Source of the DNA: a virus
Length of the DNA: 64,000 bases
Virus record (IMG/VR): IMGVR_UViG_3300045988_166195
Span: 57,023-121,022 of that record
Reading direction: 5' to 3' (one strand)
Part shown: positions 1 through 64,000 of the stretch, piece after piece
How the letters are laid out: every line of letters starts with the position of its first letter
Position numbering within the stretch: position 1 is the first letter of the stretch
Notes under the pieces: generated by a model
Told to the model about the DNA's origin: nothing
The model's input: the letters and a program-made list of their open reading frames with translations, nothing else
Databases searched by the model: none
Position numbers and translations under genes: made by a program

Positions 1-2
1 GC

Positions 3-923
3 GTGACAGAGGTGGATTTCGATCAGATGGACGGCGGTGCGACAACCGTCGATGCATTCTACGAGTTCACCGACGAGCAGCTCGTGTCGCTGGTCGAAAA
101 GGGTTTCTTCAACGAGGGCTTTGAGCCACCCAGCGATCTGCTCAACCAGGTGTGGATGCTTCCGGCTCACTATGAAGGTGTTGTTATCGCACCTCGTAAC
201 GAGAACGAAGCACCCCTGGCATTCCTCGATGTCGTCGATCGGGATGGCCTGGTTGTCGACGCTGTGACATCGGGTCTGGATCTGTCCGACTACTTCCCGG
301 ATTACCTCGCTCAGATCCGTGCTCGTGATCATGAGAACGAGAAGTCTGTCGATCATGCGCTGGAGCGCACGGATCACGTGAATGACATCTTCGCTGGGAT
401 GGAGTCTCAGTTCGATGACGAGGGTACCGATGGTCGCACCAACGAGGCCGAGGGCGCATCGATCGCTCAGGCTCTCAGCGGTGAGTCGACCGTGCTACCC
501 GTCATGGACTCGCCTCTCTTCGATGCGCTCATGCGCAACGCTCAGGCCGCTCAGCAGGCGCAGGAGACTGAGCCGGAGATTGAGGCTGAATCCGAGATCC
601 AGTCCGCGCCTGATGTCGAGGCTCAGCCTGAGGTCGTTGACGACGTTGAGAGCCAGCGTGCAACCCTGACGACCGATGCTCTGGCGTCGACCTTCCGTGA
701 GGTCGTGGCCGATGTCATCAACACCTCTGTGGCTCAGAACGCGCCTGAGATTCTGGCTCAGCCCGAGGTTGATTCGATCGAGGATCTGCACGAGGCTGTC
801 GCTGATGCTGAACGAGACACGGAGCGCAAGCGTCTGTCGGCTCGTGAGGCTGTGGAGGCGGCGGCACCGGTCGCAACGGCGGACGAGATTGATGCTGCTG
901 ATCTCGATGATCCAGAATTCTGA
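3..923 (+). CDS. 5'-truncated highly acidic protein; C-terminus ...IDAADLDDPEF
   Basis: Open frame running in from the window edge. Strong acidic bias (D/E-rich) and a PEF C-terminal tail related to the DDGFEL/DEPEF tails of downstream genes. Stop at 921-923. Confidence 0.45.
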   Translation: MTEVDFDQMDGGATTVDAFYEFTDEQLVSLVEKGFFNEGFEPPSDLLNQVWMLPAHYEGVVIAPRNENEAPLAFLDVVDRDGLVVDAVTSGLDLSDYFPDYLAQIRARDHENEKSVDHALERTDHVNDIFAGMESQFDDEGTDGRTNEAEGASIAQALSGESTVLPVMDSPLFDALMRNAQAAQQAQETEPEIEAESEIQSAPDVEAQPEVVDDVESQRATLTTDALASTFREVVADVINTSVAQNAPEILAQPEVDSIEDLHEAVADAERDTERKRLSAREAVEAAAPVATADEIDAADLDDPEF

Positions 924-943
924 CATCATGAGCAGCAAGTAAT

Positions 944-978
944 GACAGGGGCGGTGGGGCATACCTGCCGCCCCTGTC
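944..978 (+). terminator. Stem-loop gacaggggcgg-N13-ccgcccctgtc after the acidic-protein gene
   Basis: Perfect 11-bp inverted repeat read in the sequence. A T-rich stretch (ctttatttaaaaaat) follows ~30 nt later, so intrinsic termination is only plausible. Confidence 0.35.
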
Positions 979-1052
979 GGCACTGCACTGTATGTATTCA
1001 ACGATCTTTATTTAAAAAATAGATGCGATTTGAAGTAACTTGAAAGAAAGGT

Positions 1053-3392
1053 GTGTCGATACCGATGAGCTTGAAGCAGAGCATTGTTGTTGTCAACGAG
1101 TTCAGTGTGCCAACCCCAGGCTCGGGCAAGCATGGTGGTTCTCGTGGTGGCACACCCGGTGCTTACGTGATGCGCTATATGGCTCGTAAAGGCGCAACTG
1201 AGCCTGTGACGCCTATTCGTCGACGCAACACCGAGGATTTCATCCTGCGTTACATGGCACGAGAGAGCGCCACAGAAAAAGCCGTGTCGAGGCATCAGCT
1301 CAAAGACAACGTGCTGCATGTGTCCGGTCAAGGCGGCGTTGCATTCGGTTATGGTCAGCCGTCGTTGTCTGATGAAGGCGTGCGCCGTGCCAGTGCTGAC
1401 ATTCAGCGTTTGTTCGACAAGGGGCACACGGTGATGAAAACCGTGCTGTCTTTCAGCCCTGAGTATCTTCAGGAGACGGGCGTCGTCCCCAAGGGCTTCG
1501 TCGCACAGAACAAGGGCGATTACCGAGGTCATATCGACCAGATGCGTCTGCGTATGGCAATCATGCATGGTTTGGAGCGTATGGGGCATCGTTTTGATGA
1601 CCTGCGCTACGTGGGCGTTATTCAGGTTGATACGTTGCATGTTCACTGCCACCTTGCCATGGTTGATGCTGGGCTCGGTCGACGTGTGCGTACAGAGAAG
1701 GGCATGCAACAGAAGGGTAAGCTCACCAGCACGGATATATCGCTCTTGCGACGCGGTGTTGACTCGTGGCTTGATGAGAACCAGCATGTGGCACACATGT
1801 CCAGTGCCGTGGGCTATGAGCGCATGAACGTTGCTGCGTTCGTGAAGCGTTGGGCTCATGAGAAGGTGCTCGATGAGTCACTACCCCAGTTGTTGTTGGC
1901 GTGTCTGCCTGCTGACAAGACGCTGTGGCGTTACGGGTCTCATCGACCGGAGATGCGACGTGCGAACAGTGTTGCGACAGAGCTCGTCACTGAGTTGCTC
2001 GATCGCCTTGGTTCCCCCATGGGATCAGCCATGATCGCTGTGGAGACATATGCGAACCGTCGTGCTCATCGCGAAGGTCTGAGCGATCAGGAGAAACGAG
2101 CGTTGATTCGTCGTGGCCATGAGACGATTATGGAGCGCAGCGTCAATGGTCTGTACCAAGTGTTGCAATCTCTTCCACCTGAGGCTCTTTCCGTGCGTAC
2201 GCCGATGCTCACTGTGATGAGCCAGGATGTGGAGACGCTCATGGCAACGCAATCTCAGCGCATGAAGACCCAGGCTCAGGGTATGAGCGTTGATGATGAT
2301 CTAGTGGGATTCTCACTGCGCCTTCGATCGTATGGAGCTCGTCTACGGGAACATGATACACAGCGTGAGTATTGGCGTATGCGTGCTGCTGACTGGGAAG
2401 CCGGTCTTCAGGCAGGCGCAGTGTCCCCACAGTCCGAGGTGATGCACAAGCTGTATCTGGAGGAAGAGGAATACCACGCTCGTTGCGTCAGTAAGTACCG
2501 ATCGTTGCTCGGGCCACTAGCGGTAGGTGTTGACGGGCAGCGTCAGGATGACGACTCGTGGAAAGACGTGTTGGAGTCGGTGGATAAGCGACGCGAAGCA
2601 GTCGTTGGTCTCGAAGCTCTGCTGGCAGATCGCTCGATTCCGAAGATGAAGGATGCTGATGAAGCTGAAAAGCTTGGTGTTGCTGCTCACGGCGTGAGCG
2701 GTGGACGCTTGCTGGTAGCTGGTGGGAAAGCTGGACGGACCACTTTGAAGCAACGCTTGGAGCGTGCTCGCGCATCGCTGGCTTCCCGAACAGCCGATCT
2801 TGTGTCGATGCTGTCCGGGAAAGGACTTGTATTGCAAGCGATACAAGACGATGCGCGCGAGGATGATCAAGGTAAGCAAAGCGATGCTGTCACCGTGGTT
2901 CCAGGGGAGCGATGGGCGTTGTCTCAGACGAAGGGTATGGATCTGCACGACGTGCGTTCCGATACTGTTGTCGACATGGCGCTTGGTCGCCATGTTGCCG
3001 ATCGGTTCGTTACCTGGGCGCGCAGAAGGCGACAGCTTGTTGATGACGCTCAGGCGTATCTGCATGAGTCTGGTCAGGAAGACATTGTCGAGATGGTTCT
3101 TCCCCTCGATGATGTACGGCGTATGAATCGTGTTGCTGATGATCTGGAACGCCAGATGTCAGCGAAGAAGACCGGGGATCTCATTCTCACGAGTGCTCTT
3201 AGTGATGTGGTGCCAGTAGCGAAACGTATTCGCCGTAGCGCAACAGTGACGTTTGATGAGGGTCTTGCCGGTATTGTTCGTGAGAACACATGGCGCGAGA
3301 CTGAGCGTTTGGTGCCTCAACTGGAACAGGTGTTGGAAGAGAGCGACACGCAGTCTTCTGATGCCTCGATGGATTCCATGGAATTGGGATGA
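1053..3392 (+). CDS. MOBP-family-like conjugative relaxase (HUH nuclease) with long C-terminal extension
   Basis: Duplicated N-terminal motif VMRYMARKGATEPV / ILRYMARESATEKA resembles relaxase motif I (catalytic Tyr, RP4 TraI 'YITDE'). IQVDTLHVHCHLAMVD matches the His-triad motif III (HxDTDxLHxHxxxN/V) of MOBP/MOBQ relaxases. Alternative GTG/ATG start at 1053/1065. Confidence 0.55.
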   Translation: MSIPMSLKQSIVVVNEFSVPTPGSGKHGGSRGGTPGAYVMRYMARKGATEPVTPIRRRNTEDFILRYMARESATEKAVSRHQLKDNVLHVSGQGGVAFGYGQPSLSDEGVRRASADIQRLFDKGHTVMKTVLSFSPEYLQETGVVPKGFVAQNKGDYRGHIDQMRLRMAIMHGLERMGHRFDDLRYVGVIQVDTLHVHCHLAMVDAGLGRRVRTEKGMQQKGKLTSTDISLLRRGVDSWLDENQHVAHMSSAVGYERMNVAAFVKRWAHEKVLDESLPQLLLACLPADKTLWRYGSHRPEMRRANSVATELVTELLDRLGSPMGSAMIAVETYANRRAHREGLSDQEKRALIRRGHETIMERSVNGLYQVLQSLPPEALSVRTPMLTVMSQDVETLMATQSQRMKTQAQGMSVDDDLVGFSLRLRSYGARLREHDTQREYWRMRAADWEAGLQAGAVSPQSEVMHKLYLEEEEYHARCVSKYRSLLGPLAVGVDGQRQDDDSWKDVLESVDKRREAVVGLEALLADRSIPKMKDADEAEKLGVAAHGVSGGRLLVAGGKAGRTTLKQRLERARASLASRTADLVSMLSGKGLVLQAIQDDAREDDQGKQSDAVTVVPGERWALSQTKGMDLHDVRSDTVVDMALGRHVADRFVTWARRRRQLVDDAQAYLHESGQEDIVEMVLPLDDVRRMNRVADDLERQMSAKKTGDLILTSALSDVVPVAKRIRRSATVTFDEGLAGIVRENTWRETERLVPQLEQVLEESDTQSSDASMDSMELG

Positions 3393-3402
3393 GATTCGCC
3401 TT

Positions 3403-3435
3403 GACATCCAGAGTTTCTCTCGTTTATGATGAGAG
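3403..3435 (+). promoter_or_regulatory. Sigma70-like promoter candidate TTGACA-N17-TTATGA upstream of 3529 gene
   Basis: ttgacatccagagtttctctcgtttatgatgag read directly. Followed by a small hairpin cacgggacaagcccgtg (3443-3459). Confidence 0.3.
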
Positions 3436-3528
3436 AGCGCTACACGGGACAAGCCCGTGTATGTGAGAGGGCTGATTAACCCTCGACCGACATCCTGCGG
3501 GATGAGATAAGAAAGGAGGGTGGTCATT

Positions 3529-4092
3529 ATGGCTACTCTACGTGGTAAGGGTTCGATGAAGTCGGTGGAACTGGTCGTTGTGGAGTATCCCAACGCTCAT
3601 TCCAAGGATGGCAAGCGTGCCTTCCTCGACGTGATGGTTCGACCTGTTGAGGGTGCTGCCCCTCAGCGAGTTCCTCACCTGGTTTCGACCAAGAAGGAAC
3701 TCGACGGTAAGACCGTCTACGATCATCAGGCTGGCTACAGCGCTTCTCAGCGCGATGCGTTCGTTGCAGCTGCGGGCGATAACATCGTCCAGATGCCGGA
3801 GCGCAACGGTCGACCTGGTCCGACTGTTTACGCCATTCAGGCGGATGTCATGTCCGCTTCTGGCAAGCAGACCGGCTTGGTCATCAACTCTAAGACGGTG
3901 AAGCCGTCCGAGTTGGAGCCGATCGACGAGAACATTCTCGATACGATCTACGCCGCTTCCAAGGCTGCTGCTGAGGCCGACAAGGCCCGCAAGGCTGCTG
4001 AGAAGGAGGCGCAGAACGAGGCTGCCGCCGAGGCCCAGGTTTCCGAGCCTGAGGTCGAAGAGGTTGCCGAGATCGACGAGCCTGAGTTCTGA
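3529..4092 (+). CDS. Hypothetical protein with Ala/Glu/Lys-rich C-terminal region ending ...EVAEIDEPEF (SSB / T7 gp2.5-like acidic tail)
   Basis: Strong RBS gaaaggagggtggtcattATG. The acidic tail ending in Phe is shared with neighbouring genes. No catalytic motif recognised. Confidence 0.55.
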   Translation: MATLRGKGSMKSVELVVVEYPNAHSKDGKRAFLDVMVRPVEGAAPQRVPHLVSTKKELDGKTVYDHQAGYSASQRDAFVAAAGDNIVQMPERNGRPGPTVYAIQADVMSASGKQTGLVINSKTVKPSELEPIDENILDTIYAASKAAAEADKARKAAEKEAQNEAAAEAQVSEPEVEEVAEIDEPEF

Positions 4093-4112
4093 TCGAACCT
4101 GATCTTTCACGG

Positions 4113-4160
4113 TGCCGCCCCTGCTGGTTTTTCCAGTGGGGGCGGTTTCCTGTTTCTGCT
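4113..4160 (+). terminator. Imperfect GC hairpin (gccgcccctgctgg...ccagtgggggcgg) followed by T-rich tract
   Basis: Read in sequence after stop at 4092. ttcctgtttctgctctgtttc follows. Confidence 0.35.
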
Positions 4161-4237
4161 CTGTTTCTATAGAAGTCACTAACTATGCTAGAATGACTGG
4201 TACACCAGCCTAATCGATTGAAAGATGGAGGAAAGAT

Positions 4238-7200
4238 TTGTTTGATGATGAGCGTTTGAACGATAAGTACCCGATGCTGCGAGACTTTGCGGCTAAGCTT
4301 GCGCCGCCTGCTCGTGACATTGTGGGGCGAGAGAGCGAGAAGATCTCGCTCATGAGCTCCCTGGCTCGTCCTGAGATGTGTAACGTGATCTTGCTGGCCC
4401 CGCCTGGCACCGGTAAAGCTCACCCGAATGATGAGTTGATCCCTGTTGCCGATGAGCGTGGATATGTCCGTGTTGGTTTGCTCAAGGTGGGCGATCGTGT
4501 CTTTGATGAGCACGGTGAGCCTGTGACCGTGACGGGTGTGTTTCCTCAGGGGATCAAGCGTGAGTACGTCGTGGTGACGAACCATGGCGACCGTGTGCGC
4601 TGCAACGATGAGCACCTGTGGACGGTGCGATCGGTTGGTGATGCAGAAGGTGTGCAGCAAACGATGTCACTGCGTGAGATCATGGACGCGGGACTTATTG
4701 GTTCCGATGGCGCACCCATCTGGCAGCTTCCTGCTTCTGGTGCGCTTGTGCGACAGAGCCGTCTTCTCCCGGTTGACCCTTATGTGTGTGGTGCGCTGCT
4801 GGGCTGGGGCGTTCGCATCGATGAGCGTGGGTACGTGACCATTCCTCATGAGATGCCCGATGAAGTTTTTGTTGCTATCGAGGACCACATGGGGTGGGAG
4901 CGTGTGTATGGCAGTGGTGACAGTGTTGAGCGTTCGACGTTTATCAACCGTGCGACAGGTAAGCGTCTGACACCTGATGAGGTGATGACTCATCCGGTGA
5001 TGACGAGTGTCATCGTTAAGCCGGAGGATCAGCGTCATATTCCGTACACGTACATCACCAGCTCGGTGAAGGATCGAGAGACTGTGCTACGAGCGCTGCG
5101 AGACAGTGAGTCGTACCGTTTGTCCCAAGGGACTGCATGGGTTGTTGATGCTGATATGCATGAGCTAGAGCGTTCTCTCGATGTGACTGGCGATATGATC
5201 GCTGAGGTGATCGACACCGATCGCGAGATTGAGATGACGTGCATCATGGTCGACTCTGAGACACACCTGTATCAGGTGGGTCGAGGCCATGTTGTCACGC
5301 ACAACACGGTGCTCGTGCAGTCCTGTATGCAAGATGATCCAGAGCGTATTTACCTGGAAGTCGACATGGCAAAGATGATCGCTGACTTGTCGAACCCTGA
5401 AGAGATGGCTGCGCGCTTGAAGGCTCTGTTTGATGAGGCTGAGAGTTTTTCTAGGTCCGAAGGTCGAGAGATCGTGCTGTTCATCGACGAGTTCCACCAG
5501 GTGGTGCAGCTGTCTGCTGCTGCCGTGGAAGCGTTGAAGCCGTTGCTTGCTGCTTCTGGATCTCGGGGTATTAAGGTTATCGCTGCGACCACGTATGACG
5601 AGTTCAACGCTCATATCGCATCGAATCTGCCGCTTGTTGAGCGTCTCGCGCGCATTAACATTCCTCAGACGAATCGTGAGGTGACGATCGCCATCCTGAA
5701 GGGTATGGCGAAGAAGTACGGTGTCGATGAGGGGATCTTTGATGATGCTCTGTATGAGCAGATCTTTGAGTACACGAACAGGTACGTTCCTGCCTCTGTG
5801 CAGCCTCGTAAGTCGATCCGTGTGCTCGATGCCATGGTTGGTCGTCATCGGTATCTGGGCGAGCGTATGGACAAGACGCTGTTGGCAACCGTGCTGAAGA
5901 TTGAGTTCGGTGTTGAAGTGGAGATCGATGTCAATGCTGCTGAGATCAAGGCTGAGCTGGATAAGCGAGTGTTTAGTCAGGACTTTGCCACCACGTCGAT
6001 TGCTCGTCGACTCCAGTTGTGCGTCGCTGGTCTGAATGACCAGAGCAAGCCTATGTCATCGCTGTTGTTCACCGGAGCGACAGGTGTGGGCAAAGCCACC
6101 ACAGATTCTACTCGTGTACCAGTCTTTTCTGAGGACGGTTCTGTGGCATGGAAACTTGCTGGTGACCTTGTTGCCGGTGACTACGTGTTTGCTCGCGATG
6201 GCTCTCCGACGAAGGTACTCGGGGTGTTCCCTCAGGGGGAACGCGACGTGTATCGAGTGACAATGGGGGATGGGCGCATTCTTGATGTGTCTGACAATCA
6301 TCTGTGGGCGGTTTACCCAAATCGGCAATCGCGTGAGCAAGGTCCAACAATCTATTCGACCGAAACTCTGATGAACAAGGGTATCGTGTCGAAGTTGAAC
6401 AATGGTCGTCAGGGGATGAAGTATGTTGTTCCAATGAATAAGCCAGTTCAGTGGCCTACGGTTGATCTCCCTGTGGATCCTTACGCACTTGGAGCTTTGA
6501 TTGCCAATGGTTCGCTCACTGAGAAGGCGCTTGCCATCTCTTCGGATGATGAGGAAACGGTTGCTCGCGTTGGTCAAGCTATTGGTGCTGCGTCATGGGA
6601 TCAGAATGGTAACAATTACTCTTGGTACTTCGGTACAGGAGAGGTATGGGGCGATGACATGAAGCGACGGATTCAGCTCGCGGATGTGTTTGTCGGTTCG
6701 CTTTCTGAACTGATTGGTGTGAAGTCGCCTCAGCGATTTATCCCTGAGCAGTATCTACATTCGTCAATCGAGCAGCGATGGGCGTTGGTTCAAGGGTTGT
6801 TCGATTGCGATGGCTCGATTGGTGCGCGTGATGGTGGTCGTTACAACGTTTCGTATGCTACGGCTTCGAAGCGTTTGGCCGAGGATGTTCGCATTCTTCT
6901 GTTCTCCCTTGGGGTGCCGTGTTCCGTTAACCAGCATGTGCGCGAAAGGAACGGTAATACCCAGGTTGAGTATGAGGTTCATGTGAAGGCTCATAACTCG
7001 GATAAGCATCTCTTTTTCCGTCTCGATCGAAAGAAGAGCCTTGCCATCAAGGCTCAATCTGTGGCAAAACAGCGAGAGAAAAAGTTCGATTATGTCGGCA
7101 TTCGTTCTATCGAAAAACTCGATACGAAAGAGAGCATGACGTGTATCTACGTCGACAATGACGAGCACCTGTATCAGGCTGGTGATTTCATCGTCACGCA

Positions 7201-8011
7201 CAACACTGAGATCACTAAGCAGCTCGCAAAGATTCTTTTCGGTGACGATCAGCGTCACCTCATCCGTTTCGACATGTCGGAATGGGGCCGTGACGACAGC
7301 GTGGATCTGTTCCGTGAAGAGCTCTCGCGTCAAGTGTGGGCAACCAGCCATTGCGTGTTGCTCTTTGATGAGATCGAGAAGGCGTCCCCGCTTGTTGTGC
7401 GTTTGCTGCTTCAGGTGCTCGATGACGGTCGACTCTCGGATAAGGACGGGCGACAGGTGTCGTTCCTAAACACCTATATCGTGTTGACGACAAACGCTGG
7501 TTCGGAGATCTACCGCACCATCGGTGAGTACAACGCTGATGATCACGGTAGTGAGGCCAGCATGCGTGAGTATGAGAAGGTCATCGAAGAGTCGATCAAG
7601 AGCACCGATGGTGGTAAGTTCCCACCTGAGCTCCTGGGACGTATTGATGCGATCGTGCCGTTCCAGCCGTTGTCGCGGCCTACGTTGCGCAAGATCATGA
7701 TGAAGAAGTTGAGTGCTCTCAAGGCTGATGTGAAGCGTAAGCACGGTATCGATCTGACGATCGATAAGCGTGTTGTCGACTTTCTGGTGGAAGACGAATC
7801 GCGTAGTGACTCTGATGCTGGTGGTGCACGTGACATGGTGCGTCGCATGCAGCGTTACCTTTCGACGGAAGTCGCAGCGTTCATCAATGAACATCCCGAG
7901 GAACGTGTGATCGCAGCCAAGATCGATGGCACGTTGCGTAGCGAAGATGTGACGATCTTGAAATCTGATGCTCGTGTGGTGGTCTTGCCATACGACAAGC
8001 CACGGGCTTAG
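4238..8011 (+). CDS. ClpA/ClpB/ClpC-family double AAA+ ATPase (unfoldase) interrupted by two inteins
   Basis: D1 motifs: GRESEKISLMSSLARPEMCNVILLAPPGTGK|T (Walker A), LFIDEFH (Walker B), IKVIAATTYDEF, LVERLARINIP. D2 motifs: LLFTGATGVGK|TEITKQLAKILFG, LLFDEIEKASPLVVRLLLQVLDDGRLSDKDGRQVSFLNTYIVLTTNAG. TTG start with GGAGG RBS. The mature extein is predicted at ~670 aa. Confidence 0.85.
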   Translation: MFDDERLNDKYPMLRDFAAKLAPPARDIVGRESEKISLMSSLARPEMCNVILLAPPGTGKAHPNDELIPVADERGYVRVGLLKVGDRVFDEHGEPVTVTGVFPQGIKREYVVVTNHGDRVRCNDEHLWTVRSVGDAEGVQQTMSLREIMDAGLIGSDGAPIWQLPASGALVRQSRLLPVDPYVCGALLGWGVRIDERGYVTIPHEMPDEVFVAIEDHMGWERVYGSGDSVERSTFINRATGKRLTPDEVMTHPVMTSVIVKPEDQRHIPYTYITSSVKDRETVLRALRDSESYRLSQGTAWVVDADMHELERSLDVTGDMIAEVIDTDREIEMTCIMVDSETHLYQVGRGHVVTHNTVLVQSCMQDDPERIYLEVDMAKMIADLSNPEEMAARLKALFDEAESFSRSEGREIVLFIDEFHQVVQLSAAAVEALKPLLAASGSRGIKVIAATTYDEFNAHIASNLPLVERLARINIPQTNREVTIAILKGMAKKYGVDEGIFDDALYEQIFEYTNRYVPASVQPRKSIRVLDAMVGRHRYLGERMDKTLLATVLKIEFGVEVEIDVNAAEIKAELDKRVFSQDFATTSIARRLQLCVAGLNDQSKPMSSLLFTGATGVGKATTDSTRVPVFSEDGSVAWKLAGDLVAGDYVFARDGSPTKVLGVFPQGERDVYRVTMGDGRILDVSDNHLWAVYPNRQSREQGPTIYSTETLMNKGIVSKLNNGRQGMKYVVPMNKPVQWPTVDLPVDPYALGALIANGSLTEKALAISSDDEETVARVGQAIGAASWDQNGNNYSWYFGTGEVWGDDMKRRIQLADVFVGSLSELIGVKSPQRFIPEQYLHSSIEQRWALVQGLFDCDGSIGARDGGRYNVSYATASKRLAEDVRILLFSLGVPCSVNQHVRERNGNTQVEYEVHVKAHNSDKHLFFRLDRKKSLAIKAQSVAKQREKKFDYVGIRSIEKLDTKESMTCIYVDNDEHLYQAGDFIVTHNTEITKQLAKILFGDDQRHLIRFDMSEWGRDDSVDLFREELSRQVWATSHCVLLFDEIEKASPLVVRLLLQVLDDGRLSDKDGRQVSFLNTYIVLTTNAGSEIYRTIGEYNADDHGSEASMREYEKVIEESIKSTDGGKFPPELLGRIDAIVPFQPLSRPTLRKIMMKKLSALKADVKRKHGIDLTIDKRVVDFLVEDESRSDSDAGGARDMVRRMQRYLSTEVAAFINEHPEERVIAAKIDGTLRSEDVTILKSDARVVVLPYDKPRA
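4418..5305 (+). mobile_element. Intein 1 (296 aa) inserted in D1 P-loop between GTGK and T. Ala1, block-B Trp, block-F Cys (MTCIMVD), ...VVTHN|T: class-3 'WCT'-like intein. Possible degenerate LAGLIDADG (VDPYVCGALLGWG)
   Basis: The extein junction restores the canonical Walker A GTGKT. The C-terminal HN is followed by Thr +1. Hint-like N-terminal region DELIPVADERGYVRVGLLKVGDRVFDEHG. Confidence 0.7.
6095..7204 (+). mobile_element. Intein 2 (370 aa) inserted in D2 P-loop between GVGK and TEITK. Ala1, MTCIYVD, ...FIVTHN|T. Contains LAGLIDADG homing-endonuclease motifs (DPYALGALIANGS ... GLFDCDGSIG)
   Basis: Junction restores GATGVGKTEITKQLA (ClpB D2 consensus GPTGVGKTELAKALA). Hint block A: TTDSTRVPVFSEDGSVAWKLAGDLVAGDYVFARDG. 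Confidence 0.7.
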
Positions 8012-8097
8012 TCATATCGAATCTGCTTGTATGCGAGCACATTTGGCACAAAGTGTGATACCCTCGTATACGAGTGCAAACACAGTGTGCTTGCCGG

Positions 8098-8137
8098 TAC
8101 CTGCAAACATTCCCAATGATGCAGGTACCGGCTCACA
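8098..8137 (+). promoter_or_regulatory. 13-bp perfect hairpin gccggtacctgca-N14-tgcaggtaccggc with CAATGATG in loop, just upstream of 8168 gene
   Basis: Seen directly. Preceded at 8063-8074 by the palindrome CTCGTATACGAG, related to the GGTATACGAG promoter motif of the paralog array. Confidence 0.35.
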
Positions 8138-8167
8138 TACAACCGAATCGATCGAAAGGATTTGTCT

Positions 8168-10444
8168 ATGCTGTTTGGTAAGAAGGACGACACCAAGGTC
8201 GTCGACGAGCAGGTTGCGGTGGCTCCTGCTCTTGACAAGAAGGCTCAGAAGGCTGAGGCTAAGAAGGCCAAGGACTCTCTCGCGCTTGTCATCGATGAGA
8301 CGGAGCCCGGTGCGGCTCTTGATTTGATCCGTAACAATGAGCAGTGGGCGCTCCCCAACGGTGCGAGCGTCATCCTGTCCCTCCCTGTTGATGCGCCCAT
8401 CGAAGAAGGTGGCATCGGGGGTCTGGGCAAGGTCTCGTCTAAGGGCAACGAGGATAAGGGTTCGATTCTTCAGCGCATTGCTGACGATAAGATTCAGGTA
8501 TTTATGACGGAGGATATGCTCCGTCATAACATCCTGGGTATCATTCCGACGGAGCAGTCCCTCAGTGCCGAAGGTATGGGTGAATACACCCTCTTCGACA
8601 AGGCGATCTTCATGCTCACGTCTGTGAGTGTCGGTGCAGATGGTTTTCCCGTTGTGAACCCGGTTCATTACGATGAACTGACGAAGACCATTGATGTTCC
8701 TGTTGGGGATGTCGATACGATCACTCTTGCTCAGGCGCAGGCTATCTCTTCTGGCGCTGTGTCTTTGACGACTCTGATTCCCTCGCTGTGGCGTCGTCTG
8801 GGTGGCGAGGTTGACGCTGATTCGGTCGAGTCTGAGTCTGAGGATCTCGTTGAGGATATTCCTGCGCCGCCGTCGACTTCTGTGAACAACGTGAACGAGA
8901 CTGATGAGTCTTTGGAGAATGTCGATAATCTGCCGGATTTCGACCCTGACGATATTCCAGATGAGCCTCTGGAAGACGATCTTCCGTTCGATGAGGGCTC
9001 GTATGACGACGATGATTCTGACATTGAAGATCCGTTTAAAGATCTCGATGTCGAGTCTGACGTTGAGGCTACGGTTGCGACTGAGACCGAAGATGCAGCG
9101 GGTTCCATCCCTGCACCTGTCGTCGACAACCGCGTCTTCGACCGGGAGGCGGTGCGCAACACGATTGCCCGACGTTTCCTCGATGAGGATCTGGGCTTTG
9201 GTGTCGACATGACCCCGTTTGAGACTCTGTTCGGTCACGAGGCGGACGAGGCCAGCCGTTTCTCGCTGGATCACCTTGACGGTGATAACTGGCTGGACAG
9301 CCAGATTAAGCTGCTGTCGCAGCAGGCCAACGATGCGTTGGCTGATCGTCGTCGTCGTGACATCAATGAGCTGCGTGATCTCTACTTCTCGCTTGTCTCG
9401 AATACCGGCGACGAGATCGCCGCGAAGATGAGCACCGGACCTGGTGCTGACAATGTGTGGGCTCAGACGCTGGCTGAAGCCGATGGCAACGCCGAGAAGT
9501 CTCGTGAGAGCCTCGTGGACATCGTGGGTGCACAGCGTGCTGCCATTATGGCTAAGTATGAGAAGGAACGAGAAGAGCATGCGCAGGCGCGCGCTATTGA
9601 GGCGAAGTCTCTCTACGACGTGCGGCACAAGCCCAGTCTCGATCGAGAACTGGCGGAGATTGAGCCAAATCTCCGGGCGACCATCGACGAGGATCACGCT
9701 CTTCGTCGTCGTCAGATTCTCGATGCGCGTAAGCAGTCTGCTCAGGCGTCGTTCGACGCAGCTCTTACTCGCGTGATGGATCACCTGATCCAGAAGCGCT
9801 CTGAGCAGGTCGCTCGTGAGGCAGAACTCATGGAGCAGTTCCGCGATGAGATGGGCGCGTTCCTTGACGAGAATCGCAAGGAAGACATCGCTCGCGCCGA
9901 AGCGCTGCAAGAGCAGCTGTCTCGACAGAATATTGTCGAGGAAAAGACGGCTGAGTTCGCCGCTCGTGAGAAGGAGCTGCGTGAGCAGATCGTGCGTGAG
10001 CGCGAGGAAGCTCAGAAGCGTTCTCTGGCTGCTCAGGAAGAGACGAACAAGCTCATTGAGCGTATGCGACTGGATCACGAGGCTGCTTTGGCTCAGGCCA
10101 AGGCTGAGATTGAGCGTGCGAATGAGCGCACGAAGGAAGAAGCGGCTCGCGTGAACGTTGTTCGCGACGAGATCTCGCGTCAGTTCGAGAGCCAGGTGTC
10201 CTCTCTCCAGCTCGATAAGCAGCTGCTGATCGATCAGATGGATCGAGAAAGCGTTGTCGCTAAGCGTGCCAACCGTCTGTACATCGCTTTGGCGGTTCTG
10301 GTGGCGCTGGCGTTCCTCGCGCTCGGTGTCATCGCGGGCATTCTGCTGCACAGCACGCTGGGTGATGCGAACGCCGCAGCAGCGGCGATCGCTGATGTTT
10401 CTGCACAGGTGGTGACTAACAGCGCAACGTCGATCGGTGTGTAG
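8168..10444 (+). CDS. Acidic coiled-coil protein with C-terminal transmembrane anchor (function unknown)
   Basis: Long Asp/Glu-rich N-terminal half. Extensive heptad-like R/E/A/L region (aa ~380-700). Single hydrophobic helix LYIALAVLVALAFLALGVIAGILL near C-terminus. ATG 8168 has better RBS spacing than TTG 8162. Confidence 0.55.
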   Translation: MLFGKKDDTKVVDEQVAVAPALDKKAQKAEAKKAKDSLALVIDETEPGAALDLIRNNEQWALPNGASVILSLPVDAPIEEGGIGGLGKVSSKGNEDKGSILQRIADDKIQVFMTEDMLRHNILGIIPTEQSLSAEGMGEYTLFDKAIFMLTSVSVGADGFPVVNPVHYDELTKTIDVPVGDVDTITLAQAQAISSGAVSLTTLIPSLWRRLGGEVDADSVESESEDLVEDIPAPPSTSVNNVNETDESLENVDNLPDFDPDDIPDEPLEDDLPFDEGSYDDDDSDIEDPFKDLDVESDVEATVATETEDAAGSIPAPVVDNRVFDREAVRNTIARRFLDEDLGFGVDMTPFETLFGHEADEASRFSLDHLDGDNWLDSQIKLLSQQANDALADRRRRDINELRDLYFSLVSNTGDEIAAKMSTGPGADNVWAQTLAEADGNAEKSRESLVDIVGAQRAAIMAKYEKEREEHAQARAIEAKSLYDVRHKPSLDRELAEIEPNLRATIDEDHALRRRQILDARKQSAQASFDAALTRVMDHLIQKRSEQVAREAELMEQFRDEMGAFLDENRKEDIARAEALQEQLSRQNIVEEKTAEFAAREKELREQIVREREEAQKRSLAAQEETNKLIERMRLDHEAALAQAKAEIERANERTKEEAARVNVVRDEISRQFESQVSSLQLDKQLLIDQMDRESVVAKRANRLYIALAVLVALAFLALGVIAGILLHSTLGDANAAAAAIADVSAQVVTNSATSIGV

Positions 10445-10618
10445 CATCGATTACGTGATCGCATAGAACAAGAGGTGCGGTGAGGGTTATCCTTGCCGCA
10501 CCTCTTTTCTGTGTCTCTGCGCTTCTGTTTCTGATATGATTAGGTTGGTGAATCAACCAAATCGAAAAGATGCAAGAAAGACGTAAGAGACAGAAGAGAA
10601 AGGTGAAAGGTGGTGCAT

Positions 10619-13600
10619 ATGGCTTTCGGACGAAAGAAATCCGGTGGAGCAGCGCCTCGTGAACACGGTAGCCAAGCGTGGAACCAGTTGGGTAAGCAAG
10701 ACGAGCTTGACTCGCTGGCCTATCAGGATGTGCACGGCGACCAGCAACTAGAACGTAGCGACATCGAGGCGAAGATCTCTCCGGTGTCGCGTGAGGTCGC
10801 ATCGGCTGTTGCCGGTGTGCTTATCTTTATCCTCGTGTGGATGCTGTTCTCGTTCGGCACGATGGGTGTGGCCATGGGCCGTGACGCTCTGTGGCGTTCG
10901 TCTGTTCCGAGCTACGCGGTGCAGAACAAGGCTCTGACGAAGGAGCTGGGCAAGCCTGTGTGGAGCGAAGGGTGTTTCTCTCCAGCTCTCGAAACAGGTG
11001 AGATCGATACGTCCGATGAGACGTGCTATGAAGCTGCTGAGGATGTTCCTGAGCCACAGTGGCACGTGGATGCCGTTGCAGCAGAACAGGCTGAGCGCGA
11101 TGTAGAACTAGCGGATCGCCCAAGCGGTGCGATGGGATGGATGCTGTCATTCGATTGGCTGAAGTTCATTGTGTCGTCGATCGCTGGTCTTGTCGTGTGG
11201 GGCTTGCTGCGTATGCGACTGATGCGCAACTTGAAGGCTCAGAACTTGATGCGGGATACGACCGACATCAACCAATACAAAAACGACCAGCACGTGGCAC
11301 TTCCTGAAGAAGTGCGTGAGCGTTTCGATGTGGTGCCTGACGTGGGCGCGCACACAGGTGTAAGTGCGACGACGCTCATTTCCCACTCGATGGTCTCGAA
11401 CAAGGGCATCAAGAAGGTGGCATTTGCGCAGCGAGCAACTGAGGACATTCTCGACGAGGATGGCGATGTGGCTCTGTTCGAGGGAGAAGCTCTCACGGAC
11501 GATAACGGCGACGTTGTGACCAAGATGGTGCCGATGTTTGACGAAGAGTTTGGTACAGCTCTGTGGAACGCATCGGGGCTACCAGATAACAAGCAACTGC
11601 GTCGTCGTTTGGATCCTCGAAACGTGCCGTACAACCCAGGGAATGCCAACCGAGACAAGCTCAAGGGTTTCAACACCCTGGCTGATCTGGTGAACGGTGA
11701 GTGGGAACTTCCGATGTATGAGCCGCAGCGTCCTGCTGGCGTCTACTACGTGGATACGGCTCCTGCGAACACCATGATCCTAGCTATGACTCGTGCTGGT
11801 AAGGGTCAGACGTACATTGAGCCGATGCTCGATATTTGGATGCGTCAGAAGCGCCCGGATAACATGGTGATCAACGACCCCAAGGGCGAGCTCTTGGTGA
11901 AGAACTATGTTCGTGCCACCATGCGTGGTTTCCAGGTTGTGCAGTTCAACCTCATCAACGCCATGAAGACTGATATTTACAACCCGCTTGGAATGGCTGC
12001 TGAGGCTGCACGCGAAGGTGATCAAACCAAGTGTGCTCTGTATGTCGAGAACATCGCAGATGTCTTCTTCCCTGTGGATGGCGCGGAAGACCCTGTGTGG
12101 CCGAACGCTGCGAACAACGCGTTCAAGCGTGCGGCATACGGCCTCATCGATTACTACCTCGAAGAAGAACATCAGCTGCGTCAGTACGCGATGCGTCACG
12201 GTATGGATCAGAAGGTTCTGGAACAGAAACTCGATGCCATGTGGGGTAAGGTGACGCTCTACAACTGCTACCAGTTGTTCGTGCAGCTCACGAGTAAGAA
12301 GCGTAAGTCTCCGATGACTCAGGTGAACGAGCGCATTAAGAGTGGCTACTACGATCAGCAGTCGTCCGATCCTGATGAAGTCGACGCTCTGATCGAGCAC
12401 GACAAGATGCAGGCTGAGCGTATTGAGTTCTTGTGGGAAGGTAAGCCGGAATCTGACTTGCTCACCTTGTTCTTCAACGCCACTGAGGCGTTGCCTCAGT
12501 CGACGATGCGTACGTTGATCGCTAATGCGAACAACGCACTGCGTGCAATGGCTGGAGCTGAGAAGATGCTCGCATCTGTGTACGGTATTGCTATCACGGC
12601 AATGTCGTTCTTCACGGATCCGACGATCTCGACGTTGACCTCTGGTACTCCGTCACAGAACACGGATCTTGGCGGTCTGTCGTTCCCTCGTCGCTTCGGT
12701 GTGCGTTTCGCTCAGAACTTCACCAAGCGAGACGGTCTCATCGGTGCTCAGGCGAAGTGGGATGCGTTCGATGATCCCGAGTTGAAGCACAACCTGGGTA
12801 AGGATTTCGAGCACGAAGACACAGTGGTGCGAGAAGGATGGGCTCGTTATTACTTCGACGGTAAGTTCCCACATGACGTTGCCTACTTGCGACTGCGTTT
12901 GTTCAACCCCCAGACGGGTGTGTTGCTCAAAACGTTCTACTTCCAGTTCACGAAGGGTTACCAGCTCTCGTTGAATGGTCGTAAGTTCGTCAAGGATCCG
13001 ATCACGGGTAACAAAATCATCCGTAATGGCGTTCTCGTGGAGATGGTGAAGGGTAAGAACGGGGTTCTTGTTTCTGGTCACCTGAGTTATCCGGCAACAC
13101 GTCTGTTGGATAAGGCGGGGAGCCTCAAGACTGTACGAGAGGATGTCCCTGCGATTATCCTGTCGTCGGTTCGTTATTCGGAGCAGCCGAAGGCTGTGTT
13201 CCTGGTGACGCCACCTCACTTGATGAAGTACGCGAAGCTCGTACTGATTCTTGTGAAGCAGTTGGTGGATCTGAACTTCGATAAGTCGTACATGACGAAG
13301 GCGAACCAGAAGCCGCTCTACAAGACGCGCTTCATGCTCGACGAGCTCGGCAACTTGCAGTCCGAGGGTCACGGTATCTCGGGATTTGAGACCATGCTCT
13401 CCATTGGTCTGGGTCAGGAGCAGCAATTCACGCTGATTCTTCAGACGTTGCAGCAGGCTCGTGACGTTTACGGGGACAGCGTAGACAAGATCATTCAGGG
13501 AAACGTTGCCAATATCGTCTTCTTGAAGTCGACGGATGACACGATGATTGAGACGTTGGCCAAGATGTCCGGTACTCGCCACCGTGCGGTGCGAGACTCT

Positions 13601-14665
13601 AAGACGGTGACTCAGGATACTGAGCGTCTCATCGAAGGTCTGAACGTTGAGGGCAAAGTGTCGTACACGATCAGCGCGAAGGAAGAAAGTGTCATTGGGT
13701 ACAACGATCTGGCATTCTTGCCGGAACGTAACTCGATCATCTTTTCGGCAGGCATCTCGCCTATCTGGAACCGCAATGCGGAGATTCTTCCTATGTCGTG
13801 GCGCTTGTTCAGCAACACGATCAAGCATCCGGGCCGCGAGTACTCACTTCAGACGATTCCGACTCTCTCGTCGGCGCTTGATTTCGATGTGCGTCTTAAC
13901 CAGCCGAACTTCATGAAGATGCTGGATAAGCGCATCGAGCAAGCCGCGAATGCGGCTGAGGCGATGGAGTTGTACCAGGAGGCATACGATCTGGATGATT
14001 ATGGCATCTCGATCCTGGATCCCGATGTGTACTCGGCTGAGGTCATGGATCTCATTGCCTCGATCGAGGAAGAGCGCAGGGGCCACGACATGGAGAACGA
14101 AGAGTACGACATGGACAGTGACGAGGCTCTACGTGCTCAGTTGGGATCTGGCTACGATATGTTCAACGAGGCTGACGAGATTAACGAAGATGTCCGCGAG
14201 GATCTTGCTGCTCGTCAGGAGATGTTGGCCGATCGAGCGAAGATGCGCTACGCGGAAGGTCAGATCAGCCGTGAGCATCTGATGAGTGAGAGTGGACAGG
14301 TGTTGCACCATCTCGATGGTGACATCGTTGCTGCGTATCGTGAAGCGAAGCACGCAATGGTGGATGACGTTCGGTTCTTCCGAACAGACGAGAACGGTTC
14401 GCTGTGCTCGCTGGATGGAAAGGTCTACATCAGCCAGGGTGTGTCGAGCGATGAGCTGCGTACTCTCCAAACCGCATCGTCCGATGAGACGAGCGGTGTG
14501 TATGCGGATGATGAGTCGATCTCTGAGATCGCGGACCTGGGTTCGTGGCGAGTCCATGATGCGTTCTATAGGTTCTTGCACGGCCTGGAGTCGTGGGAGG
14601 ATCTCGGCGGAGGCACTTTCGATCGCGCTATTGCACGAGTGTTCGAACGTCGAGAGAACGAGTGA
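10619..14665 (+). CDS. Type IV secretion coupling protein-like ATPase (VirD4/TraG/TraD family) with ~700-aa C-terminal extension
   Basis: Two N-terminal TM helices. Walker A MTRAGKGQT. DPKGEL motif (MVINDPKGELL). Walker B-like RFMLDELGNL. Q-rich stretch typical of T4CPs. Acidic/aromatic C-terminal 300 aa with no known motif. Confidence 0.65.
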   Translation: MAFGRKKSGGAAPREHGSQAWNQLGKQDELDSLAYQDVHGDQQLERSDIEAKISPVSREVASAVAGVLIFILVWMLFSFGTMGVAMGRDALWRSSVPSYAVQNKALTKELGKPVWSEGCFSPALETGEIDTSDETCYEAAEDVPEPQWHVDAVAAEQAERDVELADRPSGAMGWMLSFDWLKFIVSSIAGLVVWGLLRMRLMRNLKAQNLMRDTTDINQYKNDQHVALPEEVRERFDVVPDVGAHTGVSATTLISHSMVSNKGIKKVAFAQRATEDILDEDGDVALFEGEALTDDNGDVVTKMVPMFDEEFGTALWNASGLPDNKQLRRRLDPRNVPYNPGNANRDKLKGFNTLADLVNGEWELPMYEPQRPAGVYYVDTAPANTMILAMTRAGKGQTYIEPMLDIWMRQKRPDNMVINDPKGELLVKNYVRATMRGFQVVQFNLINAMKTDIYNPLGMAAEAAREGDQTKCALYVENIADVFFPVDGAEDPVWPNAANNAFKRAAYGLIDYYLEEEHQLRQYAMRHGMDQKVLEQKLDAMWGKVTLYNCYQLFVQLTSKKRKSPMTQVNERIKSGYYDQQSSDPDEVDALIEHDKMQAERIEFLWEGKPESDLLTLFFNATEALPQSTMRTLIANANNALRAMAGAEKMLASVYGIAITAMSFFTDPTISTLTSGTPSQNTDLGGLSFPRRFGVRFAQNFTKRDGLIGAQAKWDAFDDPELKHNLGKDFEHEDTVVREGWARYYFDGKFPHDVAYLRLRLFNPQTGVLLKTFYFQFTKGYQLSLNGRKFVKDPITGNKIIRNGVLVEMVKGKNGVLVSGHLSYPATRLLDKAGSLKTVREDVPAIILSSVRYSEQPKAVFLVTPPHLMKYAKLVLILVKQLVDLNFDKSYMTKANQKPLYKTRFMLDELGNLQSEGHGISGFETMLSIGLGQEQQFTLILQTLQQARDVYGDSVDKIIQGNVANIVFLKSTDDTMIETLAKMSGTRHRAVRDSKTVTQDTERLIEGLNVEGKVSYTISAKEESVIGYNDLAFLPERNSIIFSAGISPIWNRNAEILPMSWRLFSNTIKHPGREYSLQTIPTLSSALDFDVRLNQPNFMKMLDKRIEQAANAAEAMELYQEAYDLDDYGISILDPDVYSAEVMDLIASIEEERRGHDMENEEYDMDSDEALRAQLGSGYDMFNEADEINEDVREDLAARQEMLADRAKMRYAEGQISREHLMSESGQVLHHLDGDIVAAYREAKHAMVDDVRFFRTDENGSLCSLDGKVYISQGVSSDELRTLQTASSDETSGVYADDESISEIADLGSWRVHDAFYRFLHGLESWEDLGGGTFDRAIARVFERRENE

Positions 14666-14680
14666 TTGACGTATTACCAT

Positions 14681-14718
14681 ACACAGAGGGGGTAACTAAT
14701 TAGTTACCCCCTCTGTGT
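14681..14718. terminator. Bidirectional terminator: 17-bp perfect IR acacagagggggtaact|agttaccccctctgtgt between convergent genes
   Basis: Read in sequence between the T4CP stop (14665) and the end of the minus-strand gene (14737). Confidence 0.6.
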
Positions 14719-14736
14719 ATTCAGCAGTGTGCAACA

Positions 14737-15378
14737 CTATTGCTGAAGCTTGATTCTCCCGGAGCAGTACGGGCAACCAGTCTTTTTGGTGGTGCGGCTA
14801 TACGGTGTTGCCTTCCACGTATGAGAGGGGTTTATGGGGCACTGCCATAGCACGGACACGTCCGATCCTGGTTTAAGAGTGGTAGCGAGAGATTGATCGA
14901 TGAGTTGTTCGGCCAAGTCTGGATGTGTAGTTGCCAAGTCGCTTTGACCAGAGACGGCACGGCGACCTGAGCATTGAGGGCAGCGCGTTCCTTGGCGTGC
15001 GACGTTGCTGAGCGGAGCAGTCCAGTGATCGTGCATAGGGTTACCGCACCAGAACTCAACTTTCTTGTTGGAAGAGCCGGTGAGCTTTGTTTGTAGGCTC
15101 GTATCGACCATGAGAGCAGCAGCTTCGGGATGAGTGGTGGCAACGTCGTTGACACCGGGGATCACAGTCTTGCCATTACATACGCTGCATCCGGTGGGGT
15201 TTTTCGCGTTCGTACGGTTCATAGGGCTGGCCCACCACACGTGACGAGAGTCAACGGGGCAGCGCCATTGGACCTTCTTGTCTGAACCGCGAGCGATAGA
15301 TCTTAGGGATTGGTCCACAAGCTGGTCAGCAAGGGCGGGGTTGAACTGCTCAAGGGTCTGAGATGGTTTTCTTGGCAT
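14737..15378 (-). CDS. Triple-repeat treble-clef zinc-ribbon protein (DUF4379-like 'probable zinc-ribbon' repeats)
   Basis: Three repeats of W-x-C-x(5-6)-H-x-W ... R-x(3)-G-(T)-GCP-x-C-x-G-(R/K). Standalone. Confidence 0.6.
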   Translation of the reverse strand: MPRKPSQTLEQFNPALADQLVDQSLRSIARGSDKKVQWRCPVDSRHVWWASPMNRTNAKNPTGCSVCNGKTVIPGVNDVATTHPEAAALMVDTSLQTKLTGSSNKKVEFWCGNPMHDHWTAPLSNVARQGTRCPQCSGRRAVSGQSDLATTHPDLAEQLIDQSLATTLKPGSDVSVLWQCPINPSHTWKATPYSRTTKKTGCPYCSGRIKLQQ

Positions 15379-15558
15379 GGCGGTTCTCCTGATTCTATTA
15401 GGGGTTGTTTGTATTATTCAGTGTATCATAAATAGTCGGTTATATGTATGCGGGTTCCCTTGTGTTTCCAGTCGAAATGCGGGTTTTTGTCGGGTAGAAT
15501 GGAGGGCGTAATACCCGATCGATCCAGTGGATCGAAACTCCAGGAAGGAGAATGCGTT

Positions 15559-18500
15559 ATGCAAACGCGCAATGCCGGACTCCGGCGTTACATGTACGAG
15601 CATATGATCGCTCGCACAATCAATCGAACCTCGGAGATCACGAAGACTCCGATTCTTGTATCTCAGGGTCGACGCCTGAGGGATCTCATGGAAGAGCGTC
15701 TCAATGAACAGGGTCGTTCTTTCAACGATGGTGATCTACCTGTTACCGATGCGCTGGATGCTATCCAGAGCATCATGGAAGAGCATGTTCCCGGATACAA
15801 GCCTTTGTTCCAGCCTGCCGATACATCGAGTAAGGGCTACAAGGTTCTATATGAAGAGTTCAGGAACATGGTCGGTCTGAATGGCTCTGCTGGCGCGGCT
15901 GGTCCGCGTCTGCCGATTTCTCCGTATGATCCCCGGTGGGGGAGCCGTCGCACTGTGAAGCAGGCTGGGACCTCTATCCTGTACGTGCTCGATGGCGACA
16001 TCGCCGCATACGCAGACGGTAAGCCAAGCAACATCGAGAAAGCGACGACCTCAGAACTTACTCTGTACCGCTTGACTGATGAAGGGAAGGCCAAAGAGGC
16101 AGGCCGCGCTCTCAGCCTTGATGATGTCTCGGGTCTCACCGAGCTCATGGGTCGCATGTCGACGGCTGAGTACAACGAGGTTCGTCAGTGGGTGCTGGAC
16201 GGTGCTCGCAACCCTGAAACGGGGCGCTACAACGCCCGTCAGTTCATGAGCACTGATGCATTGGCTCGTTCCCGAGCTGTGCTGGACATGCTCGCAGAAG
16301 AGGGCATTCCGTACACGATCGAGAAGGATCTTCGCCCTGGTCAGATCCGTGCGCGTTTGACGGGTACGAATATGACGGTGCGCCTGACTGACACCCGAGA
16401 CAAAGAGCAGTGGGTGGGTCGTGTCTACGACAACGGTGCAACTCTGTACTTCTCCACGACGGCTCGTCGAGACAACAAGCAGGTGGCCTACACGCCAACT
16501 GTTGACGAGGTGTGCGACCTCGTGCGTGTTGCGCTGGGTCGACCAGTGGAGCGCAAGGATGGTAAGGGCCTCGTGGGCCGAGTGGGCGAGCGTCAGACCA
16601 GCAAGGGTAAGACGGTTCAAGAGTCGTATCTCTCCACTGGAACACTGACGAGTGCGTACAAGGACATGCCCGGTATGAACGGTGAGCAGATCGTGATTCG
16701 TCGTCAGATGAAGGAGCGTTCTGCGTCTTCGCGGTTCTTTGCCGATACGCCCGAAGGTCGTGAACAGGCATCCGGTTTCATTACCGGTGCTGTGCACAGC
16801 GCTCGTCACAATGTGATTGAGCAGCTCGATGTCGATGGTCTGATCCAGCAGTTCCGCGATCACGAGGATGCTGCCCGTGAGGGTACGTACATCCCTATGC
16901 TGTCTGGTGATCCTGATCTTGCGGCGGTTGGCCGCGCGTACTGGGATGTGCTTCGTGGCGCTGAGACAACTCTGCTGAAGCCTGAGGCTACGCGAGCTGA
17001 GTACGCTGAGGCGACGGGTCTGCTTGACGACATGGATCAAGAGAGCGATCTGTCGGGCGTTCACGACATGCTGGCCGGTTCCGTGGCGTACACGGGTACC
17101 CCGGAAGAACGTGTTCGTGCGCATCTTCGGGATCTTCTCGATACCCAGATCGGTATCGATGAGCCTATCGACTCTGATGACTTCGTGTTCGATCCAGTGC
17201 GCGTTGCTCGTTACATGACGAGTGAACACGGCCAGTGGCGTAACAACGATGATCTCGTGGCTGCTATGCGCAGCGTTGGTATGCCTCAGGAGAAGATCGT
17301 CGGGGAGTCGTTCTATTCCAACACGTTCCGCGATCGACTGATCACCTTCGATGAGTCCACGGCTTTGCCGATGGAGACGGTCGAAGATGAGTTCACTCAG
17401 TCGATGCTTCAGGTTGTGTCTGACACGCTGGAGTCCTGCGCTGTGACGCCTGGTTCTATCCGCGTCGACGCCAACGGCGTTGTGGAGTGGACGGGCTCCA
17501 TCATGCGCTCGCAGACAGGTAAGGAAGAGCCCGTGAGCGGTACGATCGGACAGATCTTTGCTCGCGGTGAGAACGGTGAGATCATCACACGGTTCAATTC
17601 CGGTAACGATCTGATGATCGTGCCTGGTTTTGACGCACGTGTGGTGGCACAGAAGCCTGGAGAGAACAAGTCCCTCGAAGAGCGCACCCGGCTGATCGGT
17701 TACGAGCAGCAGATGAGTGACGCGATTCGATACCGAGTTCAGGCTGATGTGCTCTCAGGTCGTTCTCGTGTGGGTGAACCCGCCTCGTTGAACAGTGTGT
17801 ACCGTCGTCTGTCGGATACGCGCCATCGCGCGGATCACTACGAGCGCGCTCTCGAAGAGGGTATGGATCGGAAGATCCTTGATGCCATTCTTGCTACCGA
17901 AGCGCGTCGTGTGCGTTACCCGAACGCTTTGCGTGATGGGTCGACGATCGACGCTGACTTCCGTGCATCTCGTGCTCGGGAACAGGGTATTGGTGGCGAT
18001 CCGGCCAACGACACGACCATGGATCCGTGGGTGTTGACCGGCGGTCGCAACATGTCGTTGCTCAGCGAAGAAGCCGATGGCTACTTCGATCCGATCATGA
18101 CATCGGGCGGTGTGAACCAGGGCGTGACTCGTTATCTGGTGTCCGGTGCGCAGGTGAATCCTGATGGATCGATCGTACGTTCTGATAAGAACGACCGTGC
18201 ACCGCTGATGTTGACTGAGCAGGCTCAGCTCATGAGCTACGATCCGTTCGATCGTCAGCAGATGACGACTTCTAATCTCATGAACGCATCGTCTGTGACG
18301 AAGCCTGTGGGCACGGCGTTCATGACTGCTGGTGGTTGGACGATGGAGGACTCCATCGTTGTCTCGGCTGACTTTGCCAAGCAGTACCGCGTTCGCGGCA
18401 CTGACGGTCAGATGCGCGATCTCATCGTTGGTGACAAGATCTCCGATATGCACGGCAACAAGGGTGTTATCTCGCTCATTGTTGATCGCAATGCCGATCT

Positions 18501-21009
18501 GTCTCCTGATGAGATTGAAGAGTTGCATGGATCGACTGACATGATGACGCTTTTCCGGGAGAATCCGGGTTTGGATGTCGTCATGGCACCGTTCAGCGCT
18601 GTGTCTCGTTTCAACGGCGGCTCGGCACGTGAGGCGATGCGGCAAACGTCTGCGCTTCATCTGCCAAACGGCACAACCGTTGAGGCAGGTATTGGTCAGG
18701 TGTCGTTTATCGGCACGCATATGACCGTGGATGCGAAGACGGCTGCATACGATGAAGCTGCGATCCGAGCTGGACAAGGTCGTAAGGCGTCGTCTCAGCT
18801 TGCATGGGCCTTGCAGTCCCAGGGCTGCGATAAGGTGTTGGGGCAGATGTATGGTGGCAACCTGCAAGCTCTTGCGCAGCTGCGTGAAATGGCTCTGGTG
18901 TGCGGTTTGGACATCGAGCCTGATGGCACCTTGCGCGATGGTCATGATGATCTTGCTGTTGGTGGGCAGCGCCGTCTCATCGAGATGGGCGATGTGCCGC
19001 TGACTGAACGTGGATCGTTCGACGTGCGTCGCGTTCGTAACGATTTCGCGTCGCTGATTGGTGACGCTGGTGGTGACATGGAGATTCCGTTCCCGCTGAC
19101 GATGCCAACGGGCGCTCGTACGCCTCATGCAACAGACACCACCTGGCGTGTGCCGGTGCTGAGTTCGCATCTGCGATCGGGCCAGGATCTGGATGACGGT
19201 ACGTCGACGGTCCATGATTACACGTATCGTTACCTTGCGATCCGTGAATGGTCGCTGCGCTACAAGCATGCGGCTGATCGCGCTGCGTCTGGTGAGCTGA
19301 CGGGTAAGGAGCTTTCCGATGCTCGTCGAACGATGGCTGAGGCTATGCACCGTGCGCAGACGGCTTACGATGGCATTGCGCAAGACATCATGCGTCGCCG
19401 GTTTACCGGCAAGCGCAATGTCTTCAAGGAAGGTCTCATGGCTTCGCGTCTGCCGCACTCGGCTACCGCTGTGTGGACGGGTGATCCTCGCTTGGACATC
19501 GACCAGGTTGGTGTTGGCCCGGAGCTGGCGAAGAAACTACACTTGCGCGATGGTGACTACGCGCTTGTGTGGCGTGATCCTGTTCTGCGTGATGCGGGTG
19601 TCCGTTACATGCGTGTTGCGATCGATGACCGTCTCACGGGTGTGAGTGTGAATCCAAACATGGTCAAGTGCTTCGACGGCGACTTCGACGGTGACTCTGT
19701 GGCTGTTGTGAAGCTGGGTGATGGTCCGGCACATGAGCAAGCGCTGGAGCGTCTGACTGTCGAGGCTAACCTCATCGATCTCGGTCAGAGCATGGACGAC
19801 GAGGGTCGTTACCCTCTTGCGATGCACAACGCGCTCGATGTGAAGGTGTCGCAGCACTACGACTCTCGTCATGCGGATGCGATGGATGAGGTTCATCAGC
19901 GCGCCAACGATGCGTACTACGATCTGACTGAAGGGGATGCTACTCGTGAGCAGTTCCTGGAGGCGGGTCGTGATGTCGTTGATGCAGCGTCGTATATGTA
20001 CCGTGATGCGCTTCAGCATCAGTACGGTGAGGCTGTGTTGTCGTTTGGTTCCGTTCAGGAGCACATGAAGTCTGTGGCGGCTGCGTGTATTGAGACGGGA
20101 GCTAAAGGCTCGCCTAAGAAGATGCTGGATTACGCTCGGTACATCGGCTATGACCCTGAGAACCAGGTGGATCTGGTGACCACGTGTGTGACTCGTGGGG
20201 AACAGCAGGGCACCATGTTTGCGACGGCTGTGAAGTCGTTTGGTACCGGTGTTGCCGGTACGTTCTCGCAGCGTGGTGTGCGAGCTCTTCGTAACGATGA
20301 GCTCAAGGCTGTGTTGGAGCTGACCTACCCGGTGACGCAGAGTATTTTGCAGGCTAAGCACGACCCTGTGGATGCTCGTCATCGCTATGAGTTGCTGATG
20401 GGTCCGGCGCGAAGCTTGTGGCGTGGTCAGATGATTGCACAGGATGCCAACGGTGTGTGGAACACTGTGACGGATGACGATCATAAGCCGGTTCAGGCTA
20501 CCAAGGATCAGTGGGTCGCTGTGTTCTCGCAGTTCTATGGCGATGATGGTCTGGGTGTGGCTGTGAACAGTGACAACATCACGAAGGTTGCAAATGCGCT
20601 CAGCGATAGCAACGGGGTGATGGTGAATCTGGAGGACGAGAAGGTCATTGAACAGCTCGCTTCTCCGATGGATCGTCTGGCTTACGGCGGTGACTTCACC
20701 ACGATGCAAGCTCTGGCTGAGACTCGGGCAAACTTGTTCGAGGGTCGGTGGAACGTTACGTTTGCACCAGCTCGTGTGCGTGAGGTGCTGGAGGCTGATG
20801 TGGAGACGCAAGCTGAGGCACCGGTGATCGCCATGGAAGACACTGTGGCTCGCGTGGACCGTGATGAGAAGATCGGTCGACGTAAGTCGACATCGTGGGC
20901 TGTCCCAGTTCGCTCGAACACGGGTGCCAGCGCAGCTGAGCGTTACGGTTTGACGACACAAGACAACAGTGAGACAGACAAGTCTGTCGATGATGGTTTC
21001 GAGCTGTAA
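15559..21009 (+). CDS. Giant single-chain multisubunit-type RNA polymerase (fused beta-like + beta-prime-like, two double-psi beta-barrels)
   Basis: Beta hallmark VGDKISDMHGNKGVISLIV followed by NPGLDVVMAPFSAVSRFNGG (cf. E. coli beta GDKMAGRHGNKGVIS ... NPLGVPSRMNIGQ). Beta-prime hallmarks ALVWRDPVLRDAGVRYMRVA (cf. NRAPTLHRLGIQAF) and VKCFDGDFDGDSVAVV (NADFDGD catalytic loop). ATG 15559 with GGAAGGAG RBS; the ORF track's upstream start 15448 is less likely. Ends ...KSVDDGFEL. Confidence 0.75.
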   Translation: MQTRNAGLRRYMYEHMIARTINRTSEITKTPILVSQGRRLRDLMEERLNEQGRSFNDGDLPVTDALDAIQSIMEEHVPGYKPLFQPADTSSKGYKVLYEEFRNMVGLNGSAGAAGPRLPISPYDPRWGSRRTVKQAGTSILYVLDGDIAAYADGKPSNIEKATTSELTLYRLTDEGKAKEAGRALSLDDVSGLTELMGRMSTAEYNEVRQWVLDGARNPETGRYNARQFMSTDALARSRAVLDMLAEEGIPYTIEKDLRPGQIRARLTGTNMTVRLTDTRDKEQWVGRVYDNGATLYFSTTARRDNKQVAYTPTVDEVCDLVRVALGRPVERKDGKGLVGRVGERQTSKGKTVQESYLSTGTLTSAYKDMPGMNGEQIVIRRQMKERSASSRFFADTPEGREQASGFITGAVHSARHNVIEQLDVDGLIQQFRDHEDAAREGTYIPMLSGDPDLAAVGRAYWDVLRGAETTLLKPEATRAEYAEATGLLDDMDQESDLSGVHDMLAGSVAYTGTPEERVRAHLRDLLDTQIGIDEPIDSDDFVFDPVRVARYMTSEHGQWRNNDDLVAAMRSVGMPQEKIVGESFYSNTFRDRLITFDESTALPMETVEDEFTQSMLQVVSDTLESCAVTPGSIRVDANGVVEWTGSIMRSQTGKEEPVSGTIGQIFARGENGEIITRFNSGNDLMIVPGFDARVVAQKPGENKSLEERTRLIGYEQQMSDAIRYRVQADVLSGRSRVGEPASLNSVYRRLSDTRHRADHYERALEEGMDRKILDAILATEARRVRYPNALRDGSTIDADFRASRAREQGIGGDPANDTTMDPWVLTGGRNMSLLSEEADGYFDPIMTSGGVNQGVTRYLVSGAQVNPDGSIVRSDKNDRAPLMLTEQAQLMSYDPFDRQQMTTSNLMNASSVTKPVGTAFMTAGGWTMEDSIVVSADFAKQYRVRGTDGQMRDLIVGDKISDMHGNKGVISLIVDRNADLSPDEIEELHGSTDMMTLFRENPGLDVVMAPFSAVSRFNGGSAREAMRQTSALHLPNGTTVEAGIGQVSFIGTHMTVDAKTAAYDEAAIRAGQGRKASSQLAWALQSQGCDKVLGQMYGGNLQALAQLREMALVCGLDIEPDGTLRDGHDDLAVGGQRRLIEMGDVPLTERGSFDVRRVRNDFASLIGDAGGDMEIPFPLTMPTGARTPHATDTTWRVPVLSSHLRSGQDLDDGTSTVHDYTYRYLAIREWSLRYKHAADRAASGELTGKELSDARRTMAEAMHRAQTAYDGIAQDIMRRRFTGKRNVFKEGLMASRLPHSATAVWTGDPRLDIDQVGVGPELAKKLHLRDGDYALVWRDPVLRDAGVRYMRVAIDDRLTGVSVNPNMVKCFDGDFDGDSVAVVKLGDGPAHEQALERLTVEANLIDLGQSMDDEGRYPLAMHNALDVKVSQHYDSRHADAMDEVHQRANDAYYDLTEGDATREQFLEAGRDVVDAASYMYRDALQHQYGEAVLSFGSVQEHMKSVAAACIETGAKGSPKKMLDYARYIGYDPENQVDLVTTCVTRGEQQGTMFATAVKSFGTGVAGTFSQRGVRALRNDELKAVLELTYPVTQSILQAKHDPVDARHRYELLMGPARSLWRGQMIAQDANGVWNTVTDDDHKPVQATKDQWVAVFSQFYGDDGLGVAVNSDNITKVANALSDSNGVMVNLEDEKVIEQLASPMDRLAYGGDFTTMQALAETRANLFEGRWNVTFAPARVREVLEADVETQAEAPVIAMEDTVARVDRDEKIGRRKSTSWAVPVRSNTGASAAERYGLTTQDNSETDKSVDDGFEL

Positions 21010-21022
21010 GACTCGGTGAGAG

Positions 21023-21063
21023 GGGCGGGTTGTTTCGCGTGGTTGAAGCAACCCGCTTCCTCT
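21023..21063 (+). terminator. Imperfect GC hairpin after RNAP gene (gaggggcgggttg...caacccgcttcctc)
   Basis: Read in sequence. The trailing T-run is weak. Confidence 0.3.
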
Positions 21064-21094
21064 TCATGAGCCGGTGTATCTTGATATGGCAGCG

Positions 21095-21125
21095 ATAGTA
21101 CAATATACTGATATATGAGTCGAAA
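21095..21125 (+). promoter_or_regulatory. Degenerate copy of conserved upstream motif (GTACAATATACTGATATATGAGTCGAA)
   Basis: Aligns with GTGCGATATACTGGTATACGAGTCGAA upstream of paralog 3. Confidence 0.3.
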
Positions 21126-21153
21126 ACCCGTTCCAAGAAAGGAAATATTTATC

Positions 21154-22365
21154 ATGTCTGTGTCAGCTATGTCAGAGTGGATGGCGAAGTTCCCCCAGGA
21201 TTGGGTCGAGATTCGTTATGGTCTTGAGGCTCATGAGTGGGCTGGTTCGCTTTCTGATCGAGTGATGGCGATTATCAATAAGAATGACCCCGCACGAGAA
21301 GATCGGGTTAATGCATTGCTGCGTGACAATGCTGTGCTTCTTGAAAGAAGGTTTCAGGGTCACAGGCGTCCAGGACCTGACGAGGACTTTATTGATTATG
21401 CCGAGTTCCGTGATGCCATTTCTCATGTTGTAGAAAATGGTATTTCTATTAACGATGAAACCTATTCGCAAATCCATTATGTGGATAGTACATGTGTGCG
21501 TTCTCCGACAAAGGCGCTGCTGCGTCCGCATCATGAGGTATATCCCAATGCCAACGTACAGGCTTTTTATCGTCGGTCTTTGCGCGAGGGGAAGCCTTCA
21601 AAACCTTCGGATGGATATATCAAAAATGTGTATGGTCTGAGAGGCGATGAATGGACGGGCACATCAGTCGATGTGGGGGCGATCATCAATGATCGCTCAT
21701 CGAGGATAGCATCGATAAGGGATCAGCGTGTCAATGATTTCTTGCGTGATCAGGTGGCTGTTTTCGAGATGGGCATGGAGAAGCTTGAGGCCAAGAACGC
21801 AACATATAACGATATGGGAGTAGGTGCTCGTGCTTATGGTTATGATCTGCGTGATGCGATTGAGGAAGCCGTAGAGAATGGTATTTTGATTAATGCTGAA
21901 ACGATGAACGCTATCAAGAGGGTAGAGCATGATTACGTGACTCCATATGTCGGGGAATCGTTGGCGAACCAATATGACAAGTTGTATGAGCTTAATGAAG
22001 CACGGAAACATCATCATGAGATTGCGCCATCGTTTGCATCATCACATGAAAAGAAGTCTGAGCCAGCGATTCATTCGGTCATTACCGGTGGAAGTGGTCA
22101 TGGTAAAGAACAGGTTCAGCTTGCTAACGTTTTGAGCGGACGGATGCCCTCGATGGGTCGCGATACAGACGGCCAGTCTTTGGCACCGTCTACCCCGTCT
22201 CAGGGTTCTCGTCAGGGGTCTATTGGGGCAGCGCTTCCCGGTAGTTCCATTACTGTTGGTCGTCGGACGCCTCGTGTGTCGCCCACTGCTGGTACGGCTC
22301 GTCGTATGGGTATTTCTGAGTCTCAGGTACAGACCCCAAGCGTCGATGACGGTTTCGAGCTGTGA
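21154..22365 (+). CDS. Tandem-repeat protein, paralog 1 of 3; C-terminus ...RRMGISESQVQTPSVDDGFEL
   Basis: Internal repeats RYGL(E/D)xHEWxG(S/T)LSDRVxAIINKxDPxxExRVNALLRD and a second helical repeat (GILINxE(A/T)MxAIKRVE). Pro/Ser-rich linker, conserved C-terminal 40 aa. RBS aaagga-N8-ATG at 21154. Confidence 0.65.
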   Translation: MSVSAMSEWMAKFPQDWVEIRYGLEAHEWAGSLSDRVMAIINKNDPAREDRVNALLRDNAVLLERRFQGHRRPGPDEDFIDYAEFRDAISHVVENGISINDETYSQIHYVDSTCVRSPTKALLRPHHEVYPNANVQAFYRRSLREGKPSKPSDGYIKNVYGLRGDEWTGTSVDVGAIINDRSSRIASIRDQRVNDFLRDQVAVFEMGMEKLEAKNATYNDMGVGARAYGYDLRDAIEEAVENGILINAETMNAIKRVEHDYVTPYVGESLANQYDKLYELNEARKHHHEIAPSFASSHEKKSEPAIHSVITGGSGHGKEQVQLANVLSGRMPSMGRDTDGQSLAPSTPSQGSRQGSIGAALPGSSITVGRRTPRVSPTAGTARRMGISESQVQTPSVDDGFEL

Positions 22366-22392
22366 TCGCCATGTGATCATGGGTTGACACCA

Positions 22393-22440
22393 TGAAGAAG
22401 CAGGTCTCGCCTTCGGGTGGGGCCTGCTTCTTTGTCTGTA
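22393..22440 (+). terminator. Rho-independent terminator (gaagcaggtctcgccttcgggtggggcctgcttc + tttgtctgtat)
   Basis: Hairpin plus T-run read directly between paralog 1 and paralog 2. Confidence 0.5.
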
Positions 22441-22476
22441 TACGTTGCAATGGTGCGATATACTGGTATACGAGCC
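22441..22476 (+). promoter_or_regulatory. Conserved upstream motif ACGTTGCAATGGTGCGATATACTGGTATACGAGCC (element-specific promoter candidate)
   Basis: Near-identical copy at 23391-23427 (ATCGTTGCAATAGTGCGATATACTGGTATACGAGTCG). Related pieces occur at 21095, 8063, 54980 and 63091. Confidence 0.5.
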
Positions 22477-22509
22477 AAACACGTGGCGATGATGGAAAGG
22501 AAGGGTGTT

Positions 22510-23322
22510 ATGACGCTTTATTACGATCAGGAAATCAAGGAGTATACCGATGCCGGGATCAGGCGATACAAAGGTCTTGATCCACATGAAGAGCTGGATG
22601 CACCAACCGAGCGGTATGGTCTTGATCCACATGAGTGGACAGGAACATTGGCCGATAAGGTGACAGCGATTATCGGTAAAAATACGCCCGAGAAGGAAAC
22701 GCATGTGAATGCGTTGTTGCGCGATGCGGCAAAATCATTTATGAAGAATGCCAAATATGCGGAAATGAATGCCCATAATGATGAAACTACCTTTAAGAAG
22801 GTAATGTCTGTCAACGGTGATGATTTGCGTGCTGCTATGTCCGAAGCGTCCTTGGGCGGCATTCTTATTAACGATGAAGCGATGGATGCTATCAAACGTG
22901 TGGAAAAGCGTTATCTTTCATATTGGAGTTTTGATTTCGGTTTTGATTCTCTGACGCATGCATACGATGAGCTGTATAAACTTAATGATGCGCGAGCTCA
23001 TTTCCGTGAGAGTGCGCAAGTGATGCGAGGTGCTGCGAATACCCCAGCGATTTCAAATCCAGAGTTTGATCGTTTCGCCCCGCCTCAGGGTTCACGTGTG
23101 ACGACGGTTCCGCCGCCTGTGCGGTCTGCGCCCTCTATCCCGTCTGCTCTTTCTATGTCCGCTGTGTCCACTCAGCGAACTGGTTCTATCCAGGCTGTGC
23201 TTCCAGGCAGTGGTATCAAGGTGAGTCGAGCGGCACCTCATGTTCCGCAGACTGCCCGTCGTATGGGTGTTGTTGAGTCACAGGTGCAGACTCCGAATGT
23301 TGATGACGGGTTCGAGTTGTGA
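22510..23322 (+). CDS. Tandem-repeat protein, paralog 2 of 3; C-terminus ...RRMGVVESQVQTPNVDDGFEL
   Basis: Same repeat units as paralog 1 (YGLDPHEWTGTLADKVTAIIGKNTPEKETHVNALLRDAAK; ILINDEAMDAIKRVEKRY; FDRFAPPQGSRVTTVPPPVR). Start ATG 22510 after ggaaaggaagggtgtt. Confidence 0.65.
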   Translation: MTLYYDQEIKEYTDAGIRRYKGLDPHEELDAPTERYGLDPHEWTGTLADKVTAIIGKNTPEKETHVNALLRDAAKSFMKNAKYAEMNAHNDETTFKKVMSVNGDDLRAAMSEASLGGILINDEAMDAIKRVEKRYLSYWSFDFGFDSLTHAYDELYKLNDARAHFRESAQVMRGAANTPAISNPEFDRFAPPQGSRVTTVPPPVRSAPSIPSALSMSAVSTQRTGSIQAVLPGSGIKVSRAAPHVPQTARRMGVVESQVQTPNVDDGFEL

Positions 23323-23349
23323 CGCTGACGTGATTATGTGATGGGGTAG

Positions 23350-23392
23350 GTCTTGCTTGAAAGCGGGGCCTACTTCATCGTTTTGCCATGTT
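23350..23392 (+). terminator. Weak hairpin + T-rich tract after paralog 2
   Basis: ggtaggtcttgcttgaaagcggggcctacttcatcgttttgcc read directly. Confidence 0.25.
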
Positions 23393-23427
23393 ATCGTTGC
23401 AATAGTGCGATATACTGGTATACGAGT
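23391..23427 (+). promoter_or_regulatory. Second copy of conserved upstream motif (TTGCAATAGTGCGATATACTGGTATACGAG)
   Basis: 31/33 identical to the copy at 22441-22476. Confidence 0.5.
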
Positions 23428-23457
23428 CGAATGCAACTAAATGAAAGGAAGATGGTC

Positions 23458-24786
23458 ATGTCGACGATATGGTATGAAGGCCCCACCGATGGCAACATCG
23501 AGGGGCGTTACGGTCTCGATTCGCACGAGTGGGTGGGGTCGCTGTCCGATAGGGTGGCGACGATCATTGACAAGGATGATCCTTGGAAGGAAACTCATGT
23601 GAATGCGCTCTTGCGTGATGGCGTGGAGTTCTATGCGCAGAAGTCGCAGGATCATCCAGAATTGAGTGATGATGATCAGATGCGCGATGCTATCTCTTAT
23701 GTGGCGCATAGCGGTGTTCTCATCGATGATGAGACTCTGTTGGCTCTTACGGATGCGGATGACAAGTACGTCATCCCGTTTGGTGCAGAGTCTTTGATGT
23801 ACGAATACAACAAGGTGCATCAGCCTGATTACGGACGGATTTATCAGCGTCAGCGTGATGCTGCGCAGTTGCCGTACGCGGAGGCAACAGACGAAGAGAT
23901 CAAGGAGCACTATGGCCTTGATCCACATGAGTGGAAAGGGAGTCTTGCCGATAAGGTGATGGCGATTGTTAACAAGAATACGCTTGACAAGGAAACGCAT
24001 GTGAATGCGCTTCTACGTGATGGTGCACGGCTGTTCGCTCAGAATATGGAAGCTCAACCGGTATCGGGTGTGAGTGAAGATGAGATGAGGTACGCGGTGG
24101 AGTCTGGTGGCGATGAACTACGCGCTGCCATCTCTGACGCATCGTGGGCTGGTGTTCTCATCAACGATGAAGCGATGGAAGCCATCAAGCATGTGGAGAA
24201 GGAGTACATCACTGAGTTCGGTGGAGACTCTCTGACGCATGCGTATGATCAGATGCGTAAGCTGAACGATGCACGCGCTCATTATCGTGAGTCTGCGAAG
24301 GAGATGCGTGGCTCTGCGCCTGCTGCGCCTGCTGCGCCTGTTACCCAGGCACCTTCGAGCTTTGATCGTTTCGCCCCGCCTCAGGGTGCTCGTGTGACGA
24401 CTGTTCCGTCGCCTGTGCGCACTGTTGGGTCTGCTCGGTCTACTCAGGCAGCTCAGTCTGCACTGTCTGTGCCTCCTATTCCGCAACCTCCGAAGACGCC
24501 GGGATCCCAGGTTCGCACAGGTGGTCCTGTGCGGGTGGGTAATGTCGCCAAGGACTGGCTGGCTGCGAATGGTCGTGACGAGAAGGGTCGGCCTCTTGCG
24601 TCTACATCTACGCCGTCTACGCCTCAGGTTCCGGCTCAGCGATCGGGTTCGATCCAGGCTTCGCTTCCTGGTAGCGGTGTCACCGTGGGTCGATCGACGC
24701 CGCGTGTGCCACCCACTGCCCATCGTATGGGTATCCCTGAGCCCCAGGCGCAAACCCCAAGCGTTGATGACGGCTTCGAGCTGTGA
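23458..24786 (+). CDS. Tandem-repeat protein, paralog 3 of 3 (two copies of each repeat unit); C-terminus ...HRMGIPEPQAQTPSVDDGFEL
   Basis: RYGLDSHEWVGSLSDRVATIIDKDDPWKETHVNALLRDG and HYGLDPHEWKGSLADKVMAIVNKNTLDKETHVNALLRDG. Pro/Ala/Ser-rich linker. ATG 23458 has the best RBS spacing. Confidence 0.65.
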   Translation: MSTIWYEGPTDGNIEGRYGLDSHEWVGSLSDRVATIIDKDDPWKETHVNALLRDGVEFYAQKSQDHPELSDDDQMRDAISYVAHSGVLIDDETLLALTDADDKYVIPFGAESLMYEYNKVHQPDYGRIYQRQRDAAQLPYAEATDEEIKEHYGLDPHEWKGSLADKVMAIVNKNTLDKETHVNALLRDGARLFAQNMEAQPVSGVSEDEMRYAVESGGDELRAAISDASWAGVLINDEAMEAIKHVEKEYITEFGGDSLTHAYDQMRKLNDARAHYRESAKEMRGSAPAAPAAPVTQAPSSFDRFAPPQGARVTTVPSPVRTVGSARSTQAAQSALSVPPIPQPPKTPGSQVRTGGPVRVGNVAKDWLAANGRDEKGRPLASTSTPSTPQVPAQRSGSIQASLPGSGVTVGRSTPRVPPTAHRMGIPEPQAQTPSVDDGFEL

Positions 24787-24828
24787 CGCGCTTGCGGGGA
24801 GATAGAAAGCAATAGAAAGGAGGACAAG

Positions 24829-26490
24829 ATGGCTCGTCCACCTCGTCAACTTCCAGCGCCTCGTTACGGGGGTGAAGTTGGTCCGCAGAAGGTTCAAGAC
24901 GAAACTGCGACAATGGCTGTGACCAAGGAGCAGATTTTCGACAAGAAGCCTGAACCTGTTCACGCGGTAGAGCCAAAGCCTGCGCTCGATTGGGCGCAGC
25001 AGCTGAGGCTCGATATGCGCTATCACGCTGATGGGTATCTTCACGCTCTCAGCCAGATAAATCTGAAGACCATGAAGCGAAAGGCTGACATCGCTTCTCG
25101 CATGAACGATCTTCAGGGTAAGCACAAGGCTTATGCGTCGATGATGGTGCTCAGCGCATTGGTACCGTTGAAAGACGGCGTATCGATGTCGGCTGTGGTT
25201 GAATCTGTTGGCATGGGTGTCACTATGTGGATGTTGTCGCCCAACTTCCGCCAACAGGTGAAGTCATTCGCTCGTGATGCGCGTATGGCTGTCGAAGACA
25301 TGGCTGAGGCGCGTCGACGCAGTCAGTCGAAACAGTTGCATGATAAGGCCGATCAACATCGAGAGAAGCATGGTGGTGAATTGCCGCCCTCTCTGAAGCG
25401 TCGTCTGGAGCGTATCGAAGCGAAGGAGCGCAATGGTCGCATCCCGTTCAATGAAGCGAGTGCGGCTTTGACGCATCTTGGTCTGAGCGAAGCGATGTTC
25501 AACCAGATGCGGCAACCGGGTGTGGATCCTGTTGAGGTTCAGGAAGGCTATGCGCACCTGATGGAGCGCTTCTGGGATGATGTCCACAAGGACGGCTTGG
25601 ATCCCGAAAAGGTGAACACCGTCAGTCGTATGCTCATGGGCCAACGGATGCGTTATGAGCCCCACTGGGCGAATGCGTTCGTTGAAACCGCTCATGGCGA
25701 GGTCGATATGGACATGGTGGAGACGGTGGACGCTCAGACGGGTGAACCCCATCGAACGTGGACGGGTATCTGGTCCACGCGCATGGGTGAGCCTATCGTG
25801 GGAGGTTCTTTCACTGTCCGTCCTCCGTACAACGAGATGCAGCATGAGTTGTCTCTGAGTACGTGCATGGCTCGTGAGATGGAGCGTGCAGCGCTGAATG
25901 GTAACATTGCGGATCTGAATGAGTCGCTGCTTGCCTACGGTTCTGCGTGGTCTGTTCGAGACAAGAACCTGGACGTGCACAGCGTTCCTGGTGCGATGGG
26001 TGAGAAGATTCGTCGAGCTCGTCGTGGTCTCGATGCCATGGAATTCGATGGTTTTGACCGCGATCAGCAGCGAGACATCTATGCGACATCGTTCGTTCAC
26101 GCCATGGACATGGTGGCGAAGGCTCACCCGGACATCGAGCGTCACTGGGCGCAGCAGTACGGTTCTCAATGGCGATCGGAGATGCGAGACTTCGCAGCGA
26201 CGCCAGAGGAAACATACAACCGGTGGCAACGGGGGGAGTTTTACTCTGATGCACGTGAATCTCCAGGGCATGACAATGCCCATGTGGATCCGCACACGGA
26301 ACGAATGAGGGAAGATTCCAAGCGTCGACGCAGCGCGTACAACCGTGCGCGTGACAACCAGGAGTACAACGCTCATGAGACATCGGCGTTCAAGGCTGAA
26401 GACTTTGAACTCAATGATGTCGACGACGAGTTTGACATGGGTGGGTACGATCGACCTAATGACAACGATGGTTTCGAACCATCTCTATGA
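24829..26490 (+). CDS. Hypothetical 553-aa protein; C-terminus ...DMGGYDRPNDNDGFEPSL (variant of shared tail)
   Basis: RBS gaaaggaggacaagATG. No recognised domain. Charged, helical composition. Confidence 0.6.
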   Translation: MARPPRQLPAPRYGGEVGPQKVQDETATMAVTKEQIFDKKPEPVHAVEPKPALDWAQQLRLDMRYHADGYLHALSQINLKTMKRKADIASRMNDLQGKHKAYASMMVLSALVPLKDGVSMSAVVESVGMGVTMWMLSPNFRQQVKSFARDARMAVEDMAEARRRSQSKQLHDKADQHREKHGGELPPSLKRRLERIEAKERNGRIPFNEASAALTHLGLSEAMFNQMRQPGVDPVEVQEGYAHLMERFWDDVHKDGLDPEKVNTVSRMLMGQRMRYEPHWANAFVETAHGEVDMDMVETVDAQTGEPHRTWTGIWSTRMGEPIVGGSFTVRPPYNEMQHELSLSTCMAREMERAALNGNIADLNESLLAYGSAWSVRDKNLDVHSVPGAMGEKIRRARRGLDAMEFDGFDRDQQRDIYATSFVHAMDMVAKAHPDIERHWAQQYGSQWRSEMRDFAATPEETYNRWQRGEFYSDARESPGHDNAHVDPHTERMREDSKRRRSAYNRARDNQEYNAHETSAFKAEDFELNDVDDEFDMGGYDRPNDNDGFEPSL

Positions 26491-26502
26491 AAGGAGTGAC
26501 CA

Positions 26503-26835
26503 ATGTTGGGTTTCCCAAAGGATGACGACACGATCGGCGGTCTGTTCGGTGTCAACGAAGAGGATCGTCACGCATGGGCCAAGGAGCGTCAGATGAGGCT
26601 GGAGCGTCAGCAGATGCAAAAGCCTGGTCTGGCGAAGAAGGCAACGATGGCTGCTTACGAAATCGCTGCTGCTGGCATCACTTCGCAGATGCGTGCGGCG
26701 TACATCGAAGAGGCCCGTGGCACGATGGCGAAAGAGACGACCACGACGACTCGTAGTCAGTCTCGAAATATTGATCCCGAACTCGAAGAGATTCGACGGG
26801 AAGCACCGTCTGGTGGCTACGAATTCGTTGGCTGA
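26503..26835 (+). CDS. Hypothetical 110-aa protein; C-terminus ...APSGGYEFVG
   Basis: RBS gaaaggagtgaccaATG, 12 nt after the previous stop. Last gene of the plus-strand block. Confidence 0.5.
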   Translation: MLGFPKDDDTIGGLFGVNEEDRHAWAKERQMRLERQQMQKPGLAKKATMAAYEIAAAGITSQMRAAYIEEARGTMAKETTTTTRSQSRNIDPELEEIRREAPSGGYEFVG

Positions 26836-26851
26836 TGTGTCGCTACGCTGA

Positions 26852-26890
26852 TATATCCCCAGGGGTTCATCCCCTGGGGATATATTTATG
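26852..26890 (+). terminator. Strong terminator: 15-bp IR gatatatccccagggg-ttcat-cccctggggatatat followed by ttatgtat
   Basis: Near-perfect palindrome read directly downstream of 26835. Confidence 0.6.
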
Positions 26891-26999
26891 TATCGGTCGG
26901 TTAAGCATCGGTGTGTTCCGATATGTTAGACTGATACACGAACATAATCAGAAAGCGGCTATGTGCCGTTACACGTGGGGAAAGGATGAGAGGTTGGAT

Positions 27000-27351
27000 C
27001 ATGGCGCTCAAGAAGGACGTACAGAAGAATGTGAGGGTGGATGATGACACCCGTATGACGAAGACGAAGTTGATACAGGCCGTATCGAAGCGTACGGGTA
27101 TCGATAGCGCTACAGTGCGAGCTGTGTATGCAGCTATCGTCGATGAAATCATCACGACGACCCGTTCTGGCCGATCAGTTATGCTGACGGGATTCGGTCG
27201 TTTCTACCGGCTACATAAGGCCGGTCACACCGTGCAGTTCACCAAGTCGGGTACAGGCGCGGTTCCTGGTTACGACGTGCTGAAGTTTTCGGCCTCGTCG
27301 ACGCTGAATCGATCATTGACAAGCGAGTCGAACGAGTCAGATGATCATTGA
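27000..27351 (+). CDS. HU/IHF-family nucleoid-associated DNA-binding protein with extended C-terminus
   Basis: MTKTKLIQAVSKRTGIDSATVRAVYAAIVDEI...SVMLTGFGRFYRLHKAGHTVQFTKSGTGAVPGYDVLKFSAS matches the HU fold signature (...GFGxF...R.ar.grnP.tg..i.ipa....F..g). Confidence 0.65.
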
Positions 27352-27377
27352 TCACTGGTCAGTTGTATGATCGTGAA

Positions 27378-27417
27378 AACAAAGCCCTGAGCACGCGATG
27401 TGCCCAGGGCTTTGTTC
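27378..27417. terminator. Bidirectional terminator aacaaagccctg-N14-cagggctttgtt between convergent genes
   Basis: 12-bp perfect IR read directly. Confidence 0.5.
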
Positions 27418-27426
27418 ATGTGGGGG

Positions 27427-28584
27427 TCATTGAGAGATGGATCCATTGATCTCGACATATGTCGTCTGCACACTTGTTTGATCAGGTTGCTTTTCCCACA
27501 TGATCCATCCATTCGTCAACAATTCTCGATTACTGTCGCGTTCTTTCCATCTAAACGATAGCCAGAACGATGGTCCGTTGAGAATGGATTCCCTCGTATC
27601 GGCGGGTAGTCGTGACAATCGGTGTGTCGCATATTTGACGACATCATCAATCGTATACCGGTAGCCATGCACTGCCGCCCCTTGGAACTTCACAGATGTG
27701 GTAAACATCTGAGGTTCTATTTCTCCAATGTGAATATCGTGGCGATCGAATTTCATTCGATAGCTATTGGTGCGAGATGTTGTATCGTCATCTGAAGTAG
27801 CGAAGATGGATACCAACGTGCGCACTTCCGATTCACTAGATGCAGTGATGTCGACTGCGCCTTCCACAATTGATGTTGTCGGATGCTCTCTCATTATATC
27901 GAGAAGCTTATCTCGAAATTCGATAGCATCTGCTTCATTGAAATTCTCTAGGTAATAGAGATAGCCACGCCCATGGGGTTTCGCGAAGTATACAAGATCG
28001 TCGATGTCGTATTGTGAAAGCTCACCGATGATTGCCTCGTTGTTCTTGAACCTTGTCATGAAATTGGTGATTCCGGTACGAGTGTAGTCGGCATACTTCC
28101 ATGACGAAAAGCCCCATTGATCCAGTAGGTCAACAGTGAGATCTCTGCGGTCGTAGTACATGGTGTCCAAAATCGCAGAGTATAGTGCTGTTCCCTTGCT
28201 TTTTTGGATGAGGGTTTGCCCACGTGCGATGAATGAGTCCTCTGTCGTGAATTCTTTCCACGTGACGACAACGGTCAACTCTTTGTCTGTGAGTTGTTGG
28301 ATTTTGGGGCCCATATCTTTTTGCTTGTGGCGTCGACCAATTACATCGAACATATCGATGAGGTTGTTGCGATAGTCGTTGCGACCTGTCGCCTCAAAGG
28401 GAATGCCGTAACACATTTTGTCGTCAGGCTGAGGACTCCATAGAGTAATTTTGGGACCAATCTTTGTTGACCACTCATACTGTTTGGGGTGCAGTTCATT
28501 AACGATGTTGATAAACGTTTGGGCTACGTCTAACGATTCAGCAGTGATGTGAAAGTATCCTTTCACTGTGGTTGAGACTACCAT
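27427..28584 (-). CDS. Hypothetical 385-aa protein, markedly lower GC than surroundings (probable recent acquisition)
   Basis: RBS gaaagaggtcaaccATG. AT-rich codon usage (aaa, att, gat, tat frequent), unlike flanking genes. No motif recognised. Confidence 0.55.
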   Translation of the reverse strand: MVVSTTVKGYFHITAESLDVAQTFINIVNELHPKQYEWSTKIGPKITLWSPQPDDKMCYGIPFEATGRNDYRNNLIDMFDVIGRRHKQKDMGPKIQQLTDKELTVVVTWKEFTTEDSFIARGQTLIQKSKGTALYSAILDTMYYDRRDLTVDLLDQWGFSSWKYADYTRTGITNFMTRFKNNEAIIGELSQYDIDDLVYFAKPHGRGYLYYLENFNEADAIEFRDKLLDIMREHPTTSIVEGAVDITASSESEVRTLVSIFATSDDDTTSRTNSYRMKFDRHDIHIGEIEPQMFTTSVKFQGAAVHGYRYTIDDVVKYATHRLSRLPADTRESILNGPSFWLSFRWKERDSNRELLTNGWIMWEKQPDQTSVQTTYVEINGSISQ

Positions 28585-28658
28585 GGTTGACCTCTTTCGT
28601 TATTGTGCGCTCACTACTGTGAGTCTGATGTGGGTGCGTTTATTTAGTGCACCACAAT

Positions 28659-29012
28659 TCAGTCAAGGCCGAGAGCGACAGCGATACCGTCCTGAATGGT
28701 CTCCAGCTCATGGTCTTCCACATGGCCGATGCGGCTCGTGAGTCGTGACTTATCGACGTTTGCCACCTGATTGCACACAGCAATTGATTCTCGGCTGTTG
28801 ACGTGAACCGTGGGGTTGGTGGTGTTGGTACGACGCTGCTTGTTCGGGGACGTGAGATAAACGACCTGGACGACACCAGATCGCTGGTTGATACCATCGT
28901 TGCTCACGATAACGGCAGGTCGTCCAGACCAGATTTCATTGCCAACAGTTCCGCCACCGGGGACGGGTGCGGCTTCGACGAACCAAATGTCGCCTTGGCG
29001 GATAGCACGCAT
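28659..29012 (-). CDS. MazF/PemK-family endoribonuclease toxin-like protein (solitary)
   Basis: MRAIRQGDIWFVEAAPVPGGGTVGNEIWSGRPAVIVSNDGINQRSGVVQVVYLTS matches the PemK/MazF N-terminal signature (GDIWwvdfdP..GsE..g.RPavVvS.d..N). RBS GAAAGGAG 5 nt upstream of ATG 29012. The longer ORF-track start at 29123 is unlikely. Confidence 0.6.
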   Translation of the reverse strand: MRAIRQGDIWFVEAAPVPGGGTVGNEIWSGRPAVIVSNDGINQRSGVVQVVYLTSPNKQRRTNTTNPTVHVNSRESIAVCNQVANVDKSRLTSRIGHVEDHELETIQDGIAVALGLD

Positions 29013-29030
29013 GTGCGCTCCTTTCGAGTA

Positions 29031-29049
29031 GGGGGGGGGTAGGGGGGGG
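29031..29049. repeat. Homopolymer tracts G9-TA-G8 (C8-TA-C9 on the coding strand of the mazF-like gene), in its 5' leader/promoter
   Basis: Counted directly: 29031-29039 = 9 G, 29042-29049 = 8 G. Confidence 0.85.
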
Positions 29050-29067
29050 TTGAGTAGATAGAGTGTG

Positions 29068-29105
29068 AGGGTGCCACATTGCCCCTGGGATTTCCCAGGG
29101 GCAAT
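29068..29105. terminator. Perfect 16-bp hairpin gccacattgcccctgg-gatttc-ccaggggcaatgtggc downstream of the UvrD-like gene
   Basis: Read directly. Lies between stop 29133 and the poly-G tracts. Confidence 0.6.
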
Positions 29106-29132
29106 GTGGCAGGAGGACGGCATAAGGGCTTG

Positions 29133-32100
29133 TCAGTCCTCGTCCGTCGTCGGATCACTTGGATCCGCAGTAAGACCAGCAACGATGTTTCGAATCTGAT
29201 CGAGATCGTTCTGTGCTGGTTGGGTGGTGCCCACCTGAGCAGCGTCTGTCTGATCAGACGGGATTGCATCCTCGATGGCATCAAGGACATCATCCTCGTC
29301 AACGACGATCGCGTCGACAGCATGGTTCTCACCATCGTCATCAACGTCGTTACCAGAGGTGGGGTTGGTCAGCGAATCAACGATGAGGTTGTAGTCGCTG
29401 ACGATGCGAGCCGACAGCGTGGTGCCGTGAGAAAGAACGAAGAGGCTGTTCTTGGCGCGCGTGAACGCGACGTAATACAGCCTCTTCTTCTCTTCGCTCA
29501 TGTCCGACTGGTCCTTGTAGATGACAACGACGTTGTCAAACTCAAGGCCCTTGACACCATGGACCGTCGACACGATCAGATCCGCCTTGGTTTCAAGGTT
29601 GCGAATCTTGCGTTCCTCGTTGTTGCGATGCATAAGAGCATCGCGAATCGAGTTGTGGCGAATCTCGTGGTCCAAGATGCACTTCTTCAAACGATCGAAG
29701 AAGACCTCCTTGGTGATGATGCCTGCCTGGTATTCGTACACCCAACCCTGGATAGTGAGGGCGGACGCAGTCCACCATTCACTAGCCATCTTGGCGAGTG
29801 CTGCCTGCGCGTTCGGGTTGGCACCCGGACCCCGGCTCACGAGTTCCTTGGTGAACACAAACGACGCATTCGCCGGATCGACTGCCTCGATGTCGCCCCA
29901 GTGGTGCTCGATGAACGACGAGAAGAACGTCGACGCACGACGACGATCGGAGATCATCGAAATGACCGAGCGACCGGGGAAGAGCTCTTCCAGGCGCTTC
30001 TGGATGGCGAAAGCCTCTCGGCGGGTGAATGCCAAGAAGGCGACCTGTTCTCCGCGATTCAGGCATTCCTGGATGTAGGAGTGCGTGTGCTTCGAGAGAA
30101 GCACAGGCAGGTCGCTGAGGAACTTCCTATCTGCCGTGTAGTGCTCATGCACAACACGCACCTTGTCCTGGAACGACTGTGCCGTCACAGGGGTCAGCGA
30201 ATTAGCTCGCAGACGGATCTGCGCAAACTGATTTGCCTCGATCTCAGACAAGAGGTGGATATTTGCCATGTCCAAGACTTCCTGGTTGGAGCGATAGTTC
30301 GTCTCCAGCTTGTACGGCGTGAAGACACCGGATGATTCGAGTGCATTCAGAGCCTTCGGGTTCGCTGAACGGAACTCATAGAGCGTCTGCGAACTGTCCC
30401 CCACGATAAAGAGCGAACAGCCCAGCTTGTTCACCAGACGAAGCAGGTAGATGAACTCGAAGACCGAGTTATCTTGAACTTCGTCAATGATGAGGTGACG
30501 GATGTTCAACCCAGCAGGCAGCGGCATCTTGTCGATCATCTGGTAAGCCAGGATGATCTCAAGCTCTAGCGATGTCTGCTTGATAAGGTTGAGCGCGTCA
30601 ACTGTCTGCTCCAGGTGTGACTCGATGAAGTTGTTCAGCGCGGTGTGTGCACCCTCAGAGTTACGACCCTCCAGCCTGCGGAGCTTCTCAGCAAACTGGA
30701 ACGCGAACGGATCCCCCGGCATGTAGATGCCCAAGGAGTTAGCGATCGTCTCCACAGAGCTCAGCTCGTGGGTGGGGAAGTAGCTCATATACAGATCGTG
30801 AATCATCCGCGCGATTGTCATGGAACGAACGTTGGGATTCTTCTTGATAATGTTGTCCGCCGCTGCGTTGGTGAACGACAAGACAGTGATGTCAGACGGA
30901 TTGACACCGCACAGACCAAGCTGTTGGATACGAGCCAGAATGACCGTGCTCTTACCAGCCCCTGCGCCTGCTTGAGTCAGGATGAGCGGCTCAGTCGATT
31001 GCACAGCAGCAAGCTGCTGAGGCGAGAGCTGTCGCTGTACAGGGATGGTCTTGATGGTCTCTGGTGCACGCTCCAGCTGATCGCGCTTGCTACCGAGGTC
31101 GCTGAGCGTGTCGTTCATGAGCAGGTTCATGTTCTGCTTGACCAGAAGCGAAGCGGTCTGGGGGTCACAGAGCATGTTGATGGACTCGTAGATCTTGCGA
31201 TACGCCGACAACGGAACGTTGTACTGCTCCATGTAGCGCAGTTCGTAGACCATCTGGGCCAACTGCTCATCGTCGTAGGAATGCTTCTTCGACACAAGAG
31301 CGTCAATGACATCGTGAATGTCATCAGCGATGTCATCGCTGCTCCAGCGCTGCGCACTGTCCGTGATGTTGTCGTAGACGCTGTACTCAGCGTAGAACGT
31401 CGCCAACGTGTCAAGGAAGTCGCGCTTACGCGAGTGACTGATACCCGTAGCACGGAAGATCTCATCCCACGGCAGATTCTCTGCGTCCTCAGCGGGAGCG
31501 TAGCTCCAGTCAGCGATGGCCCACGCCAGGTTGGCGTTGCTCATCTTGACGGCCTTGTTGGGGAAGGTGCTGATCGTCGTGCTGAGCAGAGTCGCACGCT
31601 CGCGGTAACTCTCATCCTCAGTGAGGATGAGTGTGTCGTCTGCCTCGTCGTCGAACAGAGCGATGTCATCATCGTCGACCTCGATGAAGTCGGGATCGTC
31701 AGGATTGATGGTGCCAAGGTCGTTGATGAGACGGGCAAGCATCTGATCATTCAGATCATCGATGTCTTCGTCCTGCTTGGGCGGGACAACGTAGATCATC
31801 GTGCGATACGAGATCTGAAGATCCTTCACCTTGGTCTTGCCGCTGTTGTCTTCGCGCATAGCAAGGCCCTGCACAGAGCACGATGCCCACACGTCAAACG
31901 TGTTGGTGTCATCGGTGAGACGCACGGCGAACTGGTCCATGTCATCGGGGACGGGTACAGTCATGCGACCGTAGCCCTGCTCGTAGGCACGCTTCACGAT
32001 GGTGCCAGTCGGGATGATACGGCTGGTGACTGCATTGGATGTCTGCGACATCTTGTAGCGAAGGTCTGTGGTTCCCATGCTGAGACGATCCAGTCCCATG

Positions 32101-32273
32101 GGATAGCGGCCTGGGATAACAGAGCTGTTGAGCAAGCCCTGCTTCTTACCACGGCCAGTAAGATGCGACGAGAAGTACTTGGGCGTCACCGCTTTAATGG
32201 TGCGGGCCTTGGTAGCTTCGACAGCAGTGCTGAACTTGGCTGCTTCGTCGATATTATCGAGGAGGATGGGCAT
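29133..32273 (-). CDS. UvrD/PcrA-like SF1 helicase with ~420-aa N-terminal domain of unknown function
   Basis: Motifs AGAGAGKST (I), LSFTNAAADNI (Ia), LIIDEVQDNSVFE (II), VGDSSQTLYEFRSANP (III), TNYRSNQEV (IV), VSTVHGVKGLEFDNVVVI (VI). Excellent RBS gaaaggagggctcATG. Confidence 0.8.
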   Translation of the reverse strand: MPILLDNIDEAAKFSTAVEATKARTIKAVTPKYFSSHLTGRGKKQGLLNSSVIPGRYPMGLDRLSMGTTDLRYKMSQTSNAVTSRIIPTGTIVKRAYEQGYGRMTVPVPDDMDQFAVRLTDDTNTFDVWASCSVQGLAMREDNSGKTKVKDLQISYRTMIYVVPPKQDEDIDDLNDQMLARLINDLGTINPDDPDFIEVDDDDIALFDDEADDTLILTEDESYRERATLLSTTISTFPNKAVKMSNANLAWAIADWSYAPAEDAENLPWDEIFRATGISHSRKRDFLDTLATFYAEYSVYDNITDSAQRWSSDDIADDIHDVIDALVSKKHSYDDEQLAQMVYELRYMEQYNVPLSAYRKIYESINMLCDPQTASLLVKQNMNLLMNDTLSDLGSKRDQLERAPETIKTIPVQRQLSPQQLAAVQSTEPLILTQAGAGAGKSTVILARIQQLGLCGVNPSDITVLSFTNAAADNIIKKNPNVRSMTIARMIHDLYMSYFPTHELSSVETIANSLGIYMPGDPFAFQFAEKLRRLEGRNSEGAHTALNNFIESHLEQTVDALNLIKQTSLELEIILAYQMIDKMPLPAGLNIRHLIIDEVQDNSVFEFIYLLRLVNKLGCSLFIVGDSSQTLYEFRSANPKALNALESSGVFTPYKLETNYRSNQEVLDMANIHLLSEIEANQFAQIRLRANSLTPVTAQSFQDKVRVVHEHYTADRKFLSDLPVLLSKHTHSYIQECLNRGEQVAFLAFTRREAFAIQKRLEELFPGRSVISMISDRRRASTFFSSFIEHHWGDIEAVDPANASFVFTKELVSRGPGANPNAQAALAKMASEWWTASALTIQGWVYEYQAGIITKEVFFDRLKKCILDHEIRHNSIRDALMHRNNEERKIRNLETKADLIVSTVHGVKGLEFDNVVVIYKDQSDMSEEKKRLYYVAFTRAKNSLFVLSHGTTLSARIVSDYNLIVDSLTNPTSGNDVDDDGENHAVDAIVVDEDDVLDAIEDAIPSDQTDAAQVGTTQPAQNDLDQIRNIVAGLTADPSDPTTDED

Positions 32274-32282
32274 ATGAGCCCT

Positions 32283-32308
32283 CCTTTCTATTTGAATAAA
32301 GAAGAATT
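32283..32308 (-). promoter_or_regulatory. Tandem TTTATTCAA direct repeats (mRNA sense: tttattcaattcttctttattcaaatag) immediately upstream of UvrD-like RBS
   Basis: The same tandem motif is seen upstream of the Clp2 gene (35280-35306) and the MoxR gene (38433-38457). A single copy lies upstream of the 52333 gene. Confidence 0.4.
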
Positions 32309-32393
32309 GAATAAATGTGTGTATTATCGATCGGCCCGTTAGCGTGTGTTGCCAATAGGCCGACCGATGAAAACAGTGTTGTGGGGATGGGGG

Positions 32394-33065
32394 TTATACG
32401 AGCTTGTAGCCGACGATTGCCATATCATCGCCACTGTCAGGATCGATGAGCGTTCCCACATCGGGCAGATCGCTCAGTGGCTGGTCGTAGAGACAGCCCT
32501 TTTCGTCCGTGTAGACGATATGCATCGAGTCAAGGTTCTTGTTGAGCTTGGGCGCATAGGGTGACAGCAGACCGTAGAGTGCGAGGGTGCTATCGACCTG
32601 CTTTTCCCATGCCGGGGCAAGGGTTGTCTCAATGAGACGCGCGAGGTCTTCCTTCGTCTCGATGTCTTTGAGCATGCAGGGTGTCGTGCGCAGATACTGC
32701 GCAGCACGGCGTCGACTGTCATCGCTGATGATGGCGTTGTAACGATCGTTGGGGTCGTCTTCTCGCAGCCAATACCAGCCATTGTCAAGTGCATACATGG
32801 GCGCACCGGTTCGGGCATCAGAAAGATGGAGATCGACGAGCTGGCGAAGCCACGGGAACGCTCGAAGGATGTGGTCATGGACCATGCCGCAATCGTCGGG
32901 CTCGTTGTCGAAAAAGAATCCATCGTTGTCCTGGCGTTCGTAGTACACTTCCCCAGTAACGCTGATGCGGTCATCGTTAATGCCGTATGTGGCGATGACC
33001 TTGATGCGGGTTCCGTTGGTCTCGGTGAGGATGTCTTCAACGGTATGCGTGCATGTGTAACGCAT
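32394..33065 (-). CDS. Hypothetical 223-aa acidic protein
   Basis: RBS aaggagccataccATG. No motif recognised. Confidence 0.5.
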   Translation of the reverse strand: MRYTCTHTVEDILTETNGTRIKVIATYGINDDRISVTGEVYYERQDNDGFFFDNEPDDCGMVHDHILRAFPWLRQLVDLHLSDARTGAPMYALDNGWYWLREDDPNDRYNAIISDDSRRRAAQYLRTTPCMLKDIETKEDLARLIETTLAPAWEKQVDSTLALYGLLSPYAPKLNKNLDSMHIVYTDEKGCLYDQPLSDLPDVGTLIDPDSGDDMAIVGYKLV

Positions 33066-33145
33066 GGGTATGGCTCCTTATGGGTAAGTGATGGGGTATG
33101 TGGACGTGGTTCGCCTACGCAACGTTTGTTACGTAGGCGAACCGG

Positions 33146-33373
33146 TTAGAAGCGGGTAAGAATCGGTGTCTTACTGTTATCTGAGATGAGATCTTCAAGA
33201 GACCCATCAGTGAGATACTCACCCTGTGCGGAGATCCATGCTGGAGTCATATCATCCCCACGGAGGTATCGGAAGAACACCATTCCATCGAAAGTGATGA
33301 CGGATCCACCAGGGAGCTGAGAAGTCTTCACCAGGAGGTTGTCCCCAGAGGGGTAGGTAACGATAGAGATCAT
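33146..33373 (-). CDS. Hypothetical 75-aa protein
   Basis: RBS gaaaggaccagcaATG. Tightly spaced ahead of the Clp2 gene. Confidence 0.45.
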   Translation of the reverse strand: MISIVTYPSGDNLLVKTSQLPGGSVITFDGMVFFRYLRGDDMTPAWISAQGEYLTDGSLEDLISDNSKTPILTRF

Positions 33374-33388
33374 TGCTGGTCCTTTCTA

Positions 33389-35263
33389 TTAGTTGTTCGC
33401 AGCAGAGAGTAGAGAGTCTTCGATGAAGCCTCGAATAGCTCGAACAGCGGGGCGCGCGCCTTGGTCTTTCAGGTATGTCTCTGCCACCAATCGATCGATG
33501 GTGTCATCGTCGATGGGATCGAAGCTCATACCTGGGTTCTCAGCGCAGATTCGTGCAACTTGGCGATCGTATTCATCACGCAGAATCTCTGCGTATTCGC
33601 TGGTCCCTAGCGGCATGAATGCGATGAGGTCATCAAACCGGCCAAGTAGTTCCGCATCAAAGCTATTCTGTAGCTCATTGGTGAGCGATTGCTTTGAAAT
33701 ACTCTGCGTATGGTTACCAAACCCCATCTGGGATCCAGAGAGCTTCTGCCTGCCAGCATTCGTTGTTGCGATGACAATGCAACGAGACATGTCGACGGCG
33801 GGGCCGTTGGCCATCTGGATTTCGCCAGTATCGAGTGCGGAGAGGAACAGTCGCTGTACCGACATGTGTGCCTTCTCGAACTCATCCAGAACGATGACTC
33901 GATAGGGGTTCGATACCAAGGTATCGAACGGGCGCTCTCGTGCACTCTCAGAGCCAACATAGCCAGAGGGGGAACCAATGATCCGGTTGATCGTGTGCGC
34001 ATCGTGGAACTCTGCCATGTTGAGCAGGATGGGTTCCTGTCCTGTGACCATCTGGGAGATGATCTTGGCAGTCTCGGACTTGCCCACGCCGGATGCCCCA
34101 GCGAAAAGCCACGACGTTGGTCGCGTTTGGGGGAAGATGTTCAGCTCGCGCCTGCGTAGTGCGTCAACGAGACGCGGAAGCACGTCCTCCTGGCCCTTCA
34201 ACCTGGAGAGTTCACTCTCCAGAGTCTCGACATCAAGCTGCGGCGGCTGTGACTGGCCGGTCACAAGCAGCATGGCGATCGTGTTGAGACGCTTGGAGGT
34301 CAGCGGGATCTGGGTGATCTGCTGAAGCATCTGCGCATACGAGGTGTTGCCAGAGGCGAGTGCTTCCTGGATCGCAGCGTGATGGCTGATCACGCTGTGG
34401 CTGAGAGCTCGATCGAGCAATGTGATGGCAGTATCGGGGCGATGCCCGGTACTCATGAGACGATCAGCGGTAGCAACGATGTCATCGAGGACATCAGATG
34501 CAACGCTGACCTTGTTCTGGTAGTGCGTGAGCATGTCGGGTAGAACGACATCGAGAATCGAGCGAGTCTGCTCTCGGTTAAGCTCATCGACGATGACAGA
34601 CGAGAAGCGACGCTTGAATGCCGGATCATCGTCAAGACGCTTTGCCTCACCCATCGTCGTTGCTGCGATGACACGTAGGTATCCTCGGGCCAACGCAGGC
34701 TTGAGGATTTGTGCAATCTTGCTGTAGGTGGGATTGCTGTCATCAGCAATGATGTGGATCTCATCAATGAAGAGCAGTGCGTCATTATCTGGATCCTGAG
34801 CGAACTTGATAATGTCGGTGATGCGGTTCTCTAGCTCACCGACGATGCCAGCGCCAGCGACAAGCGTGGCGATCGGCAGCTCATAGATGGTGGTGTTTTT
34901 GAGCTGCGGAGGCACGGATGCCTCCTGGTTGGCGATGCGCCTGGCAATCTCTTCGACGATGGCGGTTTTGCCAACACCTGCTGGACCAACAAGAAGCGCG
35001 TTCGGCTTACGCGACGACGAAATGATGCTCATCGTCTGAGTGACGATCTCGTCACGGAAGAGCGCCGGAGAGGACTTCTTGTGTTCTTCGTTGTAGTTGA
35101 TGAGCATGTCATCAATCTCGGAGCCACCGGTAATGGTGTGATTGTGCGATGGCGCAGACGGGCCAACGCTGACGATGTTGGGTGCACCAGAGCCAACGCC
35201 TGATCCGGTTGGGTTGTTGGTGCTGTCGTCATCGTTACCGGGCGTGAAGTTGGACAGGCCCAT
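33389..35263 (-). CDS. Second ClpA/ClpB/ClpC-family double AAA+ ATPase (no inteins)
   Basis: D1: NALLVGPAGVGKTAIVEEIARRIA, LFIDEIHII, LRVIAATT, FKRRF. D2: WLFAGASGVGKSETAKIIS, GSPSGYVGSESARERPFDTL, VIVLDEFEKAH, RLFLSALDTGEIQMANGPAVDMSRCIVIATTNAG. RBS aaggaggcacgcctATG. Confidence 0.8.
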   Translation of the reverse strand: MGLSNFTPGNDDDSTNNPTGSGVGSGAPNIVSVGPSAPSHNHTITGGSEIDDMLINYNEEHKKSSPALFRDEIVTQTMSIISSSRKPNALLVGPAGVGKTAIVEEIARRIANQEASVPPQLKNTTIYELPIATLVAGAGIVGELENRITDIIKFAQDPDNDALLFIDEIHIIADDSNPTYSKIAQILKPALARGYLRVIAATTMGEAKRLDDDPAFKRRFSSVIVDELNREQTRSILDVVLPDMLTHYQNKVSVASDVLDDIVATADRLMSTGHRPDTAITLLDRALSHSVISHHAAIQEALASGNTSYAQMLQQITQIPLTSKRLNTIAMLLVTGQSQPPQLDVETLESELSRLKGQEDVLPRLVDALRRRELNIFPQTRPTSWLFAGASGVGKSETAKIISQMVTGQEPILLNMAEFHDAHTINRIIGSPSGYVGSESARERPFDTLVSNPYRVIVLDEFEKAHMSVQRLFLSALDTGEIQMANGPAVDMSRCIVIATTNAGRQKLSGSQMGFGNHTQSISKQSLTNELQNSFDAELLGRFDDLIAFMPLGTSEYAEILRDEYDRQVARICAENPGMSFDPIDDDTIDRLVAETYLKDQGARPAVRAIRGFIEDSLLSAANN

Positions 35264-35307
35264 AGGCGTGCCTCCTTTTTTGAATAAATGGGAATTGAAT
35301 GAATAGT

Positions 35308-35372
35308 TTGTGGACCCTCCCTCCCTCTCTTTTTCACCAGTAGATGGCTAAAAGAGGGGAGAGAGGGCGCAG
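35308..35372 (-). terminator. CT-rich imperfect hairpin (ccctccctccctctcttttt ... aaaagaggggagagaggg) after the vWA gene
   Basis: Read directly between stop 35375 and the Clp2 upstream motif. Confidence 0.35.
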
Positions 35373-35374
35373 TG

Positions 35375-37075
35375 TCACTTGGTCATGCCGAGGATACGAG
35401 AGCCCGTGGTGGGATCGATCGTCTTCATGTGGTGAGTGAAATCTATAGCGCTTTGGCGCAAAAATTCGTACCAGTTATCCGGGACAGAGATCGGCACATA
35501 GTACAGATTCTCAGGCACGTCGATGTGGTACGAGCCAGGCCACCATTCGAAGTCGGTGATCACCAGGTTAAGTCGACGCTTGAACGGAGGATTCTCGTTA
35601 ATGAGCTTGTAGATCTGCTCATAGTCCGTACCACCGCTCACCTTAGGCACGGCAGCAAACTGCTTCCACACCTGGGTGATGGAACGGTCCTTGATACGAA
35701 GACGCACAGGCGTTGGCATGACGTGCGAGAAACTCGTGAAGTACAGATCCACGCCCATTCGCTTGGCAAACTGAATGAGCATCTTGATCGTATCCTCGTA
35801 GTTCTCGGTGGAGATAGACCCGGAGGTATCCAGGTAGATGTGGATGTCCGGCATATACTTGCGAGACACAATCTTGCCTGGCTTGTTCGGATCGTTAGGC
35901 TGACGCCTGTTCGCTCGAACAAAGCTCGTGCTGACATTCCTGATGGAATTGAGCGACTGGTTGACCTTAGACATGCGCGTGAGGACACGCATGACCGACT
36001 TGTAAATGTCAACCGGTCGTGTGGGTCGCTTGCGGAACACAACGCGACCGCTACGGCCCGCTTGGTGCTGTGCGTTGGACAAGCTGTTGGCAGCTTGCGC
36101 GGACGCCTTTTGCTGGGCGCGAGCGAGCGCAGTGAGCTTGCTGAGCTGACCGGGCGTGACAAGTTTGACCGGGTTGTGGAGGGACTTCATGATGAGATCC
36201 CACTCAGCGTTGATCTTGCGCATCGACGCCCTGGCATGAGCCTCGACATTGATGAGGACCAACGTACGAGGCAGTGCCAACTCAGCGATGCTGAAGGGCA
36301 GCATGCCGCACGTTTCAGGCGCACCAGGCTGGCTTGGCTGCTGCATGTGGGTCCACGTACTGAGAGCCCACATGAGGATACGTGCGAATGAGTACTCGTT
36401 GAGAGCCTGTGAATCATTTGCTCGCAGAATGAGAGACTCAGTGAGGCCGCTGAGGTCGATCTTGTCAAACTGCTGGAACATCCGGTTATCAGCCGGGGTG
36501 ATGTTCGATGAGATCTTGGCGAGTTCGCCGCGTAGCCACGTCTTGAAGCTGTCGAATTCTGCATCCGTACGGAACCAGAAGCCGACAGTGTGCGGGTGGA
36601 AAGTCCATCCCAAAGACACCAGCAGGAGATCCGTACCGGCATTGCCAGCAAGAACATCCTTGGCCGTAGGCATCACGTCGCTCTGCGTGGTGTACAGAGC
36701 CTTGCTGGGATCAGGCAGCTTACAACGCGCTGCTGCTTGGGTGATGAACACTTCGTCGACAGGCGATGATGCGGACGGAATCCATCGAACAAGGGACTGT
36801 TCGAAGATCACGCGCATGGTGGCCTGCGCGTCTGCGTCGAGAACCTCGCCAACGGCGCGAAGGAGCAGATCGTTGACTCCATCAGAGTCAACATCGCGTC
36901 CGTCGATCGTCAGATCGACATTACCGCCTGGGGTAAGCGGCTCGAAGACGGTCTGCGTGATCATCGTGTCGAGCGTGACGAGGGGTTCGCAATCACCCGT
37001 GAAAGGGGCGATAGGAACATACTGGTCGATATGATTGGGCTTTTGCCCGGTTAGGGTAATGGATGGAGAAGCCAT
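35375..37075 (-). CDS. von Willebrand factor A (vWA, MIDAS) domain protein with ~390-aa N-terminal region of unknown function
   Basis: C-terminal IHIYLDTSGSISTENYEDTIKMLIQFAKRMGVDLYFTSFSH (DxSxS MIDAS). RBS agaaaggggcaccgATG. Overlaps/abuts the MoxR gene upstream. Confidence 0.7.
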   Translation of the reverse strand: MASPSITLTGQKPNHIDQYVPIAPFTGDCEPLVTLDTMITQTVFEPLTPGGNVDLTIDGRDVDSDGVNDLLLRAVGEVLDADAQATMRVIFEQSLVRWIPSASSPVDEVFITQAAARCKLPDPSKALYTTQSDVMPTAKDVLAGNAGTDLLLVSLGWTFHPHTVGFWFRTDAEFDSFKTWLRGELAKISSNITPADNRMFQQFDKIDLSGLTESLILRANDSQALNEYSFARILMWALSTWTHMQQPSQPGAPETCGMLPFSIAELALPRTLVLINVEAHARASMRKINAEWDLIMKSLHNPVKLVTPGQLSKLTALARAQQKASAQAANSLSNAQHQAGRSGRVVFRKRPTRPVDIYKSVMRVLTRMSKVNQSLNSIRNVSTSFVRANRRQPNDPNKPGKIVSRKYMPDIHIYLDTSGSISTENYEDTIKMLIQFAKRMGVDLYFTSFSHVMPTPVRLRIKDRSITQVWKQFAAVPKVSGGTDYEQIYKLINENPPFKRRLNLVITDFEWWPGSYHIDVPENLYYVPISVPDNWYEFLRQSAIDFTHHMKTIDPTTGSRILGMTK

Positions 37076-37176
37076 CGGTGCCCCTTTCTTGAAAACGGGG
37101 GATAAAGCTATATGTGGTCGTGTCCGGCGTAGCCGAAGGAGAATGAAGCGCTACGCCGGACACGATGCTTGTGAAC

Positions 37177-38429
37177 TCAGTCGATGCCCATGGCTGCGAT
37201 GACCGTGTTGATCTTGAGCGCGACGCCATCGCTGAGATGCATGAGAGTTTCGCAGTTCTTCTTATAGAGTGCGCCACTCGACCACAAGACAATGAGATCG
37301 TTGATATGGCTCTGTTCGAGCTTGTCGAGTCGTGCATTCAACGCCTGGATGATCACATGGTTGTCTTCGCGCTCGTACATAGCGAACACGAGGCAACCGG
37401 ATGCGTCGTTGTCGGTCATGGTTGCAACAACCTGGTTGACGGCATCAATGCTGTTCGTCGCGGCCTTCTTGAGCTCGCTATAGATGCGAGGCTTGACAAC
37501 CCGTTGAGCGTTGTTGTTACCAGTACTGCCCTTGCTGAGCTCATCACTGATGACGCCCATCAGCAAGGTGGTGAACGAGGTGTTGCCGGTCATACCTTCG
37601 ATGACCTCCTGAAGATAGGAGACATGTCGACCGTCTCGGGTCGTCGACGGAGTAGCCATGAGACTGGCAACCTCTTCGAACGACAGGACGCCCAGGTACT
37701 GAGAGACGCCGTCGATCGTACGCGGGGTAGCGAACGGTCGGATCTCTTCGGTTCCGTCGAAAAGGTCGAAGACGGACACCGTGGCGTTGTCGTCATCATC
37801 GTCGTCTTGACCATCTGCGACAGCCTGCTCGTTGGTGTTCTTGACGAACACCGTCTCAGGGTGCTTTTCGAGCACAGTCTTCACCCACGGGTGGAGGTTC
37901 TGACCAAGAACCTCGATAAGCGTCGACGCATCAGGCGCGACATTGATGATGGTGAAACGCGAAACAGATGCATCATCCAGAGCAGTGACGTTACCCTTGT
38001 CGTTACCTGCGACAATGATGCGCAGGTTCTTGGGCAAGTCTTCGTCACCGATGCGACGCAGCGTGACAAGCGTGAGAGTACCCGAAGTCACGTCAGACGT
38101 GGTTCGGTTAATCTCATCGAGAAAGAGAATCGGCTGCTCATTCGGGTTCTCCTTGGCGTAATTGATCGCCTGGGAAATAACCGAATGCGGGAAGAACTTC
38201 TGAGACCACACTCCCGTCTTCTCGTCCAGAACAAGGCGTGCGCCCGTTAGGTCAGCTTTATCGGCCAACAGGTTGCAGGGCAAGGTAAAGCACCGGGTGT
38301 TGGTGCGTCGGGCCACGTCCTCGACGAACGAGGACTTGCCGATGCCCGGCTCGCCCATGAGGGCTGGGACGCGGTTGGCGTCCAGTAGCTTGACCGTGGT
38401 GGTGACAAGCAGTTCGTTGAAGAGCATAT
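37177..38429 (-). CDS. MoxR/CbbQ-like AAA+ ATPase (AAA_5)
   Basis: ALMGEPGIGKSSFVEDVAR (Walker A), ILFLDEINRTTSDV (Walker B with Asn), RIIVAGN. Start at ATG 38429 with AGGAGGA RBS; the ORF-track start 38631 is probably too long. Confidence 0.75.
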
Positions 38430-38613
38430 TTCCTCCTGAATAAAATTGGTTGAATAAAGTCATGGAGTCAGACCGCGCCGTGAGGCGGTCTGACTCTCTA
38501 TTTCTTGTCTCGGGTCGTACTTTGTACGACCGTCCATAACTCTCCCGAAAACCCTGGTGTTCCAGTAGAATGGATACATAGCACTGGACATACATAGGAG
38601 AGGTGAGAGAGTT

Positions 38614-39351
38614 ATGCGGGGTTCGCATCATATTGTTGCCGGGTTGGCGATGCTTGGTATCGGGCGTGCTGCCATCTTGATGGGCGAGAGTGCCGATCGT
38701 TCCCAGGTGATACCGTTGATGGATACAGAGTCGATAGAGGATAGCTACGGGGTTATCGGCTCTGTTCGCTCGTGGGTATCGGATGGTTTGGATGCACTAG
38801 GTGGATCCATCGCATCATGGAGTACGTGGATTCATCATCTGTTTGTGAGCGATGATGAGTACTGGTACATCAGCGTCGCAATTGGTATGCCGTTGTTTAT
38901 CATCGGCACTTTGCTGGCTGATGCTGATCTGCCGCACTCATTGATGGGGCGTTTCATGCCATGGGGGACAATATGGCGTCGTCAGAGTGCAAGTGAACCA
39001 GCTACATCACCTATTGCCCACAGAGGCTGGACACACACGCTATGGGTACTGCTCGGAGTGGGAGCTCTTGCCGCAACGGTGGCCCCTGTTCTTGTGTGGT
39101 TGCTTGCAGGTATGGTGACGCATGTTCTGCTCGATGCTATGAGCATGGCTGGCTGGGTGTGGTACTACCCGCTCATGCCGTCTACATGGGATGTCATTGA
39201 GAAGGGTGATACACGCATTGTTGTGTCGATTTGCCAGCGAAGCGTTGTTGGGGATCGTTTGAGGTACCATGCGGGCGTTCCGTGGTTGGAGCACGTGTAC
39301 GTTGCGCTCCTTGTTGCTGGTGGTGTTATCGCAACGTGGTACACGTGGTGA
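38614..39351 (+). CDS. YdjM-like membrane-bound metal-dependent hydrolase (DUF457 family)
   Basis: Multi-TM. MRGSHHIVAGLAMLGI ... THVLLDAMSMAGWVWYYP resembles the YdjM/LexA-regulated inner-membrane hydrolase family. Divergent from the MoxR gene. Confidence 0.55.
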   Translation: MRGSHHIVAGLAMLGIGRAAILMGESADRSQVIPLMDTESIEDSYGVIGSVRSWVSDGLDALGGSIASWSTWIHHLFVSDDEYWYISVAIGMPLFIIGTLLADADLPHSLMGRFMPWGTIWRRQSASEPATSPIAHRGWTHTLWVLLGVGALAATVAPVLVWLLAGMVTHVLLDAMSMAGWVWYYPLMPSTWDVIEKGDTRIVVSICQRSVVGDRLRYHAGVPWLEHVYVALLVAGGVIATWYTW

Positions 39352-39392
39352 TGCGCAGCAGGCTCTAGGTGTAGTCCCAGAGCCTGCTGTTT

Positions 39393-39836
39393 TCAGTCTG
39401 CGCTGTCTGCGTTATCTGTATTGGTGGCTGCTTCGATGACACAGTCGACAATCCTGTCGCACATTTCGTTGAAGAGCTCCCATACTCGTTTGCCATCAGT
39501 CGATGAGATGAGGGCATTGAGTTTACCGCTGTCGTTCACACCCTTGATGCGTTCATATGCATCGAAAATGCGATCGTTATCAGGATCGCTATCGCTGAGT
39601 GTATTGATGAGAGTCTTGAACTTTTCACGGATAACCGAGGCGTCAATGATGATGCCTCGGGTGTCTTCTTCAGGCTGAAGATCATACGCATCGTAATCGA
39701 TTTGGTACCAAAAACCGTAGTCTTCGTCATAACTGAGTCGTTCGCTCAAGACTTGTTCAGCATGATCAATGTCGTCAGTGATGACAGTGACAATGTTGTT
39801 GTAACGATGCATTTCTTTGTCGTTGGGCTCGGTCAT
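39393..39836 (-). CDS. Hypothetical acidic 147-aa protein
   Basis: ORF with plausible RBS. No motif. Confidence 0.45.
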   Translation of the reverse strand: MTEPNDKEMHRYNNIVTVITDDIDHAEQVLSERLSYDEDYGFWYQIDYDAYDLQPEEDTRGIIIDASVIREKFKTLINTLSDSDPDNDRIFDAYERIKGVNDSGKLNALISSTDGKRVWELFNEMCDRIVDCVIEAATNTDNADSAD

Positions 39837-39864
39837 TTATGGGGATCCTTTTCTTTGTGGAGAT

Positions 39865-40452
39865 TTAAGCGATTGGGCGCAACATGTCACGAATACCGCA
39901 GATGAGTGCAGCCAAGCCATCAATGTCGTCAGCGTCTCGGTTGTAGGTTAGATGTCGCGTGTCTGTTCCATGGGACAGGTAAAGATCACCGAGAGCGCGA
40001 GAGCAATGCTCGATCATCACGTAGTCGCAATCATCGGACAGTGAACAGTCGATGTCATCGATCCCAGGGATAGTGTTGAGAAGATTGATGGTATCTCGGA
40101 TGCAGTCCTTGAGATTGAGAGTGTCCATGTAAGATTGCAACTTTTCAGCGAATTCATCGATGCCGTTTACGAGGTCGGGATGATTGTGCGCAAGTTCCTT
40201 GAGCACGCTGATCATGTTGTGCTGATCGGCATCCATGAAGCTCTGGGGGTACACCTTGGCTTCGCGCACAGACAGCAGGTTTGATGGATGGGTCGCTGTG
40301 CTGGTGTGGCGGAAATGGTCACAGTTGATAAGAGCTTTGACCAATGTCGGAGCTTCAACAGTGTGACTCTTCGGGATGTATCTGCCAAGATTGTCATCGT
40401 ACTGATCAATGACAATGATGTACTGTTTGTTCTTTCGTTCGGAAAGCAACAT
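39865..40452 (-). CDS. Hypothetical 195-aa protein
   Basis: RBS aaagaggtacaacATG. No motif. Confidence 0.45.
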   Translation of the reverse strand: MLLSERKNKQYIIVIDQYDDNLGRYIPKSHTVEAPTLVKALINCDHFRHTSTATHPSNLLSVREAKVYPQSFMDADQHNMISVLKELAHNHPDLVNGIDEFAEKLQSYMDTLNLKDCIRDTINLLNTIPGIDDIDCSLSDDCDYVMIEHCSRALGDLYLSHGTDTRHLTYNRDADDIDGLAALICGIRDMLRPIA

Positions 40453-40483
40453 GTTGTACCTCTTTTCGGGGGTTTAGCTGGGA

Positions 40484-41503
40484 TTATTCAGTCGTTTCTC
40501 GTGTTGTCACAACACGGGTAGCGAGATTAAGCAACAACGGCATGTCACTGCGGGTCTCATCGTGTTTTGCACGATGCTCCAGATAATGATTAAGCGTCTC
40601 GTAGATCAGCCATGACGCGGCCTCGCTGTCGACAATGATGTTATTCATGGGGATGCTCTCTCCAGAAGACAGGCTGATGGTTTGGGGGCTGACTCGCAAC
40701 TGAAGCAAGTTGTTGTAAGCGTATTGGGCGTATGCCCATTCGTAACGAGAATGATCATGCTCGAAGTTGTCAAGTGTGCGACCAAAAAAGCGCGAACGAG
40801 CAATGAGAGTACGGAGAACCGGTTCATACCAATCGTGTTCTGGTCGCTTATCGGTGTTGATACTGTCGTATGTGACGACTGGTGCGTTGTTTGCATCTTC
40901 TGCGACGGATCGCCACACTTGGTCCCAGAGATCCTGATCGACAGTTGTTGAGACAGGCATCGGGGTGGGGTTGCGCGTGTATGTGACGAAGTGGTTAGAC
41001 TGCAAGATCTCCCACCACCCGTGCGGACCTTTGAGAACTGCCTTGCTCACTGCAACAGTCAGTTCATTGAACGATGGGGGCAAGGGGAGAAGCAAGTGAT
41101 AGCCCTTGCCGGACAAAGATGTTTCAGCGTACAGAGCGCCGATCGTAAGAAGGCTGTCTCGTACGTCGGCGGGGCATGTCTTCTCGATGTCGAGAACGAC
41201 GCAACCCTGGGAAGGTGCGTCGACGAACATGGCGCAGTTGGCGGCGGTGGGGAGCCCTGCGGTTAGCTCATCGAGAGTGACGAGCACGCGTTCATCGCGT
41301 GCCCATGCGCCGCGCACAGGGCCTGGATGTGTACATCCAGAGCAGCCGTTCAGCAAATGACGCATGTCGATCGGCATCTTGGAGGTTGGATCGGAAACGG
41401 TCCAGATGGCACGAGGGCCAAGAACGTGTTGGATGATCTCGTTGTTGTAGAAGTGGGGGAATGCGACCCGTGGGTCAAAGGTGTCAGTTGAAGACACGGT
41501 CAT
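40484..41503 (-). CDS. Primase-polymerase (PrimPol / archaeo-eukaryotic primase superfamily) domain protein
   Basis: CVVLDIEKT (DxD/DxE catalytic motif), SGKGYHLLLPL (the conserved sGxGyHhy motif of PrimPol). RBS gaaagggctcaccATG. Confidence 0.5.
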   Translation of the reverse strand: MTVSSTDTFDPRVAFPHFYNNEIIQHVLGPRAIWTVSDPTSKMPIDMRHLLNGCSGCTHPGPVRGAWARDERVLVTLDELTAGLPTAANCAMFVDAPSQGCVVLDIEKTCPADVRDSLLTIGALYAETSLSGKGYHLLLPLPPSFNELTVAVSKAVLKGPHGWWEILQSNHFVTYTRNPTPMPVSTTVDQDLWDQVWRSVAEDANNAPVVTYDSINTDKRPEHDWYEPVLRTLIARSRFFGRTLDNFEHDHSRYEWAYAQYAYNNLLQLRVSPQTISLSSGESIPMNNIIVDSEAASWLIYETLNHYLEHRAKHDETRSDMPLLLNLATRVVTTRETTE

Positions 41504-41634
41504 GGTGAGCCCTTTCGTGTCGACATGTGATGTGGGTGAAAGATGGGAAAGACGGGAGGAACGATGAGACGGATGCTGCTATTACTGCGTGGTGCAGTGT
41601 GGGAGCAGCATCCGTCTCAATCATGTGTCACTGG

Positions 41635-42675
41635 TCAGATAGCCCAGGGGCTATCGACAGATGCCTCAGGAGCAACCGGCTGAGGCTGGGCCTCAGGGGT
41701 CACGCCGAAGGCAGACGCGGGGTCGGCCTGAACGGGAGCCTGCTGCTGCGCGACAGCGTTGAGAAGCTGTGCGGCCTGCGGGTTAGGCGTAGCCGGAGCA
41801 ACAGCTGGAACCACAGGAACAGCGGGCGCAACGGGCGCGACAGCCTGGGTCACCGGGGCAGGCATTGCCAGCCCCGAAATTGCGTCGACCACCGTGTTCT
41901 GAGGCGCAGCCTGCTGAACGGCGGGAACAACCGGAACCGCAGGGGCGACAGGTGCCTGAACCGGTGCGACAGGCTGAGCAACAGCTGGAGCCACAGGAGC
42001 GGCGACGGGCGCGGCAACCTGCTGAGCAGGCTCGTTCATGACAACGCCTTCCTGAGCGACGATCGGGCCGCTCAGCGTGATGCCGAGAGCCGCGAGTGCG
42101 TTGTTGTTGACAGCAGAATTGCCACCGGAGAACCACTCGGGCTCGCCATCGAAGATGATGGTCTGAAGGCCGATGCCGTTGTTGGCGTTCATACCAGACG
42201 AGTAGACGTTGAGAACAACGGTGACGAGCTGATCTCGTGCTGGCTCCGTTGGCATCGACATGGTCGACGCAGGGATCTCATTGTCTGTAATCTGCACAGC
42301 CTTGCCGTTGACAACCTTGAGAAGAACCGGCAAGCGGTTCCCCTTGTTGTCAATGCTCCAACGATTGCCTAGTTCGGGCTTATCGGGAGTTTGGAACAAA
42401 CGCTCATAGACGTAGTACTCTTCCAGATCAGGCTTGCCATCGGGACTCTTGAAGACGACTTCAACGTTGGATAGCGAGAGTCGCGTGAGCGGCTTGTTGC
42501 GGTCCAGCGGGTAGAACGGTGCACCGGGCTTGCGATTAGCGCGACGGGTCTCGTTGAGCTTGTCGATGTCTTCAGGTCCCATGAGACTGCGCACACGGGC
42601 GTATTCGATCTTGCCTCGTAGGATGATCGTAGAACCAGGGCGGATCTGCGATGCGGTAATTTGGTGAGTAGCCAT
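41635..42675 (-). CDS. Hypothetical protein: N-terminal ~200-aa globular domain (possible OB-fold ssDNA-binding protein) + Pro/Ala/Val-rich low-complexity C-terminal half
   Basis: RBS gaaggagaccaaaacATG. PAV repeats (APVAAPVAPAVAQPVAPVQAPVAPAVPVVPAV). The function assignment is a guess. Confidence 0.5.
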   Translation of the reverse strand: MATHQITASQIRPGSTIILRGKIEYARVRSLMGPEDIDKLNETRRANRKPGAPFYPLDRNKPLTRLSLSNVEVVFKSPDGKPDLEEYYVYERLFQTPDKPELGNRWSIDNKGNRLPVLLKVVNGKAVQITDNEIPASTMSMPTEPARDQLVTVVLNVYSSGMNANNGIGLQTIIFDGEPEWFSGGNSAVNNNALAALGITLSGPIVAQEGVVMNEPAQQVAAPVAAPVAPAVAQPVAPVQAPVAPAVPVVPAVQQAAPQNTVVDAISGLAMPAPVTQAVAPVAPAVPVVPAVAPATPNPQAAQLLNAVAQQQAPVQADPASAFGVTPEAQPQPVAPEASVDSPWAI

Positions 42676-42813
42676 GTTTTGGTCTCCTTCGTGTTATGTA
42701 TGCGGATTGGATTATCCTGCTACACCAGTATAATCCATCCTTTCCTGGCGTATGCGTGTATGATTGTTTGTGAGAGAATCTCACGTACACGTAACATCAG
42801 AAAGGAGGGTGTC

Positions 42814-43299
42814 ATGGGAGAGGATAAGAAGAGTGTTTCTTCAGTGAAGAACCCCAATGCGGTATTCGTCGCATTGGGCGTTGTCGCCATGGTGATCTTG
42901 GCTGCTTTGCTGGCTGCGTGGTCCCACATTGGGTACAACCGACCAGCAACACTTGCTCAATCTGACCATCAAGTTTCTTCTCAATCGCCCTCGGGACGCG
43001 GTAGCGTCTCCGAGAATCAACAATCGGGTGTACCACCGGTGAAACCGGTGGACACTCAGAATCCGTCTGAAACGCCAGGGGATGAGAAAGATCCGGTTCC
43101 CCCGGCGGTTCAGCCTGTCGATGGTAGCAATGTCAACGATGGCAGGGATGCCAGCGTTTACATTGTGCAGCCGGGAGATACGTTGTCGAGCATCTCGGCG
43201 GCGACAGGCGTGAGTGTCGACAAGATCGCCCAGGCTAATAGCCTCATCGATGTCAATTGCATCTACAAGGATTCGGCCCTGGTGATCCCATCGTCTTGA
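42814..43299 (+). CDS. Membrane-anchored LysM-domain protein
   Basis: N-terminal TM (AVFVALGVVAMVILAALLAAW). C-terminal LysM (YIVQPGDTLSSISAATGVSVDKIAQANSL). RBS gaaaggagggtgtcATG. Confidence 0.7.
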   Translation: MGEDKKSVSSVKNPNAVFVALGVVAMVILAALLAAWSHIGYNRPATLAQSDHQVSSQSPSGRGSVSENQQSGVPPVKPVDTQNPSETPGDEKDPVPPAVQPVDGSNVNDGRDASVYIVQPGDTLSSISAATGVSVDKIAQANSLIDVNCIYKDSALVIPSS

Positions 43300-43353
43300 T
43301 GAGATTGTCACTGCCCACTTACTAACACCCAGCCATACGGCTGGGTGTTAGTT

Positions 43354-44685
43354 TTATGCACCCTCATGAGTATCAATCTGGGTGAGACTGTCGATTGCTT
43401 GCAGTCGACGAGCGATGACTGTTTCATGGCCGATACCATCACCGTCGAGACGAAAGACTTTTGCATCTGGTTGACCAATGAGATCATCAGGCAGATACGT
43501 CTGCGCCACGACATGATGGGGGTAATCATGGGGATACTTGTATCCCACACCGTTGCCGTATAGCTTCTTCGCGTCTTGGTAGTGAGCGTCGGCCAGATGC
43601 TTAGGCACAGGCAATGAGCCTGTGGTTCGCACCAGCTTGATTGCTCGATCGATCGCCTGGTAGGTAGCGTTCGACTTAGGTGCAGTGGCGATTGCAAGTG
43701 CTGCCTCAGCCAGCGGGATGCGAGCTTCTGGTAGTCCGATGAGTGCGACGCATTGCTGTGCAGCGACGGCCAAGGGTAGTACAGATGGGTCTGCAAGGCC
43801 CACGTCCTCGGCTGCGTGAATGACGATTCGTCTCGCGATGAATCTGGGGTCTTCGCCTCCTTCGATGAGTCTGGCCAACCAGTACAACGTTGCGTCGGGA
43901 TCGGAGCCCCTCATGGACTTGATGAAAGCAGACACGATGTTGTAGTGCTGGTCCCCATCGCGGTCGTAACGTTGGATAGCGTGTGGCGCAAGAGATGTCA
44001 GCATGTCGATCGTGGCTGGTTGATCGCCACGCACGGCATCGAGAGTTTCCAAGAGCGTGAGCGCTTGCCGGGCATCGCCCGATGCATTCATCGCGATGGT
44101 GCGACAAACGTCATCGGGGATGTGTACGTCTTGTGGATCGTGGCCTAGTCCATCTGGATGATGAATGGCCCGCTGGAGGATCTTGTAGATGTCGTCATCG
44201 GTGAGCGTCGACAGGGTAACGACAACGCACCGGGACAAGAGTGCGCTGTTGACAGAGAAGCTAGGATTCTCTGTCGTCGCACCAACGAGACGGATCACGC
44301 CGTGTTCGACACCAGGGAGCAGCACATCTTGCTGCGACTTGGAGAACCGATGGATCTCGTCGATGAAGACGATCGTTGGTGTACCGTCTGCGTCCAGATG
44401 ATGCTGCGCGTCGGTGAGAACCTTGCGAACATCGGACACCTTGGCTGATGTTGCTGATAATTCAACAAAGTGAATTCCGGCTGTTTCAGCCATGATGCGA
44501 GCGATCGTTGTCTTTCCACTCGCTGGAGGGGCGTACATGATGACGCTGACAGGCGGTGCGGATGCATCGAGCATGTGGCGAATGATGGATCCTTCGCCTA
44601 ATGCAGCGTCCTGGCCAATAACGTCATCGATCGATGTTGGTCGAACTCTGACAGCTAGGGGCTGTCTGGTTTGAGGTTGGCTCAT
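43354..44685 (-). CDS. rarA: RarA/MgsA (WRNIP1-like) replication-associated recombination AAA+ ATPase
   Basis: LAVRVRPTSIDDVIGQDAAL ... MYAPPASGKTTIARIMA ... IVFIDEIHRFSKSQQDVLLP ... LVGATTENPSF. ~440 aa, typical of RarA. Start ATG 44685 with GAAAGAGGTG RBS. Confidence 0.75.
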   Translation of the reverse strand: MSQPQTRQPLAVRVRPTSIDDVIGQDAALGEGSIIRHMLDASAPPVSVIMYAPPASGKTTIARIMAETAGIHFVELSATSAKVSDVRKVLTDAQHHLDADGTPTIVFIDEIHRFSKSQQDVLLPGVEHGVIRLVGATTENPSFSVNSALLSRCVVVTLSTLTDDDIYKILQRAIHHPDGLGHDPQDVHIPDDVCRTIAMNASGDARQALTLLETLDAVRGDQPATIDMLTSLAPHAIQRYDRDGDQHYNIVSAFIKSMRGSDPDATLYWLARLIEGGEDPRFIARRIVIHAAEDVGLADPSVLPLAVAAQQCVALIGLPEARIPLAEAALAIATAPKSNATYQAIDRAIKLVRTTGSLPVPKHLADAHYQDAKKLYGNGVGYKYPHDYPHHVVAQTYLPDDLIGQPDAKVFRLDGDGIGHETVIARRLQAIDSLTQIDTHEGA

Positions 44686-44782
44686 GGTGATCACCTCTTT
44701 CTCGTTGATATGGGGACGCAACGGCCCAGATTTGCTTGAGTGGTTATCCAGGCCGTTGCGTGAATGCGATGGGGCTATGTCA

Positions 44783-46354
44783 TCACGTTATGATGTCTTC
44801 GACGGTCTTCTCGACAGCATCGATGAGAGATTGCTGCAAGTGCTCTTTCTTCTCTAGGGCACCTGGGAGTTTCTCATCGATCGTTCCTCGCGTGAGGATC
44901 TGATAGACGTTCACGGGGTGTTGCTGACCCACGCGGTGCAGGCGTTTGTTCGTCTGCATGTAGTGCTCCAGCGATGCCGGAAGCGTGTACCACACGAGGG
45001 TGTGTCCACCGTCTTGCAGGTTGAGCCCGTGTCCGGCTGATGCCGGGTGGATGAGCATGACCTGAATCTCGCCGCGATTCCATGCCTCATACATGTCACG
45101 GGTGCCGTCAAAGACACGCACGTCATAGCCGTGGAACATGAGGTAGTTCGTGATGATGTCACGATCGCACGTGAAGTAATACGCGATGAGGACAGGACTA
45201 TCTTGCTGCCGAAGAAGATGCAACAGAGCTGTCACCTTGGCGTTGTGCACGATCGCGTACTGTCTCCCGTTGGGCGCAGTCAGAGACTGCGACGCGGTAG
45301 GGAGCATCGAGACATCGATGCGTACGCCGAACTGTTGGAGCTCTTCCTCTGTCTCTACATCCTCGGTGTCATCGAGGTAGATGGTGCCCGAAGCGAGCTG
45401 CACAAGCTTGGTGCGTAGCACAGCCTTGTTGGTTGCTGAGACAGAGCTCAGTGTCTTGTCAGCCTGCGGATCGATACCTGCTGATTGGGCGATGTCGAGG
45501 ACCAAGGTGTTGGCCAAGGTTCGATACGCCTGACGCGAGTTGTTGCTCATGTCGACCATGATGTTGTGGAACGTCATGGGTGGGATTGGCTTGCGAGCAA
45601 CCGTTGGAGCGCTCATCACCAGATGGTCGATACGCTGGTAAATCGCCTCTTTCGCACCGGGTCGAGGTTGCCAATTGACCTGGGTACCATTGGCGAGACG
45701 GACTTTCGATTCGAAGTACGTCATACGGTACTGGGTCATGGTTGGTCCGAGAGCCTGACCCATGTCGAGTAGATAGACCTGTGACCACAGGTCTTCCAAG
45801 CTGTTGGGCGCTGGTGTACCTGACAGAAGGATCATGCGGGAGATCTGACCACGGGCAGCACGTACAGCCTTGAATCGCTGAGAGGATGCGGATTTGAATC
45901 CCTGAGACTCGTCAATGATAACGGTTGGGAAGGGCCACCTGGGTGTCGGCAACTTCTTACGATCGCGTGGATCAAGGGGTGGAAGCCACGTGACGAGATC
46001 ATAGATGAGCTCCTGGTTGATAAACCAGAGAGTCGGAGGTGTCGCTGGGTCGAGAAGCTCGGCGTAACGACTGAGTCGTTGTTCACGAGAGAGCTTGCGA
46101 TCGTTGTCGTCGACGATCAGTGATCGTGTGCGGACGTTGACACCCCACTTCTGAATCTCAGAGATCCATGAGAGTCGGGCAATCTTGATGGGTGCAATGA
46201 TCAAGACATGCCCTACGGGCTGGATCTTGGAGAGCGCATGGAGCGTTGCCAGTGACTTGCCACCCGACATATCCAAGAAAACTCCTGCGTAGGGTCTCGT
46301 CTGGATGAACTGCGAAGCAGCGGCTTGCTGGTCCATCAGGACCGGGAATCCCAT
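44783..46354 (-). CDS. SNF2-family (SWI2/SNF2) helicase-like ATPase
   Basis: GVFLDMSGGKSL (I), VIIDESQGFKS (DExx), LLSGTPAPNSLEDLW (III), C-terminal HPASAGHGLNLQ / RLHRVGQ motifs (V/VI). Confidence 0.7.
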   Translation of the reverse strand: MGFPVLMDQQAAASQFIQTRPYAGVFLDMSGGKSLATLHALSKIQPVGHVLIIAPIKIARLSWISEIQKWGVNVRTRSLIVDDNDRKLSREQRLSRYAELLDPATPPTLWFINQELIYDLVTWLPPLDPRDRKKLPTPRWPFPTVIIDESQGFKSASSQRFKAVRAARGQISRMILLSGTPAPNSLEDLWSQVYLLDMGQALGPTMTQYRMTYFESKVRLANGTQVNWQPRPGAKEAIYQRIDHLVMSAPTVARKPIPPMTFHNIMVDMSNNSRQAYRTLANTLVLDIAQSAGIDPQADKTLSSVSATNKAVLRTKLVQLASGTIYLDDTEDVETEEELQQFGVRIDVSMLPTASQSLTAPNGRQYAIVHNAKVTALLHLLRQQDSPVLIAYYFTCDRDIITNYLMFHGYDVRVFDGTRDMYEAWNRGEIQVMLIHPASAGHGLNLQDGGHTLVWYTLPASLEHYMQTNKRLHRVGQQHPVNVYQILTRGTIDEKLPGALEKKEHLQQSLIDAVEKTVEDIIT

Positions 46355-46465
46355 ACGGTTGCTCCTTTCGTATATGGTTGACGATTGTTTGATGGGTTTA
46401 TTGATGTCTTCATTTAACTAGACTTTGTTAAGGGATGGTTTTCGTCATCAAACGAAATATCGTTA

Positions 46466-46903
46466 TCAATACGCCCCAGGATTAGATCTACGAGCAACCT
46501 CGATGAGTTTCTTGAAGTCTCCACCTAGATGCTCAAAGACAGTTAGTGCAGCGTAAGTGTCAGCACAGTCTGCTATGAGGCCCCATAGGTCGCCTGTATC
46601 AAAGAGTGCGCAGTAGAGTGTAAGGCTGTCATAATTGTCATAAGAAGCTACGGGGATTGTTGTGATAATGAAACCATTGTCGGTAAGTAGTTCGCGATCT
46701 TTGTCGTTCATGCGCATAGCTGCTTTGATCAATGCTGTGCGCAAATCGATAAATTTTTCACCAGGACGGACTGAAGCGAACCATTCACTTAGTGTGAAGG
46801 CTGGGAATAGATTGTTATTACCAAGAATGATATGGCGTTTTCCAATAATCGTATGATGTTTTGAATCACTGTTGGTGTCGGTGAGGTATGTTACATTAGG
46901 CAT
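46466..46903 (-). CDS. Hypothetical 145-aa protein (low-GC)
   Basis: ORF in an AT-richer segment. No motif. Confidence 0.4.
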   Translation of the reverse strand: MPNVTYLTDTNSDSKHHTIIGKRHIILGNNNLFPAFTLSEWFASVRPGEKFIDLRTALIKAAMRMNDKDRELLTDNGFIITTIPVASYDNYDSLTLYCALFDTGDLWGLIADCADTYAALTVFEHLGGDFKKLIEVARRSNPGAY

Positions 46904-46908
46904 TGTTT

Positions 46909-47586
46909 CTATTTTCCCTTAGTTAATTCTTTGTATGTACGAGCTGCCCATTGAAGTGCCATGCACGTTCTGACCCATTCGAGGGTGTAGTGCTCACCTG
47001 GGGTATTTTCAGGATCGATGATGTCACACATGTCTTCTGGGTAGCTATAAGGATCGGGGTAGAAGGGGATGTCGAGCAATTGTTCAAAAGGATGGCGAGA
47101 GTCTTCAAATGAAACATCTTCACGAATGGTGTTCATTATGCGATTGATATGCTCATTGTTGTATAGATATTTATTGTCGATGTGCCATCCTTTGATGAGA
47201 TTTTCAACGTCCTTGAAGAAAGCATCGGTGTCGATAGCCGTAATGGCTGCGTCTTTTGCTTGCTTTTTCATATCGAGTTTTTCAGCCCAATAATCAATGT
47301 TGAGTTCTTTAGTGTTACAGAACCCAGGTAGCATATCCTCGTCGCCATAGCGACGAAGTGTGAAAGTACGCATCCAATTACCGTAGATGGTGACGGCCCC
47401 TAGACCAGTAATGATGTCAAAGTGACAATAGGGGGACCCAATAGGATCATTGGGCCAATAGCAACGCAGATGGCGATATGGCCCGTGATCATGGCGGATT
47501 TTCATGATGCATTGGGATAGTCTGAGCGTTATATAGTCTTTGTCGGCTTGCGTGACGCGTGGTTCGTAGTAGACCATGGCATCCAC
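46909..47586 (-). CDS. Hypothetical 225-aa protein (low-GC)
   Basis: ORF. The second ATG at 47577 has better RBS spacing. No motif. Confidence 0.45.
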   Translation of the reverse strand: MDAMVYYEPRVTQADKDYITLRLSQCIMKIRHDHGPYRHLRCYWPNDPIGSPYCHFDIITGLGAVTIYGNWMRTFTLRRYGDEDMLPGFCNTKELNIDYWAEKLDMKKQAKDAAITAIDTDAFFKDVENLIKGWHIDNKYLYNNEHINRIMNTIREDVSFEDSRHPFEQLLDIPFYPDPYSYPEDMCDIIDPENTPGEHYTLEWVRTCMALQWAARTYKELTKGK

Positions 47587-47614
47587 CTTCTCTCTGTGTT
47601 CTCTTTGTTGCTTG

Positions 47615-47977
47615 TCAGTCCTGGTTATCGGGAGCGATCGCCTTGATGAAGTCTGGTCGGAATCCAGTCCAGAATGATGCGTCCATGTAGATGGACGTGT
47701 TAATCTCGCTCGTCAGTCGATGGTTCTTGACGAGAACGATAGGTGCAGCCTGCGCTCCAAGCGTCTGAGTAACGAACTCATACGCAGTCTTGTAGCGTTG
47801 ATCAGTGAGGCGGATCTCTTCGTTTTCAAGATTCATCTCATGGAACGCGATGCCGTTCTTACGCAGCAGTCGCTTGGTCTGATCGCATTGGACGCACCTG
47901 GACTTGGTAAACACGATGACATCGTGGTCCATCGTCGCATCAAGCAACTCTCGATCGATAGTAATGTTGTCGGTCAT
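47615..47977 (-). CDS. NrdH/glutaredoxin-like redoxin (CxxC)
   Basis: VIVFTKSRCVQCDQTKRLLRKNGIAFHEMNL - thioredoxin-fold CxxC motif. Start ATG 47977 with GGAGA RBS; the ORF-track start 48271 is too long. Confidence 0.6.
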   Translation of the reverse strand: MTDNITIDRELLDATMDHDVIVFTKSRCVQCDQTKRLLRKNGIAFHEMNLENEEIRLTDQRYKTAYEFVTQTLGAQAAPIVLVKNHRLTSEINTSIYMDASFWTGFRPDFIKAIAPDNQD

Positions 47978-47990
47978 AGGTTGTATCTCC

Positions 47991-48290
47991 TTACGTTGTT
48001 TGGTCATTGAGCAGCTGTAGTTCGTGGATAATGTTGTCGACTTCTTGTCGCGTATGAGCTGTATATACACGTGCGCCACTACGGCGCATATGTGTGATGA
48101 CTCGGATCTGTTGGCGTCTGAGAGAGCCGTTGCCACTCTTTGTTTCGACGAAACAGGTGGTAGCTGGAGTGACAATGATCTGGTCAGGAACGCCCCGCAT
48201 ACCGGGGGAGGTGAACTTCGCAGTCCACCACCCCCGGCGTCGACACTCGTCGACAAGGTAGCCTTCAACATAGTGTTCAGGGCGACCCAT
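47991..48290 (-). CDS. VRR-NUC domain (PD-(D/E)xK) nuclease
   Basis: MGRPEHYVEGYLVDECRRRGWWTAKFTSPGMRGVPDQIIV...FVETKSGNGSLRRQQ - GxPD ... ExK catalytic arrangement typical of VRR-NUC. RBS AGGAGG. Confidence 0.55.
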   Translation of the reverse strand: MGRPEHYVEGYLVDECRRRGWWTAKFTSPGMRGVPDQIIVTPATTCFVETKSGNGSLRRQQIRVITHMRRSGARVYTAHTRQEVDNIIHELQLLNDQTT

Positions 48291-48507
48291 TAGCGATGAC
48301 CTCCTGCTTATGGGCAGTGTGCCAACGGATACGGGCTCTGTCTGACGTGAGGGGGTTGGACATGATCCCGCATGAACACTTGGCACGACCCTTGACGTTG
48401 GTCTGGTCATCCGGTCCCACTTCGGGGAAGATTCGATCACCCCACTTGGTGAACGGCTTCCCCTCAGCGATGAGGGTATGGCCTCGGACACGTACCTGCT
48501 TGGGCAT
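48277..48507 (-). CDS. Hypothetical 76-aa protein (possible Zn-binding, CSCG)
   Basis: RBS ggaaggagtacacATG. Overlaps the start of the VRR-NUC gene by 14 nt. Confidence 0.4.
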   Translation of the reverse strand: MPKQVRVRGHTLIAEGKPFTKWGDRIFPEVGPDDQTNVKGRAKCSCGIMSNPLTSDRARIRWHTAHKQEVIANGSP

Positions 48508-48527
48508 GTGTACTCCTTCCTGTTGTT

Positions 48528-51500
48528 TTATTCTTGTTCCGGCTCTTGCTCTGGGATCGTATTCATCCAGTTCGACTCGTACGAATCACAGAACATCTGG
48601 GCATAGGTATCCAGATCCAGTTGTTCGATGAGAGCGCGGCGCTGATCCTCGCTCAGACACATGAGATCCTCGTTGAGAACCATCATGTGCCAGGTAGGCT
48701 CGATACCGGTGATCTTGCGGATAGAAATATCCTGATCAACCGGAGCCTGCTGGATGCTGTACTGATGCGCAGTCATTGCATCTGGCGCATAGCCGTTAGC
48801 GATCATGATTGCATTGGCGGTTGCGTCAGTGCGCACCACGGGAGCGTCGCCGCGCTTCTTGCGTGACTGGGCCACTGTGGCGTTGACTTTCCATGCACCG
48901 GCTGCACGCAAAGAGACTGCGCCCTCGGTGCCCGGCTTGACGACGAACACCCGGTTGTAGTGCTGGAGCGCTCGCGGGTTGCGAGCTGCCAGCTCAGGAG
49001 AATCCTCCTGATCCACAGGGATGGGATCTGCCGCGTAGTGGAACGTGAGCATACCAGGAGAGGCTGCGATGACGTTCTGGAAGAGTAGCAACGCTTCCAC
49101 GCTGTCTTCCTGATGCGCGATCGCCGTCATGATGTCTCGCGCAGTATCTGGGTCAACTGGCTTGTTGATGAGCTCAGGGTTCGTCACCGCGATTGCTCGT
49201 AGGTACACAGCCATTGCTCGATCGAGCGCGGCTGGGTGAGCCAACGAGTTCGTGGGCGATGGCTTGCGCCAACATGCCAGAGACGAGCCTGATGCGCTGA
49301 GAATCTTTGCATCCTGGGGCTTAGCAGTACCGTCTGCATACGCAGGTGGTACAGCCAACTCGATACGGTTGTTCGAGTCCTTGGACACAAGGAGCAGCTC
49401 TTCAGGCTCGATCAAGACATGGATACGCTCAGACTGCTCATCGAGCACCCTGTTGTTTGTCTCCAGGTCGATGTCTGCCGAGTACAGACCATCGGTGTTT
49501 GTCGAGATGATGCGAGCGCCCTCAAGAGTCTGAGCTTGCCCGATCATCCAGGAGAACAACTGGCCGATCAGTCTCATGGAGATGATCATGTTGTTCATGC
49601 GGATGGGGGAGCCTTCGAACTCAGTGTCTCCTGCGCCGGAAGCGCTGTTGAGCAGCAGCTTGACACCGCTTCGCTTGGAGACGAACATATCGCGCTCTTC
49701 AGTAGTGATGGAGGGATCCTTCATCAGCTGACCGAACCGCTCCTTGTCCAGGTAGAGCTTGCCGTAGCGGTCCTCGCCCAATGCCTCGTTGTAGAACGCG
49801 GAGAGGTTGGTGAGCAGCAAAGGGTAGTACGACGAGAAGTCCTCGTGGACGGCCTTAGCTACCGATGTCATCGCATACTTAGGATCAAGCTTGGTTGACC
49901 CATCGCTGCGCTTGAGGAATAGCTCTTTGTTACGCACAGGCTTGAAGAATGCGCCTCGCTCTGGCTTGGGCGACGACTTACTCATCAAGACCTGCTGCCA
50001 CGGGATGACCCGTTCATCGGGCAGGGTGACGCGGATGCTCTTGCGGATGGCCATGGCTTGCTCTGGTTCAGGCAGATTGCGAACATGGAGAGTCTCAATG
50101 ACCGCGTCAATGAGATCTCGTAGAGCATTCGCCTCAGCGTTGTGATCCTTGAAGAGGACCATGTTTGCTTCAGCGCCGTGGATGCCACCGGTTGAGAACG
50201 TCGCGAAGCACGACGTTGGTGTCCCGTCTGTTCGGAAGTAGGGAACGTTGGTGGCCCGCTTGGGGATCTCATTGAGCCGGTAAGCGCTGATCACGCCGTC
50301 GTTATCGACGTTGTTGCAGTCTGGATCAAGACTGTGGTCCTCGGTGTATGCCTTAGACCCGTTGAAGTTCTTGCCACGAATACTTGCGTAGTACTCGTAG
50401 ACCTCATCGAAAGCAGCGTGAGCGTGAGCATCTTCGATGTTCTCGTAGAAGAAGCTCTTGGCGAGTTCGAGAACGTCGAATTGCTCGATGCCCAGTTCCT
50501 GCGCACGTTGCTTGGACGGATACATGAACGACACCGTCTTGATGTCCTTCAGCCGTTCGTAGGGAGCGAGGACGCGTGCAACGAACTTCGCTGACGTTGA
50601 GTCAGGAGTTAGTCGATCACGACGAACACGATCGGGCCTGCAATCCGGCTTTGACTTGGAACCGTTCACAGCCTGGTAGACGGTCTCAGGATAGTCAACC
50701 ATCAAGGCGTGCTTGAGGTCGAACCCGCCTGAGTATGTCGGGTGATCTGCTAGGTACGCCAGATTGACAACGTCGCTGACGTTGTAGGCGATCAGTTCGA
50801 TGAGATCATCGATTGTTTCGATGATCGAGTCATGCTTCAACCGATCGGATTCGAGGATCTGGTAACCCAGCATGCCAAGCAGGCGCTTGAGGCCCACACG
50901 TTGCTGCTTCTCATTGAAGCGTGCGATGTCCAGGTGCCTACCGGAATGAAGCATAGATCGCCTGACCTTGTTCGCCGTCCCGTCCCAGCCCTTACCGTTA
51001 GCAACAGCAGAAGAGGTGAGGTACAACGGCATCTGACGGATGTACTCATCCGTGAAGAGCACATCATTATGCTTGCGGATCGTCTTTGCAGTCACAGGGG
51101 TGGTGCGCCTGAATGCAAGCTTGCATGTTTCCATCATCTCTTCATAGATACGACGTTTCTCATTGTCTGTCGTGGCGAGCATGGCACGTTCACGAGCCTG
51201 ACGGACAGGCTCCTGCGTTCTTTCCATGACGCTTGCGAGGTAAATACTCATGAGGGTCGTGTCATAGTTGGCGGAGTTATAGCCGCATACGAACGGATGA
51301 ACCTCAGGATCGTAGTTCGGATCCGTGTCGCATACAGGGCGGTACTCTCGCAAGTACGTACTCTGGGAATGTGGGTCGTTCACTGAGGCTGCATCGCTGA
51401 GACCAATCATGCGGGCGAGCAGATGATTAGCTTCCCACTTCGCTAGGTTGTGCAAGCGTAGGATGGGTGTTTCACTGTGTTTCCAGAGGCGCGCCCAGGC

Positions 51501-51720
51501 TGGATTGCGCTTCAGAATGGCCGCGAGCACTGTGTCGTGGTCCAAGTCGCGGCGACGCAGCGCATCACCGACGGGGGTGCCCACGTCGACGAGATAGAAC
51601 ACATTGAGAGCACGGGTTTCACGGTCGAAGAAAGCAACGGTGAACACGTTGGTGAGTGACTCGATGTCCCAGAAGACGAATCGAGCTTTCTTGTAGGTGG
51701 TTCGCTTCATATGAGCTACC
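48528..51720 (-). CDS. Family-B DNA polymerase with N-terminal 3'-5' exonuclease domain
   Basis: FVFWDIESLTNVF (Exo I DxE), KLLLNSASGAG (motif B KxxxNSxYG), ISTNTDGLYS (motif C-like). Start ATG 51720 (MKRTTYKK) has a G8 run as SD. The alternative upstream ATG 51746 lacks an RBS. Confidence 0.6.
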
Positions 51721-51728
51721 CCCCCCTT

Positions 51729-51736
51729 CGTTGATA
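51729..51736. repeat. C8 (G8 on the coding strand) homopolymer at the SD / 5' end of the polymerase gene
   Basis: Counted directly. Confidence 0.8.
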
Positions 51737-51742
51737 TATCGT

Positions 51743-52333
51743 TCAAAAGAGCGTCTCTAGCTGAGGTAGCTCATGCGGAATGTAGTTCTCGATGTAGTGC
51801 TTGACTGCACTTTCGGGATTATCGGCGTAGATGTTGCACAGTGTGTCGTAATCGGGGTGATCGGGCGACACTGTCCACACGTCACCACGAGCCCACGCGA
51901 CAAAGGTGTCAACGTTGTCACGAGCGGAACCATAACCCTCCTTGACGGCTGCAATGACAGTGAACCAGGTGGACTGGTCGTAGCCATGACAGGCGATCAT
52001 GTCAACGTCGTATGGGATATTGCGCTCGGCAAGACTCTTCTTCCAGTTATTCCACCACTGGGTGGTGATGTCGCTTGGATCATCGATGTCGTCTCGCTCC
52101 ATGGCTTGAAGAAGATCGTCGATGGCCGGGTTGTCATCGTAGTCATCGATGTTGTCGGTTCGCGTGTTGCGATCGGCGTTGATGACAACGATAGCCGCCT
52201 CTTCGTGGGAGAGCCACGACCTGGGATCTTCGGCATCGGTATCCTGACAAACGGTGTAATTGACACCGTTTTCATCGGTGTATACGTCGTCTTGGCGGAT
52301 GTAACCGGCGTGTGTCGTGTGGGTGAGATTCAT
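51743..52333 (-). CDS. Hypothetical acidic protein
   Basis: Start ATG 52333 (MNLTHTTH) with gaaagggctttactcATG. A single TTTATTCAA motif lies upstream. Confidence 0.45.
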   Translation of the reverse strand: MNLTHTTHAGYIRQDDVYTDENGVNYTVCQDTDAEDPRSWLSHEEAAIVVINADRNTRTDNIDDYDDNPAIDDLLQAMERDDIDDPSDITTQWWNNWKKSLAERNIPYDVDMIACHGYDQSTWFTVIAAVKEGYGSARDNVDTFVAWARGDVWTVSPDHPDYDTLCNIYADNPESAVKHYIENYIPHELPQLETLF

Positions 52334-52428
52334 GAGTAAAGCCCTTTCTGGGTGATTGAATAAATGCCACACAACCCCTGCTCAGCGATTGTGAGACAGG
52401 GGTTGTGCAGGGTTGGTTATTGGCTGTT

Positions 52429-54162
52429 TTAGCTGTCCTGATCGTCATCGTCTGATGCAGATCCAGGTGAAGCCGTAGCGGTGGCTCGTAGGAGCCCTCG
52501 CGTAGAGATTGGTATGTTGTGAGGAATACCAATCTTGCACATAGAGCCTCCCGCTGGCTGAATATCCATCCACTCGTGGAGGTCATATTCAATAATCAGT
52601 GGCTCATTACCAACAATACGGTTTTGGGTACGCACAGCTGTCGACGTGACGATCCAATTGCTGCCGCCATCTGGGGTATCTTGAAGCACAAGCGTCAAAT
52701 GCTTGACGAACTTGTTGTATCCCAGAGGTGGATTCGATGGCTGGTCTTTGACCAACCACGCGCGATAGAGCGCGTAGAGGAATCGCCACGGAAGTAGATC
52801 CCAGACCATGCGATCAAGGAACTCTTCGACGAACGCACGGACGGGATCGTTCTCGATCTTGTACTGATGGAGTGCGTTTTTGACTGCGGCTGGCTCAGAC
52901 AGCTCGTAGAAGTTACTGCTGAGTACACGGTGAAGGACATATTCGAGCACCTCAGTGCGATGCATGTAGTCCTGCTTAATGTACTTGCGCTCAGCACCCG
53001 TGAAACTCTTGTTGAACGGGATGATGAGTTGCCTACGGTAAAGCGAGCCCGACTTGTCTCGAAACCTGGGTGTGTCGTTCACACATTGGACCATGAAACC
53101 CCTGAATTGGTATGCGATAGGGGTCTTGTTCTTGCGGTTGATCAAGATGACATCATTGGTGATGACAGCCTTGAGATTTGCCGCCTTATCGACGTATTCA
53201 CCGACATCGTTCTCATCGACAAGGACCGCGTTGGTCCTGATGAGAGGTTCCAGATGGAAGTCTTTACCGAAATCGGCAACGGAAATAGAAGTCCACGCAC
53301 GCTCACCGCATAGGTTACGCATGAGTGTGAGAAGCGTTCCCTTACCGTTGTTACCGACTTCGGAGAGAAGCCATGCAGTCTTGTCCCATGCAACGTTGGG
53401 TCGAATTATGGCTGACATGATTTCCCATAGGAGGTTGACGATCTCGGGATCGTCGTTGAGATCATCCATCCACGATTCGATGTCCCAGTCAGTACCGTCC
53501 GCATCGTTATGGATGACCGGGTTGACTGGGTTGTCCTTGTAGTCGATCGCAGATTTCGCGGTAAAGACGATCTCAGGGGTGAATGGCAACAGTTTCTTCG
53601 ACTTGTAATCGAAAATGCCGTTGTTGACGGCCACGAGATCGCGGTTGGTGTTGACCATGACGCGAGGGGCGTTATCTTTCAGCATATCGATAACATGGTC
53701 AAGCTCTGTAGGCGGAATTGAGTAGTTGTACGCACGGGCGAGCACTCGGATCGAGACCTCATCGGTGACGTAGATGCCTGTATCTGGACCGTGGTCCATG
53801 TACACGGCTAGTACATCATAATTGGGATCTGTGTTCTTATCTGACAGCATGATACTGACGACCCGGTTGCGATGGAGCATGCAATCGGCGATCACTGCCG
53901 GTGAGAGTGTGCTCAGTGTCTGAAAGGCTCGTTTGCCCTTGAGTTCATAGTTCGCGTTTTCTGCGATCAACCGGTTGTTGATGCGGTTGAGTAGCTGGAA
54001 CTCAACGCCTTTCGCATCAAGGACTTCTTGGTTCTGTGTAGCAAAAAACAGCTCGACCTCATCGGAGATCAGCTGGTTACGCGGTGGCAGCATAGCCTGG
54101 CGAGGCTTCGCCTGCTTCTGAGCAGGTGCGGTAGAGGTGGCATTTGTTGTCATTGAAGCCAC
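52429..54162 (-). CDS. Phage/plasmid primase-helicase C-terminal domain protein (D5 / P4-alpha-like SF3 NTPase)
   Basis: Walker A LLSEVGNNGKGTLL and Walker B VLVDENDVGE in the arrangement typical of D5_N / Primase_C-terminal (P4-type) proteins. GTG start at 54162 or ATG at 54153. Confidence 0.65.
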   Translation of the reverse strand: MASMTTNATSTAPAQKQAKPRQAMLPPRNQLISDEVELFFATQNQEVLDAKGVEFQLLNRINNRLIAENANYELKGKRAFQTLSTLSPAVIADCMLHRNRVVSIMLSDKNTDPNYDVLAVYMDHGPDTGIYVTDEVSIRVLARAYNYSIPPTELDHVIDMLKDNAPRVMVNTNRDLVAVNNGIFDYKSKKLLPFTPEIVFTAKSAIDYKDNPVNPVIHNDADGTDWDIESWMDDLNDDPEIVNLLWEIMSAIIRPNVAWDKTAWLLSEVGNNGKGTLLTLMRNLCGERAWTSISVADFGKDFHLEPLIRTNAVLVDENDVGEYVDKAANLKAVITNDVILINRKNKTPIAYQFRGFMVQCVNDTPRFRDKSGSLYRRQLIIPFNKSFTGAERKYIKQDYMHRTEVLEYVLHRVLSSNFYELSEPAAVKNALHQYKIENDPVRAFVEEFLDRMVWDLLPWRFLYALYRAWLVKDQPSNPPLGYNKFVKHLTLVLQDTPDGGSNWIVTSTAVRTQNRIVGNEPLIIEYDLHEWMDIQPAGGSMCKIGIPHNIPISTRGLLRATATASPGSASDDDDQDS

Positions 54163-54589
54163 ATCCTCGTCATGTTGGATGCGGCGTCAGTGGGGTGCAG
54201 CATGTGGGACCTTCTTTCAATTCTAAGGTGCACGAGCGGTAGGGTTCCGCGCATGTGGGATACAGGGAAGTACTCGTACGCCAGAGGAATCGTACATTAC
54301 ATTGGGTTACCGCGCAAGCTGCGCATGGCGGTCAACGACCATGTTACCGGTCGTCATCTTCTGTTGTCTCTCGACGCGCGACAGCGCGTTACCCAGAGAG
54401 ACGACAAGGGTACGGGGGTCTCTCGTGCTCCAAACGCGTCTGTGAGGCTCTGAAATGACCTCAATGCATCTGAGTGCCGGTTTTTGTCTCCCAGGGCCGT
54501 AGAGACGCGCCTGGGGGCCTTCTCGGGGATGTGGAGCCTCTTCAGCGGAGCGCATTGCTCATGAAGGGGAGTCGATGGGTGCTGTGAGA

Positions 54590-55125
54590 GGGGCCTGTAG
54601 CAGTTTTTCTTCTCGATGTAGCAGATTTCGAAAAATATCTGCTACAGGGTTTTTTGGCGGGATTTCAAGGAAAAGCTCTTATTGATAATTATTTCTAATA
54701 AATATCTGCTACATATATAATCGTTGGTATTTCAACGTAAAACCTGGTTTGTAGCAGATGTAGCAGATATTTTCCTCGCTATGCACGCATGCGCGCACAC
54801 GCACGTGTGATACCCGAAGAAGTTGTTTCTGTCAATCCTGAGAATGTATGCATTTCATATGCCGAGATGATCGCTTGACTGTGTGTTTGGATGCGTGTAT
54901 CACGCGCACATACGCGCATGCGCACCTGAAGACTTGGTGTCAAAAAGCTGCTACATCTGCTACAAGTGGCACTTTTCGTTGCAATGATGCGCGAAAGTGC
55001 CGTAGCAGCGATTTTTGGCCCTGTAGCAGTTTTTGCTACACGTGTTGTTTGCCTTGGTATTTCAAGGGAAACAGGGTCGTAGCGTGTAGCAGTTTTTGGT
55101 CCAACATCTGCTACAAGCCTTGTTT
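54590..55125. repeat. Iteron-rich origin-like region: >12 copies of (G)TAGCAG(A/T/C) / CTGCTAC(A) in both orientations, AT-rich spacer, GC-rich alternating pur/pyr palindromes
   Basis: Copies read at 54596, 54620, 54649, 54707, 54750, 54759, 54946, 54955, 55003, 55023, 55035, 55086, 55107. AT-rich 54680-54740. gcgcacatacgcgcatgcgcac at 54900-54925. Hairpin ggcacttttcg-TTGCAATGATGCGCG-cgaaagtgcc at 54967-54998. Confidence 0.6.
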
Positions 55126-55404
55126 TGTCGTGCTTGTAGTGATCGCGGCCACAGTGCTGTTTCGGTGTTGCGCGCGATGATTTACCAATATATGTTGGAG
55201 ATCACAATCGGCCTAGTTGTCTGTATACGCATTGGTGTTGCATGTGTGTTCTTGTTCGTGTATCCTGTCGTTGACAGGTTGATTCGGGTTCGTGGAAGTG
55301 AACCGAGATCTGGGACGATGTGGGACCGCACAACGTAAAACGGACGGGAGCTGGTGGGACGGCTCCCGTTCGTGTTTCTGGGGAGAGAAGTCGCATCACA
55401 ATAA

Positions 55405-55435
55405 AACAGGGGCCATCCGGTGAGGATGGCCCCTG
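55405..55435 (-). terminator. Perfect 13-bp hairpin acaggggccatcc-ggtga-ggatggcccctgt, followed on the minus strand by ttttattgt
   Basis: Rho-independent terminator geometry for the minus-strand gene ending at 55513. Confidence 0.55.
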
Positions 55436-55512
55436 TTGCTTTCATGAAAAGATCCGCTGGTAGCCGTTGCTGTCGGCTTGGGATCCGGGTCTGTGTTTAC
55501 GGTGTGACGCGA

Positions 55513-56025
55513 TCACGCTGCTGCGTGTGCGCGTGCCCACTTCGCCTGCTTCTTGGCGCGGTGCTTCGCAGGATTCCACCGTAGGGAGTGCCTGTCAGCG
55601 AGCTGCTCACGTTGAGCCTTCTGCTCCGCGAGGAACTCAGTTCGGGTGAGGCCATCGTGGTTCTGACGCTCTACCCAGAGCTTGAACTCCATAGAGTTCG
55701 TGTCCGGTAGCGCATAAACGAACTCGGCAGCGTACACGCGAGCCCTCTTCAGGAAGACGATGCGCTCGCGGATGAGCACACCGCGTCGATCGCGGATGCG
55801 GCGCTTTGTTTCGCGGTACTGCCAGTTGTCCAGCAGATCCTGCTTCGTCTCGCTGGGGAGACGGTTGTACACTACGTGACGCAGGATTGCACCAGGCGTG
55901 CCGTCGAAACCCTCGATACCTTCTCCAGGCTTCGGGGGATTCCATGACATACCAAGATCCTTGGGCAGATTCGGGATGACGATGTTCTGCTTGTTGTCGT
56001 AGATGAGTCCACGCTGAATGATCAT
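55513..56025 (-). CDS. Hypothetical 170-aa protein with basic C-terminus, adjacent to iteron region
   Basis: RBS gaaaggaggattgtcATG. Lys/Arg-rich tail (HRAKKQAKWARAHAAA). Function unknown (possible DNA-binding). Confidence 0.5.
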   Translation of the reverse strand: MIIQRGLIYDNKQNIVIPNLPKDLGMSWNPPKPGEGIEGFDGTPGAILRHVVYNRLPSETKQDLLDNWQYRETKRRIRDRRGVLIRERIVFLKRARVYAAEFVYALPDTNSMEFKLWVERQNHDGLTRTEFLAEQKAQREQLADRHSLRWNPAKHRAKKQAKWARAHAAA

Positions 56026-56177
56026 GACAATCCTCCTTTCTGTTTGAAGATATATTAAAAGATTGAAATGAATGATGAAACTTGTTTCTTCATTCCAATC
56101 CCCGGTTCGTACCGTGTACGAACCGGGAGGTGTGACGGGGGTACTCCACCCACCGTCACACCTCCCATGTGTCTACA

Positions 56178-56966
56178 TCACAGCTCACTCACTGAGGTAT
56201 CCGTTTTGCGTTTTGCTTGGATGCGCGGGATGTACATCCATAGACCCAGTGTGATGACAACGAGCAATGCAGCGGCTACAGCATCCAAGTTTCCGACGTG
56301 GACGCTTGGTAGCAACAATGCTGTTGTGTTGAACAGCATGTGCATGCTGATGCACGCAAGGAGATTGTGCGTTCTCTCGTACAGATACCCGAGGGCAATA
56401 CCCAGTGGGATTGTGAGGATGATCTGTACGATATTGCCGTGCAGCATGGCGAAGAGTAGTGCCGTGACCACGATCGTTGATGTCACCGATAGCTTTCGCC
56501 TGAGGATCGGGTAGATGAATCCTCGCATGAGGGCTTCTTCACCGATCGGTGCGATGATGAGACTCATGATGACAATGGCGATAGCCGGTGTCGTTTCACT
56601 GAGTTTCTGCATGGGTGATGGTTGATCCAACGATTGCTTGACCCACAGGGCGAGAACTGTTGAACCGAGAGTCATCACGATGGTGATAACGGGCACCATC
56701 ACGCATTCCACGGTCGGAATGTGCCGCTTCTTGATCGTTGGAGCTGCGCTGTTACGTCGTCTCCAGAAGATGACGCAGGTTGCTGCGAATGCGTTGGTGT
56801 AAGCGACGGTGAATACCGGTTTTCCAACGATCGTGTGGACGAGTGCCATGACTCCCGCGTATGCGAAGATGGACATAAAAGCCATGACCACGAGACCTGT
56901 TCGGCTCTCTCGGCTTTCTCGTGTACTATCCCACATCTCGTAGATGGCCTTCTTTAGTGTGATCAT
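56178..56966 (-). CDS. CPBP-family (CAAX/Abi) intramembrane glutamic endopeptidase
   Basis: Multi-TM. APIGEEALMRGFIYPIL (EExxxR) and LLFAMLHGN (FxxxH) motifs. RBS gaaagggtgtaATG. Confidence 0.65.
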   Translation of the reverse strand: MITLKKAIYEMWDSTRESRESRTGLVVMAFMSIFAYAGVMALVHTIVGKPVFTVAYTNAFAATCVIFWRRRNSAAPTIKKRHIPTVECVMVPVITIVMTLGSTVLALWVKQSLDQPSPMQKLSETTPAIAIVIMSLIIAPIGEEALMRGFIYPILRRKLSVTSTIVVTALLFAMLHGNIVQIILTIPLGIALGYLYERTHNLLACISMHMLFNTTALLLPSVHVGNLDAVAAALLVVITLGLWMYIPRIQAKRKTDTSVSEL

Positions 56967-58864
56967 TACACCCTTTCTTGTTCGTCTTGATGTTCTGGTT
57001 GCTCTACCTCATGGTCGACGATTCCTTGCAGGGTGGTACGGCCTGCGAAGGTGTTGAGTCCCAACGCCACTCTGAGACGGCATATCATGTCTGCCCCGTC
57101 GACGCTGTTTTTCCGTTCAGTGAGATGGGGTGCGAGATCCGATCGGTTCCACCACAGCAGCGCAACACCTTCAGGCGTGATGAGCTTGAGGTGCTGCTTG
57201 TGGTCACCCATCGTGTGGATCGAGCACACGGACAGGTTGATGACCACATCAACAGGTGGGGCTGGGAACCCGTGCCCGAAGGGAGCGAGTTCCTTTACCT
57301 TGTCCATGTATTGCGTGATCGCACGAATCTCGTCAAGCGGCGCATCTGCATCAGGGGCTGTTCCCAGCACGAGAGCTGCTGGATCGGAATGGGTGAGGAC
57401 ACCTGTCTGTGCGATGACAGCATCACGCCGTTGTGGCACAAGGGTGGCCAGTGCGTCATAGAGTTGCTGGGGTGAGCGTGCGCGTACACCACAGGCGAAC
57501 TCGTGACCCTGCGCACCGATGGTCGGATCTTGCAACGATGTGAGCTGTTCGATGACAGGGAACCATGTGGGGGACCGCATGGAACCTGAGCACGATCCGT
57601 CCGGGTGGATGCGAACGACTGCAACGGGGTGTTCGTGCATGAGCATGAGGTTCTGAGCAATGAGGCCCAGCATGCCTGGTAGCGCATCTGTGGGGAATAC
57701 GTATGGTGCCCATGGCTGATCCGTATCCATGATGGAATCGAGGATTTCACGGACCTGGTTCTTTCTCTGTACGTTGTACTCAACGAGACGTTGCGCTGCC
57801 TCTTGTTGCTCATCAAGGGTGTCTGCCGTGAAGACTGCGAAGCCGGTCCTGTAGTCTCCGTCAACACGCCTTGTGGCGTTGAATGCCGGAGCGATCGAGA
57901 ATCCGTAGAGCTGCTCGTCGACGCGTTCATGGGTTGTGCCTAGCTCCTGTAGGAGCAGGTTCATGCCTTCGAATGCGCGCATGTACACCGGGTGGTGGTT
58001 CTGCGCGCGTAGCATGGCCAACAACGTGGGGGTCCGGTCGATGTCGATCTCAATGTCATCGAGTTCGTCAGGCTCTTCGTACTTAGACTTCACCTTCTTG
58101 TACGTGGGTCCAGGCTCGGGTGTGGCAATGAGCAGCCTGGTGAACATGAGCGCCTCGCGCACGAGGTCTCGGTTTTCGTACACAAGACTCATCACGTCAG
58201 CTACTGTTCCGATGCCTGCAAAGACTTTGAGCCACGTGATGGCAGAGAGCTTGTCGGGGTGGTAGAGCGATGCATATCGTTCCACCACTTGGTATGCCAC
58301 GTGCGCCCCACAGATTTCTCGGTTGGGGTATGCCTCGTCGATCCTGTTCGGGTTGACGAGGATATGCGCGAGAGACTTGCTCTCTTCCACGTGGTGATCG
58401 GTCACAAGGGTGATGAGACCGATGTTGTCTGCGTAGGCGAGAGCATCCCGGCTGTTGGTTCCAGCATCACAGGTGATGACAGCCTCCGTGTTGGGGAACT
58501 GCTGCTTGACTGTGTGGATGACCGATGGCTGGATCTCGTGTCCGAGGTGGTAGTCGGGGACATGAAGATTGGTGGTGAGGCCAATCTCGTTGAGTCCCGC
58601 GTAGAGAATCATGCCCGCGCAGATACCGTCTGTATCGAAGTCTGGTACGACGGTGATCTCTTTATCGGTCGATCGCATGATTTCCAGCGCCATCACCATC
58701 TGATCGATGTCCTTGAGCAAGGGATGCTGGGCATCGTTGATCTTCTTCAGGTACTGATCGGTCCACCCCATCCGTTCCCGGACACGGTTGAACAGTTCTA
58801 GGCCACTGACCTCGAACATGGATTCATCGATGTCGAGCGGGGGTGAAGTTGGTTGTGAAGCCAT
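56966..58864 (-). CDS. RecJ-like DHH/DHHA1-family phosphoesterase (ssDNA exonuclease-like)
   Basis: VVPDFDTDGICAGMIL (motif I DxD), CDAGT, LVTDHHVEE (DHH). 632 aa. RBS gaaaggagttactaccacATG. Confidence 0.65.
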   Translation of the reverse strand: MASQPTSPPLDIDESMFEVSGLELFNRVRERMGWTDQYLKKINDAQHPLLKDIDQMVMALEIMRSTDKEITVVPDFDTDGICAGMILYAGLNEIGLTTNLHVPDYHLGHEIQPSVIHTVKQQFPNTEAVITCDAGTNSRDALAYADNIGLITLVTDHHVEESKSLAHILVNPNRIDEAYPNREICGAHVAYQVVERYASLYHPDKLSAITWLKVFAGIGTVADVMSLVYENRDLVREALMFTRLLIATPEPGPTYKKVKSKYEEPDELDDIEIDIDRTPTLLAMLRAQNHHPVYMRAFEGMNLLLQELGTTHERVDEQLYGFSIAPAFNATRRVDGDYRTGFAVFTADTLDEQQEAAQRLVEYNVQRKNQVREILDSIMDTDQPWAPYVFPTDALPGMLGLIAQNLMLMHEHPVAVVRIHPDGSCSGSMRSPTWFPVIEQLTSLQDPTIGAQGHEFACGVRARSPQQLYDALATLVPQRRDAVIAQTGVLTHSDPAALVLGTAPDADAPLDEIRAITQYMDKVKELAPFGHGFPAPPVDVVINLSVCSIHTMGDHKQHLKLITPEGVALLWWNRSDLAPHLTERKNSVDGADMICRLRVALGLNTFAGRTTLQGIVDHEVEQPEHQDEQERV

Positions 58865-58903
58865 GTGGTAGTAACTCCTTTCATCGGGTTTATTACCGCG
58901 TTT

Positions 58904-59404
58904 TTAATAATGGGTAGTCCACGGGTGGCTCATTACCAGCCACATGAAGGCATCAAGGGCAACGTTGACTAATATCCATCCGATTGCGTAGTTGATAGCA
59001 GCTCGGTCGTTTGGATCAATGAGTGCGTTACTTCCTTGTACATCGGTGTCGTGTGACTTGTTCCTTACTTGGAAAAATGACCATGTGAGGTATAGCGATA
59101 GGATCCCCATTAGTGCGCACATCGTAATGAAGAAGACATGTGGGAAATTGATACCTATCCAGGTCGTGCCAATGAGTAGAAGTGGGATGGCTATCGCTGT
59201 TGCAACAACGTTTACTACGATTGCGATTCTTGAGGCGATGGCGTGAGTCCAATATGCAACATCTTTGGAGTGTGGCTCATTTTCTTGTTCTCCATTTAGG
59301 CGCTCGGTGACGATCTTTTTGGAAATGATTGCGATGAGATTTATGGCTATTGGTATAGCAACGACTGTTACTGTTAGCCATAGCGGTGGGTTCCATGGGA
59401 GCAT
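58904..59404 (-). CDS. Hypothetical polytopic membrane protein
   Basis: 4-5 hydrophobic helices. Confidence 0.45.
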   Translation of the reverse strand: MLPWNPPLWLTVTVVAIPIAINLIAIISKKIVTERLNGEQENEPHSKDVAYWTHAIASRIAIVVNVVATAIAIPLLLIGTTWIGINFPHVFFITMCALMGILSLYLTWSFFQVRNKSHDTDVQGSNALIDPNDRAAINYAIGWILVNVALDAFMWLVMSHPWTTHY

Positions 59405-59504
59405 GGGTTGATCTCTTTTCTATGCTTTTGTGTTGGGGTGTTGAGATGATGAAGCCCCGTAGCGGGTTAAGAACCACGCTACGGGGCTTTTTGCGATCGT
59501 CAGA

Positions 59505-60638
59505 TCAGCAGACGGTGCGTCCTTCGATGATGACGCAGCCGGGACGATCTGCCTGTCCGGGACCGAAGTCAATGCGACCGTCACCCGAGCCAGAGTTGTT
59601 GGCCGGGGGTGCCGGTGCAGGGGCAGGAGCCGGAGGCGTGTAGGAGGATCCACCGGAGTAGCTCGGGCTGTTCGAGCCGCTGTTGCTGCTGCCTCCATTG
59701 CCGTTGTAACCGTACGAGGGGGCGGGGGCGTTGCTGTTGTTGCTGCCCTGTTCAGGTGCGCTGGTTTCCGGCGTGGTGGAAGCGGGGGCATTGCCAGCCT
59801 TCGCTGCCTGGTAGGTGGTGATAGCCTTCTGGAGCGGTGCCACGGAAGCCGTCACCTCAGAAGCCTTCTGCTCAATGGTCTTCGCCTTCTCGATGGAGGC
59901 CACAGCCTCATCGTAGGTGGTGACCGTGATCGTGGTGGATAGGGTGTGAGACTCGGTCTCCACGGCCTTGAGAGCATCGTATGCAGCCTTCACGGACGCG
60001 TCAGACTCCATGTTGGGGTCGGCCTCAACAGCAGCAATTTGCTCCGCCGCGCTCTGCTGAGCGCTTGCGAGGTTGGACTTTGCAGTGTCCATCAGCTCGT
60101 TGGCCTCATCGGTGGCCTTGGTCAGACGGTACGCATCGCGCACGCTGACGAACGACTGGGTCTGATCCTTGATGGCCTTGATGGCAGCATCAACAGAGGT
60201 GGTGTCGGGTTCGCCCGAGCACTTGCTCTTCTTGCTGTCGGTAGCATCAGCATTCACCTTGGCGTCCTCAGCCTCCTTGGCGCTCTTGGCAGCGCTGATG
60301 GCCTTGCTCAGGTCGTTGATGGCGCTCTGCCCCTCAGAGGACAACGGGAAGCCGTCCGTGTGTGCGAGGCGAGTACCCTCGCCGGGCTTCAGGGACGCGT
60401 CGACAGTCTTCAGTGCGTCCTTAGCGTCCTGGATCGCCTGATCCAGCTCAGCGGTCTTGTCGGTGAGGATCTGTTGGTAGGACGTGCAGTCCTTCGCGTT
60501 GTGGGACTGCGAGCCGAAGACTGCGATACCGATGCCTGCGATAGCGAGGATCACGGCAACAGACGCAGCGATCGCGGCGATGATCTTGTTGCGCTTCGAC
60601 CACGTGCGCGGGTCGAGGTTGTTCTTGGCGGTAGACAT
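59505..60638 (-). CDS. Membrane-anchored coiled-coil protein with Gly/Ser/Pro/Asn-rich C-terminal tail
   Basis: Start ATG 60638 (MSTAKNN) with aggagaaatcaaacATG. TM IIAAIAASVAVILAIAGIGIAVF. Ala/Lys/Asp-rich helical middle. Low-complexity C-terminus (PAPAPAPPANNSGSG). Confidence 0.5.
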   Translation of the reverse strand: MSTAKNNLDPRTWSKRNKIIAAIAASVAVILAIAGIGIAVFGSQSHNAKDCTSYQQILTDKTAELDQAIQDAKDALKTVDASLKPGEGTRLAHTDGFPLSSEGQSAINDLSKAISAAKSAKEAEDAKVNADATDSKKSKCSGEPDTTSVDAAIKAIKDQTQSFVSVRDAYRLTKATDEANELMDTAKSNLASAQQSAAEQIAAVEADPNMESDASVKAAYDALKAVETESHTLSTTITVTTYDEAVASIEKAKTIEQKASEVTASVAPLQKAITTYQAAKAGNAPASTTPETSAPEQGSNNSNAPAPSYGYNGNGGSSNSGSNSPSYSGGSSYTPPAPAPAPAPPANNSGSGDGRIDFGPGQADRPGCVIIEGRTVC

Positions 60639-60731
60639 GTTTGATTTCTCCTTGATGGTGGTGATTGATATGTGGTTCGGGTGTGGGGCGATTACCTTGG
60701 CCACATGGTCACCATCATCAAGGGATTTTGA

Positions 60732-61343
60732 TTAGGCGTCCGTGTTGGCCTCGGGATCTTGGTCTGCGAGGTGGACGTAGGTGGGCATCGCCACGACACG
60801 GATGTATGTGTCGGGGTCGATGTTGGATGGGGTCATTCGATACTCCGGTGGGAGCATCAGTGTGATGAACGTGTCGTGAACACGCTGACCATTATCGTCG
60901 GAGCGCAGAATCTCGTCTTGCACGCGAACGAGGATGTTGTTCTCGTCGGGCGGTAGGGAGATTTCGCCGTTTTCTGGGTTCATTGCCAGGTTCTCGGCAG
61001 CTGGGACGACGATCGTTGTCATGATGTCCTCGTTTTTAAGGACGCCCAGAATGCCTTCATCGTCAACGAGGCGGGCGTTATGCCCGTTCTTCTTGAGCCA
61101 ACCATTGAGGTAGGCATTGTTCGTGACGACATTGACCTCGACATGGGGGATGTCGATGAGGGTACTGATGTCGTCATCATTGTTGATCGACTGCGGGGTG
61201 TCGTTGGCGACGTGTGGGAGAAGCGCAAGATTCATTCGCGCGATGGTTTCTGCCACAGTCTCGCCAATCTGGAACACCTTCGTGGTGGGCTCGGTCGCAA
61301 CAGTGATAGTAATCGTGTTGCTTGGGTTGTCCGTGTTGCTCAT
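60732..61343 (-). CDS. Hypothetical 203-aa acidic protein
   Basis: RBS aggagccatctatatATG. Confidence 0.45.
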   Translation of the reverse strand: MSNTDNPSNTITITVATEPTTKVFQIGETVAETIARMNLALLPHVANDTPQSINNDDDISTLIDIPHVEVNVVTNNAYLNGWLKKNGHNARLVDDEGILGVLKNEDIMTTIVVPAAENLAMNPENGEISLPPDENNILVRVQDEILRSDDNGQRVHDTFITLMLPPEYRMTPSNIDPDTYIRVVAMPTYVHLADQDPEANTDA

Positions 61344-64000
61344 ATATAGATGGCTCCTGTCTGTCGTTTTTCATGGTTCTTATCTGGCCATGTATTGGCC
61401 ACGATAAGACTCTTCTCAACTGCTCGGCTCGCCAGCGGCGAGCTGATCTGTTGGAACGAAATGATTGCAGGAATCATTTTTGAAATGATTTCCATCTTTC
61501 GATGAAAAGCCCGGTGCCACCTGTGGTGGCACTCGATGTATCGGAGCATGTGGAACAGACAGCCCGAGGCAGGGGTGGGTTGTTCCACATGCAATTCAGT
61601 GATCTTTCATGATCCGAATGGTTATGCGTTTCGTGCTGAGACTTGTGAGAGTCTCAGTGGAGCGTGTTCGCGTCATGTCGGATGGGAGCCTTGTTGATTA
61701 CTGCATATCATTGTTTGTATGGGGTTGTTGTCACCCACTGTGCACTTCGTATTAGTTGCTCAGTGAGTGTGCATATCTGTTTATGGAACAGATGTTAATA
61801 ACCCCATGAATAGCGTTGATATGCGGGGTGTATCCACCCCTGTATCACCAGTCACTGTATTTCCTGTGATGGAACCTGTGGTGACTGTAGTGGCACTCGG
61901 TACAGCCTGTGGATGTGCCGTTACCGAATCCTGTTGCTTTCCATTATGTACAACTCTTACGTTTTTGGAGGTTTTGCGCGAAGCATCAAAAACGTAAGAG
62001 TTGATTGACGAGCAACAGGTGTTTCTCAGGGTCTGAGTGATGAGACCGTGAATCGTATATGTTGATGAGGCAGGTGTGATTTTATTTTGTGTCTCCCTCA
62101 GCGACATATACGACCAAGGTGGTTTACAGTCATCGACTTGTGAATTGTAGATCAGGGTCGATGATTTGTTTCCCATCGCCTTGGGACACGGGACTCATCG
62201 CGAAGACCCGATGGCACAGATGCATGAATAATGCGTCTGTGCCGTGTTTCAAGCGTCTGGAACAGACGCGCAGAGGGCACCCGAGACAGCCCCAGTGGGG
62301 CTGTGGAGGGCAAGCCTGTGAAGCGACAGCGTAACAGGCGCAGTAAGAGCCCCAAGGAGCAACGCGACGCAGGGGTGAGGTGACACCCGCAGCGTAGCGA
62401 GGACGGTCACCGAAGGGCTGTCGGCTATGCCGACCGAAGGAGTACGCGTAGCGTACGACTGAGCCAGCCCCTCTTATGCCCTTTTTTACCTGATCCACCG
62501 CCAGCGACCATTAGGGAGCGTAAGGTGGGCAAAGTGGCGCAACGAAGGGGAAAACAGGCGATACCACCCCCGGTGGGACCACGGGTCGTTGAGGCGGTAC
62601 CGCCTCCGAGACGTGGTACCACGTGTGCCTGTTTTCCCTGTTAAGACGGGGTTTAGGTGAGACCATGGTCCGAGCTTGCTTGGCACCGTGGTCTCACCAT
62701 GCGGCACAGCCGCTGTAACAGAGTGACGAACCGAGCGAGCGCAGGTTTGGCACACTGTTGTGACCCCCGCCTTGCCGGGTCGTGAAACGGCCCGTCAGCG
62801 CCGTTAAGGAGCACAGTGTAGCTGGGCTCCGTTGACACTCTGTAAGGCCCTGAGACAGGCTGTTCTGGCCCGTTATCGGGACAAGACAGACTGGTTCAGG
62901 GCCGTTTGTTTCTGTGCTCTTCAGACATTGAGACAGCAGCTGTTGCAGCAGCTGCTGGGGAGTACACCAGATGGCGTGGCATCTGGTGTCTGAGAACGCT
63001 GTTTCAATACCTGTTGGAAGAGCGCAGAAACATGTTGGCGAAGCCCCCATTAACAGTCCACCGGATAACGCGCAGCATCCTGCCTCACGTGCAATGAAGC
63101 ATGTGAGGCAGGATGTTTTAGAGCGCTTATATTGAGTTATCCGGTGGCATATTCTAGCCACATGCAACAGGGCTATAACAGCCTTTTTATAGAGCCCTGT
63201 TACATGTGTGAATACCATGTTGTTACGCAGTTGTTGTATGGCTGTTTATTCCCCATCTGAGACTATCTCTTTTTTGAGTGTGTCTCAGATGGGGGTACAA
63301 CAGATAAAACAGAACGTGAATCACCACATGTGACAGCCTGTTTATAAACAGCTGCGTAGCAGCGTTGTAGATGTGGTGTGCGGCAGCGTTGTATCTGCTG
63401 TTTCGCCTAGAGGCTGAGAACCCATTTATCTGTGCCTCGTATCAATGCCCTGAGACAGCCTAGTAACAGCCTAGTGACATGCGTCCGTATCACGGTTGTT
63501 GCCATCGATCGATACAGCCTAAATAAACGTCGTGATGCATGGTTATGAGGCCCTTGCTGTTCCTTTAGACCCGGTTGATGACTGCGTGAATGCAGAGCTG
63601 CAACCGGGGCTGTGGTGCAGCATGGCTGCGTATCTGGTTGCGTCGATGCGTCTGTAGCAGGCGCAATGGTGACCGGATAATGGCCAATGAAAGACCAATA
63701 AGTGGTCAATGGTGACCAGTTTGGAGCCAGTTAAGCACCAGAGACAGTAGCAGGTCTTTATCTGGTCCAATGATGGCCATATAAAGGCGCTTTGTTGGCC
63801 GTACTATGGCCAGTGGTACCCCATGGTCGTTATCGGGTTCTTTGTTGGCCTTATAACGGTCCATTATTAGACCATGTAAGAGCCAGGTGACAGCCTGGAT
63901 CAATGATGGGCCAATAATGGCGCTTTGTTGGGCTTATGTATGGCGCAATGGTGGCCACAGTATGGCGTTTTCCGGGTCAGGAAAAGCCTGGTAGATGATG
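61344..64000. repeat. 2.6-kb non-coding, repeat- and palindrome-dense region (candidate oriT / partition site / structured RNA locus)
   Basis: See findings. ACAGCCT(A/G) x7. CAATG(G/A)TG(G/A)CC x5 in 63660-63960. TTTGTTGGCC x3. Nested hairpin 63061-63146. 15-bp IR actcttacgtttttg/caaaaacgtaagagt at 61955-62003. 14-bp palindrome ctgtttataaacag at 63349-63362. No convincing ORF. Confidence 0.6.

Follow-up and report, generated by a model that had tools for sequence, protein, structure and literature searches.

A shared acidic-aromatic C-terminal tail on the relaxase, RNA polymerase and accessory proteins of an Actinomyces conjugative element: a possible docking motif for the type IV coupling complex

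VirD4 receptors are known to read translocation signals. To our knowledge no common linear signal exists for conjugative substrates, F TraI using internal TSA/TSB domains, and we know of no description of an RNA polymerase as a conjugative substrate. Other systems read short C-terminal peptides: in type VII secretion the C-terminal signal of CFP-10/EsxB (...SSQMGF) is bound by the FtsK-like ATPase EccC, ssrA tags read ...(D/E)NYALAA or ...DYALAA, and the actinobacterial SSB tip reads ...DDEPPF. In the E-block signals of the Legionella Dot/Icm system (T4BSS) a hydrophobic residue lying shortly before the C-terminal end is important. These Glu-rich C-terminal signals are bound by DotM, a member of the DotL-DotM-DotN coupling complex, through its basic patches (PMC5802825). 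Plasmid proteins also pass through conjugative T4SSs (PMC8406263), the protein substrates including relaxases, Sog and TraC primases, F-plasmid SSB, PsiB and ParB (PMC8406263; PMC5512222), and transferred RNA polymerases have been recorded for N4-like phages only (PMC5512222). In the F plasmid the C-terminal tail of TraD binds TraM and thereby couples the relaxosome to the coupling protein (PMC8406263).

We analysed a window of 64,000 nucleotides, the whole stretch of DNA considered here, from an Actinomyces conjugative element that encodes a relaxase and an RNA polymerase of its own. A tail of the form acidic-[G/P/E]-[F/Y/P/M]-[E]-[L/F] terminates nine plus-strand proteins, which represent seven unrelated families: the protein encoded upstream of MobL, the MobL relaxase, a 187-aa protein, the fused beta-beta' RNA polymerase (RNAP), three paralogs, a 553-aa protein and a 110-aa protein. 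Written more fully, the motif consists of an acidic run, a G/P/E turn residue, an aromatic residue, Pro or large hydrophobic residue, E/Q/G and finally L/M/F, with small trailing residues, usually up to two or three. All tails in the window carry a net negative charge. Tails are preceded by low-complexity, indel-rich linkers; for the 187-aa and 553-aa proteins AF2 predicts a disordered state (pLDDT < 50). The genes of the carriers, the relaxase included, and of the VirD4-like type IV coupling protein (T4CP) run in the same direction in a single block. No tail is present on the AAA+ ATPase, the 760-aa membrane protein, the T4CP, HU and ~33 further proteins of the window, nor on the products of the upstream T4SS-like genes and of every minus-strand replication and repair gene. 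The motif is specific in position, conserved in several families and interchanged between them, and it is confined to the non-machine proteins of the transfer operon. We found no description of this tail in the searchable literature.

All eight C-termini quoted in the initial annotation are present in the sequence as given, and its count of at least seven carriers rises to nine. Its consensus [DE][DE][GP]FE[LF]-COOH, taken literally, fits only the four DDGFEL proteins; the other carriers have looser variants. Its wording "otherwise unrelated" does not hold for all carriers: three are mutual paralogs sharing their last ~45 aa, which leaves seven families among the nine proteins.

C-termini were scored with a PSSM of 5 columns trained on the tails of RNAP orthologues only, and 565 control C-termini served as background. 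Nine of the 13 plus-strand cluster proteins scored above the control 95th percentile; among the ~36 remaining window ORFs of 100 aa or more, one did. Over 19,362 positions in 46 window proteins we obtained 19 hits of at least 8 bits; 9 of these lie within 2 residues of the C-terminus, where ~0.07 are expected. The RNAP-trained matrix also recognises unrelated families: 74% of the 553-aa family (Mann-Whitney p=6e-24) and 59% of the small 110-aa-type genes (p=1e-13) exceed the control 95th percentile. With the same matrix the tails of the AAA+, T4CP and 760-aa families did not differ from controls, and acidic C-termini without the hydrophobic pattern, e.g. ...ESNESDDH, ...SASDDDDQDS and ...PEQEPEQE, scored low. 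After the matrix was retrained without RNAPs more than 60% identical to that of the window, at least 99.6% of controls still scored lower than the relaxase, the RNAP, its three neighbouring paralogs and the 553-aa protein. With this stricter matrix GGYEFVG and the ...PEF tails fell below the 95th percentile of the 565 control C-termini, and the case for them is made by conservation within their own families and not by the PSSM.

On the relaxase side, the gene just upstream of MobL (3..923, plus strand) is 5'-truncated in the window. Its 3' part encodes a very acidic protein, 369-384 aa at full length in relatives, with the tail ...DLDDPEF (codons 906-920); orthologues in loci L088-L090 end in the identical ...AADLDDPEF, the Streptomyces orthologue (L001) in ...GEDGEQSLGT. 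The carrier missed by the initial annotation is the relaxase itself (1053..3392, plus strand; Pfam MobL, E=1e-62), which ends in ...SMDSMELG (codons 3372-3389; 8.7-9.4 bits). DSMELG is kept in the relaxases of L088-L090 and is weak or absent in those of Streptomyces and Kribbella. Outside the Actinomyces lineage 23% of the relaxases exceed the control 95th percentile and most have no convincing tail. The 187-aa protein (3520/3529..4092, plus strand) is composed of a beta-rich N-terminal domain, a long helix, an Ala/Glu-rich linker and the tail ...EIDEPEF (codons 4075-4089). Among its 47 homologues (64-97% identity) 45 have an intact C-terminus, and all of these show EPEF apart from a single EPEL and a single EPGF; the linker, in contrast, contains indels. 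More distant orthologues end in [DE][DEQ]P[AT]VG, DQPELG or DAVP[SN]F. In this family AF2 pLDDT is <50 for residues 173-190, the last 18.

The fused beta-beta' two-barrel RNAP (15448..21009, plus strand; Pfam Rpb2_6 and Rpb1_2) probably starts near 15559, the closest homologue having 1816 aa. Its catalytic motif DGDFDGD is invariant and it ends in ...SVDDGFEL (codons 20986-21006). Across 76 homologues (31-97% identity) the terminal [DEG][DG][YFPLM][EGQ][LM] is kept, followed mostly by 0-2 (up to 4) residues, whereas the 30 aa ahead of the terminus are variable. Three plus-strand paralogs follow: paralog 1 (21115..22365, probable start 21154) with the tail ...SVDDGFEL (22342-22362), paralog 2 (22417..23322, probable start 22510) with ...NVDDGFEL (23299-23319) and paralog 3 (23353..24786, probable start 23458), again with ...SVDDGFEL (24763-24783) and with a duplicated 'YGLDPHEWTGSL...HVNALLRD' domain. 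Only 20 representative clusters of this family were found among 1.8 billion proteins, and every intact member down to 34% identity ends in DDGFEL, DGGFEL, EASFEL, DDGFEF, DDEFEL or DDGFEM. That conservation is at the protein level, as had been claimed, is borne out by the seven VDDGFEL codons, which differ among the four genes by 1-4 changes, all synonymous.

The mostly helical 553-aa protein (24829..26490, plus strand) ends in NDNDGFEPSL (terminal codons 26467-26487) and has three motif copies within its last 30 aa (EDFEL, DDEFDM and the terminal NDGFEPSL); pLDDT is <50 for residues 510-553, the last 44. Its orthologues at ~70 loci end in SEDYQPA, DVDFELG, EHEYQA, GPELGA or NEPELGG. The 110-aa protein (26503..26835, plus strand) has the tail ...GGYEFVG (26812-26832), and the ~100-125-aa genes found at the same position in relatives end in EPDLEL, DPDFEL, DEGFEF, DNGYE[LF], SGYDFGG or DYGPEM.

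In ~70 related actinobacterial elements a tail of this kind is kept in the orthologues of four families (e.g. DDYGMGY, EDYQPA, EPAVG, PDLEL), and the 20-40 aa before it are hypervariable with indels. The comparison of homologue C-termini, a test set beforehand, showed that related elements keep the tail and that it is under purifying selection. Judged by this conservation, the tail is a functional C-terminal motif and not the leftover of a recent 3' duplication. GFEF and EPEF swap inside one family, DDEPEF and DDGFEF occurring on orthologues of 55% identity, and variants also cross families, with TLEPSL on an RNAP (L086) and GFEPSL on the 553-aa protein of the window. Such an exchange is as expected from one shared receptor. 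In Streptomyces each family has its own flavour (DYGMGY, EDYQPA, EPAVG or PDLEL), so that a single receptor must be tolerant or there is more than one. The RNAP tails of Streptomyces, Rhodococcus and Gordonia are DDYGMGY, EGLGA and EGMGA, and Firmicute relatives have a weak version only (RNAP ...[LM]Q[YF][NGD]). The typical establishment proteins ArdA (L086), SSB (pGS01, pGKT2) and HU are without the tail. A syntenic block of AAA+, ~740-aa protein, T4CP and RNAP extends from Actinobacteria to Lachnospiraceae, and the T4CP and RNAP families are found on exactly the same 13 of 72,556 PLSDB plasmids.

Among the tail-less proteins of the operon is a two-ring ClpB-like AAA+ ATPase (4238..8011, plus strand; Pfam AAA_2, AAA, ClpB_D2-small and LAGLIDADG) ending in ...PYDKPRA. 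Compared with a 590-aa intein-less homologue it contains two inteins (aa 61-356 and 620-989). Because the 13-aa segment holding the D2 GYVG pore loop and an aromatic D1 loop are missing, it is unlikely to thread substrates. It is present in every relative, Firmicutes included, and we regard it as a machine component and a candidate partner of the tail. The element encodes a second two-ring ClpB-like AAA+ protein on the minus strand, which has the GYVG pore loop and lies outside the conserved module (absent around the RNAP in L001-L003). The argument from two Clp unfoldases in the initial annotation is weakened by the lack of the GYVG segment in the transfer-operon one. The 760-aa tail-anchored membrane protein (8162..10444, plus strand; TM aa 702-720) has no C-terminal tail motif, and its acidic disordered region contains repeated [DE]-x-P-x-F motifs. 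Its orthologues have the TM helix at the end and on average 2.5 such motifs each, which concentrate between 30 and 40% of the protein length at ~8x background; the protein is a candidate adaptor. The VirD4-like T4CP of 1351 aa (10610..14665, plus strand; Pfam T4SS-DNA_transf, TraG-D_C and TrwB_AAD_bind; NCBIfam conju_CD1115) has two TM helices. A basic insert occupies aa 690-860, and an acidic extension of ~290 aa at the C-terminus ends in ...FERRENE. The basic insert is conserved in 16/16 sequences (pI 8-10, mostly >9) and adjoins an all-alpha region in an otherwise acidic protein. We consider the T4CP the leading candidate for the receptor of the tail. The plus-strand block closes with the gene of an HU-family DNA-binding protein (26986..27351, plus strand; Pfam Bac_DNA_binding). 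This basic protein (pI 10) has no motif and served as negative control, 2% of the tails of 44 orthologues exceeding the control 95th percentile; that it is an alternative partner of the tail is unlikely.

As the best reading, quite possible but short of probable, we tentatively propose that the tail acts as a short linear motif for docking: it would bring the relaxosome, the RNAP and the accessories to the coupling complex of the type IV system, and these proteins would probably be co-transferred into the recipient. The tail, exposed at the extreme C-terminus on a disordered linker, would mark MobL and relaxosome-side proteins, the element's own RNAP, the lineage-specific paralogs and two other conserved proteins. 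A single receptor may recruit them, presumably within a coupling complex of the VirD4-like T4CP, the pore-loop-less AAA+ protein and the 760-aa protein, whose genes lie in the operon of the tailed proteins. Docking would lead to export: the most likely consequence is that the tailed proteins would be passed on to the T4SS and reach the recipient alongside the DNA. The element would then arrive with a transcription apparatus of its own, as phage N4 does with its virion RNAP. A recognition tag tied to the coupling protein fits since the carriers, the relaxase included, are encoded in the relaxase-T4CP operon, since the machine components are without tail, and since the T4CP and RNAP families share the same plasmids. 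It also speaks for docking that the relaxase, the canonical T4SS substrate, bears the motif in the Actinomyces lineage; the tail-less state of most relaxases elsewhere speaks against docking and export. Because T4SS substrates need unfolding (PMC5826034), the RNAP of ~1,850 aa would need unfolding in order to pass the T4SS, yet the AAA+ protein of the operon has no canonical pore loops, which argues against export. Docking is further favoured by the predicted disorder of the tails, the swapping of variants, the syntenic block, the conserved basic insert of the T4CP and the Dot/Icm and conjugative precedents. The separate flavours in Streptomyces, the outcome of the stricter matrix for ...PEF and GGYEFVG, the tail-less establishment proteins and the weak Firmicute version count against it.

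Other explanations were weighed against the same data. The tail might be an assembly motif like the SSB tip that tethers nucleic-acid enzymes to a common hub on the transferred DNA, the hub being host or element proteins of the SSB interactome, the HU at the block end or the carriers themselves. It would then serve a transcription/processing complex in the donor or recipient cytoplasm, independent of secretion. We consider this unlikely but worth some weight: most carriers (relaxase, RNAP, relaxase-flanking proteins) plausibly act on DNA, a basic HU ends the operon, and the Actinomyces ...D[DE]PEF and Rhodococcus/Gordonia ...DAVP[SN]F ends resemble the actinobacterial SSB tip. The likeness to SSB and T7 gp2.5/gp4 drawn in the initial annotation holds for the architecture of folded domain, disordered linker and acidic-aromatic tip, which SSB, T7 gp2.5 and FtsZ tails have in common, but Pro-Phe-COOH is absent from most orthologues, most of which end in AVG, GMGY, YQPA, LEL or ELG. 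Recognition by an AAA+ protein (the element's ClpB-like proteins, host Clp or Lon) in the manner of ssrA and ClpX, resulting in unfolding, possibly before export, or in timed degradation of transfer proteins, appears improbable to us. Two ClpB-like AAA+ proteins are encoded, one of them in the transfer operon of every relative, but this one is without the D2 GYVG segment and the aromatic D1 loop, and the one with the GYVG pore loop is not part of the conserved module. The RNAP tails DDYGMGY, EGLGA and EGMGA look like ssrA tags, whereas the window tails (FEL, PEF, EPSL, EFVG) do not have the small non-polar ends typical of ssrA-like degrons. Unfolding is required of T4SS substrates (PMC5826034); a ClpP-type peptidase was not found in the window.

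A generic acidic tail without specific partner, i.e. a solubility tag or an auto-inhibitory intramolecular DNA mimic, would agree with the net negative charge of the tails and with carriers that are acidic or DNA-binding, and family flavours could come from intramolecular co-evolution. We judge it very improbable, as a C-terminus that is acidic but has no hydrophobic pattern scores low, conservation extends specifically to the aromatic/hydrophobic and E/Q/G positions, identical 8-aa tails occur on the RNAP and unrelated paralogs, and variants swap between families. Next to no credence is left for chance, or for a 3' gene segment recently duplicated or spread by gene conversion, as the source of the resemblance. 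The last ~45 aa of the three paralogs are indeed common by descent, but over the final 75 nt ahead of the tail codons the RNAP and the paralogs share only 37-47% identity, and the four VDDGFEL copies differ only synonymously, which excludes chance and recent 3' duplication; they are also refuted by the 9 C-terminal hits against an expected ~0.07 and by orthologues that retain the tail down to 31% identity.

Returning to docking on the coupling complex, we compared the locus with the described systems. An Arg-rich positive C-terminal signal as in VirB/VirD4 (T4ASS) is not found, all tails being net negative. The tail resembles ssrA in that the same free C-terminus is present on unrelated proteins and DDYGMG[YA] is similar to ...DYALAA. 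Unlike ssrA tags it is gene-encoded and not added by tmRNA, and window carriers end in E-L, E-F or P-S-L; no -LAA/-ALAA end is present in the window (FEL, PEF, PSL, FVG, ELG), the nearest being some Streptomyces and Mycobacteriales variants (GLGA, GMGA). As in EsxB, an unstructured C-terminal heptapeptide would dock to a hexameric ATPase of the FtsK/VirD4 superfamily in Actinobacteria, and ...GMGY, ...GMGA and ...GLGA are similar to its signal. No WXG100 fold, YxxxD/E motif or EccC was found, with no hits to WXG/EccC families, and unlike in type VII secretion a relaxase and a VirD4-type T4CP are present here. With SSB the carriers share an acidic extreme C-terminal peptide after a disordered linker, and ...DEPEF and ...DDPEF look similar to the SSB tip (D-D-D-I-P-F-COOH) and to T7 gp2.5/gp4. 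Pro-Phe-COOH itself is not found, the closest ends being ...PEF (Actinomyces lineage) and ...VP[SN]F (pGS01, pGKT2), an OB fold may be lacking, none having been detected, and the tip is present on many proteins here and on one hub protein in SSB.

Like the Dot/Icm E-block, the tail is acidic and lies in the last ~30 residues of proteins that are otherwise unrelated. At the core of the Dot/Icm coupling complex is a VirD4 homologue that has a long extension at its C-terminus, and the T4CP has a ~290-aa extension and the basic insert. In contrast to Dot/Icm, the element has a Gram-positive conjugative T4SS with a CD1115-type VirD4; its tail comprises 5-7 residues with an aromatic/Pro core, whereas the E-block is diffuse over 10-20 residues, and the carriers are the element's own DNA/RNA enzymes instead of host-directed effectors. 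Homologues of DotM, DotN or IcmSW were not detected among the cluster proteins (Pfam, NCBIfam). F TraD likewise has an acidic C-terminal peptide with a terminal aromatic residue, which couples relaxosome and T4CP as we propose here, with reversed polarity: the tail is on the relaxase and accessories in this element and on the coupling protein in F. As for the substrate set of conjugative T4SSs, the carriers are encoded with a relaxase and a VirD4-type T4CP in synteny across ~70 elements. Like those substrates they would be element-encoded establishment helpers, and as those do, they may enter the recipient via a VirD4-type receptor.

Nine plus-strand proteins of the window, from seven families, end in a short acidic-aromatic C-terminal motif (hereafter the tail). 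Their genes lie in the first 27 kb, a single block of plus-strand genes belonging to a conjugative element. The block opens with a truncated ORF whose 5' end is missing (3-923 +), a MobL relaxase gene (1053-3392 +; Pfam E=1e-62) and an ORF for a 187-aa protein (3529-4092 +). These are followed by genes for a two-ring ClpB-like AAA+ ATPase (4238-8011 +), a tail-anchored membrane protein of 760 aa (8162-10444 +) and a VirD4-like type IV coupling protein (T4CP) of 1351 aa (10610-14665 +; T4SS-DNA_transf, TraG-D_C, NCBIfam conju_CD1115). Further downstream lie a fused beta-beta' RNA polymerase (RNAP) gene (15448-21009 +), with Rpb2_6 and Rpb1_2 matches and an invariant DGDFDGD motif, three paralogous genes (21115-24786 +) and genes for a 553-aa protein (24829-26490 +), a 110-aa protein (26503-26835 +) and HU (26986-27351 +). 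The remainder of the window holds minus-strand genes for replication, repair and a toxin, encoding MazF, UvrD, a second ClpB-like AAA+, MgsA, SNF2, a D5-like primase-helicase and RecJ. The MazF/PemK-family toxin gene (28659-29123 -), which comes after the plus-strand block, encodes no tail; in the related locus L086 (18876-20300 -) a gene for anti-restriction protein ArdA, also without a tail, adjoins such a toxin gene. Between the T4CP and RNAP genes the block is broken by a 213-aa minus-strand ORF (14737-15378 -) ending in ...CPYCSGRIKLQQ. Relatives carry a 537-594-aa DUF4379/MTES_1575 protein in this gap, locus L084 additionally a NADAR protein, and it looks like a variable cargo slot.

The initial annotation had described the tail as [DE][DE][GP]FE[LF]-COOH on otherwise unrelated proteins. 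All C-termini quoted there are correct in the sequence, but the literal consensus covers only the four DDGFEL proteins, the remaining carriers falling outside it. Since the three paralogs are kin to each other, the carriers represent seven families rather than nine independent proteins, and a ninth carrier, the MobL relaxase (...SMDSMELG), had been missed. The reported conservation of VDDGFEL as protein with differing codons was borne out: the four copies are identical and differ by 1-4 synonymous substitutions only. Over the 75 nt upstream of the tail RNAP and paralogs share 37-47% identity. Overall the observation is confirmed, and its interpretation is partly supported.

To score tails we built a matrix of 5 columns, using nothing but the final 10 residues of RNAP orthologues. 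Its pattern is [D/E/G][D/G][Y/F/P/L][G/E/Q][L/M], with mostly 0-2 (up to 4) trailing residues. The controls were 565 C-termini from the fetched loci, belonging to unrelated ORFs no shorter than 150 aa. Nine plus-strand cluster proteins of the window exceeded the control 95th percentile, as did one marginal small ORF among the roughly 36 others. When all positions of 46 window proteins were scanned, 19 matches reached at least 8 bits, and 9 of these lie within 2 residues of a C-terminus, with about 0.07 expected. Chance or a recent 3' duplication is excluded. In a stricter matrix RNAPs more than 60% identical to that of the window were removed and similar tails collapsed; RNAP, paralogs, 553-aa protein and relaxase still ranked above at least 99.6% of the controls. 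Both ...PEF tails (truncated ORF, 187-aa protein) and GGYEFVG (110-aa protein) fell below threshold; their support comes instead from conservation inside their own families. A right-anchored measure of conservation, the mean BLOSUM score at each position counted from the C-terminus, proved informative only for the 187-aa family, as trailing residues, mostly 0-3, shift the register; the best-window PSSM was used in its place.

A comparison of homologues had been proposed in the initial annotation, and related elements indeed keep the tail in the RNAP, 553-aa, ~100-125-aa, 187-aa and paralog families. Among 76 RNAP homologues (31-97% identity) the 30 residues ahead of the terminus are hypervariable, and the proteins end in DDGFEL, DMDFDL, GDGMTL, TLEPSL, GGPELG, ADGYEL, VDDYQL, SDGFQP, DDDYGMGY, NDGYEL, DDGMSL or similar. 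The 553-aa family ends in SEDYQPA, DVDFELG, EHEYQA, GPELGA or NEPELGG, with 74% of members above the control 95th percentile (Mann-Whitney p=6e-24). In the window protein the last 30 residues hold three motif copies in tandem (AEDFEL, VDDEFDM, NDGFEPSL), an arrangement also kept in the close homologues P0125-P0128. The gene after the 553-aa gene encodes a protein of ~100-125 aa with the termini EPDLEL, DPDFEL, DEGFEF, DNGYE[LF], SGYDFGG and DYGPEM (p=1e-13 versus controls). For the 187-aa family 45 of 47 homologues from the Actinomyces lineage (64-97% identity) have an intact C-terminus. EPEF is invariant in these bar one EPEL and one EPGF, despite segment gains and losses in the Ala/Glu-rich linker; elsewhere the family ends in [DE][DEQ]P[AT]VG, DQPELG or DAVP[SN]F.

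The paralog family is rare (1.8 billion proteins yield 20 representative clusters) and near-exclusive to Actinomyces-type elements. All intact members, down to 34% identity, end in DDGFEL, DGGFEL, EASFEL, DDGFEF, DDEFEL or DDGFEM. Each window paralog has a ~110-aa domain, single or duplicated (RYGLDPHEWTGSL...K(E)xHVNALLRD ... LINDEAM.AIK.VE), and all three share a Pro/Ser-rich linker and a GSIQA.LPGS.I.V.R box ~40 aa ahead of the tail. The tails are disordered according to AF2 prediction. Tail types track taxonomy. In Streptomyces every family has its own flavour, and Firmicute relatives show only a faint version (RNAP ...[LM]Q[YF][NGD]; next gene ...TFYELS[VK]). Tail variants are not bound to particular families: TLEPSL ends the RNAP of L086 and GFEPSL the 553-aa protein of the window. 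A paralog-family protein of L084 ends in DDEPEF where the 55% identical homologue P0143 has DDGFEF at the aligned positions, which marks ...PEF and ...GFEL as variants of one motif. Such interchange would be expected under a common receptor.

Other proteins of the same operon lack the tail. Scores no higher than those of controls were obtained for the AAA+ (...VEVSAVR) and T4CP (...AIEMNSK) tails and for the 760-aa protein, which terminates in its TM helix. HU tails are slightly above controls overall (p=1.7e-5), with only 2% beyond the control 95th percentile. In relatives L088-L090 the tail is also missing from the T4SS-like genes that precede the window's first ORF, and most relaxases beyond the Actinomyces lineage lack it; ArdA, SSB and HU of related elements are untagged.

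The nearest relatives of the element are two contigs of one uncultured Actinomyces MAG, L004 (CALIZH010000054) and L037 (CALIZH010000382), with RNAP identities to the window of 95% and 86%; they represent two different elements of this family. Syntenic clusters are present on plasmids of Streptomyces, Rhodococcus fascians (pGS01) and Gordonia (pGKT2) and in ~70 actinobacterial genomes; megablast of the first 25 kb of the window against PLSDB gave zero matches. Members number in the hundreds among the oral and gut metagenome sequences of the protein database (e.g. 614 for P0001). With two elements in a single MAG besides, the element family thus seems common in human-associated Actinomyces.

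The T4CP and RNAP families match exactly the same 13 of 72,556 PLSDB plasmids, namely from Streptomyces, Rhodococcus, Gordonia, 5 from Staphylococcus and 4-5 from Lactococcus. The order AAA+, ~735-740-aa protein, T4CP and RNAP is syntenic as far as Lachnospiraceae, where the RNAP has ~2490 aa, and on a Staphylococcus aureus plasmid the T4CP and RNAP genes are close together; loci L079, L081 and L091 were used for this comparison. The linkage between coupling protein and RNA polymerase is deep. The T4CP has ~700 residues more than a minimal VirD4, among them a conserved basic insert and a C-terminal extension. The insert, between Walker A and Walker B (aa 690-860), has a pI of 8-10, mostly above 9, in 16 of 16 sequences and is 50-56% identical from Actinobacteria to Lachnospiraceae. 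The C-terminal extension (aa 1060-1351, ~290 aa) is very acidic, with a net charge of -21 to -36. Internal T4CP matches to the PSSM, FDDPEL (aa 721) and DLDDYGI (aa 1129), were considered as pseudo-substrate motifs and rejected, since orthologues do not keep them; a phmmer search of PDB sequences with the T4CP returned nothing useful.

The 760-aa protein contains an acidic disordered region (aa ~220-300) with repeated [DE]-x-P-[VLI]-F-[DS] motifs, LPDFDPDD, DDLPFDE and EDPFKD in the window and GDPLFD, DEPVFDD and DAPVFDE in relatives. Orthologues in L001-L070 average ~2.5 such motifs, every one located 30-40% along the protein, at ~8x background; they may be a multivalent internal relative of the ...DEPEF tail. 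The operon AAA+ carries two inteins, one per ring, each directly after the Walker-A lysine: intein 1 at aa 61-356 (PPGTGK|AHPND...VVTHN|T) and intein 2, with a LAGLIDADG homing endonuclease, at aa 620-989 (ATGVGK|ATTDS...IVTHN|T). The Rhodococcus pGS01 homologue (590 aa, 52% identical) shows clean gaps at exactly both sites, and versions in relatives have 887-924 or 1243-1431 aa.

With two ClpB-like ATPases encoded on the element, a Clp-type recognition tag is an attractive explanation of the tail, and the Streptomyces-type tails DDYGMGY and EGLGA resemble ssrA tags. However, when the operon AAA+ without inteins is aligned to the minus-strand AAA+ (33389-35263 -), it is missing a 13-aa segment (IGSPSGYVGSESA) which in the latter is the site of the D2 GYVG pore loop. 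An aromatic D1 loop is absent as well, so the operon AAA+ is, judged from this alignment, probably not a threading unfoldase. Alternatively the tail could act as a hub motif, sharing its architecture with the SSB tip. The Pro-Phe-COOH signature of that tip lacks conservation here; an OB fold was not found. A minus-strand protein called SSB-like in the initial annotation (41635-42675 -) has no Pfam, NCBIfam or PHROG match and ends in ...SVDSPWAI. That the tail is merely a non-specific acidic terminus is contradicted by the low scores of other acidic termini and by its conserved hydrophobic positions. Three further motifs, beta-clamp (QL[SD]LF), HbYX (proteasome docking) and EEVD/TPR (Hsp70), were considered and rejected, because their aromatic and terminal residues are placed differently.

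Docking to the type IV coupling complex is suggested by three observations: the carriers are the non-machine proteins of a relaxase-T4CP operon, the relaxase itself is among them in the Actinomyces lineage, and T4CP and RNAP co-occur in the 13 plasmids and in a block syntenic as far as Lachnospiraceae. The reading is weakened by the mostly tail-less relaxases beyond the Actinomyces lineage, the family-specific flavours in Streptomyces, the untagged ArdA, SSB and HU, and the faintness of the Firmicute version. We tentatively put it at slightly below an even chance, with the basic T4CP insert as our preferred candidate receptor. Tailed proteins would dock on the complex, and their co-transfer with the DNA is then probable. 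Export of the RNAP is a stronger claim, which we consider doubtful. In its widest form, a single C-terminal peptide would be the universal ticket to the T4SS in widespread actinobacterial conjugative elements, and RNAP, relaxase and several accessory proteins would be injected into the recipient; this appears rather unlikely on the present comparisons. Incoming DNA could then be transcribed without host RNAP, a conjugative counterpart of the phage N4 virion RNAP.

Secretion and docking peptides at C-termini are familiar as a class. To our knowledge, Gram-positive conjugation machines have no defined short, transferable signal, and how they choose protein substrates is largely undescribed. In the searchable literature we found no description of this system, of plasmid or conjugative RNAPs or of an actinobacterial T4SS signal; the motif, its carriers (above all RNAP and MobL relaxase) and the Gram-positive conjugative setting were not found there. 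If the proposal is true, Gram-positive conjugative T4SSs would have in the tail their first defined and portable translocation signal. As an export signal it would enable conjugative elements to ship a whole RNA polymerase to the recipient, offer a tag for protein delivery between Actinobacteria and explain why the T4CP and RNAP families always travel together; as a hub motif it would still outline a new network of interactions centred on a plasmid-borne RNAP. The question is open to direct test, given a motif of 5-7 residues, natural carriers, negative controls encoded in one operon with them, and relatives that can be cultured (Gordonia sp. KTR9 pGKT2, Rhodococcus fascians pGS01, Streptomyces and Arthrobacter plasmids).

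Records of transferred RNAPs are so far limited to N4-like phages (PMC5512222), and T4SS substrates need unfolding for translocation (PMC5826034). A precedent is the Dot/Icm coupling complex, where DotM binds acidic C-terminal E-block signals through its basic patches and the VirD4 homologue has a long C-terminal extension (PMC5802825), as does the T4CP of the window.

Follow-up and report, generated by a model that had tools for sequence, protein, structure and literature searches.

The Mycobacteriophage Bethlehem DnaB intein is the prototype of the class-3 inteins (Tori et al, 2010; PMC2807308), which are defined by a non-nucleophilic residue 1 and a WCT triplet (PMC2807308), with Trp at position B:12, Cys at F:4 and Thr at G:5 (PMC5050341). 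Splicing in this class depends strictly on the block-F Cys and passes through a branched thioester at that block. DnaBi1 of M. smegmatis and DnaB-1 of M. chimaera (6BS8, 6RIX/6RIY) are mini-inteins hosted by a replicative helicase of RecA fold and are inserted between the Walker-A Lys and Ser/Thr; the +1 residue of DnaBi1 doubles as the Mg-coordinating P-loop residue (PMC6195587). M. smegmatis DnaB carries two inteins in one ATPase, DnaBi1 (class 3) in the P-loop and DnaBi2 (class 1), which differ in endonuclease status and lie at non-equivalent sites of a protein with a single ATPase domain (PMC6195587). In addition, P-loop inteins of 344–354 aa occur, one apiece, in phage helicase, TerL, PhoH and DarB-like proteins (for example in the Eggerthella phage LE2-3 helicase, Staphylococcus phage CF5, Lactococcus phage LW81 PhoH and Bacteroides phage BS-TP3).

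The window analysed here, which is the whole stretch of 64 kb, contains a gene that very probably encodes, as judged from its sequence, the precursor of a Clp-like double AAA+ ATPase with a class-3 intein in each P-loop, the two having arrived as independent colonists. Like M. smegmatis DnaB, it has two inteins that differ in endonuclease status; unlike it, both are of class-3 type and sit at equivalent points in the Walker-A motifs of two tandem AAA+ domains. The Trp (B:12), Cys (F:4) and Thr-His-Asn of DnaBi1 and DnaB-1 align residue for residue with those of both inteins and the +1 residue has the same Mg-coordinating place, but the sequence likeness is weak (phmmer E 1e-4 to 1e-6), and the inteins studied here differ in having LAGLIDADG-type domains and an AAA+ Clp-like host. 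The Bethlehem intein shares the non-nucleophilic residue 1, WCT, Thr+1, the P-loop site and a mobile-element carrier (PMC2807308); it sits in another host protein and has biochemistry, whereas the present inteins are known from sequence and are likened to it by description. The phage P-loop inteins, similar in size, share the junctions GK^A/C...YIVTHN^T (^, splice point), a VFPQG motif and the F:4 Cys, and their splicing domains are 34–38% identical to the present inteins, as near as these are to each other, although their hosts are unrelated to this ATPase. Relatives of the present inteins are widespread in phages of many phyla and not chiefly in mycobacteriophages, so the view in the initial annotation that class-3 inteins are mostly actinobacterial or mycobacteriophage needs correcting. 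The element type, a rarer class-3 intein, is already known; class-3 inteins were previously undescribed in this host protein within the literature searched.

The interrupted gene and its two inserts

The open reading frame at 4238–8011 (+) encodes a precursor of 1257 aa and 140.7 kDa in a frame unbroken across 3.8 kb, and a GGAGGA ribosome-binding site lies ~8 nt 5' of its TTG start. Its features are as follows.

4238..8011, + strand: ATPase precursor gene with two inteins (two-ring Clp/Hsp100-like AAA+; TTG start)
4238..4417, + strand: N-extein, aa 1–60, ending in D1 Walker-A LLAPPGTGK (nt 4391–4417)
4418–5305, + strand: intein 1, aa 61–356, 296 aa, 33.2 kDa, with class-3 signature; Ala61 (residue 1), His126 (B:10), Trp128 (B:12, nt 4619–4621), Cys335 (F:4, nt 5240–5242), Thr354-His355-Asn356 (nt 5297–5305), then Thr357 (+1)
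4787..5113, + strand: degenerate LAGLIDADG-type middle domain of intein 1 (motif remnants)
5306..6094, + strand: middle extein, aa 357–619, with the D1 lid and then the linker; Thr357 is the putative +1 nucleophile and the Walker-A Thr
5474–5497, + strand: D1 Walker B VLFIDEFH, in the middle extein
6062–6094, + strand: D2 Walker-A LLFTGATGVGK, at the end of the middle extein
6095–7204, + strand: intein 2, aa 620–989, 370 aa, 41.3 kDa, with class-3 signature; Ala620 (residue 1), His688 (B:10), Trp690 (B:12, nt 6305–6307), Cys969 (F:4, nt 7142–7144), Thr987-His988-Asn989 (nt 7196–7204), then Thr990 (+1)
6485..6814, + strand: LAGLIDADG homing-endonuclease domain of intein 2 (Pfam LAGLIDADG_3, E 1e-11; fold)
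7205..8011, + strand: C-extein, aa 990–1257 and stop codon, with the ClpB_D2-small domain; Thr990 is the putative +1 nucleophile and the Walker-A Thr
7355–7384, + strand: D2 Walker B VLLFDEIEKA, in the C-extein

The junctions, PPGTGK^AHPNDE...HVVTHN^TVLV for intein 1 and TGVGK^ATTDST...FIVTHN^TEIT for intein 2, bear out the earlier reading that both inserts interrupt the Walker-A motifs of D1 and D2 at the same GK^T point. The class-3 signature that had been claimed for both was likewise found, Ala1, Trp B:12 (Trp128 within CNDEHLW; Trp690 within SDNHLW), Cys F:4 (Cys335 within MTCIMVD; Cys969 within MTCIYVD), Thr G:5 and Thr+1 agreeing with the published definition (PMC2807308). The joint presence of these motifs goes far past what chance would give. 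In 121 homologues that are 73–92% identical, the Trp, Cys, Thr-His-Asn and Thr+1 of both inteins are unchanged, as are G57 and K60 of the N-extein and the Ala1 of intein 1 (121/121). Residue 1 of intein 2 varies among them (A55, C27, S23, L10, G4, Q2), and this freedom fits its not being a nucleophile. In the wider family, 108 inteins from representatives have the F:4 Cys in every case (108/108), the Trp in 102 and THN in 106. The N- and C-terminal splicing-region HMMs, run against six frames of the window, matched the two inteins with domain E values of 1e-31/2e-32 and 2e-18/9e-24, which are partly circular as the models were built from family inteins including these two; no further intein of this type was found by that search (all other matches E>0.4).

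The PDB entries that both inserts matched best by sequence were the gp41-1 intein and class-3 inteins of DnaB (6bs8, 6rix and 6riy), and phmmer also matched both to 6riz alongside 6rix and 6bs8; their Trp, Cys and THN align with those of 6bs8. Intein 1 matched no Pfam or NCBIfam family. The AF2 models of the two inteins (pLDDT 91.7 and 93.5) contain Hint and LAGLIDADG-type domains; Foldseek searches with these models gave matches to PI-SceI, VMA and DnaB inteins, with E between 5e-11 and 5e-16, and the TM-score against 6bs8/6rix, normalised to target, reached 0.85. Both inserts are thus predicted by AF2 and Foldseek as Hint folds, as their annotation as inteins requires.

When both inserts were removed in silico, a double AAA+ protein of 591 aa and 66.3 kDa was obtained, smaller than the ~75 kDa once given for the spliced product. 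The excision extended the Pfam AAA_2 match from profile positions 16–166 to the full 1–166, and made the AAA (PF00004) match start at profile position 1 with E falling from 2.5e-07 to 9e-21. The spliced sequence matched AAA (E 9e-21), AAA_2 (E 7.5e-36) and ClpB_D2-small (E 8e-7), and its alignment to ClpA is unbroken.

A probable Clp-like ATPase of a plasmid or conjugative element

The ClpA and ClpB unfoldases have aromatic pore loops, KYR in D1 and GYVG in D2, and an N-terminal domain, with an M-domain in addition in ClpB. The spliced sequence shows what is expected of these proteins in its pair of AAA+ modules, with their Walker A and B motifs, and in its D2-small domain, and it aligns to ClpB 1qvr with E 6e-59. 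Its scores of 256–260 bits stay far below the NCBIfam equivalog cut-offs of 993 (ClpA) and 1232 (ClpB). In the alignment to T. thermophilus ClpB, which begins at residue 171 of the latter and leaves out the N domain and the M-domain insert, the D1 pore loop AKYRGE faces DLSNPE and the KYR Tyr motif is absent; the stretch with the D2 loop GAPPGYVGY lies in a gap of 10 residues, and no aromatic-Gly motif is seen there. The earlier label of unfoldase is therefore doubtful, and the extein is better described, from its sequence and setting, as a putative Clp/Hsp100-like double AAA+ ATPase of a plasmid or conjugative element.

The gene stands in a conserved module of MobL relaxase, small ORF, ATPase, ~760-aa ORF and type IV coupling protein, and the same order of MobL, small ORF, ATPase, ORF and coupling protein is seen in a Streptomyces plasmid. 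The same ~590-aa two-AAA+ architecture is seen in short ClpA/B-like genes, named "AAA family ATPase", that conjugative plasmids of Gram-positive bacteria carry (Gordonia KTR9 pGKT2 NC_018580, Rhodococcus fascians NZ_CP140265, and plasmids of Staphylococcus, Lactococcus and Ligilactobacillus), with extein identity of 53–59% in actinobacterial and 30–35% in Firmicutes plasmids, but unlike the present gene they are mostly intein-free. In other members of the ATPase family, such as that of Streptomyces plasmid NZ_CP109461, a DnaB-like sub-lineage (LLPL...PTHN), absent here, occupies site 1. A Streptomyces two-intein version is labelled only as "AAA family ATPase" in RefSeq, its inteins unremarked.

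Proposed splicing and the state of the endonucleases

The dN/dS was 0.045–0.06 (~0.05) for the exteins, 0.07–0.085 for the intein-1 splicing domain, 0.16–0.21 for the degenerate middle domain of intein 1 and 0.23–0.32 for intein 2. Such strong purifying selection on the extein indicates a working host gene despite the interruption of both P-loops, which argues for splicing of both inteins in vivo. The route may be proposed from the signature and from homology to two class-3 inteins, Bethlehem DnaB and M. smegmatis DnaBi1, by which the class was also assigned. With no N-terminal nucleophile, the block-F Cys335 or Cys969 would attack the Lys-Ala bond of the N-terminal junction and form a branched thioester. 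The N-extein would then be handed to the +1 Thr (Thr357, Thr990), the intein would be freed when its terminal Asn (Asn356, Asn989) cyclises, and an O-to-N shift would rebuild an intact GKT Walker-A. Both splicing events would be required to turn the 140.7-kDa precursor into a 66.3-kDa ATPase in which both ATP sites are competent.

A rival account takes the inserts for insertion domains that do not splice, or the gene for a pseudogene in decay, so that the ATPase either has no activity or functions with both inserts retained; the failure of intein 1 to match Pfam or NCBIfam and the impairment of both endonuclease domains would suit that account. We consider it extremely unlikely, as the 3.8-kb reading frame is intact, every catalytic splicing residue is invariant in the 121 homologues, dN/dS is ~0.05 in the extein and 0.07–0.24 in the splicing domains, and orthologues with 0 or 1 intein show a contiguous GKT at the same points. 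Furthermore, 296–370 aa between the Walker-A Lys and Thr are incompatible with nucleotide binding, and a P-loop intein of P. horikoshii RadA has been cited as disrupting ATPase function (PMC6195587). Splicing by another route, either class 2 (KlbA-like) or class 1 in Cys1/Ser1 alleles, also appears very unlikely. Class-2 inteins can have Ala1 too. As defined in the literature, however, they are without the WCT triplet, and Cys+1 is described as attacking the N-terminal junction (PMC2807308), whereas WCT is invariant here and +1 is Thr. The class-1 route is suggested by intein-2 alleles of close relatives that begin with Cys (27) or Ser (23), and by three WCT inteins beginning with Ser or Cys that Tori et al (PMC2807308) left unassigned to a class; it is impossible for both inteins of the window, each of which starts with Ala. 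Given these homologues, a class-1-like route might also be open to the intein-2 lineage. Class-3 splicing of both inteins is the reading we retain.

An active LAGLIDADG homing endonuclease has two motifs and, at position 8 of each, a catalytic acid. We take the catalytic positions of both inteins to be those aligned with PI-SceI D218/D326, and neither intein has the two acids. In intein 1, the remnant of motif 1 (CGALLGWG, nt 4787–4810) has an invariant Trp in place of the catalytic Asp and that of motif 2 (LRALRDSES, nt 5087–5113) is variable at the catalytic position; the degeneracy first noticed from the sequence was thus confirmed, and this endonuclease is dead as read from its residues. 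Intein 2 keeps both LAGLIDADG motifs, as had been stated, with Asp858 of motif 2 (VQGLFDCDG, nt 6788–6814) invariant in 121 homologues, but motif 1 (ALGALIANG, nt 6485–6511) has Asn757, not Asp, at the catalytic position (N in 110/121 homologues), and its endonuclease is probably impaired.

Origin, exchange and possible role of the inteins

The initial annotation took the paired sites as a sign of homing between the two AAA+ domains, in which one P-loop (D1 or D2) would have received its intein from the other within the same gene by ectopic homing. Both are indeed class-3 P-loop inteins with LAGLIDADG-type middles, and they align for the most part (27% identity, E 2e-15); a few site-2 inteins in the family tree (P0144_s2, P0123_s2, P0141_s2) count site-1 inteins among their nearest neighbours, so that inteins of the wider family may now and then have changed site. 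Nevertheless, the splicing domains of the pair are just 35% identical, the same as to P-loop inteins whose host proteins are unrelated (phage helicase, TerL, PhoH, and Waltera and Ezakiella genes); to these, intein 1 is 34–45% and intein 2 35–44% identical, and mean identities were 0.341 between sites 1 and 2, 0.353 between site 1 and outgroup and 0.351 between site 2 and outgroup. The two inteins were set apart together from all outgroups in only 82 of the 200 bootstrap replicates, their reconstituted target DNA sites match at only 19 of 42 nt, and each nests with inteins from its own site. Derivation of one from the other is therefore improbable, while an ancient D1/D2 transfer is conceivable, the deep intein phylogeny being weakly resolved. 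We favour the two inteins as independent colonists of the P-loops, which would have come from a large pool of class-3 P-loop inteins circulating among phages and plasmids.

The wider family of plasmid ATPases is a hot spot for inteins: 67 of the 150 representatives have no intein, 51 have one and 32 have two, always at these two sites. One relative with 83% identity (P0121) is without intein 2. Nucleotide identity between the present gene and the homologue L001 was 0.75–1.00 in the exteins and intein 1 but 0.38–0.76 in intein 2, dropping and recovering close to the ends of intein 2, and in 506 pairs the exteins were >95% identical and intein 2 <60% identical. Intein-2 alleles are thus swapped between otherwise near-identical genes. 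Both inteins are fixed in the lineage of this gene. Exchange of intein-2 alleles among related elements would still be ongoing, through gene conversion confined to the intein. Since the endonuclease of intein 2 is short of one catalytic acid, the swapping may be due to ordinary homologous recombination and not to endonuclease-driven homing.

Retention of the inteins as redox- or metal-sensitive switches, which would keep both ATPase rings off until splicing and so gate a conjugation function, was also considered. Both are fixed in >120 homologue clusters, with splicing domains under purifying selection and endonucleases decaying, and a second Cys at block B:6 is kept in 41 of the 50 site-1 inteins; moreover, DnaBi1, itself a class-3 intein of a P-loop, is reversibly inhibited by oxidation acting on its catalytic Cys (PMC6195587). 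Purifying selection on the splicing residues, however, is what an intein with no regulatory role would also show, provided that its gene is needed, and relatives with 0 or 1 intein, such as P0121, are common, which indicates that the inteins are dispensable. Gating of this kind is accordingly unlikely in our view, and it is likewise improbable that both inteins have been co-opted specifically as thiol-based switches, each ring being dead until its block-F Cys can react. If the switch reading were true, redox or metal status would control plasmid transfer functions at the post-translational level in oral Actinomyces-like hosts.

Two class-3 inteins in the Walker-A motifs of a Clp-like ATPase

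The ORF at 4238..8011 encodes a Clp/Hsp100-like double AAA+ ATPase in which both G-x-G-K motifs, of domain D1 (site 1) and domain D2 (site 2), directly precede a long insert, and both inserts close with His-Asn-Thr (junctions marked by a slash).

4238..8011 (+): intein gene, 1257 aa, TTG start, GGAGGA ribosome-binding site ~8 nt upstream
4418-5305 (+): insert 1, aa 61-356, 296 aa, ...LLAPPGTGK/AHPNDE...HVVTHN/TVLVQ
6095-7204 (+): insert 2, aa 620-989, 370 aa, ...FTGATGVGK/ATTDST...FIVTHN/TEITKQ

In the unspliced protein, both AAA matches of Pfam break off exactly at the P-loop. When the flanks were joined in silico, the resulting 591-aa protein matched Pfam AAA_2 over its full length (profile positions 1-166, E 7.5e-36), Pfam AAA from profile position 1 (1-111 of 131, E 9e-21), AAA_lid_9 and ClpB_D2-small, and aligned continuously with NCBIfam ClpA over residues 27-547. 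Its closest solved relatives were ClpB, ClpC and ClpA (E 6e-59 to 3e-47). These results together suggested that the flanks would form one protein once the inserts are removed. By calculation, the precursor has a mass of 140.7 kDa, the two inserts have 33.2 and 41.3 kDa, and the joined flanks 66.3 kDa, a value that replaces the ~75 kDa of the initial annotation.

Class-3 inteins are an established group, known to favour P-loops and to be carried by phages (PMC2807308, PMC5050341), and two-intein proteins have precedents such as M. smegmatis DnaB (PMC6195587). The class is defined by a non-nucleophilic first residue, a Trp/Cys/Thr (WCT) triplet and Ser or Thr at +1 (Tori et al, PMC2807308), the triplet lying at B:12, F:4 and G:5 (Kelley et al, PMC5050341). 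All these features were found in both inserts, as the initial annotation had proposed, and the strings that it quoted (CNDEHLW, SDNHLW, MTCIMVD, MTCIYVD and THN/T) are all present in the ORF. A class 2 assignment was rejected, as the WCT triplet is present and +1 is Thr. The top solved-structure sequence matches of both inserts were the gp41-1 intein (6riz) and the class-3 DnaB inteins 6rix, 6riy and 6bs8; against the latter, H-x-W of the inserts pairs with DnaB HQW, M-T-C-I-x-V-D with VRCVEVDN and THN with THN. Insert 2 matched LAGLIDADG_3 (E 1e-11) and several intein-containing NCBIfam models, and insert 1 matched no family in the Pfam/NCBIfam libraries. A Hint fold, the lack of which had been held to speak against inteins, was looked for in AlphaFold2 models (pLDDT 91.7 and pTM 0.87 for insert 1; 93.5 and 0.92 for insert 2). 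For both models, the Foldseek matches in PDB were led by endonuclease-containing inteins (PI-SceI, Tli/Pho VMA, PI-PfuI; E 5e-11 to 5e-16), followed by class-3 DnaB mini-inteins with TM-scores, normalised to the target, of up to 0.85. The fold is thus present in both, so that this objection to inteins falls away, and both inserts can be regarded with high confidence as inteins with a class-3 signature.

The conservation of the gene was monitored in a protein search of 5.8 billion sequences, which gave 1206 matches. The best 120 (73-92% identity, all ~1250 aa, contigs mostly of 100-125 kb) contain both inserts in every case. Across the 121-sequence alignment of these with the query, no variation is seen at the Gly and Lys of the P-loops, at Ala1 of intein 1 or, in either intein, at the Trp, block-F Cys, Thr-His-Asn and +1 Thr, and residue 1 of intein 2 is free to vary (A55, C27, S23, L10, G4, Q2). 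A class-3 mechanism would predict just such a pairing of a fixed internal Cys with an unconstrained first residue. The two long extein segments are on average ~91% identical to the query and the short N-extein 84%; for the splicing blocks the mean is 83-93% and for the middle domains 64-68%. The dN/dS ratios were calculated for the query against two homologues, L001 and L002.

dN/dS by region (Nei-Gojobori)
Extein: 0.045-0.06
Intein 1, splicing blocks: 0.07-0.085
Intein 1, middle domain: 0.16-0.21
Intein 2: 0.23-0.32

With 300-370 residues inserted in it, a Walker-A loop is unable to bind nucleotide, and the P-loop intein of P. horikoshii RadA is cited as disrupting ATPase function (PMC6195587). 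The strong purifying selection on an extein with such split P-loops is therefore indirect evidence of splicing in vivo, and both inteins would very likely splice by the class-3 route. The dN/dS ratios and the invariant catalytic residues led us to reject a pseudogene or an insertion domain.

The conjugation module and its putative host

The neighbourhood of the intein gene and other P-loop or replication genes of the window are as follows.

1053-3392: MobL relaxase (E 1e-62)
3520-4092: conserved ORF, 190 aa, flanking the intein gene
8162-10444: conserved ORF, 760 aa, flanking the intein gene
10610-14665: very long type IV coupling protein, 1351 aa, Pfam match at aa 862-1053 only
15448-21009 (+): 1853-aa ORF, sole Pfam matches short, RNA_pol_Rpb2_6 (aa 987-1014) and RNA_pol_Rpb1_2 (aa 1365-1420)
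33389-35263 (-): second Clp-like double AAA+ gene, 624 aa, no inteins
43354-44721, 44783-46354, 52429-54162, 56966-58864 (all -): MgsA-like AAA+, SNF2-family helicase, D5-type primase/helicase and RecJ-like genes

The order MobL, 190-aa ORF, ATPase, 760-aa ORF, coupling protein and 1853-aa ORF is shared with L010, a 119-kb human-metagenome contig, and with the Streptomyces plasmid NZ_CP109461. As it contains a module with MobL relaxase and coupling protein, the 64-kb window can be assigned to a plasmid or ICE. None of the ten neighbouring proteins had a match in PHROGs; this speaks against an origin from a phage, even though 'Herelleviridae' appears as a label in one public source. The labelled protein, the close homologue P0056, is publicly named 'MAG TPA: DNA packaging protein [Herellevi...', and we suspect a mis-annotation due to the likeness of its inteins to those of phage terminases and helicases. 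The two Pfam matches of the 1853-aa ORF are RNA-polymerase beta and beta-prime barrel motifs, making it a candidate single-chain beta/beta-prime-like two-barrel RNA polymerase of a conjugative element; its syntenic counterparts in NZ_CP109461 and L010 are annotated 'hypothetical'.

Megablast of the intein gene against PLSDB plasmids and GenBank phage records gave no match, so the element has no close relative there. An exact-sequence look-up of the ATPase protein returned no record, and the homologue P0001 was used in its place. As the genome-collection relatives were only two contigs, binned into an uncultured Actinomyces MAG, the assignment to an Actinomyces-like host is tentative. The GC skew is positive in every 2-kb window over all 64 kb, and the GC content of 47-58% is lower than expected for an Actinomyces chromosome.

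The extein (5306-6094, 7205-8008) is Clp/Hsp100-like and scores far under the NCBIfam equivalog cut-offs. In the alignment with ClpB, SNP stands where ClpB has KYR, a gap covers the stretch with the GYVG loop, and there is no N or M domain. With the pore-loop Tyr motifs and these domains absent, and scores below the cut-offs, the earlier label 'unfoldase' was unjustified, and the ATPase may differ from ClpA/ClpB in substrate threading. The second Clp-like protein, 23% identical to the spliced product, has kept a GYVG-type pore loop (IIGSPSGYVGSE). P-loop and replication proteins of the MgsA-like, SNF2, D5 and RecJ-like kinds are frequent intein targets; an intein-HMM scan that covered the further P-loop proteins encoded in the window (the coupling protein, the second ClpB-like protein, MgsA, SNF2 and D5 helicase) found no intein in them, and the RecJ-like gene has none either.

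Intein polymorphism, endonuclease decay and allele exchange

To see how inteins are distributed across the family, 1.84 billion cluster representatives were scanned by HMMER using the spliced protein as query, and the wider family proved to be an intein hot spot. Pairwise mapping and intein-HMM scans of the best 150 relatives (32-83% identity) showed that 67 lack inteins, 51 carry a single one and 32 carry two, nearly all of these inteins lying at one of the two GK/T sites. Among complete proteins with mappable junctions, site 1 alone is occupied in 15 and site 2 alone in 24; in five single-intein proteins that mapped uncleanly in pairwise alignment, the site was taken from HMM coordinates. 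Occupancy depends on relatedness to the extein of the window, at least one intein being present in 54/59 of these representatives at >=50% identity, 20/31 at 45-49% and 9/60 below 45%. P0121, an 83% identical homologue, has intein 1 and lacks intein 2. Orthologues without inteins are carried by Gordonia and Rhodococcus plasmids (53-54% identity), and remoter ones by Staphylococcus, Lactococcus and Ligilactobacillus plasmids.

The 108 inteins extracted from the family have the F:4 Cys without exception (108/108), the Trp in 102 and the THN end in 106; their first residue is mostly Ala, Leu or Gly, with many others besides. Intein lengths run from 177 to 462 aa. Both LAGLIDADG acids are kept in only 10/50 site-1 and 10/60 site-2 inteins, nearly all of them at least 345 aa, and the family inteins span the full homing-cycle spectrum. 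In seven sequences, site 1 holds inteins of a distinct DnaB-like sub-lineage (LLPL...PTHN), which has 100% bootstrap support; one of the seven comes from the RefSeq Streptomyces plasmid NZ_CP109461, where a 1431-aa gene with two inteins bears no annotation beyond 'AAA family ATPase'.

The catalytic motif positions of the two query inteins were tentatively assigned by alignment to D218/D326 of PI-SceI. Among the 121 close sequences, the motif-1 position of intein 1 is an invariant Trp and the motif-2 position varies (E/A/I/N/V), bearing out the earlier guess of degeneracy, and its endonuclease is predicted to be dead. For intein 2, said to keep its LAGLIDADG motifs, this held for motif 2 (GLFDCDG), which is perfectly kept, and not for the catalytic position of motif 1 (ALGALIANG), which is Asn in 110/121 and Asp in 4/121; the enzyme is probably impaired, or a nickase at most. 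Cys62 of intein 1 (4601-4603, block B:6) lies four residues ahead of the block-B His, and the B:6 Cys is kept in 41/50 site-1 inteins and 4/6 outgroup P-loop inteins. By analogy with Cys48-Cys118 of DnaBi1 (PMC6195587), it could possibly be a disulfide partner of the catalytic block-F Cys; a regulatory, conditional-splicing role for the inteins seems improbable.

The exchange of intein 2 became evident from comparison with L001, where nucleotide identity is 0.75-1.00 over the exteins and intein 1, falls to 0.38-0.76 inside aa 618-970 and returns to 0.81 at the C-terminal splice end; dN is 0.024 in the extein, whereas it reaches 0.34-0.57 in intein 2. At a threshold of 75% identity, intein 2 of the 121 close homologues sorts into five types whose distribution is scrambled with respect to the extein, and the correlation of pairwise identities with the extein is 0.27 for intein 2 and 0.64 for intein 1. 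Discordance runs both ways, with exteins >95% and intein 2 <60% identical in 506 pairs, and exteins <88% and intein 2 >90% identical in 174. Intein alleles thus move between related elements, with conversion tracts bounded by the intein, driven either by the endonuclease or by plain recombination through conserved flanks.

Origin of the two inteins and significance of the family

The initial annotation suggested homing between the two AAA+ domains, D1 and D2, by which one intein would have seeded the other. The neighbour-joining tree (numpy, with bootstrap) gave 100% support to two groups only, the subgroup of DnaB-like inteins at site 1 and the clade of query intein 1, and lacked resolution at depth; the question was therefore judged on pairwise identities in a 131-column splicing-domain alignment and not on topology. 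P-loop inteins of unrelated genes (Eggerthella phage helicase, Staphylococcus phage CF5, a Bacteroides phage TerL-annotated gene, Lactococcus phage PhoH, and Waltera and Ezakiella genes) served as outgroups. The two query inteins are 35% identical to each other, which is no higher than their identity to these outgroups (34-45% for intein 1, 35-44% for intein 2), and the group means tell the same (site 1 to site 2, 0.341; site 1 to outgroup, 0.353; site 2 to outgroup, 0.351). Furthermore, the reconstituted D1 and D2 target sites have only 19/42 nt in common. The evidence says that one intein did not seed the other, at least not recently, and such an origin is unlikely for this gene. What favours homing between the sites comes from elsewhere in the family, where the site-2 inteins of the homologues P0144, P0123 and P0141 have site-1 inteins among their nearest neighbours, and rare site switches are therefore possible.

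The simplest reading is that two similar P-loops would have been colonised independently by members of one shared pool of P-loop inteins in phages and plasmids. Two Firmicutes genes, L003 (Ezakiella MAG) and L004 (Waltera intestinalis contig), have one class-3-type P-loop intein each, with the junctions GK/ALPNS...FIVTHN/T and GK/AQPID...YIVTHN/T, respectively. These inteins have 38-45% splicing-domain identity to the query inteins, and the pool therefore crosses phyla.

A literature search found no paper on inteins in Clp-like ATPases or in this conjugation module. Within the searched literature, double AAA+ ATPases of the Clp-like kind, encoded on plasmids within MobL-type conjugation modules, are a new host family of inteins. 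The occupation of both equivalent Walker-A sites of a tandem AAA+ protein and the family-wide polymorphism series with swapping of intein alleles are also new; the class-3 chemistry is not, and no new mechanism is involved. A practical point concerns annotation, as the intein-bearing genes are labelled just 'AAA family ATPase' or 'ClpA'. One polypeptide with two class-3 inteins in native context lends itself to comparative and conditional-splicing studies. The family offers, in large numbers, members that are empty or occupied at site 1 only, site 2 only or both, with intact-endonuclease, decayed and mini-inteins and with allele exchange whose break points lie at the intein, and is thus a ready data set for the homing cycle and for testing whether P-loop inteins can move to non-orthologous sites.

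Follow-up and report, generated by a model that had tools for sequence, protein, structure and literature searches.

Three paralogous genes downstream of an RNA polymerase gene

What three adjacent genes for repeat proteins without a known domain contribute to the element that carries them, and why they lie behind an RNA polymerase gene, were the questions raised by this locus. The tandem array of three paralogs proposed in a first-pass annotation of the window (the whole stretch of DNA analyzed, 64,000 nucleotides) was borne out by + strand genes at 21154-24786: P1 (21154-22365; 403 aa), P2 (22510-23322; 270 aa), and P3 (23458-24786; 442 aa). An AGGA-type ribosome-binding site was found upstream of each gene. 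The proteins shared an architecture of one or two repeat units, a basic disordered linker, and a C-terminal tail. The units were located at 21199-21603 and 21610-22038 in P1, at 22594-23040 in P2, and at 23488-23892 and 23890-24327 in P3, and the tails at 22219-22362, 23176-23319, and 24634-24783, respectively.

The two repeat modules reported earlier were real as sequences, but they were not separate modules and were always paired as one acidic, all-α unit of approximately 135-145 aa. Copy number differed between the paralogs as claimed, with two, one, and two units in P1, P2, and P3. All five units could be aligned, with invariant Y-G-L, E-W, N..LRD, R, G..I..E, and L residues. In the P1-P3 family, the pI of the units was 4.3-5.3, versus approximately 11.5 for the linker. 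In an AlphaFold2 model of P3, the units were predicted as small helical bundles without an OB fold (pLDDT approximately 75-93), and residues 285-442 were disordered, including the tail region (residues 379-442; pLDDT approximately 30). The linker, which had been described as hypervariable, diverged strongly among the paralogs through insertions and deletions, but this did not extend to orthologs, in which its dN/dS was 0.28 versus 0.20-0.26 for the units and conserved islands were retained.

A C-terminal tail common to the paralogs and the polymerase

Two facts beyond the first-pass annotation proved most informative, namely a tail in common with a plasmid RNA polymerase and the setting in a conjugative transfer module. 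The gene upstream of P1 (15448-21009, + strand) encoded a fused β/β'-like two-barrel RNA polymerase of 1,853 aa. Pfam matches to Rpb2_6 (5.3e-7) and Rpb1_2 (1.2e-6) were obtained, and both double-psi β-barrel signatures were present, including the metal-binding DFDGD. The nearest solved relative was the virion RNA polymerase of Thermus phage P23-45, and PDB matches to Rpb1 were also found.

P1-P3 all finished in VDDGFEL after a conserved tail of approximately 45 aa. The conserved C-terminus ending in DDGFEL was thus present in all three paralogs as noted before, but it was not exclusive to them: the polymerase ended in SVDDGFEL, and its last 45 aa or so (approximately 20872-21006) were homologous to the tail of P1-P3. 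When the last 60 aa were compared by BLASTP, the polymerase matched the paralogs with an E value of 2e-5, with GR..P.V, A.R(Y/M)G(L/I), and VDDGFEL as aligned motifs; the common pattern was (I/V)GR..P.V(P/R) ... A.R(M/Y)G(I/L) ... VDDGFEL-COOH. VDDGFEL formed the C-terminal end in 112 of the 120 paralog homologs retrieved, the overall identity of which fell to 56%. In divergent plasmids, the polymerase and the paralogs carried sets of closely related tips (EDDGFEL with ADGGFEL and EASFEL; DDAGFDL with DDGFEF; DLGFDL with DDEFEL). Among 77 polymerase homologs (Arthrobacter, Microbacterium, Actinomadura, Streptomyces, and other genera), most kept a related tip of acidic/aromatic or hydrophobic character (DSFQL, DDYQL, GYEL, or GPELG, for example).

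Acidic-aromatic C-termini in the window were almost confined to + strand genes around the relaxase and the coupling protein. These genes encoded proteins ending in ..DLDDPEF and ..EIDEPEF, the relaxase (..MDSMELG), the polymerase, P1-P3, and the 553-aa and 110-aa proteins described below. On the minus strand, a loose tip filter retained only one gene, for a helicase ending in ..VEDIIT, without an aromatic or EL tip. VDDGFEL, an acidic run with a hydrophobic/aromatic end, was located behind more than 100 disordered residues of linker, and a disordered state is usual for secretion signals. Given their common tail, the polymerase and the paralogs may share a destination, possibly inside the recipient cell of a mating.

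Intergenic hairpins and putative promoters

Each paralog had been proposed to form a separate transcription unit. Consistent with this, a terminator-like hairpin and a promoter-like block preceded each gene. The + strand hairpins were located 3' of the stop codons of the polymerase (21018-21064, GC-rich; dG -36.2 kcal/mol, z -4.64), P1 (22392-22435; dG -42.2 kcal/mol, z -5.88), and P2 (23339-23379; dG -34.4 kcal/mol, z -6.80). The tracts following them were merely U-rich (CUUCCUCUUC, UUUGUCUGU, and UCAUCGUUUUG), and a simple terminator scanner caught fragments only. The 3' side of P3 did not fit the proposal: no hairpin was found there and the next gene, encoding the 553-aa protein, started 42 nt on, so that P3 is probably co-transcribed with it.

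Ahead of P1, a promoter/operator-like block (21081-21119, + strand) read TTGATA-17-TATACT, a 10/12 match to the sigma-70 consensus, followed by ATATACTGATATATGAG, and the same variant of the block was also present upstream of P1-type genes in two related loci (L007 and L011). Conserved 32-nt blocks were located upstream of P2 (22443-22474, + strand; CGTTGCAATGGTGCGATATACTGGTATACGAG) and P3 (23395-23426, + strand), both readable by eye as TTGCAA-16-TATACG. The P2 block could also be read with a TATACT -10 element, and it contained the near-palindrome CTGGTATACGAG. The motif ATATACTGRTATAYGAG occurred without mismatch at 21103, 22458, and 23410; with up to three mismatches, it was matched five times in 64 kb versus 0.23 times expected by chance. 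Promoter-like sites in the region were not above chance (6 found versus 8.7 expected). The 32-nt block was unchanged upstream of every P2/P3-type gene in related loci, with variable flanking sequence, and it is mainly because of this invariance across plasmids that the blocks appear to be putative promoters. In distant relatives, a single paralog was encoded 45-50 nt downstream of the polymerase gene without a hairpin between them, and the two appear to be co-transcribed.

Homologs, copy number, and evolutionary rate

A remote-homology check of the repeat unit yielded no housekeeping or other known homolog, and exhaustive HMM, Pfam, PHROGs, PADLOC, NCBIfam, and fold searches found no relatives beyond the plasmid lineage. 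A search of 50,697 phage records gave no match, and P1-P3 had no profile or fold match to known anti-defence families (ArdA, ArdB/KlcA, ArdC-N, Ocr, and PsiB). In 19 related loci compared, the position between the polymerase and the 553-aa protein (hereafter the slot) contained one to three genes with one to five units in total.

The dN/dS of the paralog family was 0.20-0.28 versus 0.05-0.10 for flanking genes, and at non-synonymous sites the paralogs evolved 4-5 times faster than the flanking genes and the polymerase. The earlier description of a diversifying family therefore held in that the proteins were modular, copy-number-variable, and fast-evolving, but diversifying selection was not demonstrated, since average dN/dS was well below 1. 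A dN/dS of 0.2 indicates purifying selection on the paralogs, and their evolution, although fast, is not clearly driven by positive selection.

Plasmid context and conserved gene order

The element is a conjugative plasmid of approximately 118 kb from human oral Actinobacteria and not a phage. A MobL-family relaxase was encoded at 1053-3392 (+ strand; Pfam MobL 1e-62), with a C-terminus conserved across loci, and a type IV coupling protein of the TraG/VirD4 family (1,351 aa) at 10610-14665 (+ strand; T4SS-DNA_transf 1.9e-19, TraG-D_C, and TrwB_AAD_bind). The relaxase gene and P1-P3 were on one strand, with P1-P3 18-22 kb further downstream. The coupling protein is a candidate receptor of the common tail, a link that we infer. 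Further genes encoded topoisomerase III, a peptidoglycan hydrolase, a ParM-like protein, a sortase, and a MazF toxin. In approximately 109 of the 118 kb, no clear VirB4-type ATPase was recognized; a 294-aa protein matched NCBIfam VirB4 at 21.6 bits, far below the cut-off of 590, and several large proteins of the element were without annotation.

Downstream of P3, genes encoding the 553-aa protein (24829-26490, + strand; C-terminus ..DFELNDVDDEFDM..NDNDGFEPSL) and a 110-aa protein (26503-26835, + strand; ending in ..GGYEFVG) followed in an order conserved in related elements. The former is conserved alongside the polymerase across Actinobacteria and was homologous to the product of an Arthrobacter gene at the equivalent position (810 aa; E 2e-37). 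The order coupling protein, polymerase, slot, 553-aa protein, 110-aa protein, and HU was found again in Arthrobacter and Microbacterium, and in part in Granulicoccus. Loci from Microbacterium (L087), Arthrobacter (L088), and Granulicoccus (L089) had the coupling-protein gene upstream of that for the polymerase, either adjacent to it or with one minus-strand gene between. In L087, L088, and a further locus (L090), the downstream neighbors of the polymerase gene encoded similar tips, as did one of two such neighbors in L089, where a 599-aa downstream protein was without the tip. The elements of Microbacterium and Granulicoccus kept the polymerase but lacked the slot protein.

Proposed role and alternative explanations

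We tentatively favor a reading, to which we give somewhat less than an even chance, in which the tail is a common type IV secretion signal and the paralogs are variable proteins, transferred along with the plasmid for establishment or anti-defence. How the proteins are built, the homology of their tails, their conservation, the variation in copy number, the accelerated rate, and the plasmid setting were shown by the analysis; a receptor, export, and an effector role are what we infer. On this reading, the slot would be the variable part of a conserved transfer-associated module on an actinobacterial conjugative plasmid, with P1-P3 as its occupants. The tail would be a C-terminal signal recognized by the type IV coupling protein of the plasmid, perhaps assisted by a ClpB-like AAA+ unfoldase encoded nearby. 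The polymerase and the helical proteins would leave for the recipient cell alongside the DNA. Inside the recipient, the polymerase would begin to transcribe the plasmid, and the helical proteins, fast-evolving and variable in copy number, would be early effectors of establishment or counter-defence whose host targets vary. Paralog synthesis would apparently be under a dedicated, strongly conserved promoter/operator duplicated with the gene. Counting against a secretion signal, the C-terminal signals known from VirB/D4-type systems bear positive charge, unlike this acidic tip; no clear VirB4-type ATPase was recognized in approximately 109 of the 118 kb; the 599-aa protein of the Granulicoccus locus is without the tip; and acidic-aromatic tails, such as the SSB C-terminus, are generic docking motifs in DNA metabolism. 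Counting against an effector role, an average dN/dS below 1 fits mere relaxed constraint, and P1-P3 resembled no known anti-defence protein.

The tail may instead be a docking motif for an intracellular partner, without export, and the helical proteins may assist or regulate the plasmid RNA polymerase, for example by competing with it for one docking site; we regard this as unlikely. Candidate partners would be a plasmid transcription/nucleoid complex with HU, an SSB-like 190-aa protein, or the 553-aa protein. The conserved gene order from the polymerase to HU across Actinobacteria, the resemblance of a tip behind a disordered linker to SSB-type docking tails, the basic linker, which could touch nucleic acid, and the apparent co-transcription of the single paralog with the polymerase in distant relatives are consistent with docking. 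However, the slot protein is missing where the polymerase persists and is therefore not a core polymerase subunit, the paralogs evolve faster than the polymerase, and the relaxase, a canonical export substrate, and its neighbors also bear acidic-hydrophobic tips.

A degradation or unfolding tag for a plasmid Clp-type AAA+ ATPase or a host protease, by which the polymerase and the helical proteins would be short-lived, is improbable. Clp-type ATPases commonly recognize C-terminal tags, and two Clp/ClpB-like AAA+ genes were present on the element (4238-8011 and 33389-35263). The loci from Microbacterium, Arthrobacter, and Granulicoccus also carried an AAA+ gene, two genes upstream of that for the coupling protein. 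In contrast, neither ClpP nor another protease partner was identified beside the genes of the element, and the tail is acidic, unlike the hydrophobic ssrA-type tags.

Very little weight was given to the possibility that the paralogs are functionally unimportant plasmid ORFans with a tail left over from a duplication of the 3' end of the polymerase gene. Although the lack of a known domain and the absence of the slot protein from some loci agree with it, purifying selection, the tip shared by nearly all homologs, the invariant 32-nt block between variable flanks, and the analogous tip kept by the polymerase family across genera argue otherwise. That the element is a phage and the tail a capsid-targeting signal for proteins packaged and injected like the N4, crAss-like, and P23-45 virion polymerases is scarcely credible: related contigs in IMG/VR, one family member in the BFVD viral structure set, phage-like replication genes, and the polymerase's nearest solved relative point toward a phage, but a search of approximately 109 of the 118 kb revealed no genes for capsid, portal, terminase, or tail (a lysozyme domain was the sole match), the phage records contained no match, and the MobL relaxase, coupling protein, ParM-like partition protein, and topoisomerase III were present.

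Comparison with known systems

If the tail is a secretion signal, P1-P3 can be set beside type IV effectors. Effector signals are Arg-rich tails in Agrobacterium VirB/D4 and Glu-rich tails with a hydrophobic end in Legionella Dot/Icm. The tail of P1-P3 resembles them as a disordered extreme C-terminus common to unrelated cargo (the polymerase and P1-P3) and in its basic segment followed by an acidic tip, but DDGFEL-COOH fits neither consensus.

Acidic tails are also known as docking peptides, as in SSB (DDDIPF; DDEPPF in mycobacteria) and T7 gp2.5 and gp4. The tail of F TraD, for its part, binds TraM (PMC8406263). P1-P3 share with these an acidic and aromatic C-terminus behind a flexible linker, and the two neighboring plasmid proteins ending in ..DDPEF and ..DEPEF are close to the SSB-type class. 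Unlike SSB, P1-P3 end in F-E-L, not (I/P)PF, and their cargo is all-α, not an OB-fold ssDNA-binding protein. In addition, many different plasmid proteins bear the tail, which implies one receptor with many ligands.

Conjugative type IV transfer of plasmid-encoded proteins has been documented for an F plasmid (PMC8406263), and co-delivered primases and virion polymerases have been reviewed (PMC5512222). Like the translocated pED208/F ParA, ParB, SSB, PsiB, and PsiA, RP4 TraC primase, and ArdC (PMC8406263; PMC5512222), P1-P3 are encoded near transfer genes, and early action in the recipient and recognition by a coupling protein are proposed for them. They differ in having no sequence or fold similarity to those proteins, in their Gram-positive actinobacterial host, in that export is only proposed here, and in their putative signal, the common acidic/aromatic C-terminal tip.

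Unlike ArdA, Ocr, and leading-region genes, P1-P3 have no Pfam, PADLOC, or fold match, but their acidic units on a conjugative plasmid recall the anti-restriction DNA mimics ArdA and Ocr, and like leading-region anti-defence genes (PMC11541004) they are fast-evolving, copy-number-variable, and equipped with their own putative promoter. The polymerase differs from phage virion systems in its conjugative plasmid without virion genes and in helical paralogs without a phage counterpart. Like N4 gp50, crAss-like gp66, and the tape-measure-fused RNA polymerase of P23-45, to which its two-barrel catalytic core is related, it is brought by the element itself, possibly delivered as protein.

Architecture of the paralogous proteins

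Three tandem paralogous genes were found on the + strand: P1 (21154-22365), P2 (22510-23322), and P3 (23458-24786), which encode proteins of 403, 270, and 442 aa with two, one, and two repeat units, respectively. Each gene was preceded by an AGGA-type ribosome-binding site. The paralogs were present as described in the first-pass annotation, with qualifications: the repeats were real, but the two modules that it had treated as separate were the halves of a single unit of approximately 135-145 aa and always occurred together. In all three proteins, the acidic units (computed pI 4.3-5.3) were followed by a basic Pro/Ser/Ala/Gly-rich linker (approximately 11.5-11.8) and then by a conserved tail of approximately 45 aa with a VDDGFEL end. 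The AlphaFold2 model of P3, built on a 60-sequence alignment, contained two all-alpha bundles (pLDDT approximately 75-93), and its residues 285-442 were disordered except for a short helix (361-370). These data show a cargo-linker-tail architecture of the paralogs.

At the level of sequence comparison, the unit is without detectable relatives outside this plasmid lineage. DNA and protein searches with the paralogs gave no match in 50,697 phage records or 72,556 plasmid records, and no credible match for any paralog was obtained in Pfam, PHROGs, PADLOC, or NCBIfam. The unit profile matched nothing below E = 0.2 among PDB sequences, fold searches returned generic helical bundles only, and no further copy of the unit was found in the rest of the element. 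An exhaustive search of 1.84 billion representative proteins with the unit HMM yielded 21 matches, 19 of them in this plasmid lineage; the other two (P0129 and P0140) were unrelated repeat proteins rich in beta structure, matched because of their repetitiveness. Consistent with the first-pass annotation, none of the Pfam, NCBIfam, exhaustive HMM, and fold searches assigned the unit to a housekeeping domain. The units contain W-x-G, but a relationship to WXG100 proteins and type VII secretion was rejected, as there was no Pfam match, the predicted fold differed from a two-helix hairpin, and an EccC-type ATPase was not seen.

A C-terminal tail shared with the plasmid RNA polymerase

The tail was common to the paralogs and the plasmid polymerase (1,853 aa; 15448-21009), encoded directly upstream of P1, and was far better conserved than the remainder of the protein. 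The polymerase terminates in SVDDGFEL, and its last 45 or so residues align with those of the paralogs via (I/V)GR..P.V(P/R), A.R(Y/M)G(L/I), and VDDGFEL (BLASTP E-value of 2e-5, 60 aa against 60 aa). VDDGFEL formed the C-terminus in 112 of 120 paralog homologs. In divergent plasmids, closely related tips were retained by both the polymerase and the paralogs: EDDGFEL with ADGGFEL and EASFEL (L007), DDAGFDL with DDGFEF (L078), and DLGFDL with DDEFEL (L079). The products of the next two genes downstream of P3, of 553 and 110 aa, ended in ..DFELNDVDDEFDM..NDNDGFEPSL and ..GGYEFVG, respectively.

Within the window, acidic-aromatic C-termini were almost limited to + strand genes around the relaxase and the coupling protein. 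They were carried by a 396-aa protein (..DLDDPEF), the relaxase (..MDSMELG), a 190-aa protein (..EIDEPEF), the polymerase, P1 to P3, and the 553-aa and 110-aa proteins. The only minus-strand gene passing the loose tip filter encoded a helicase ending in ..VEDIIT, without an aromatic/EL tip. The tips ..DLDDPEF and ..EIDEPEF, found on the proteins encoded at 3-923 and 3520-4092 on either side of the relaxase gene, are similar to the C-terminal tails of actinobacterial SSB. The 190-aa protein, which had no match in Pfam or NCBIfam, may be a plasmid SSB analogue. Another paralogous pair, of 386 and 287 aa, was observed in related loci (L080:3041-4201 and L039:4874-5737), ending in ..DDYRPHDIEL and ..QDFRPVDL, together with a 132-aa neighbour ending in ..GDDPIEL; all three may represent additional tail-bearing proteins, encoded on the opposite side of the plasmid.

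Polymerase and conserved module across Actinobacteria

The 1,853-aa protein is a single-chain two-barrel RNA polymerase, with matches to Pfam Rpb2_6 and Rpb1_2 and a DFDGD motif. Its closest relative of solved structure was the tape-measure-fused virion polymerase of Thermus phage P23-45. Homologs (n = 77; 31-97% identity; almost all 1,765-2,327 aa) were found in Arthrobacter, Microbacterium, Actinomadura, Streptomyces, Granulicoccus, and others, and all named ones were annotated as hypothetical or generic RNA polymerase. Most of the 77 had an acidic-plus-aromatic/hydrophobic tip, such as DSFQL, DDYQL, GYEL, DGFEYGL, GPELG, or GGFEL.

In all three genomic loci examined (Microbacterium, Arthrobacter, and Granulicoccus), a type IV coupling protein gene preceded the polymerase gene, and wherever both genes were seen, it was immediately or one gene upstream. 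The gene order in Microbacterium and Arthrobacter was AAA+, membrane protein, coupling protein, polymerase, (small protein), 553-aa homolog, approximately 110-aa protein, and HU, and the same order was followed in Granulicoccus up to the contig end. Similar tips occurred on downstream proteins in the Microbacterium, Arthrobacter, and L090 loci, and on one of two in Granulicoccus. Given this order, the paralogs fill a slot of variable content within a module that is old and conserved; in Microbacterium and Granulicoccus the slot, between the polymerase and 553-aa genes, was empty. The Arthrobacter slot held a 235-aa protein carrying VLLNDDALSAIQ, which is possibly a very distant relative of the paralogs (hhalign probability 4.7%, a weak match).

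Intergenic regions and regulation

Highly stable hairpins were predicted 3' of the stop codons of the gene upstream of P1 (-36 kcal/mol), P1 (-42 kcal/mol), and P2 (-34 kcal/mol), with z-scores of -4.6 to -6.8. Each was followed by a block including ATATACTGRTATAYGAG without mismatch (21103, 22458, and 23410). With up to three mismatches, five matches to ATATACTGRTATAYGAG were found in the window vs. 0.23 expected, the additional two being at 6111 and 8058 (three mismatches each). The order of hairpin, conserved motif, and gene proposed in the first-pass annotation was thus borne out as sequence anatomy. The 32-nt block CGTTGCAAT(A/G)GTGCGATATACTGGTATACGAG showed almost no variation at its position 35-45 nt upstream of each P2/P3-type gene (20 loci, 19 distinct plasmids), with flanking bases variable and encoded proteins down to approximately 70% identity; the lone exception, L021, had two substitutions just upstream of the core. 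A variant form preceded P1-type genes. In two distant relatives, a single paralog gene began 45-50 nt after the polymerase stop codon, with no hairpin and a recognisable motif remnant.

The block can be read in two ways, as TTGCAA-16-TATACG or as a TATACT -10 element, and P1 had the promoter-like site TTGATA-17-TATACT (10/12). A near-palindrome within the block, CT(G/C)GTATACGAG, looks like an operator. It is unlikely that the block is a general promoter of the plasmid polymerase, since the full motif was confined to the regions upstream of paralog genes. A weaker look-alike was observed at 8055-8074, approximately 90 nt upstream of a 760-aa gene, where GTGATACCCTCGTATACGAG includes the perfect 12-bp palindrome CTCGTATACGAG, one base off the core of the paralog block. 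A similar site occurs in a related locus (L071:3009), and the site at 8055-8074 may be a second one for the same putative regulator.

From this arrangement, transcriptional independence of P1 and P2 appears plausible. It is unlikely at the 3' side of P3, where no hairpin was found in the 42 nt before the next gene.

Evolution of the paralog family

Among 19 related loci, the number of paralog genes varied from one to three and the total number of units from one to five, the window having the maximum. Pairwise dN/dS (Nei-Gojobori) in ten orthologous P3-type genes was 0.26 in unit 1, 0.20 in unit 2, 0.28 in the linker, and 0.20 in the tail, compared with 0.06 for the polymerase, 0.05 for the 553-aa gene, 0.06 for HU, and 0.10 for the 110-aa gene. 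Relative to these comparison genes, dN was elevated 5-9-fold in the units and linker and roughly twofold in the tail. The evolution of the paralogs was clearly accelerated, which does not in itself prove positive selection. Along the P3 gene (23458-24786) and its orthologs, dS was uneven, 0.71 in unit 1 vs. 0.22 in the tail, which suggests recombination or gene conversion between paralogs or plasmids. The proposed reading as a diversifying, separately regulated family was supported in part, by the fast change, the variable copy number, and the conserved upstream block; the results do not support positive selection or independence of P3 at its 3' side. The data show rapid, copy-number-variable evolution under a dedicated, conserved promoter/operator-like block.

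The element as a plasmid

The window encoded a MobL relaxase (1e-62), a 1,351-aa TraG/VirD4-type coupling protein (10610-14665), a second AAA+ protein (33389-35263) besides the one described below, HU, MazF, helicases, a clamp loader, DNA polymerase, primase, and RecJ. A ClpB/ClpC-like double AAA+ ATPase (4238-8011) was split by a LAGLIDADG homing-endonuclease, intein-like insert at approximately residues 835-920, and the same arrangement was found in the Arthrobacter relative (L088). Homologs came from metagenomes only, including several human oral ones, and their contigs measured 117-127 kb; the sole genome match was an uncultured Actinomyces MAG. Exact-sequence look-up of the window's own P3 and relaxase gave no record. 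On a 233-kb scaffold the region was present twice, 116.6 kb apart, which implies a circular element of approximately 117 kb.

Approximately 45 kb past the window, on IMG/VR contig 168611, encoded topoisomerase III, a methyltransferase, a peptidoglycan hydrolase, ParM-like actin, sortase, dNMP kinase, and a ribbon-helix-helix protein. Genes for a capsid, portal, or terminase were not found in approximately 109 of 118 kb (the window plus this stretch), nor was a clear VirB4-type ATPase, for which the single hint was a far sub-threshold match. A phage origin was rejected, given the plasmid genes and the lack of virion genes over the approximately 45 kb beyond the window. The gene content shows the setting to be a conjugative plasmid. 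The element is listed as a virus in IMG/VR (e.g., IMGVR_UViG_3300045988_168611; L018, L028, L039, L041, L071, and L080), which is likely a misclassification driven by phage-like replication genes. One family member was present in BFVD.

The GC skew of the + strand was positive in every 2-kb window (0.05-0.21). As it remained so at 27-64 kb, where the genes are on the minus strand, the pattern points to strand-asymmetric replication or transfer and away from an effect of transcription. A perfect 42-bp palindrome (14679-14720; 21-nt arms, no spacer) lay between the convergent coupling protein gene and a minus-strand ORF and probably acts as a terminator in both directions, with a protein-binding site as a possible alternative. 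The UvrD-like helicase was a single 1,046-aa ORF in the window (29133-32273); in a related plasmid (L003/L004, 16122-19683) it was split into ORFs of 377 and 630 aa approximately 535 nt apart, suggesting insertion or disruption.

Proposed role of the tail

The shared tail is the most valuable outcome, and it makes the locus a testable hypothesis on protein co-transfer in Gram-positive conjugation. How Gram-positive conjugative plasmids become established in new hosts is poorly understood, and it is unclear which proteins travel with the DNA and by what signal. The locus supplies a short, invariant C-terminal peptide common to a plasmid RNA polymerase and a fast-evolving, copy-number-variable family, adjoining the coupling protein gene. 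We tentatively propose, at somewhat below even confidence, that the tail functions as an address label common to these proteins and recognised by the coupling protein, that the polymerase and paralogs would be exported to the recipient with the DNA, and that, once there, the helical proteins would serve as early effectors of establishment or counter-defence. The anti-restriction, anti-defence, or decoy roles suggested in the first-pass annotation were candidates, and an anti-defence function of the paralogs is a guess.

Four main rivals were considered. The tail could serve to dock its bearers on a transcription or nucleoid complex inside the cell. If there is no transfer, it would represent an unexplored protein-docking system, conserved in the module of three actinobacterial genera among the loci examined, with related polymerase tips in several further genera. 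Alternatively, the tail could be a degradation or unfolding tag, or be without any function. A phage packaging signal is the reading least compatible with the gene content of the element.

Under the address-label proposal, tail-dependent transfer would represent a new secretion signal, previously undescribed for type IV secretion in Gram-positive bacteria, and the helical proteins would be a new class of early effectors in abundant human-mouth plasmids. A broader and more doubtful extension is a widespread actinobacterial conjugative plasmid family that sends its own single-chain two-barrel RNA polymerase and accessory proteins, including the rapidly diversifying helical ones, through the mating channel into the recipient, all bearing the same basic-plus-acidic/aromatic signal at the C-terminus for recognition by the coupling protein. 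Conjugative systems have been documented to export plasmid-encoded proteins (PMC8406263), and co-delivered primases and phage virion polymerases have been reviewed (PMC5512222). If transfer occurs, the plasmid would bring its own transcription machinery, as some phages do, and its polymerase would be the plasmid counterpart of phage virion polymerases.
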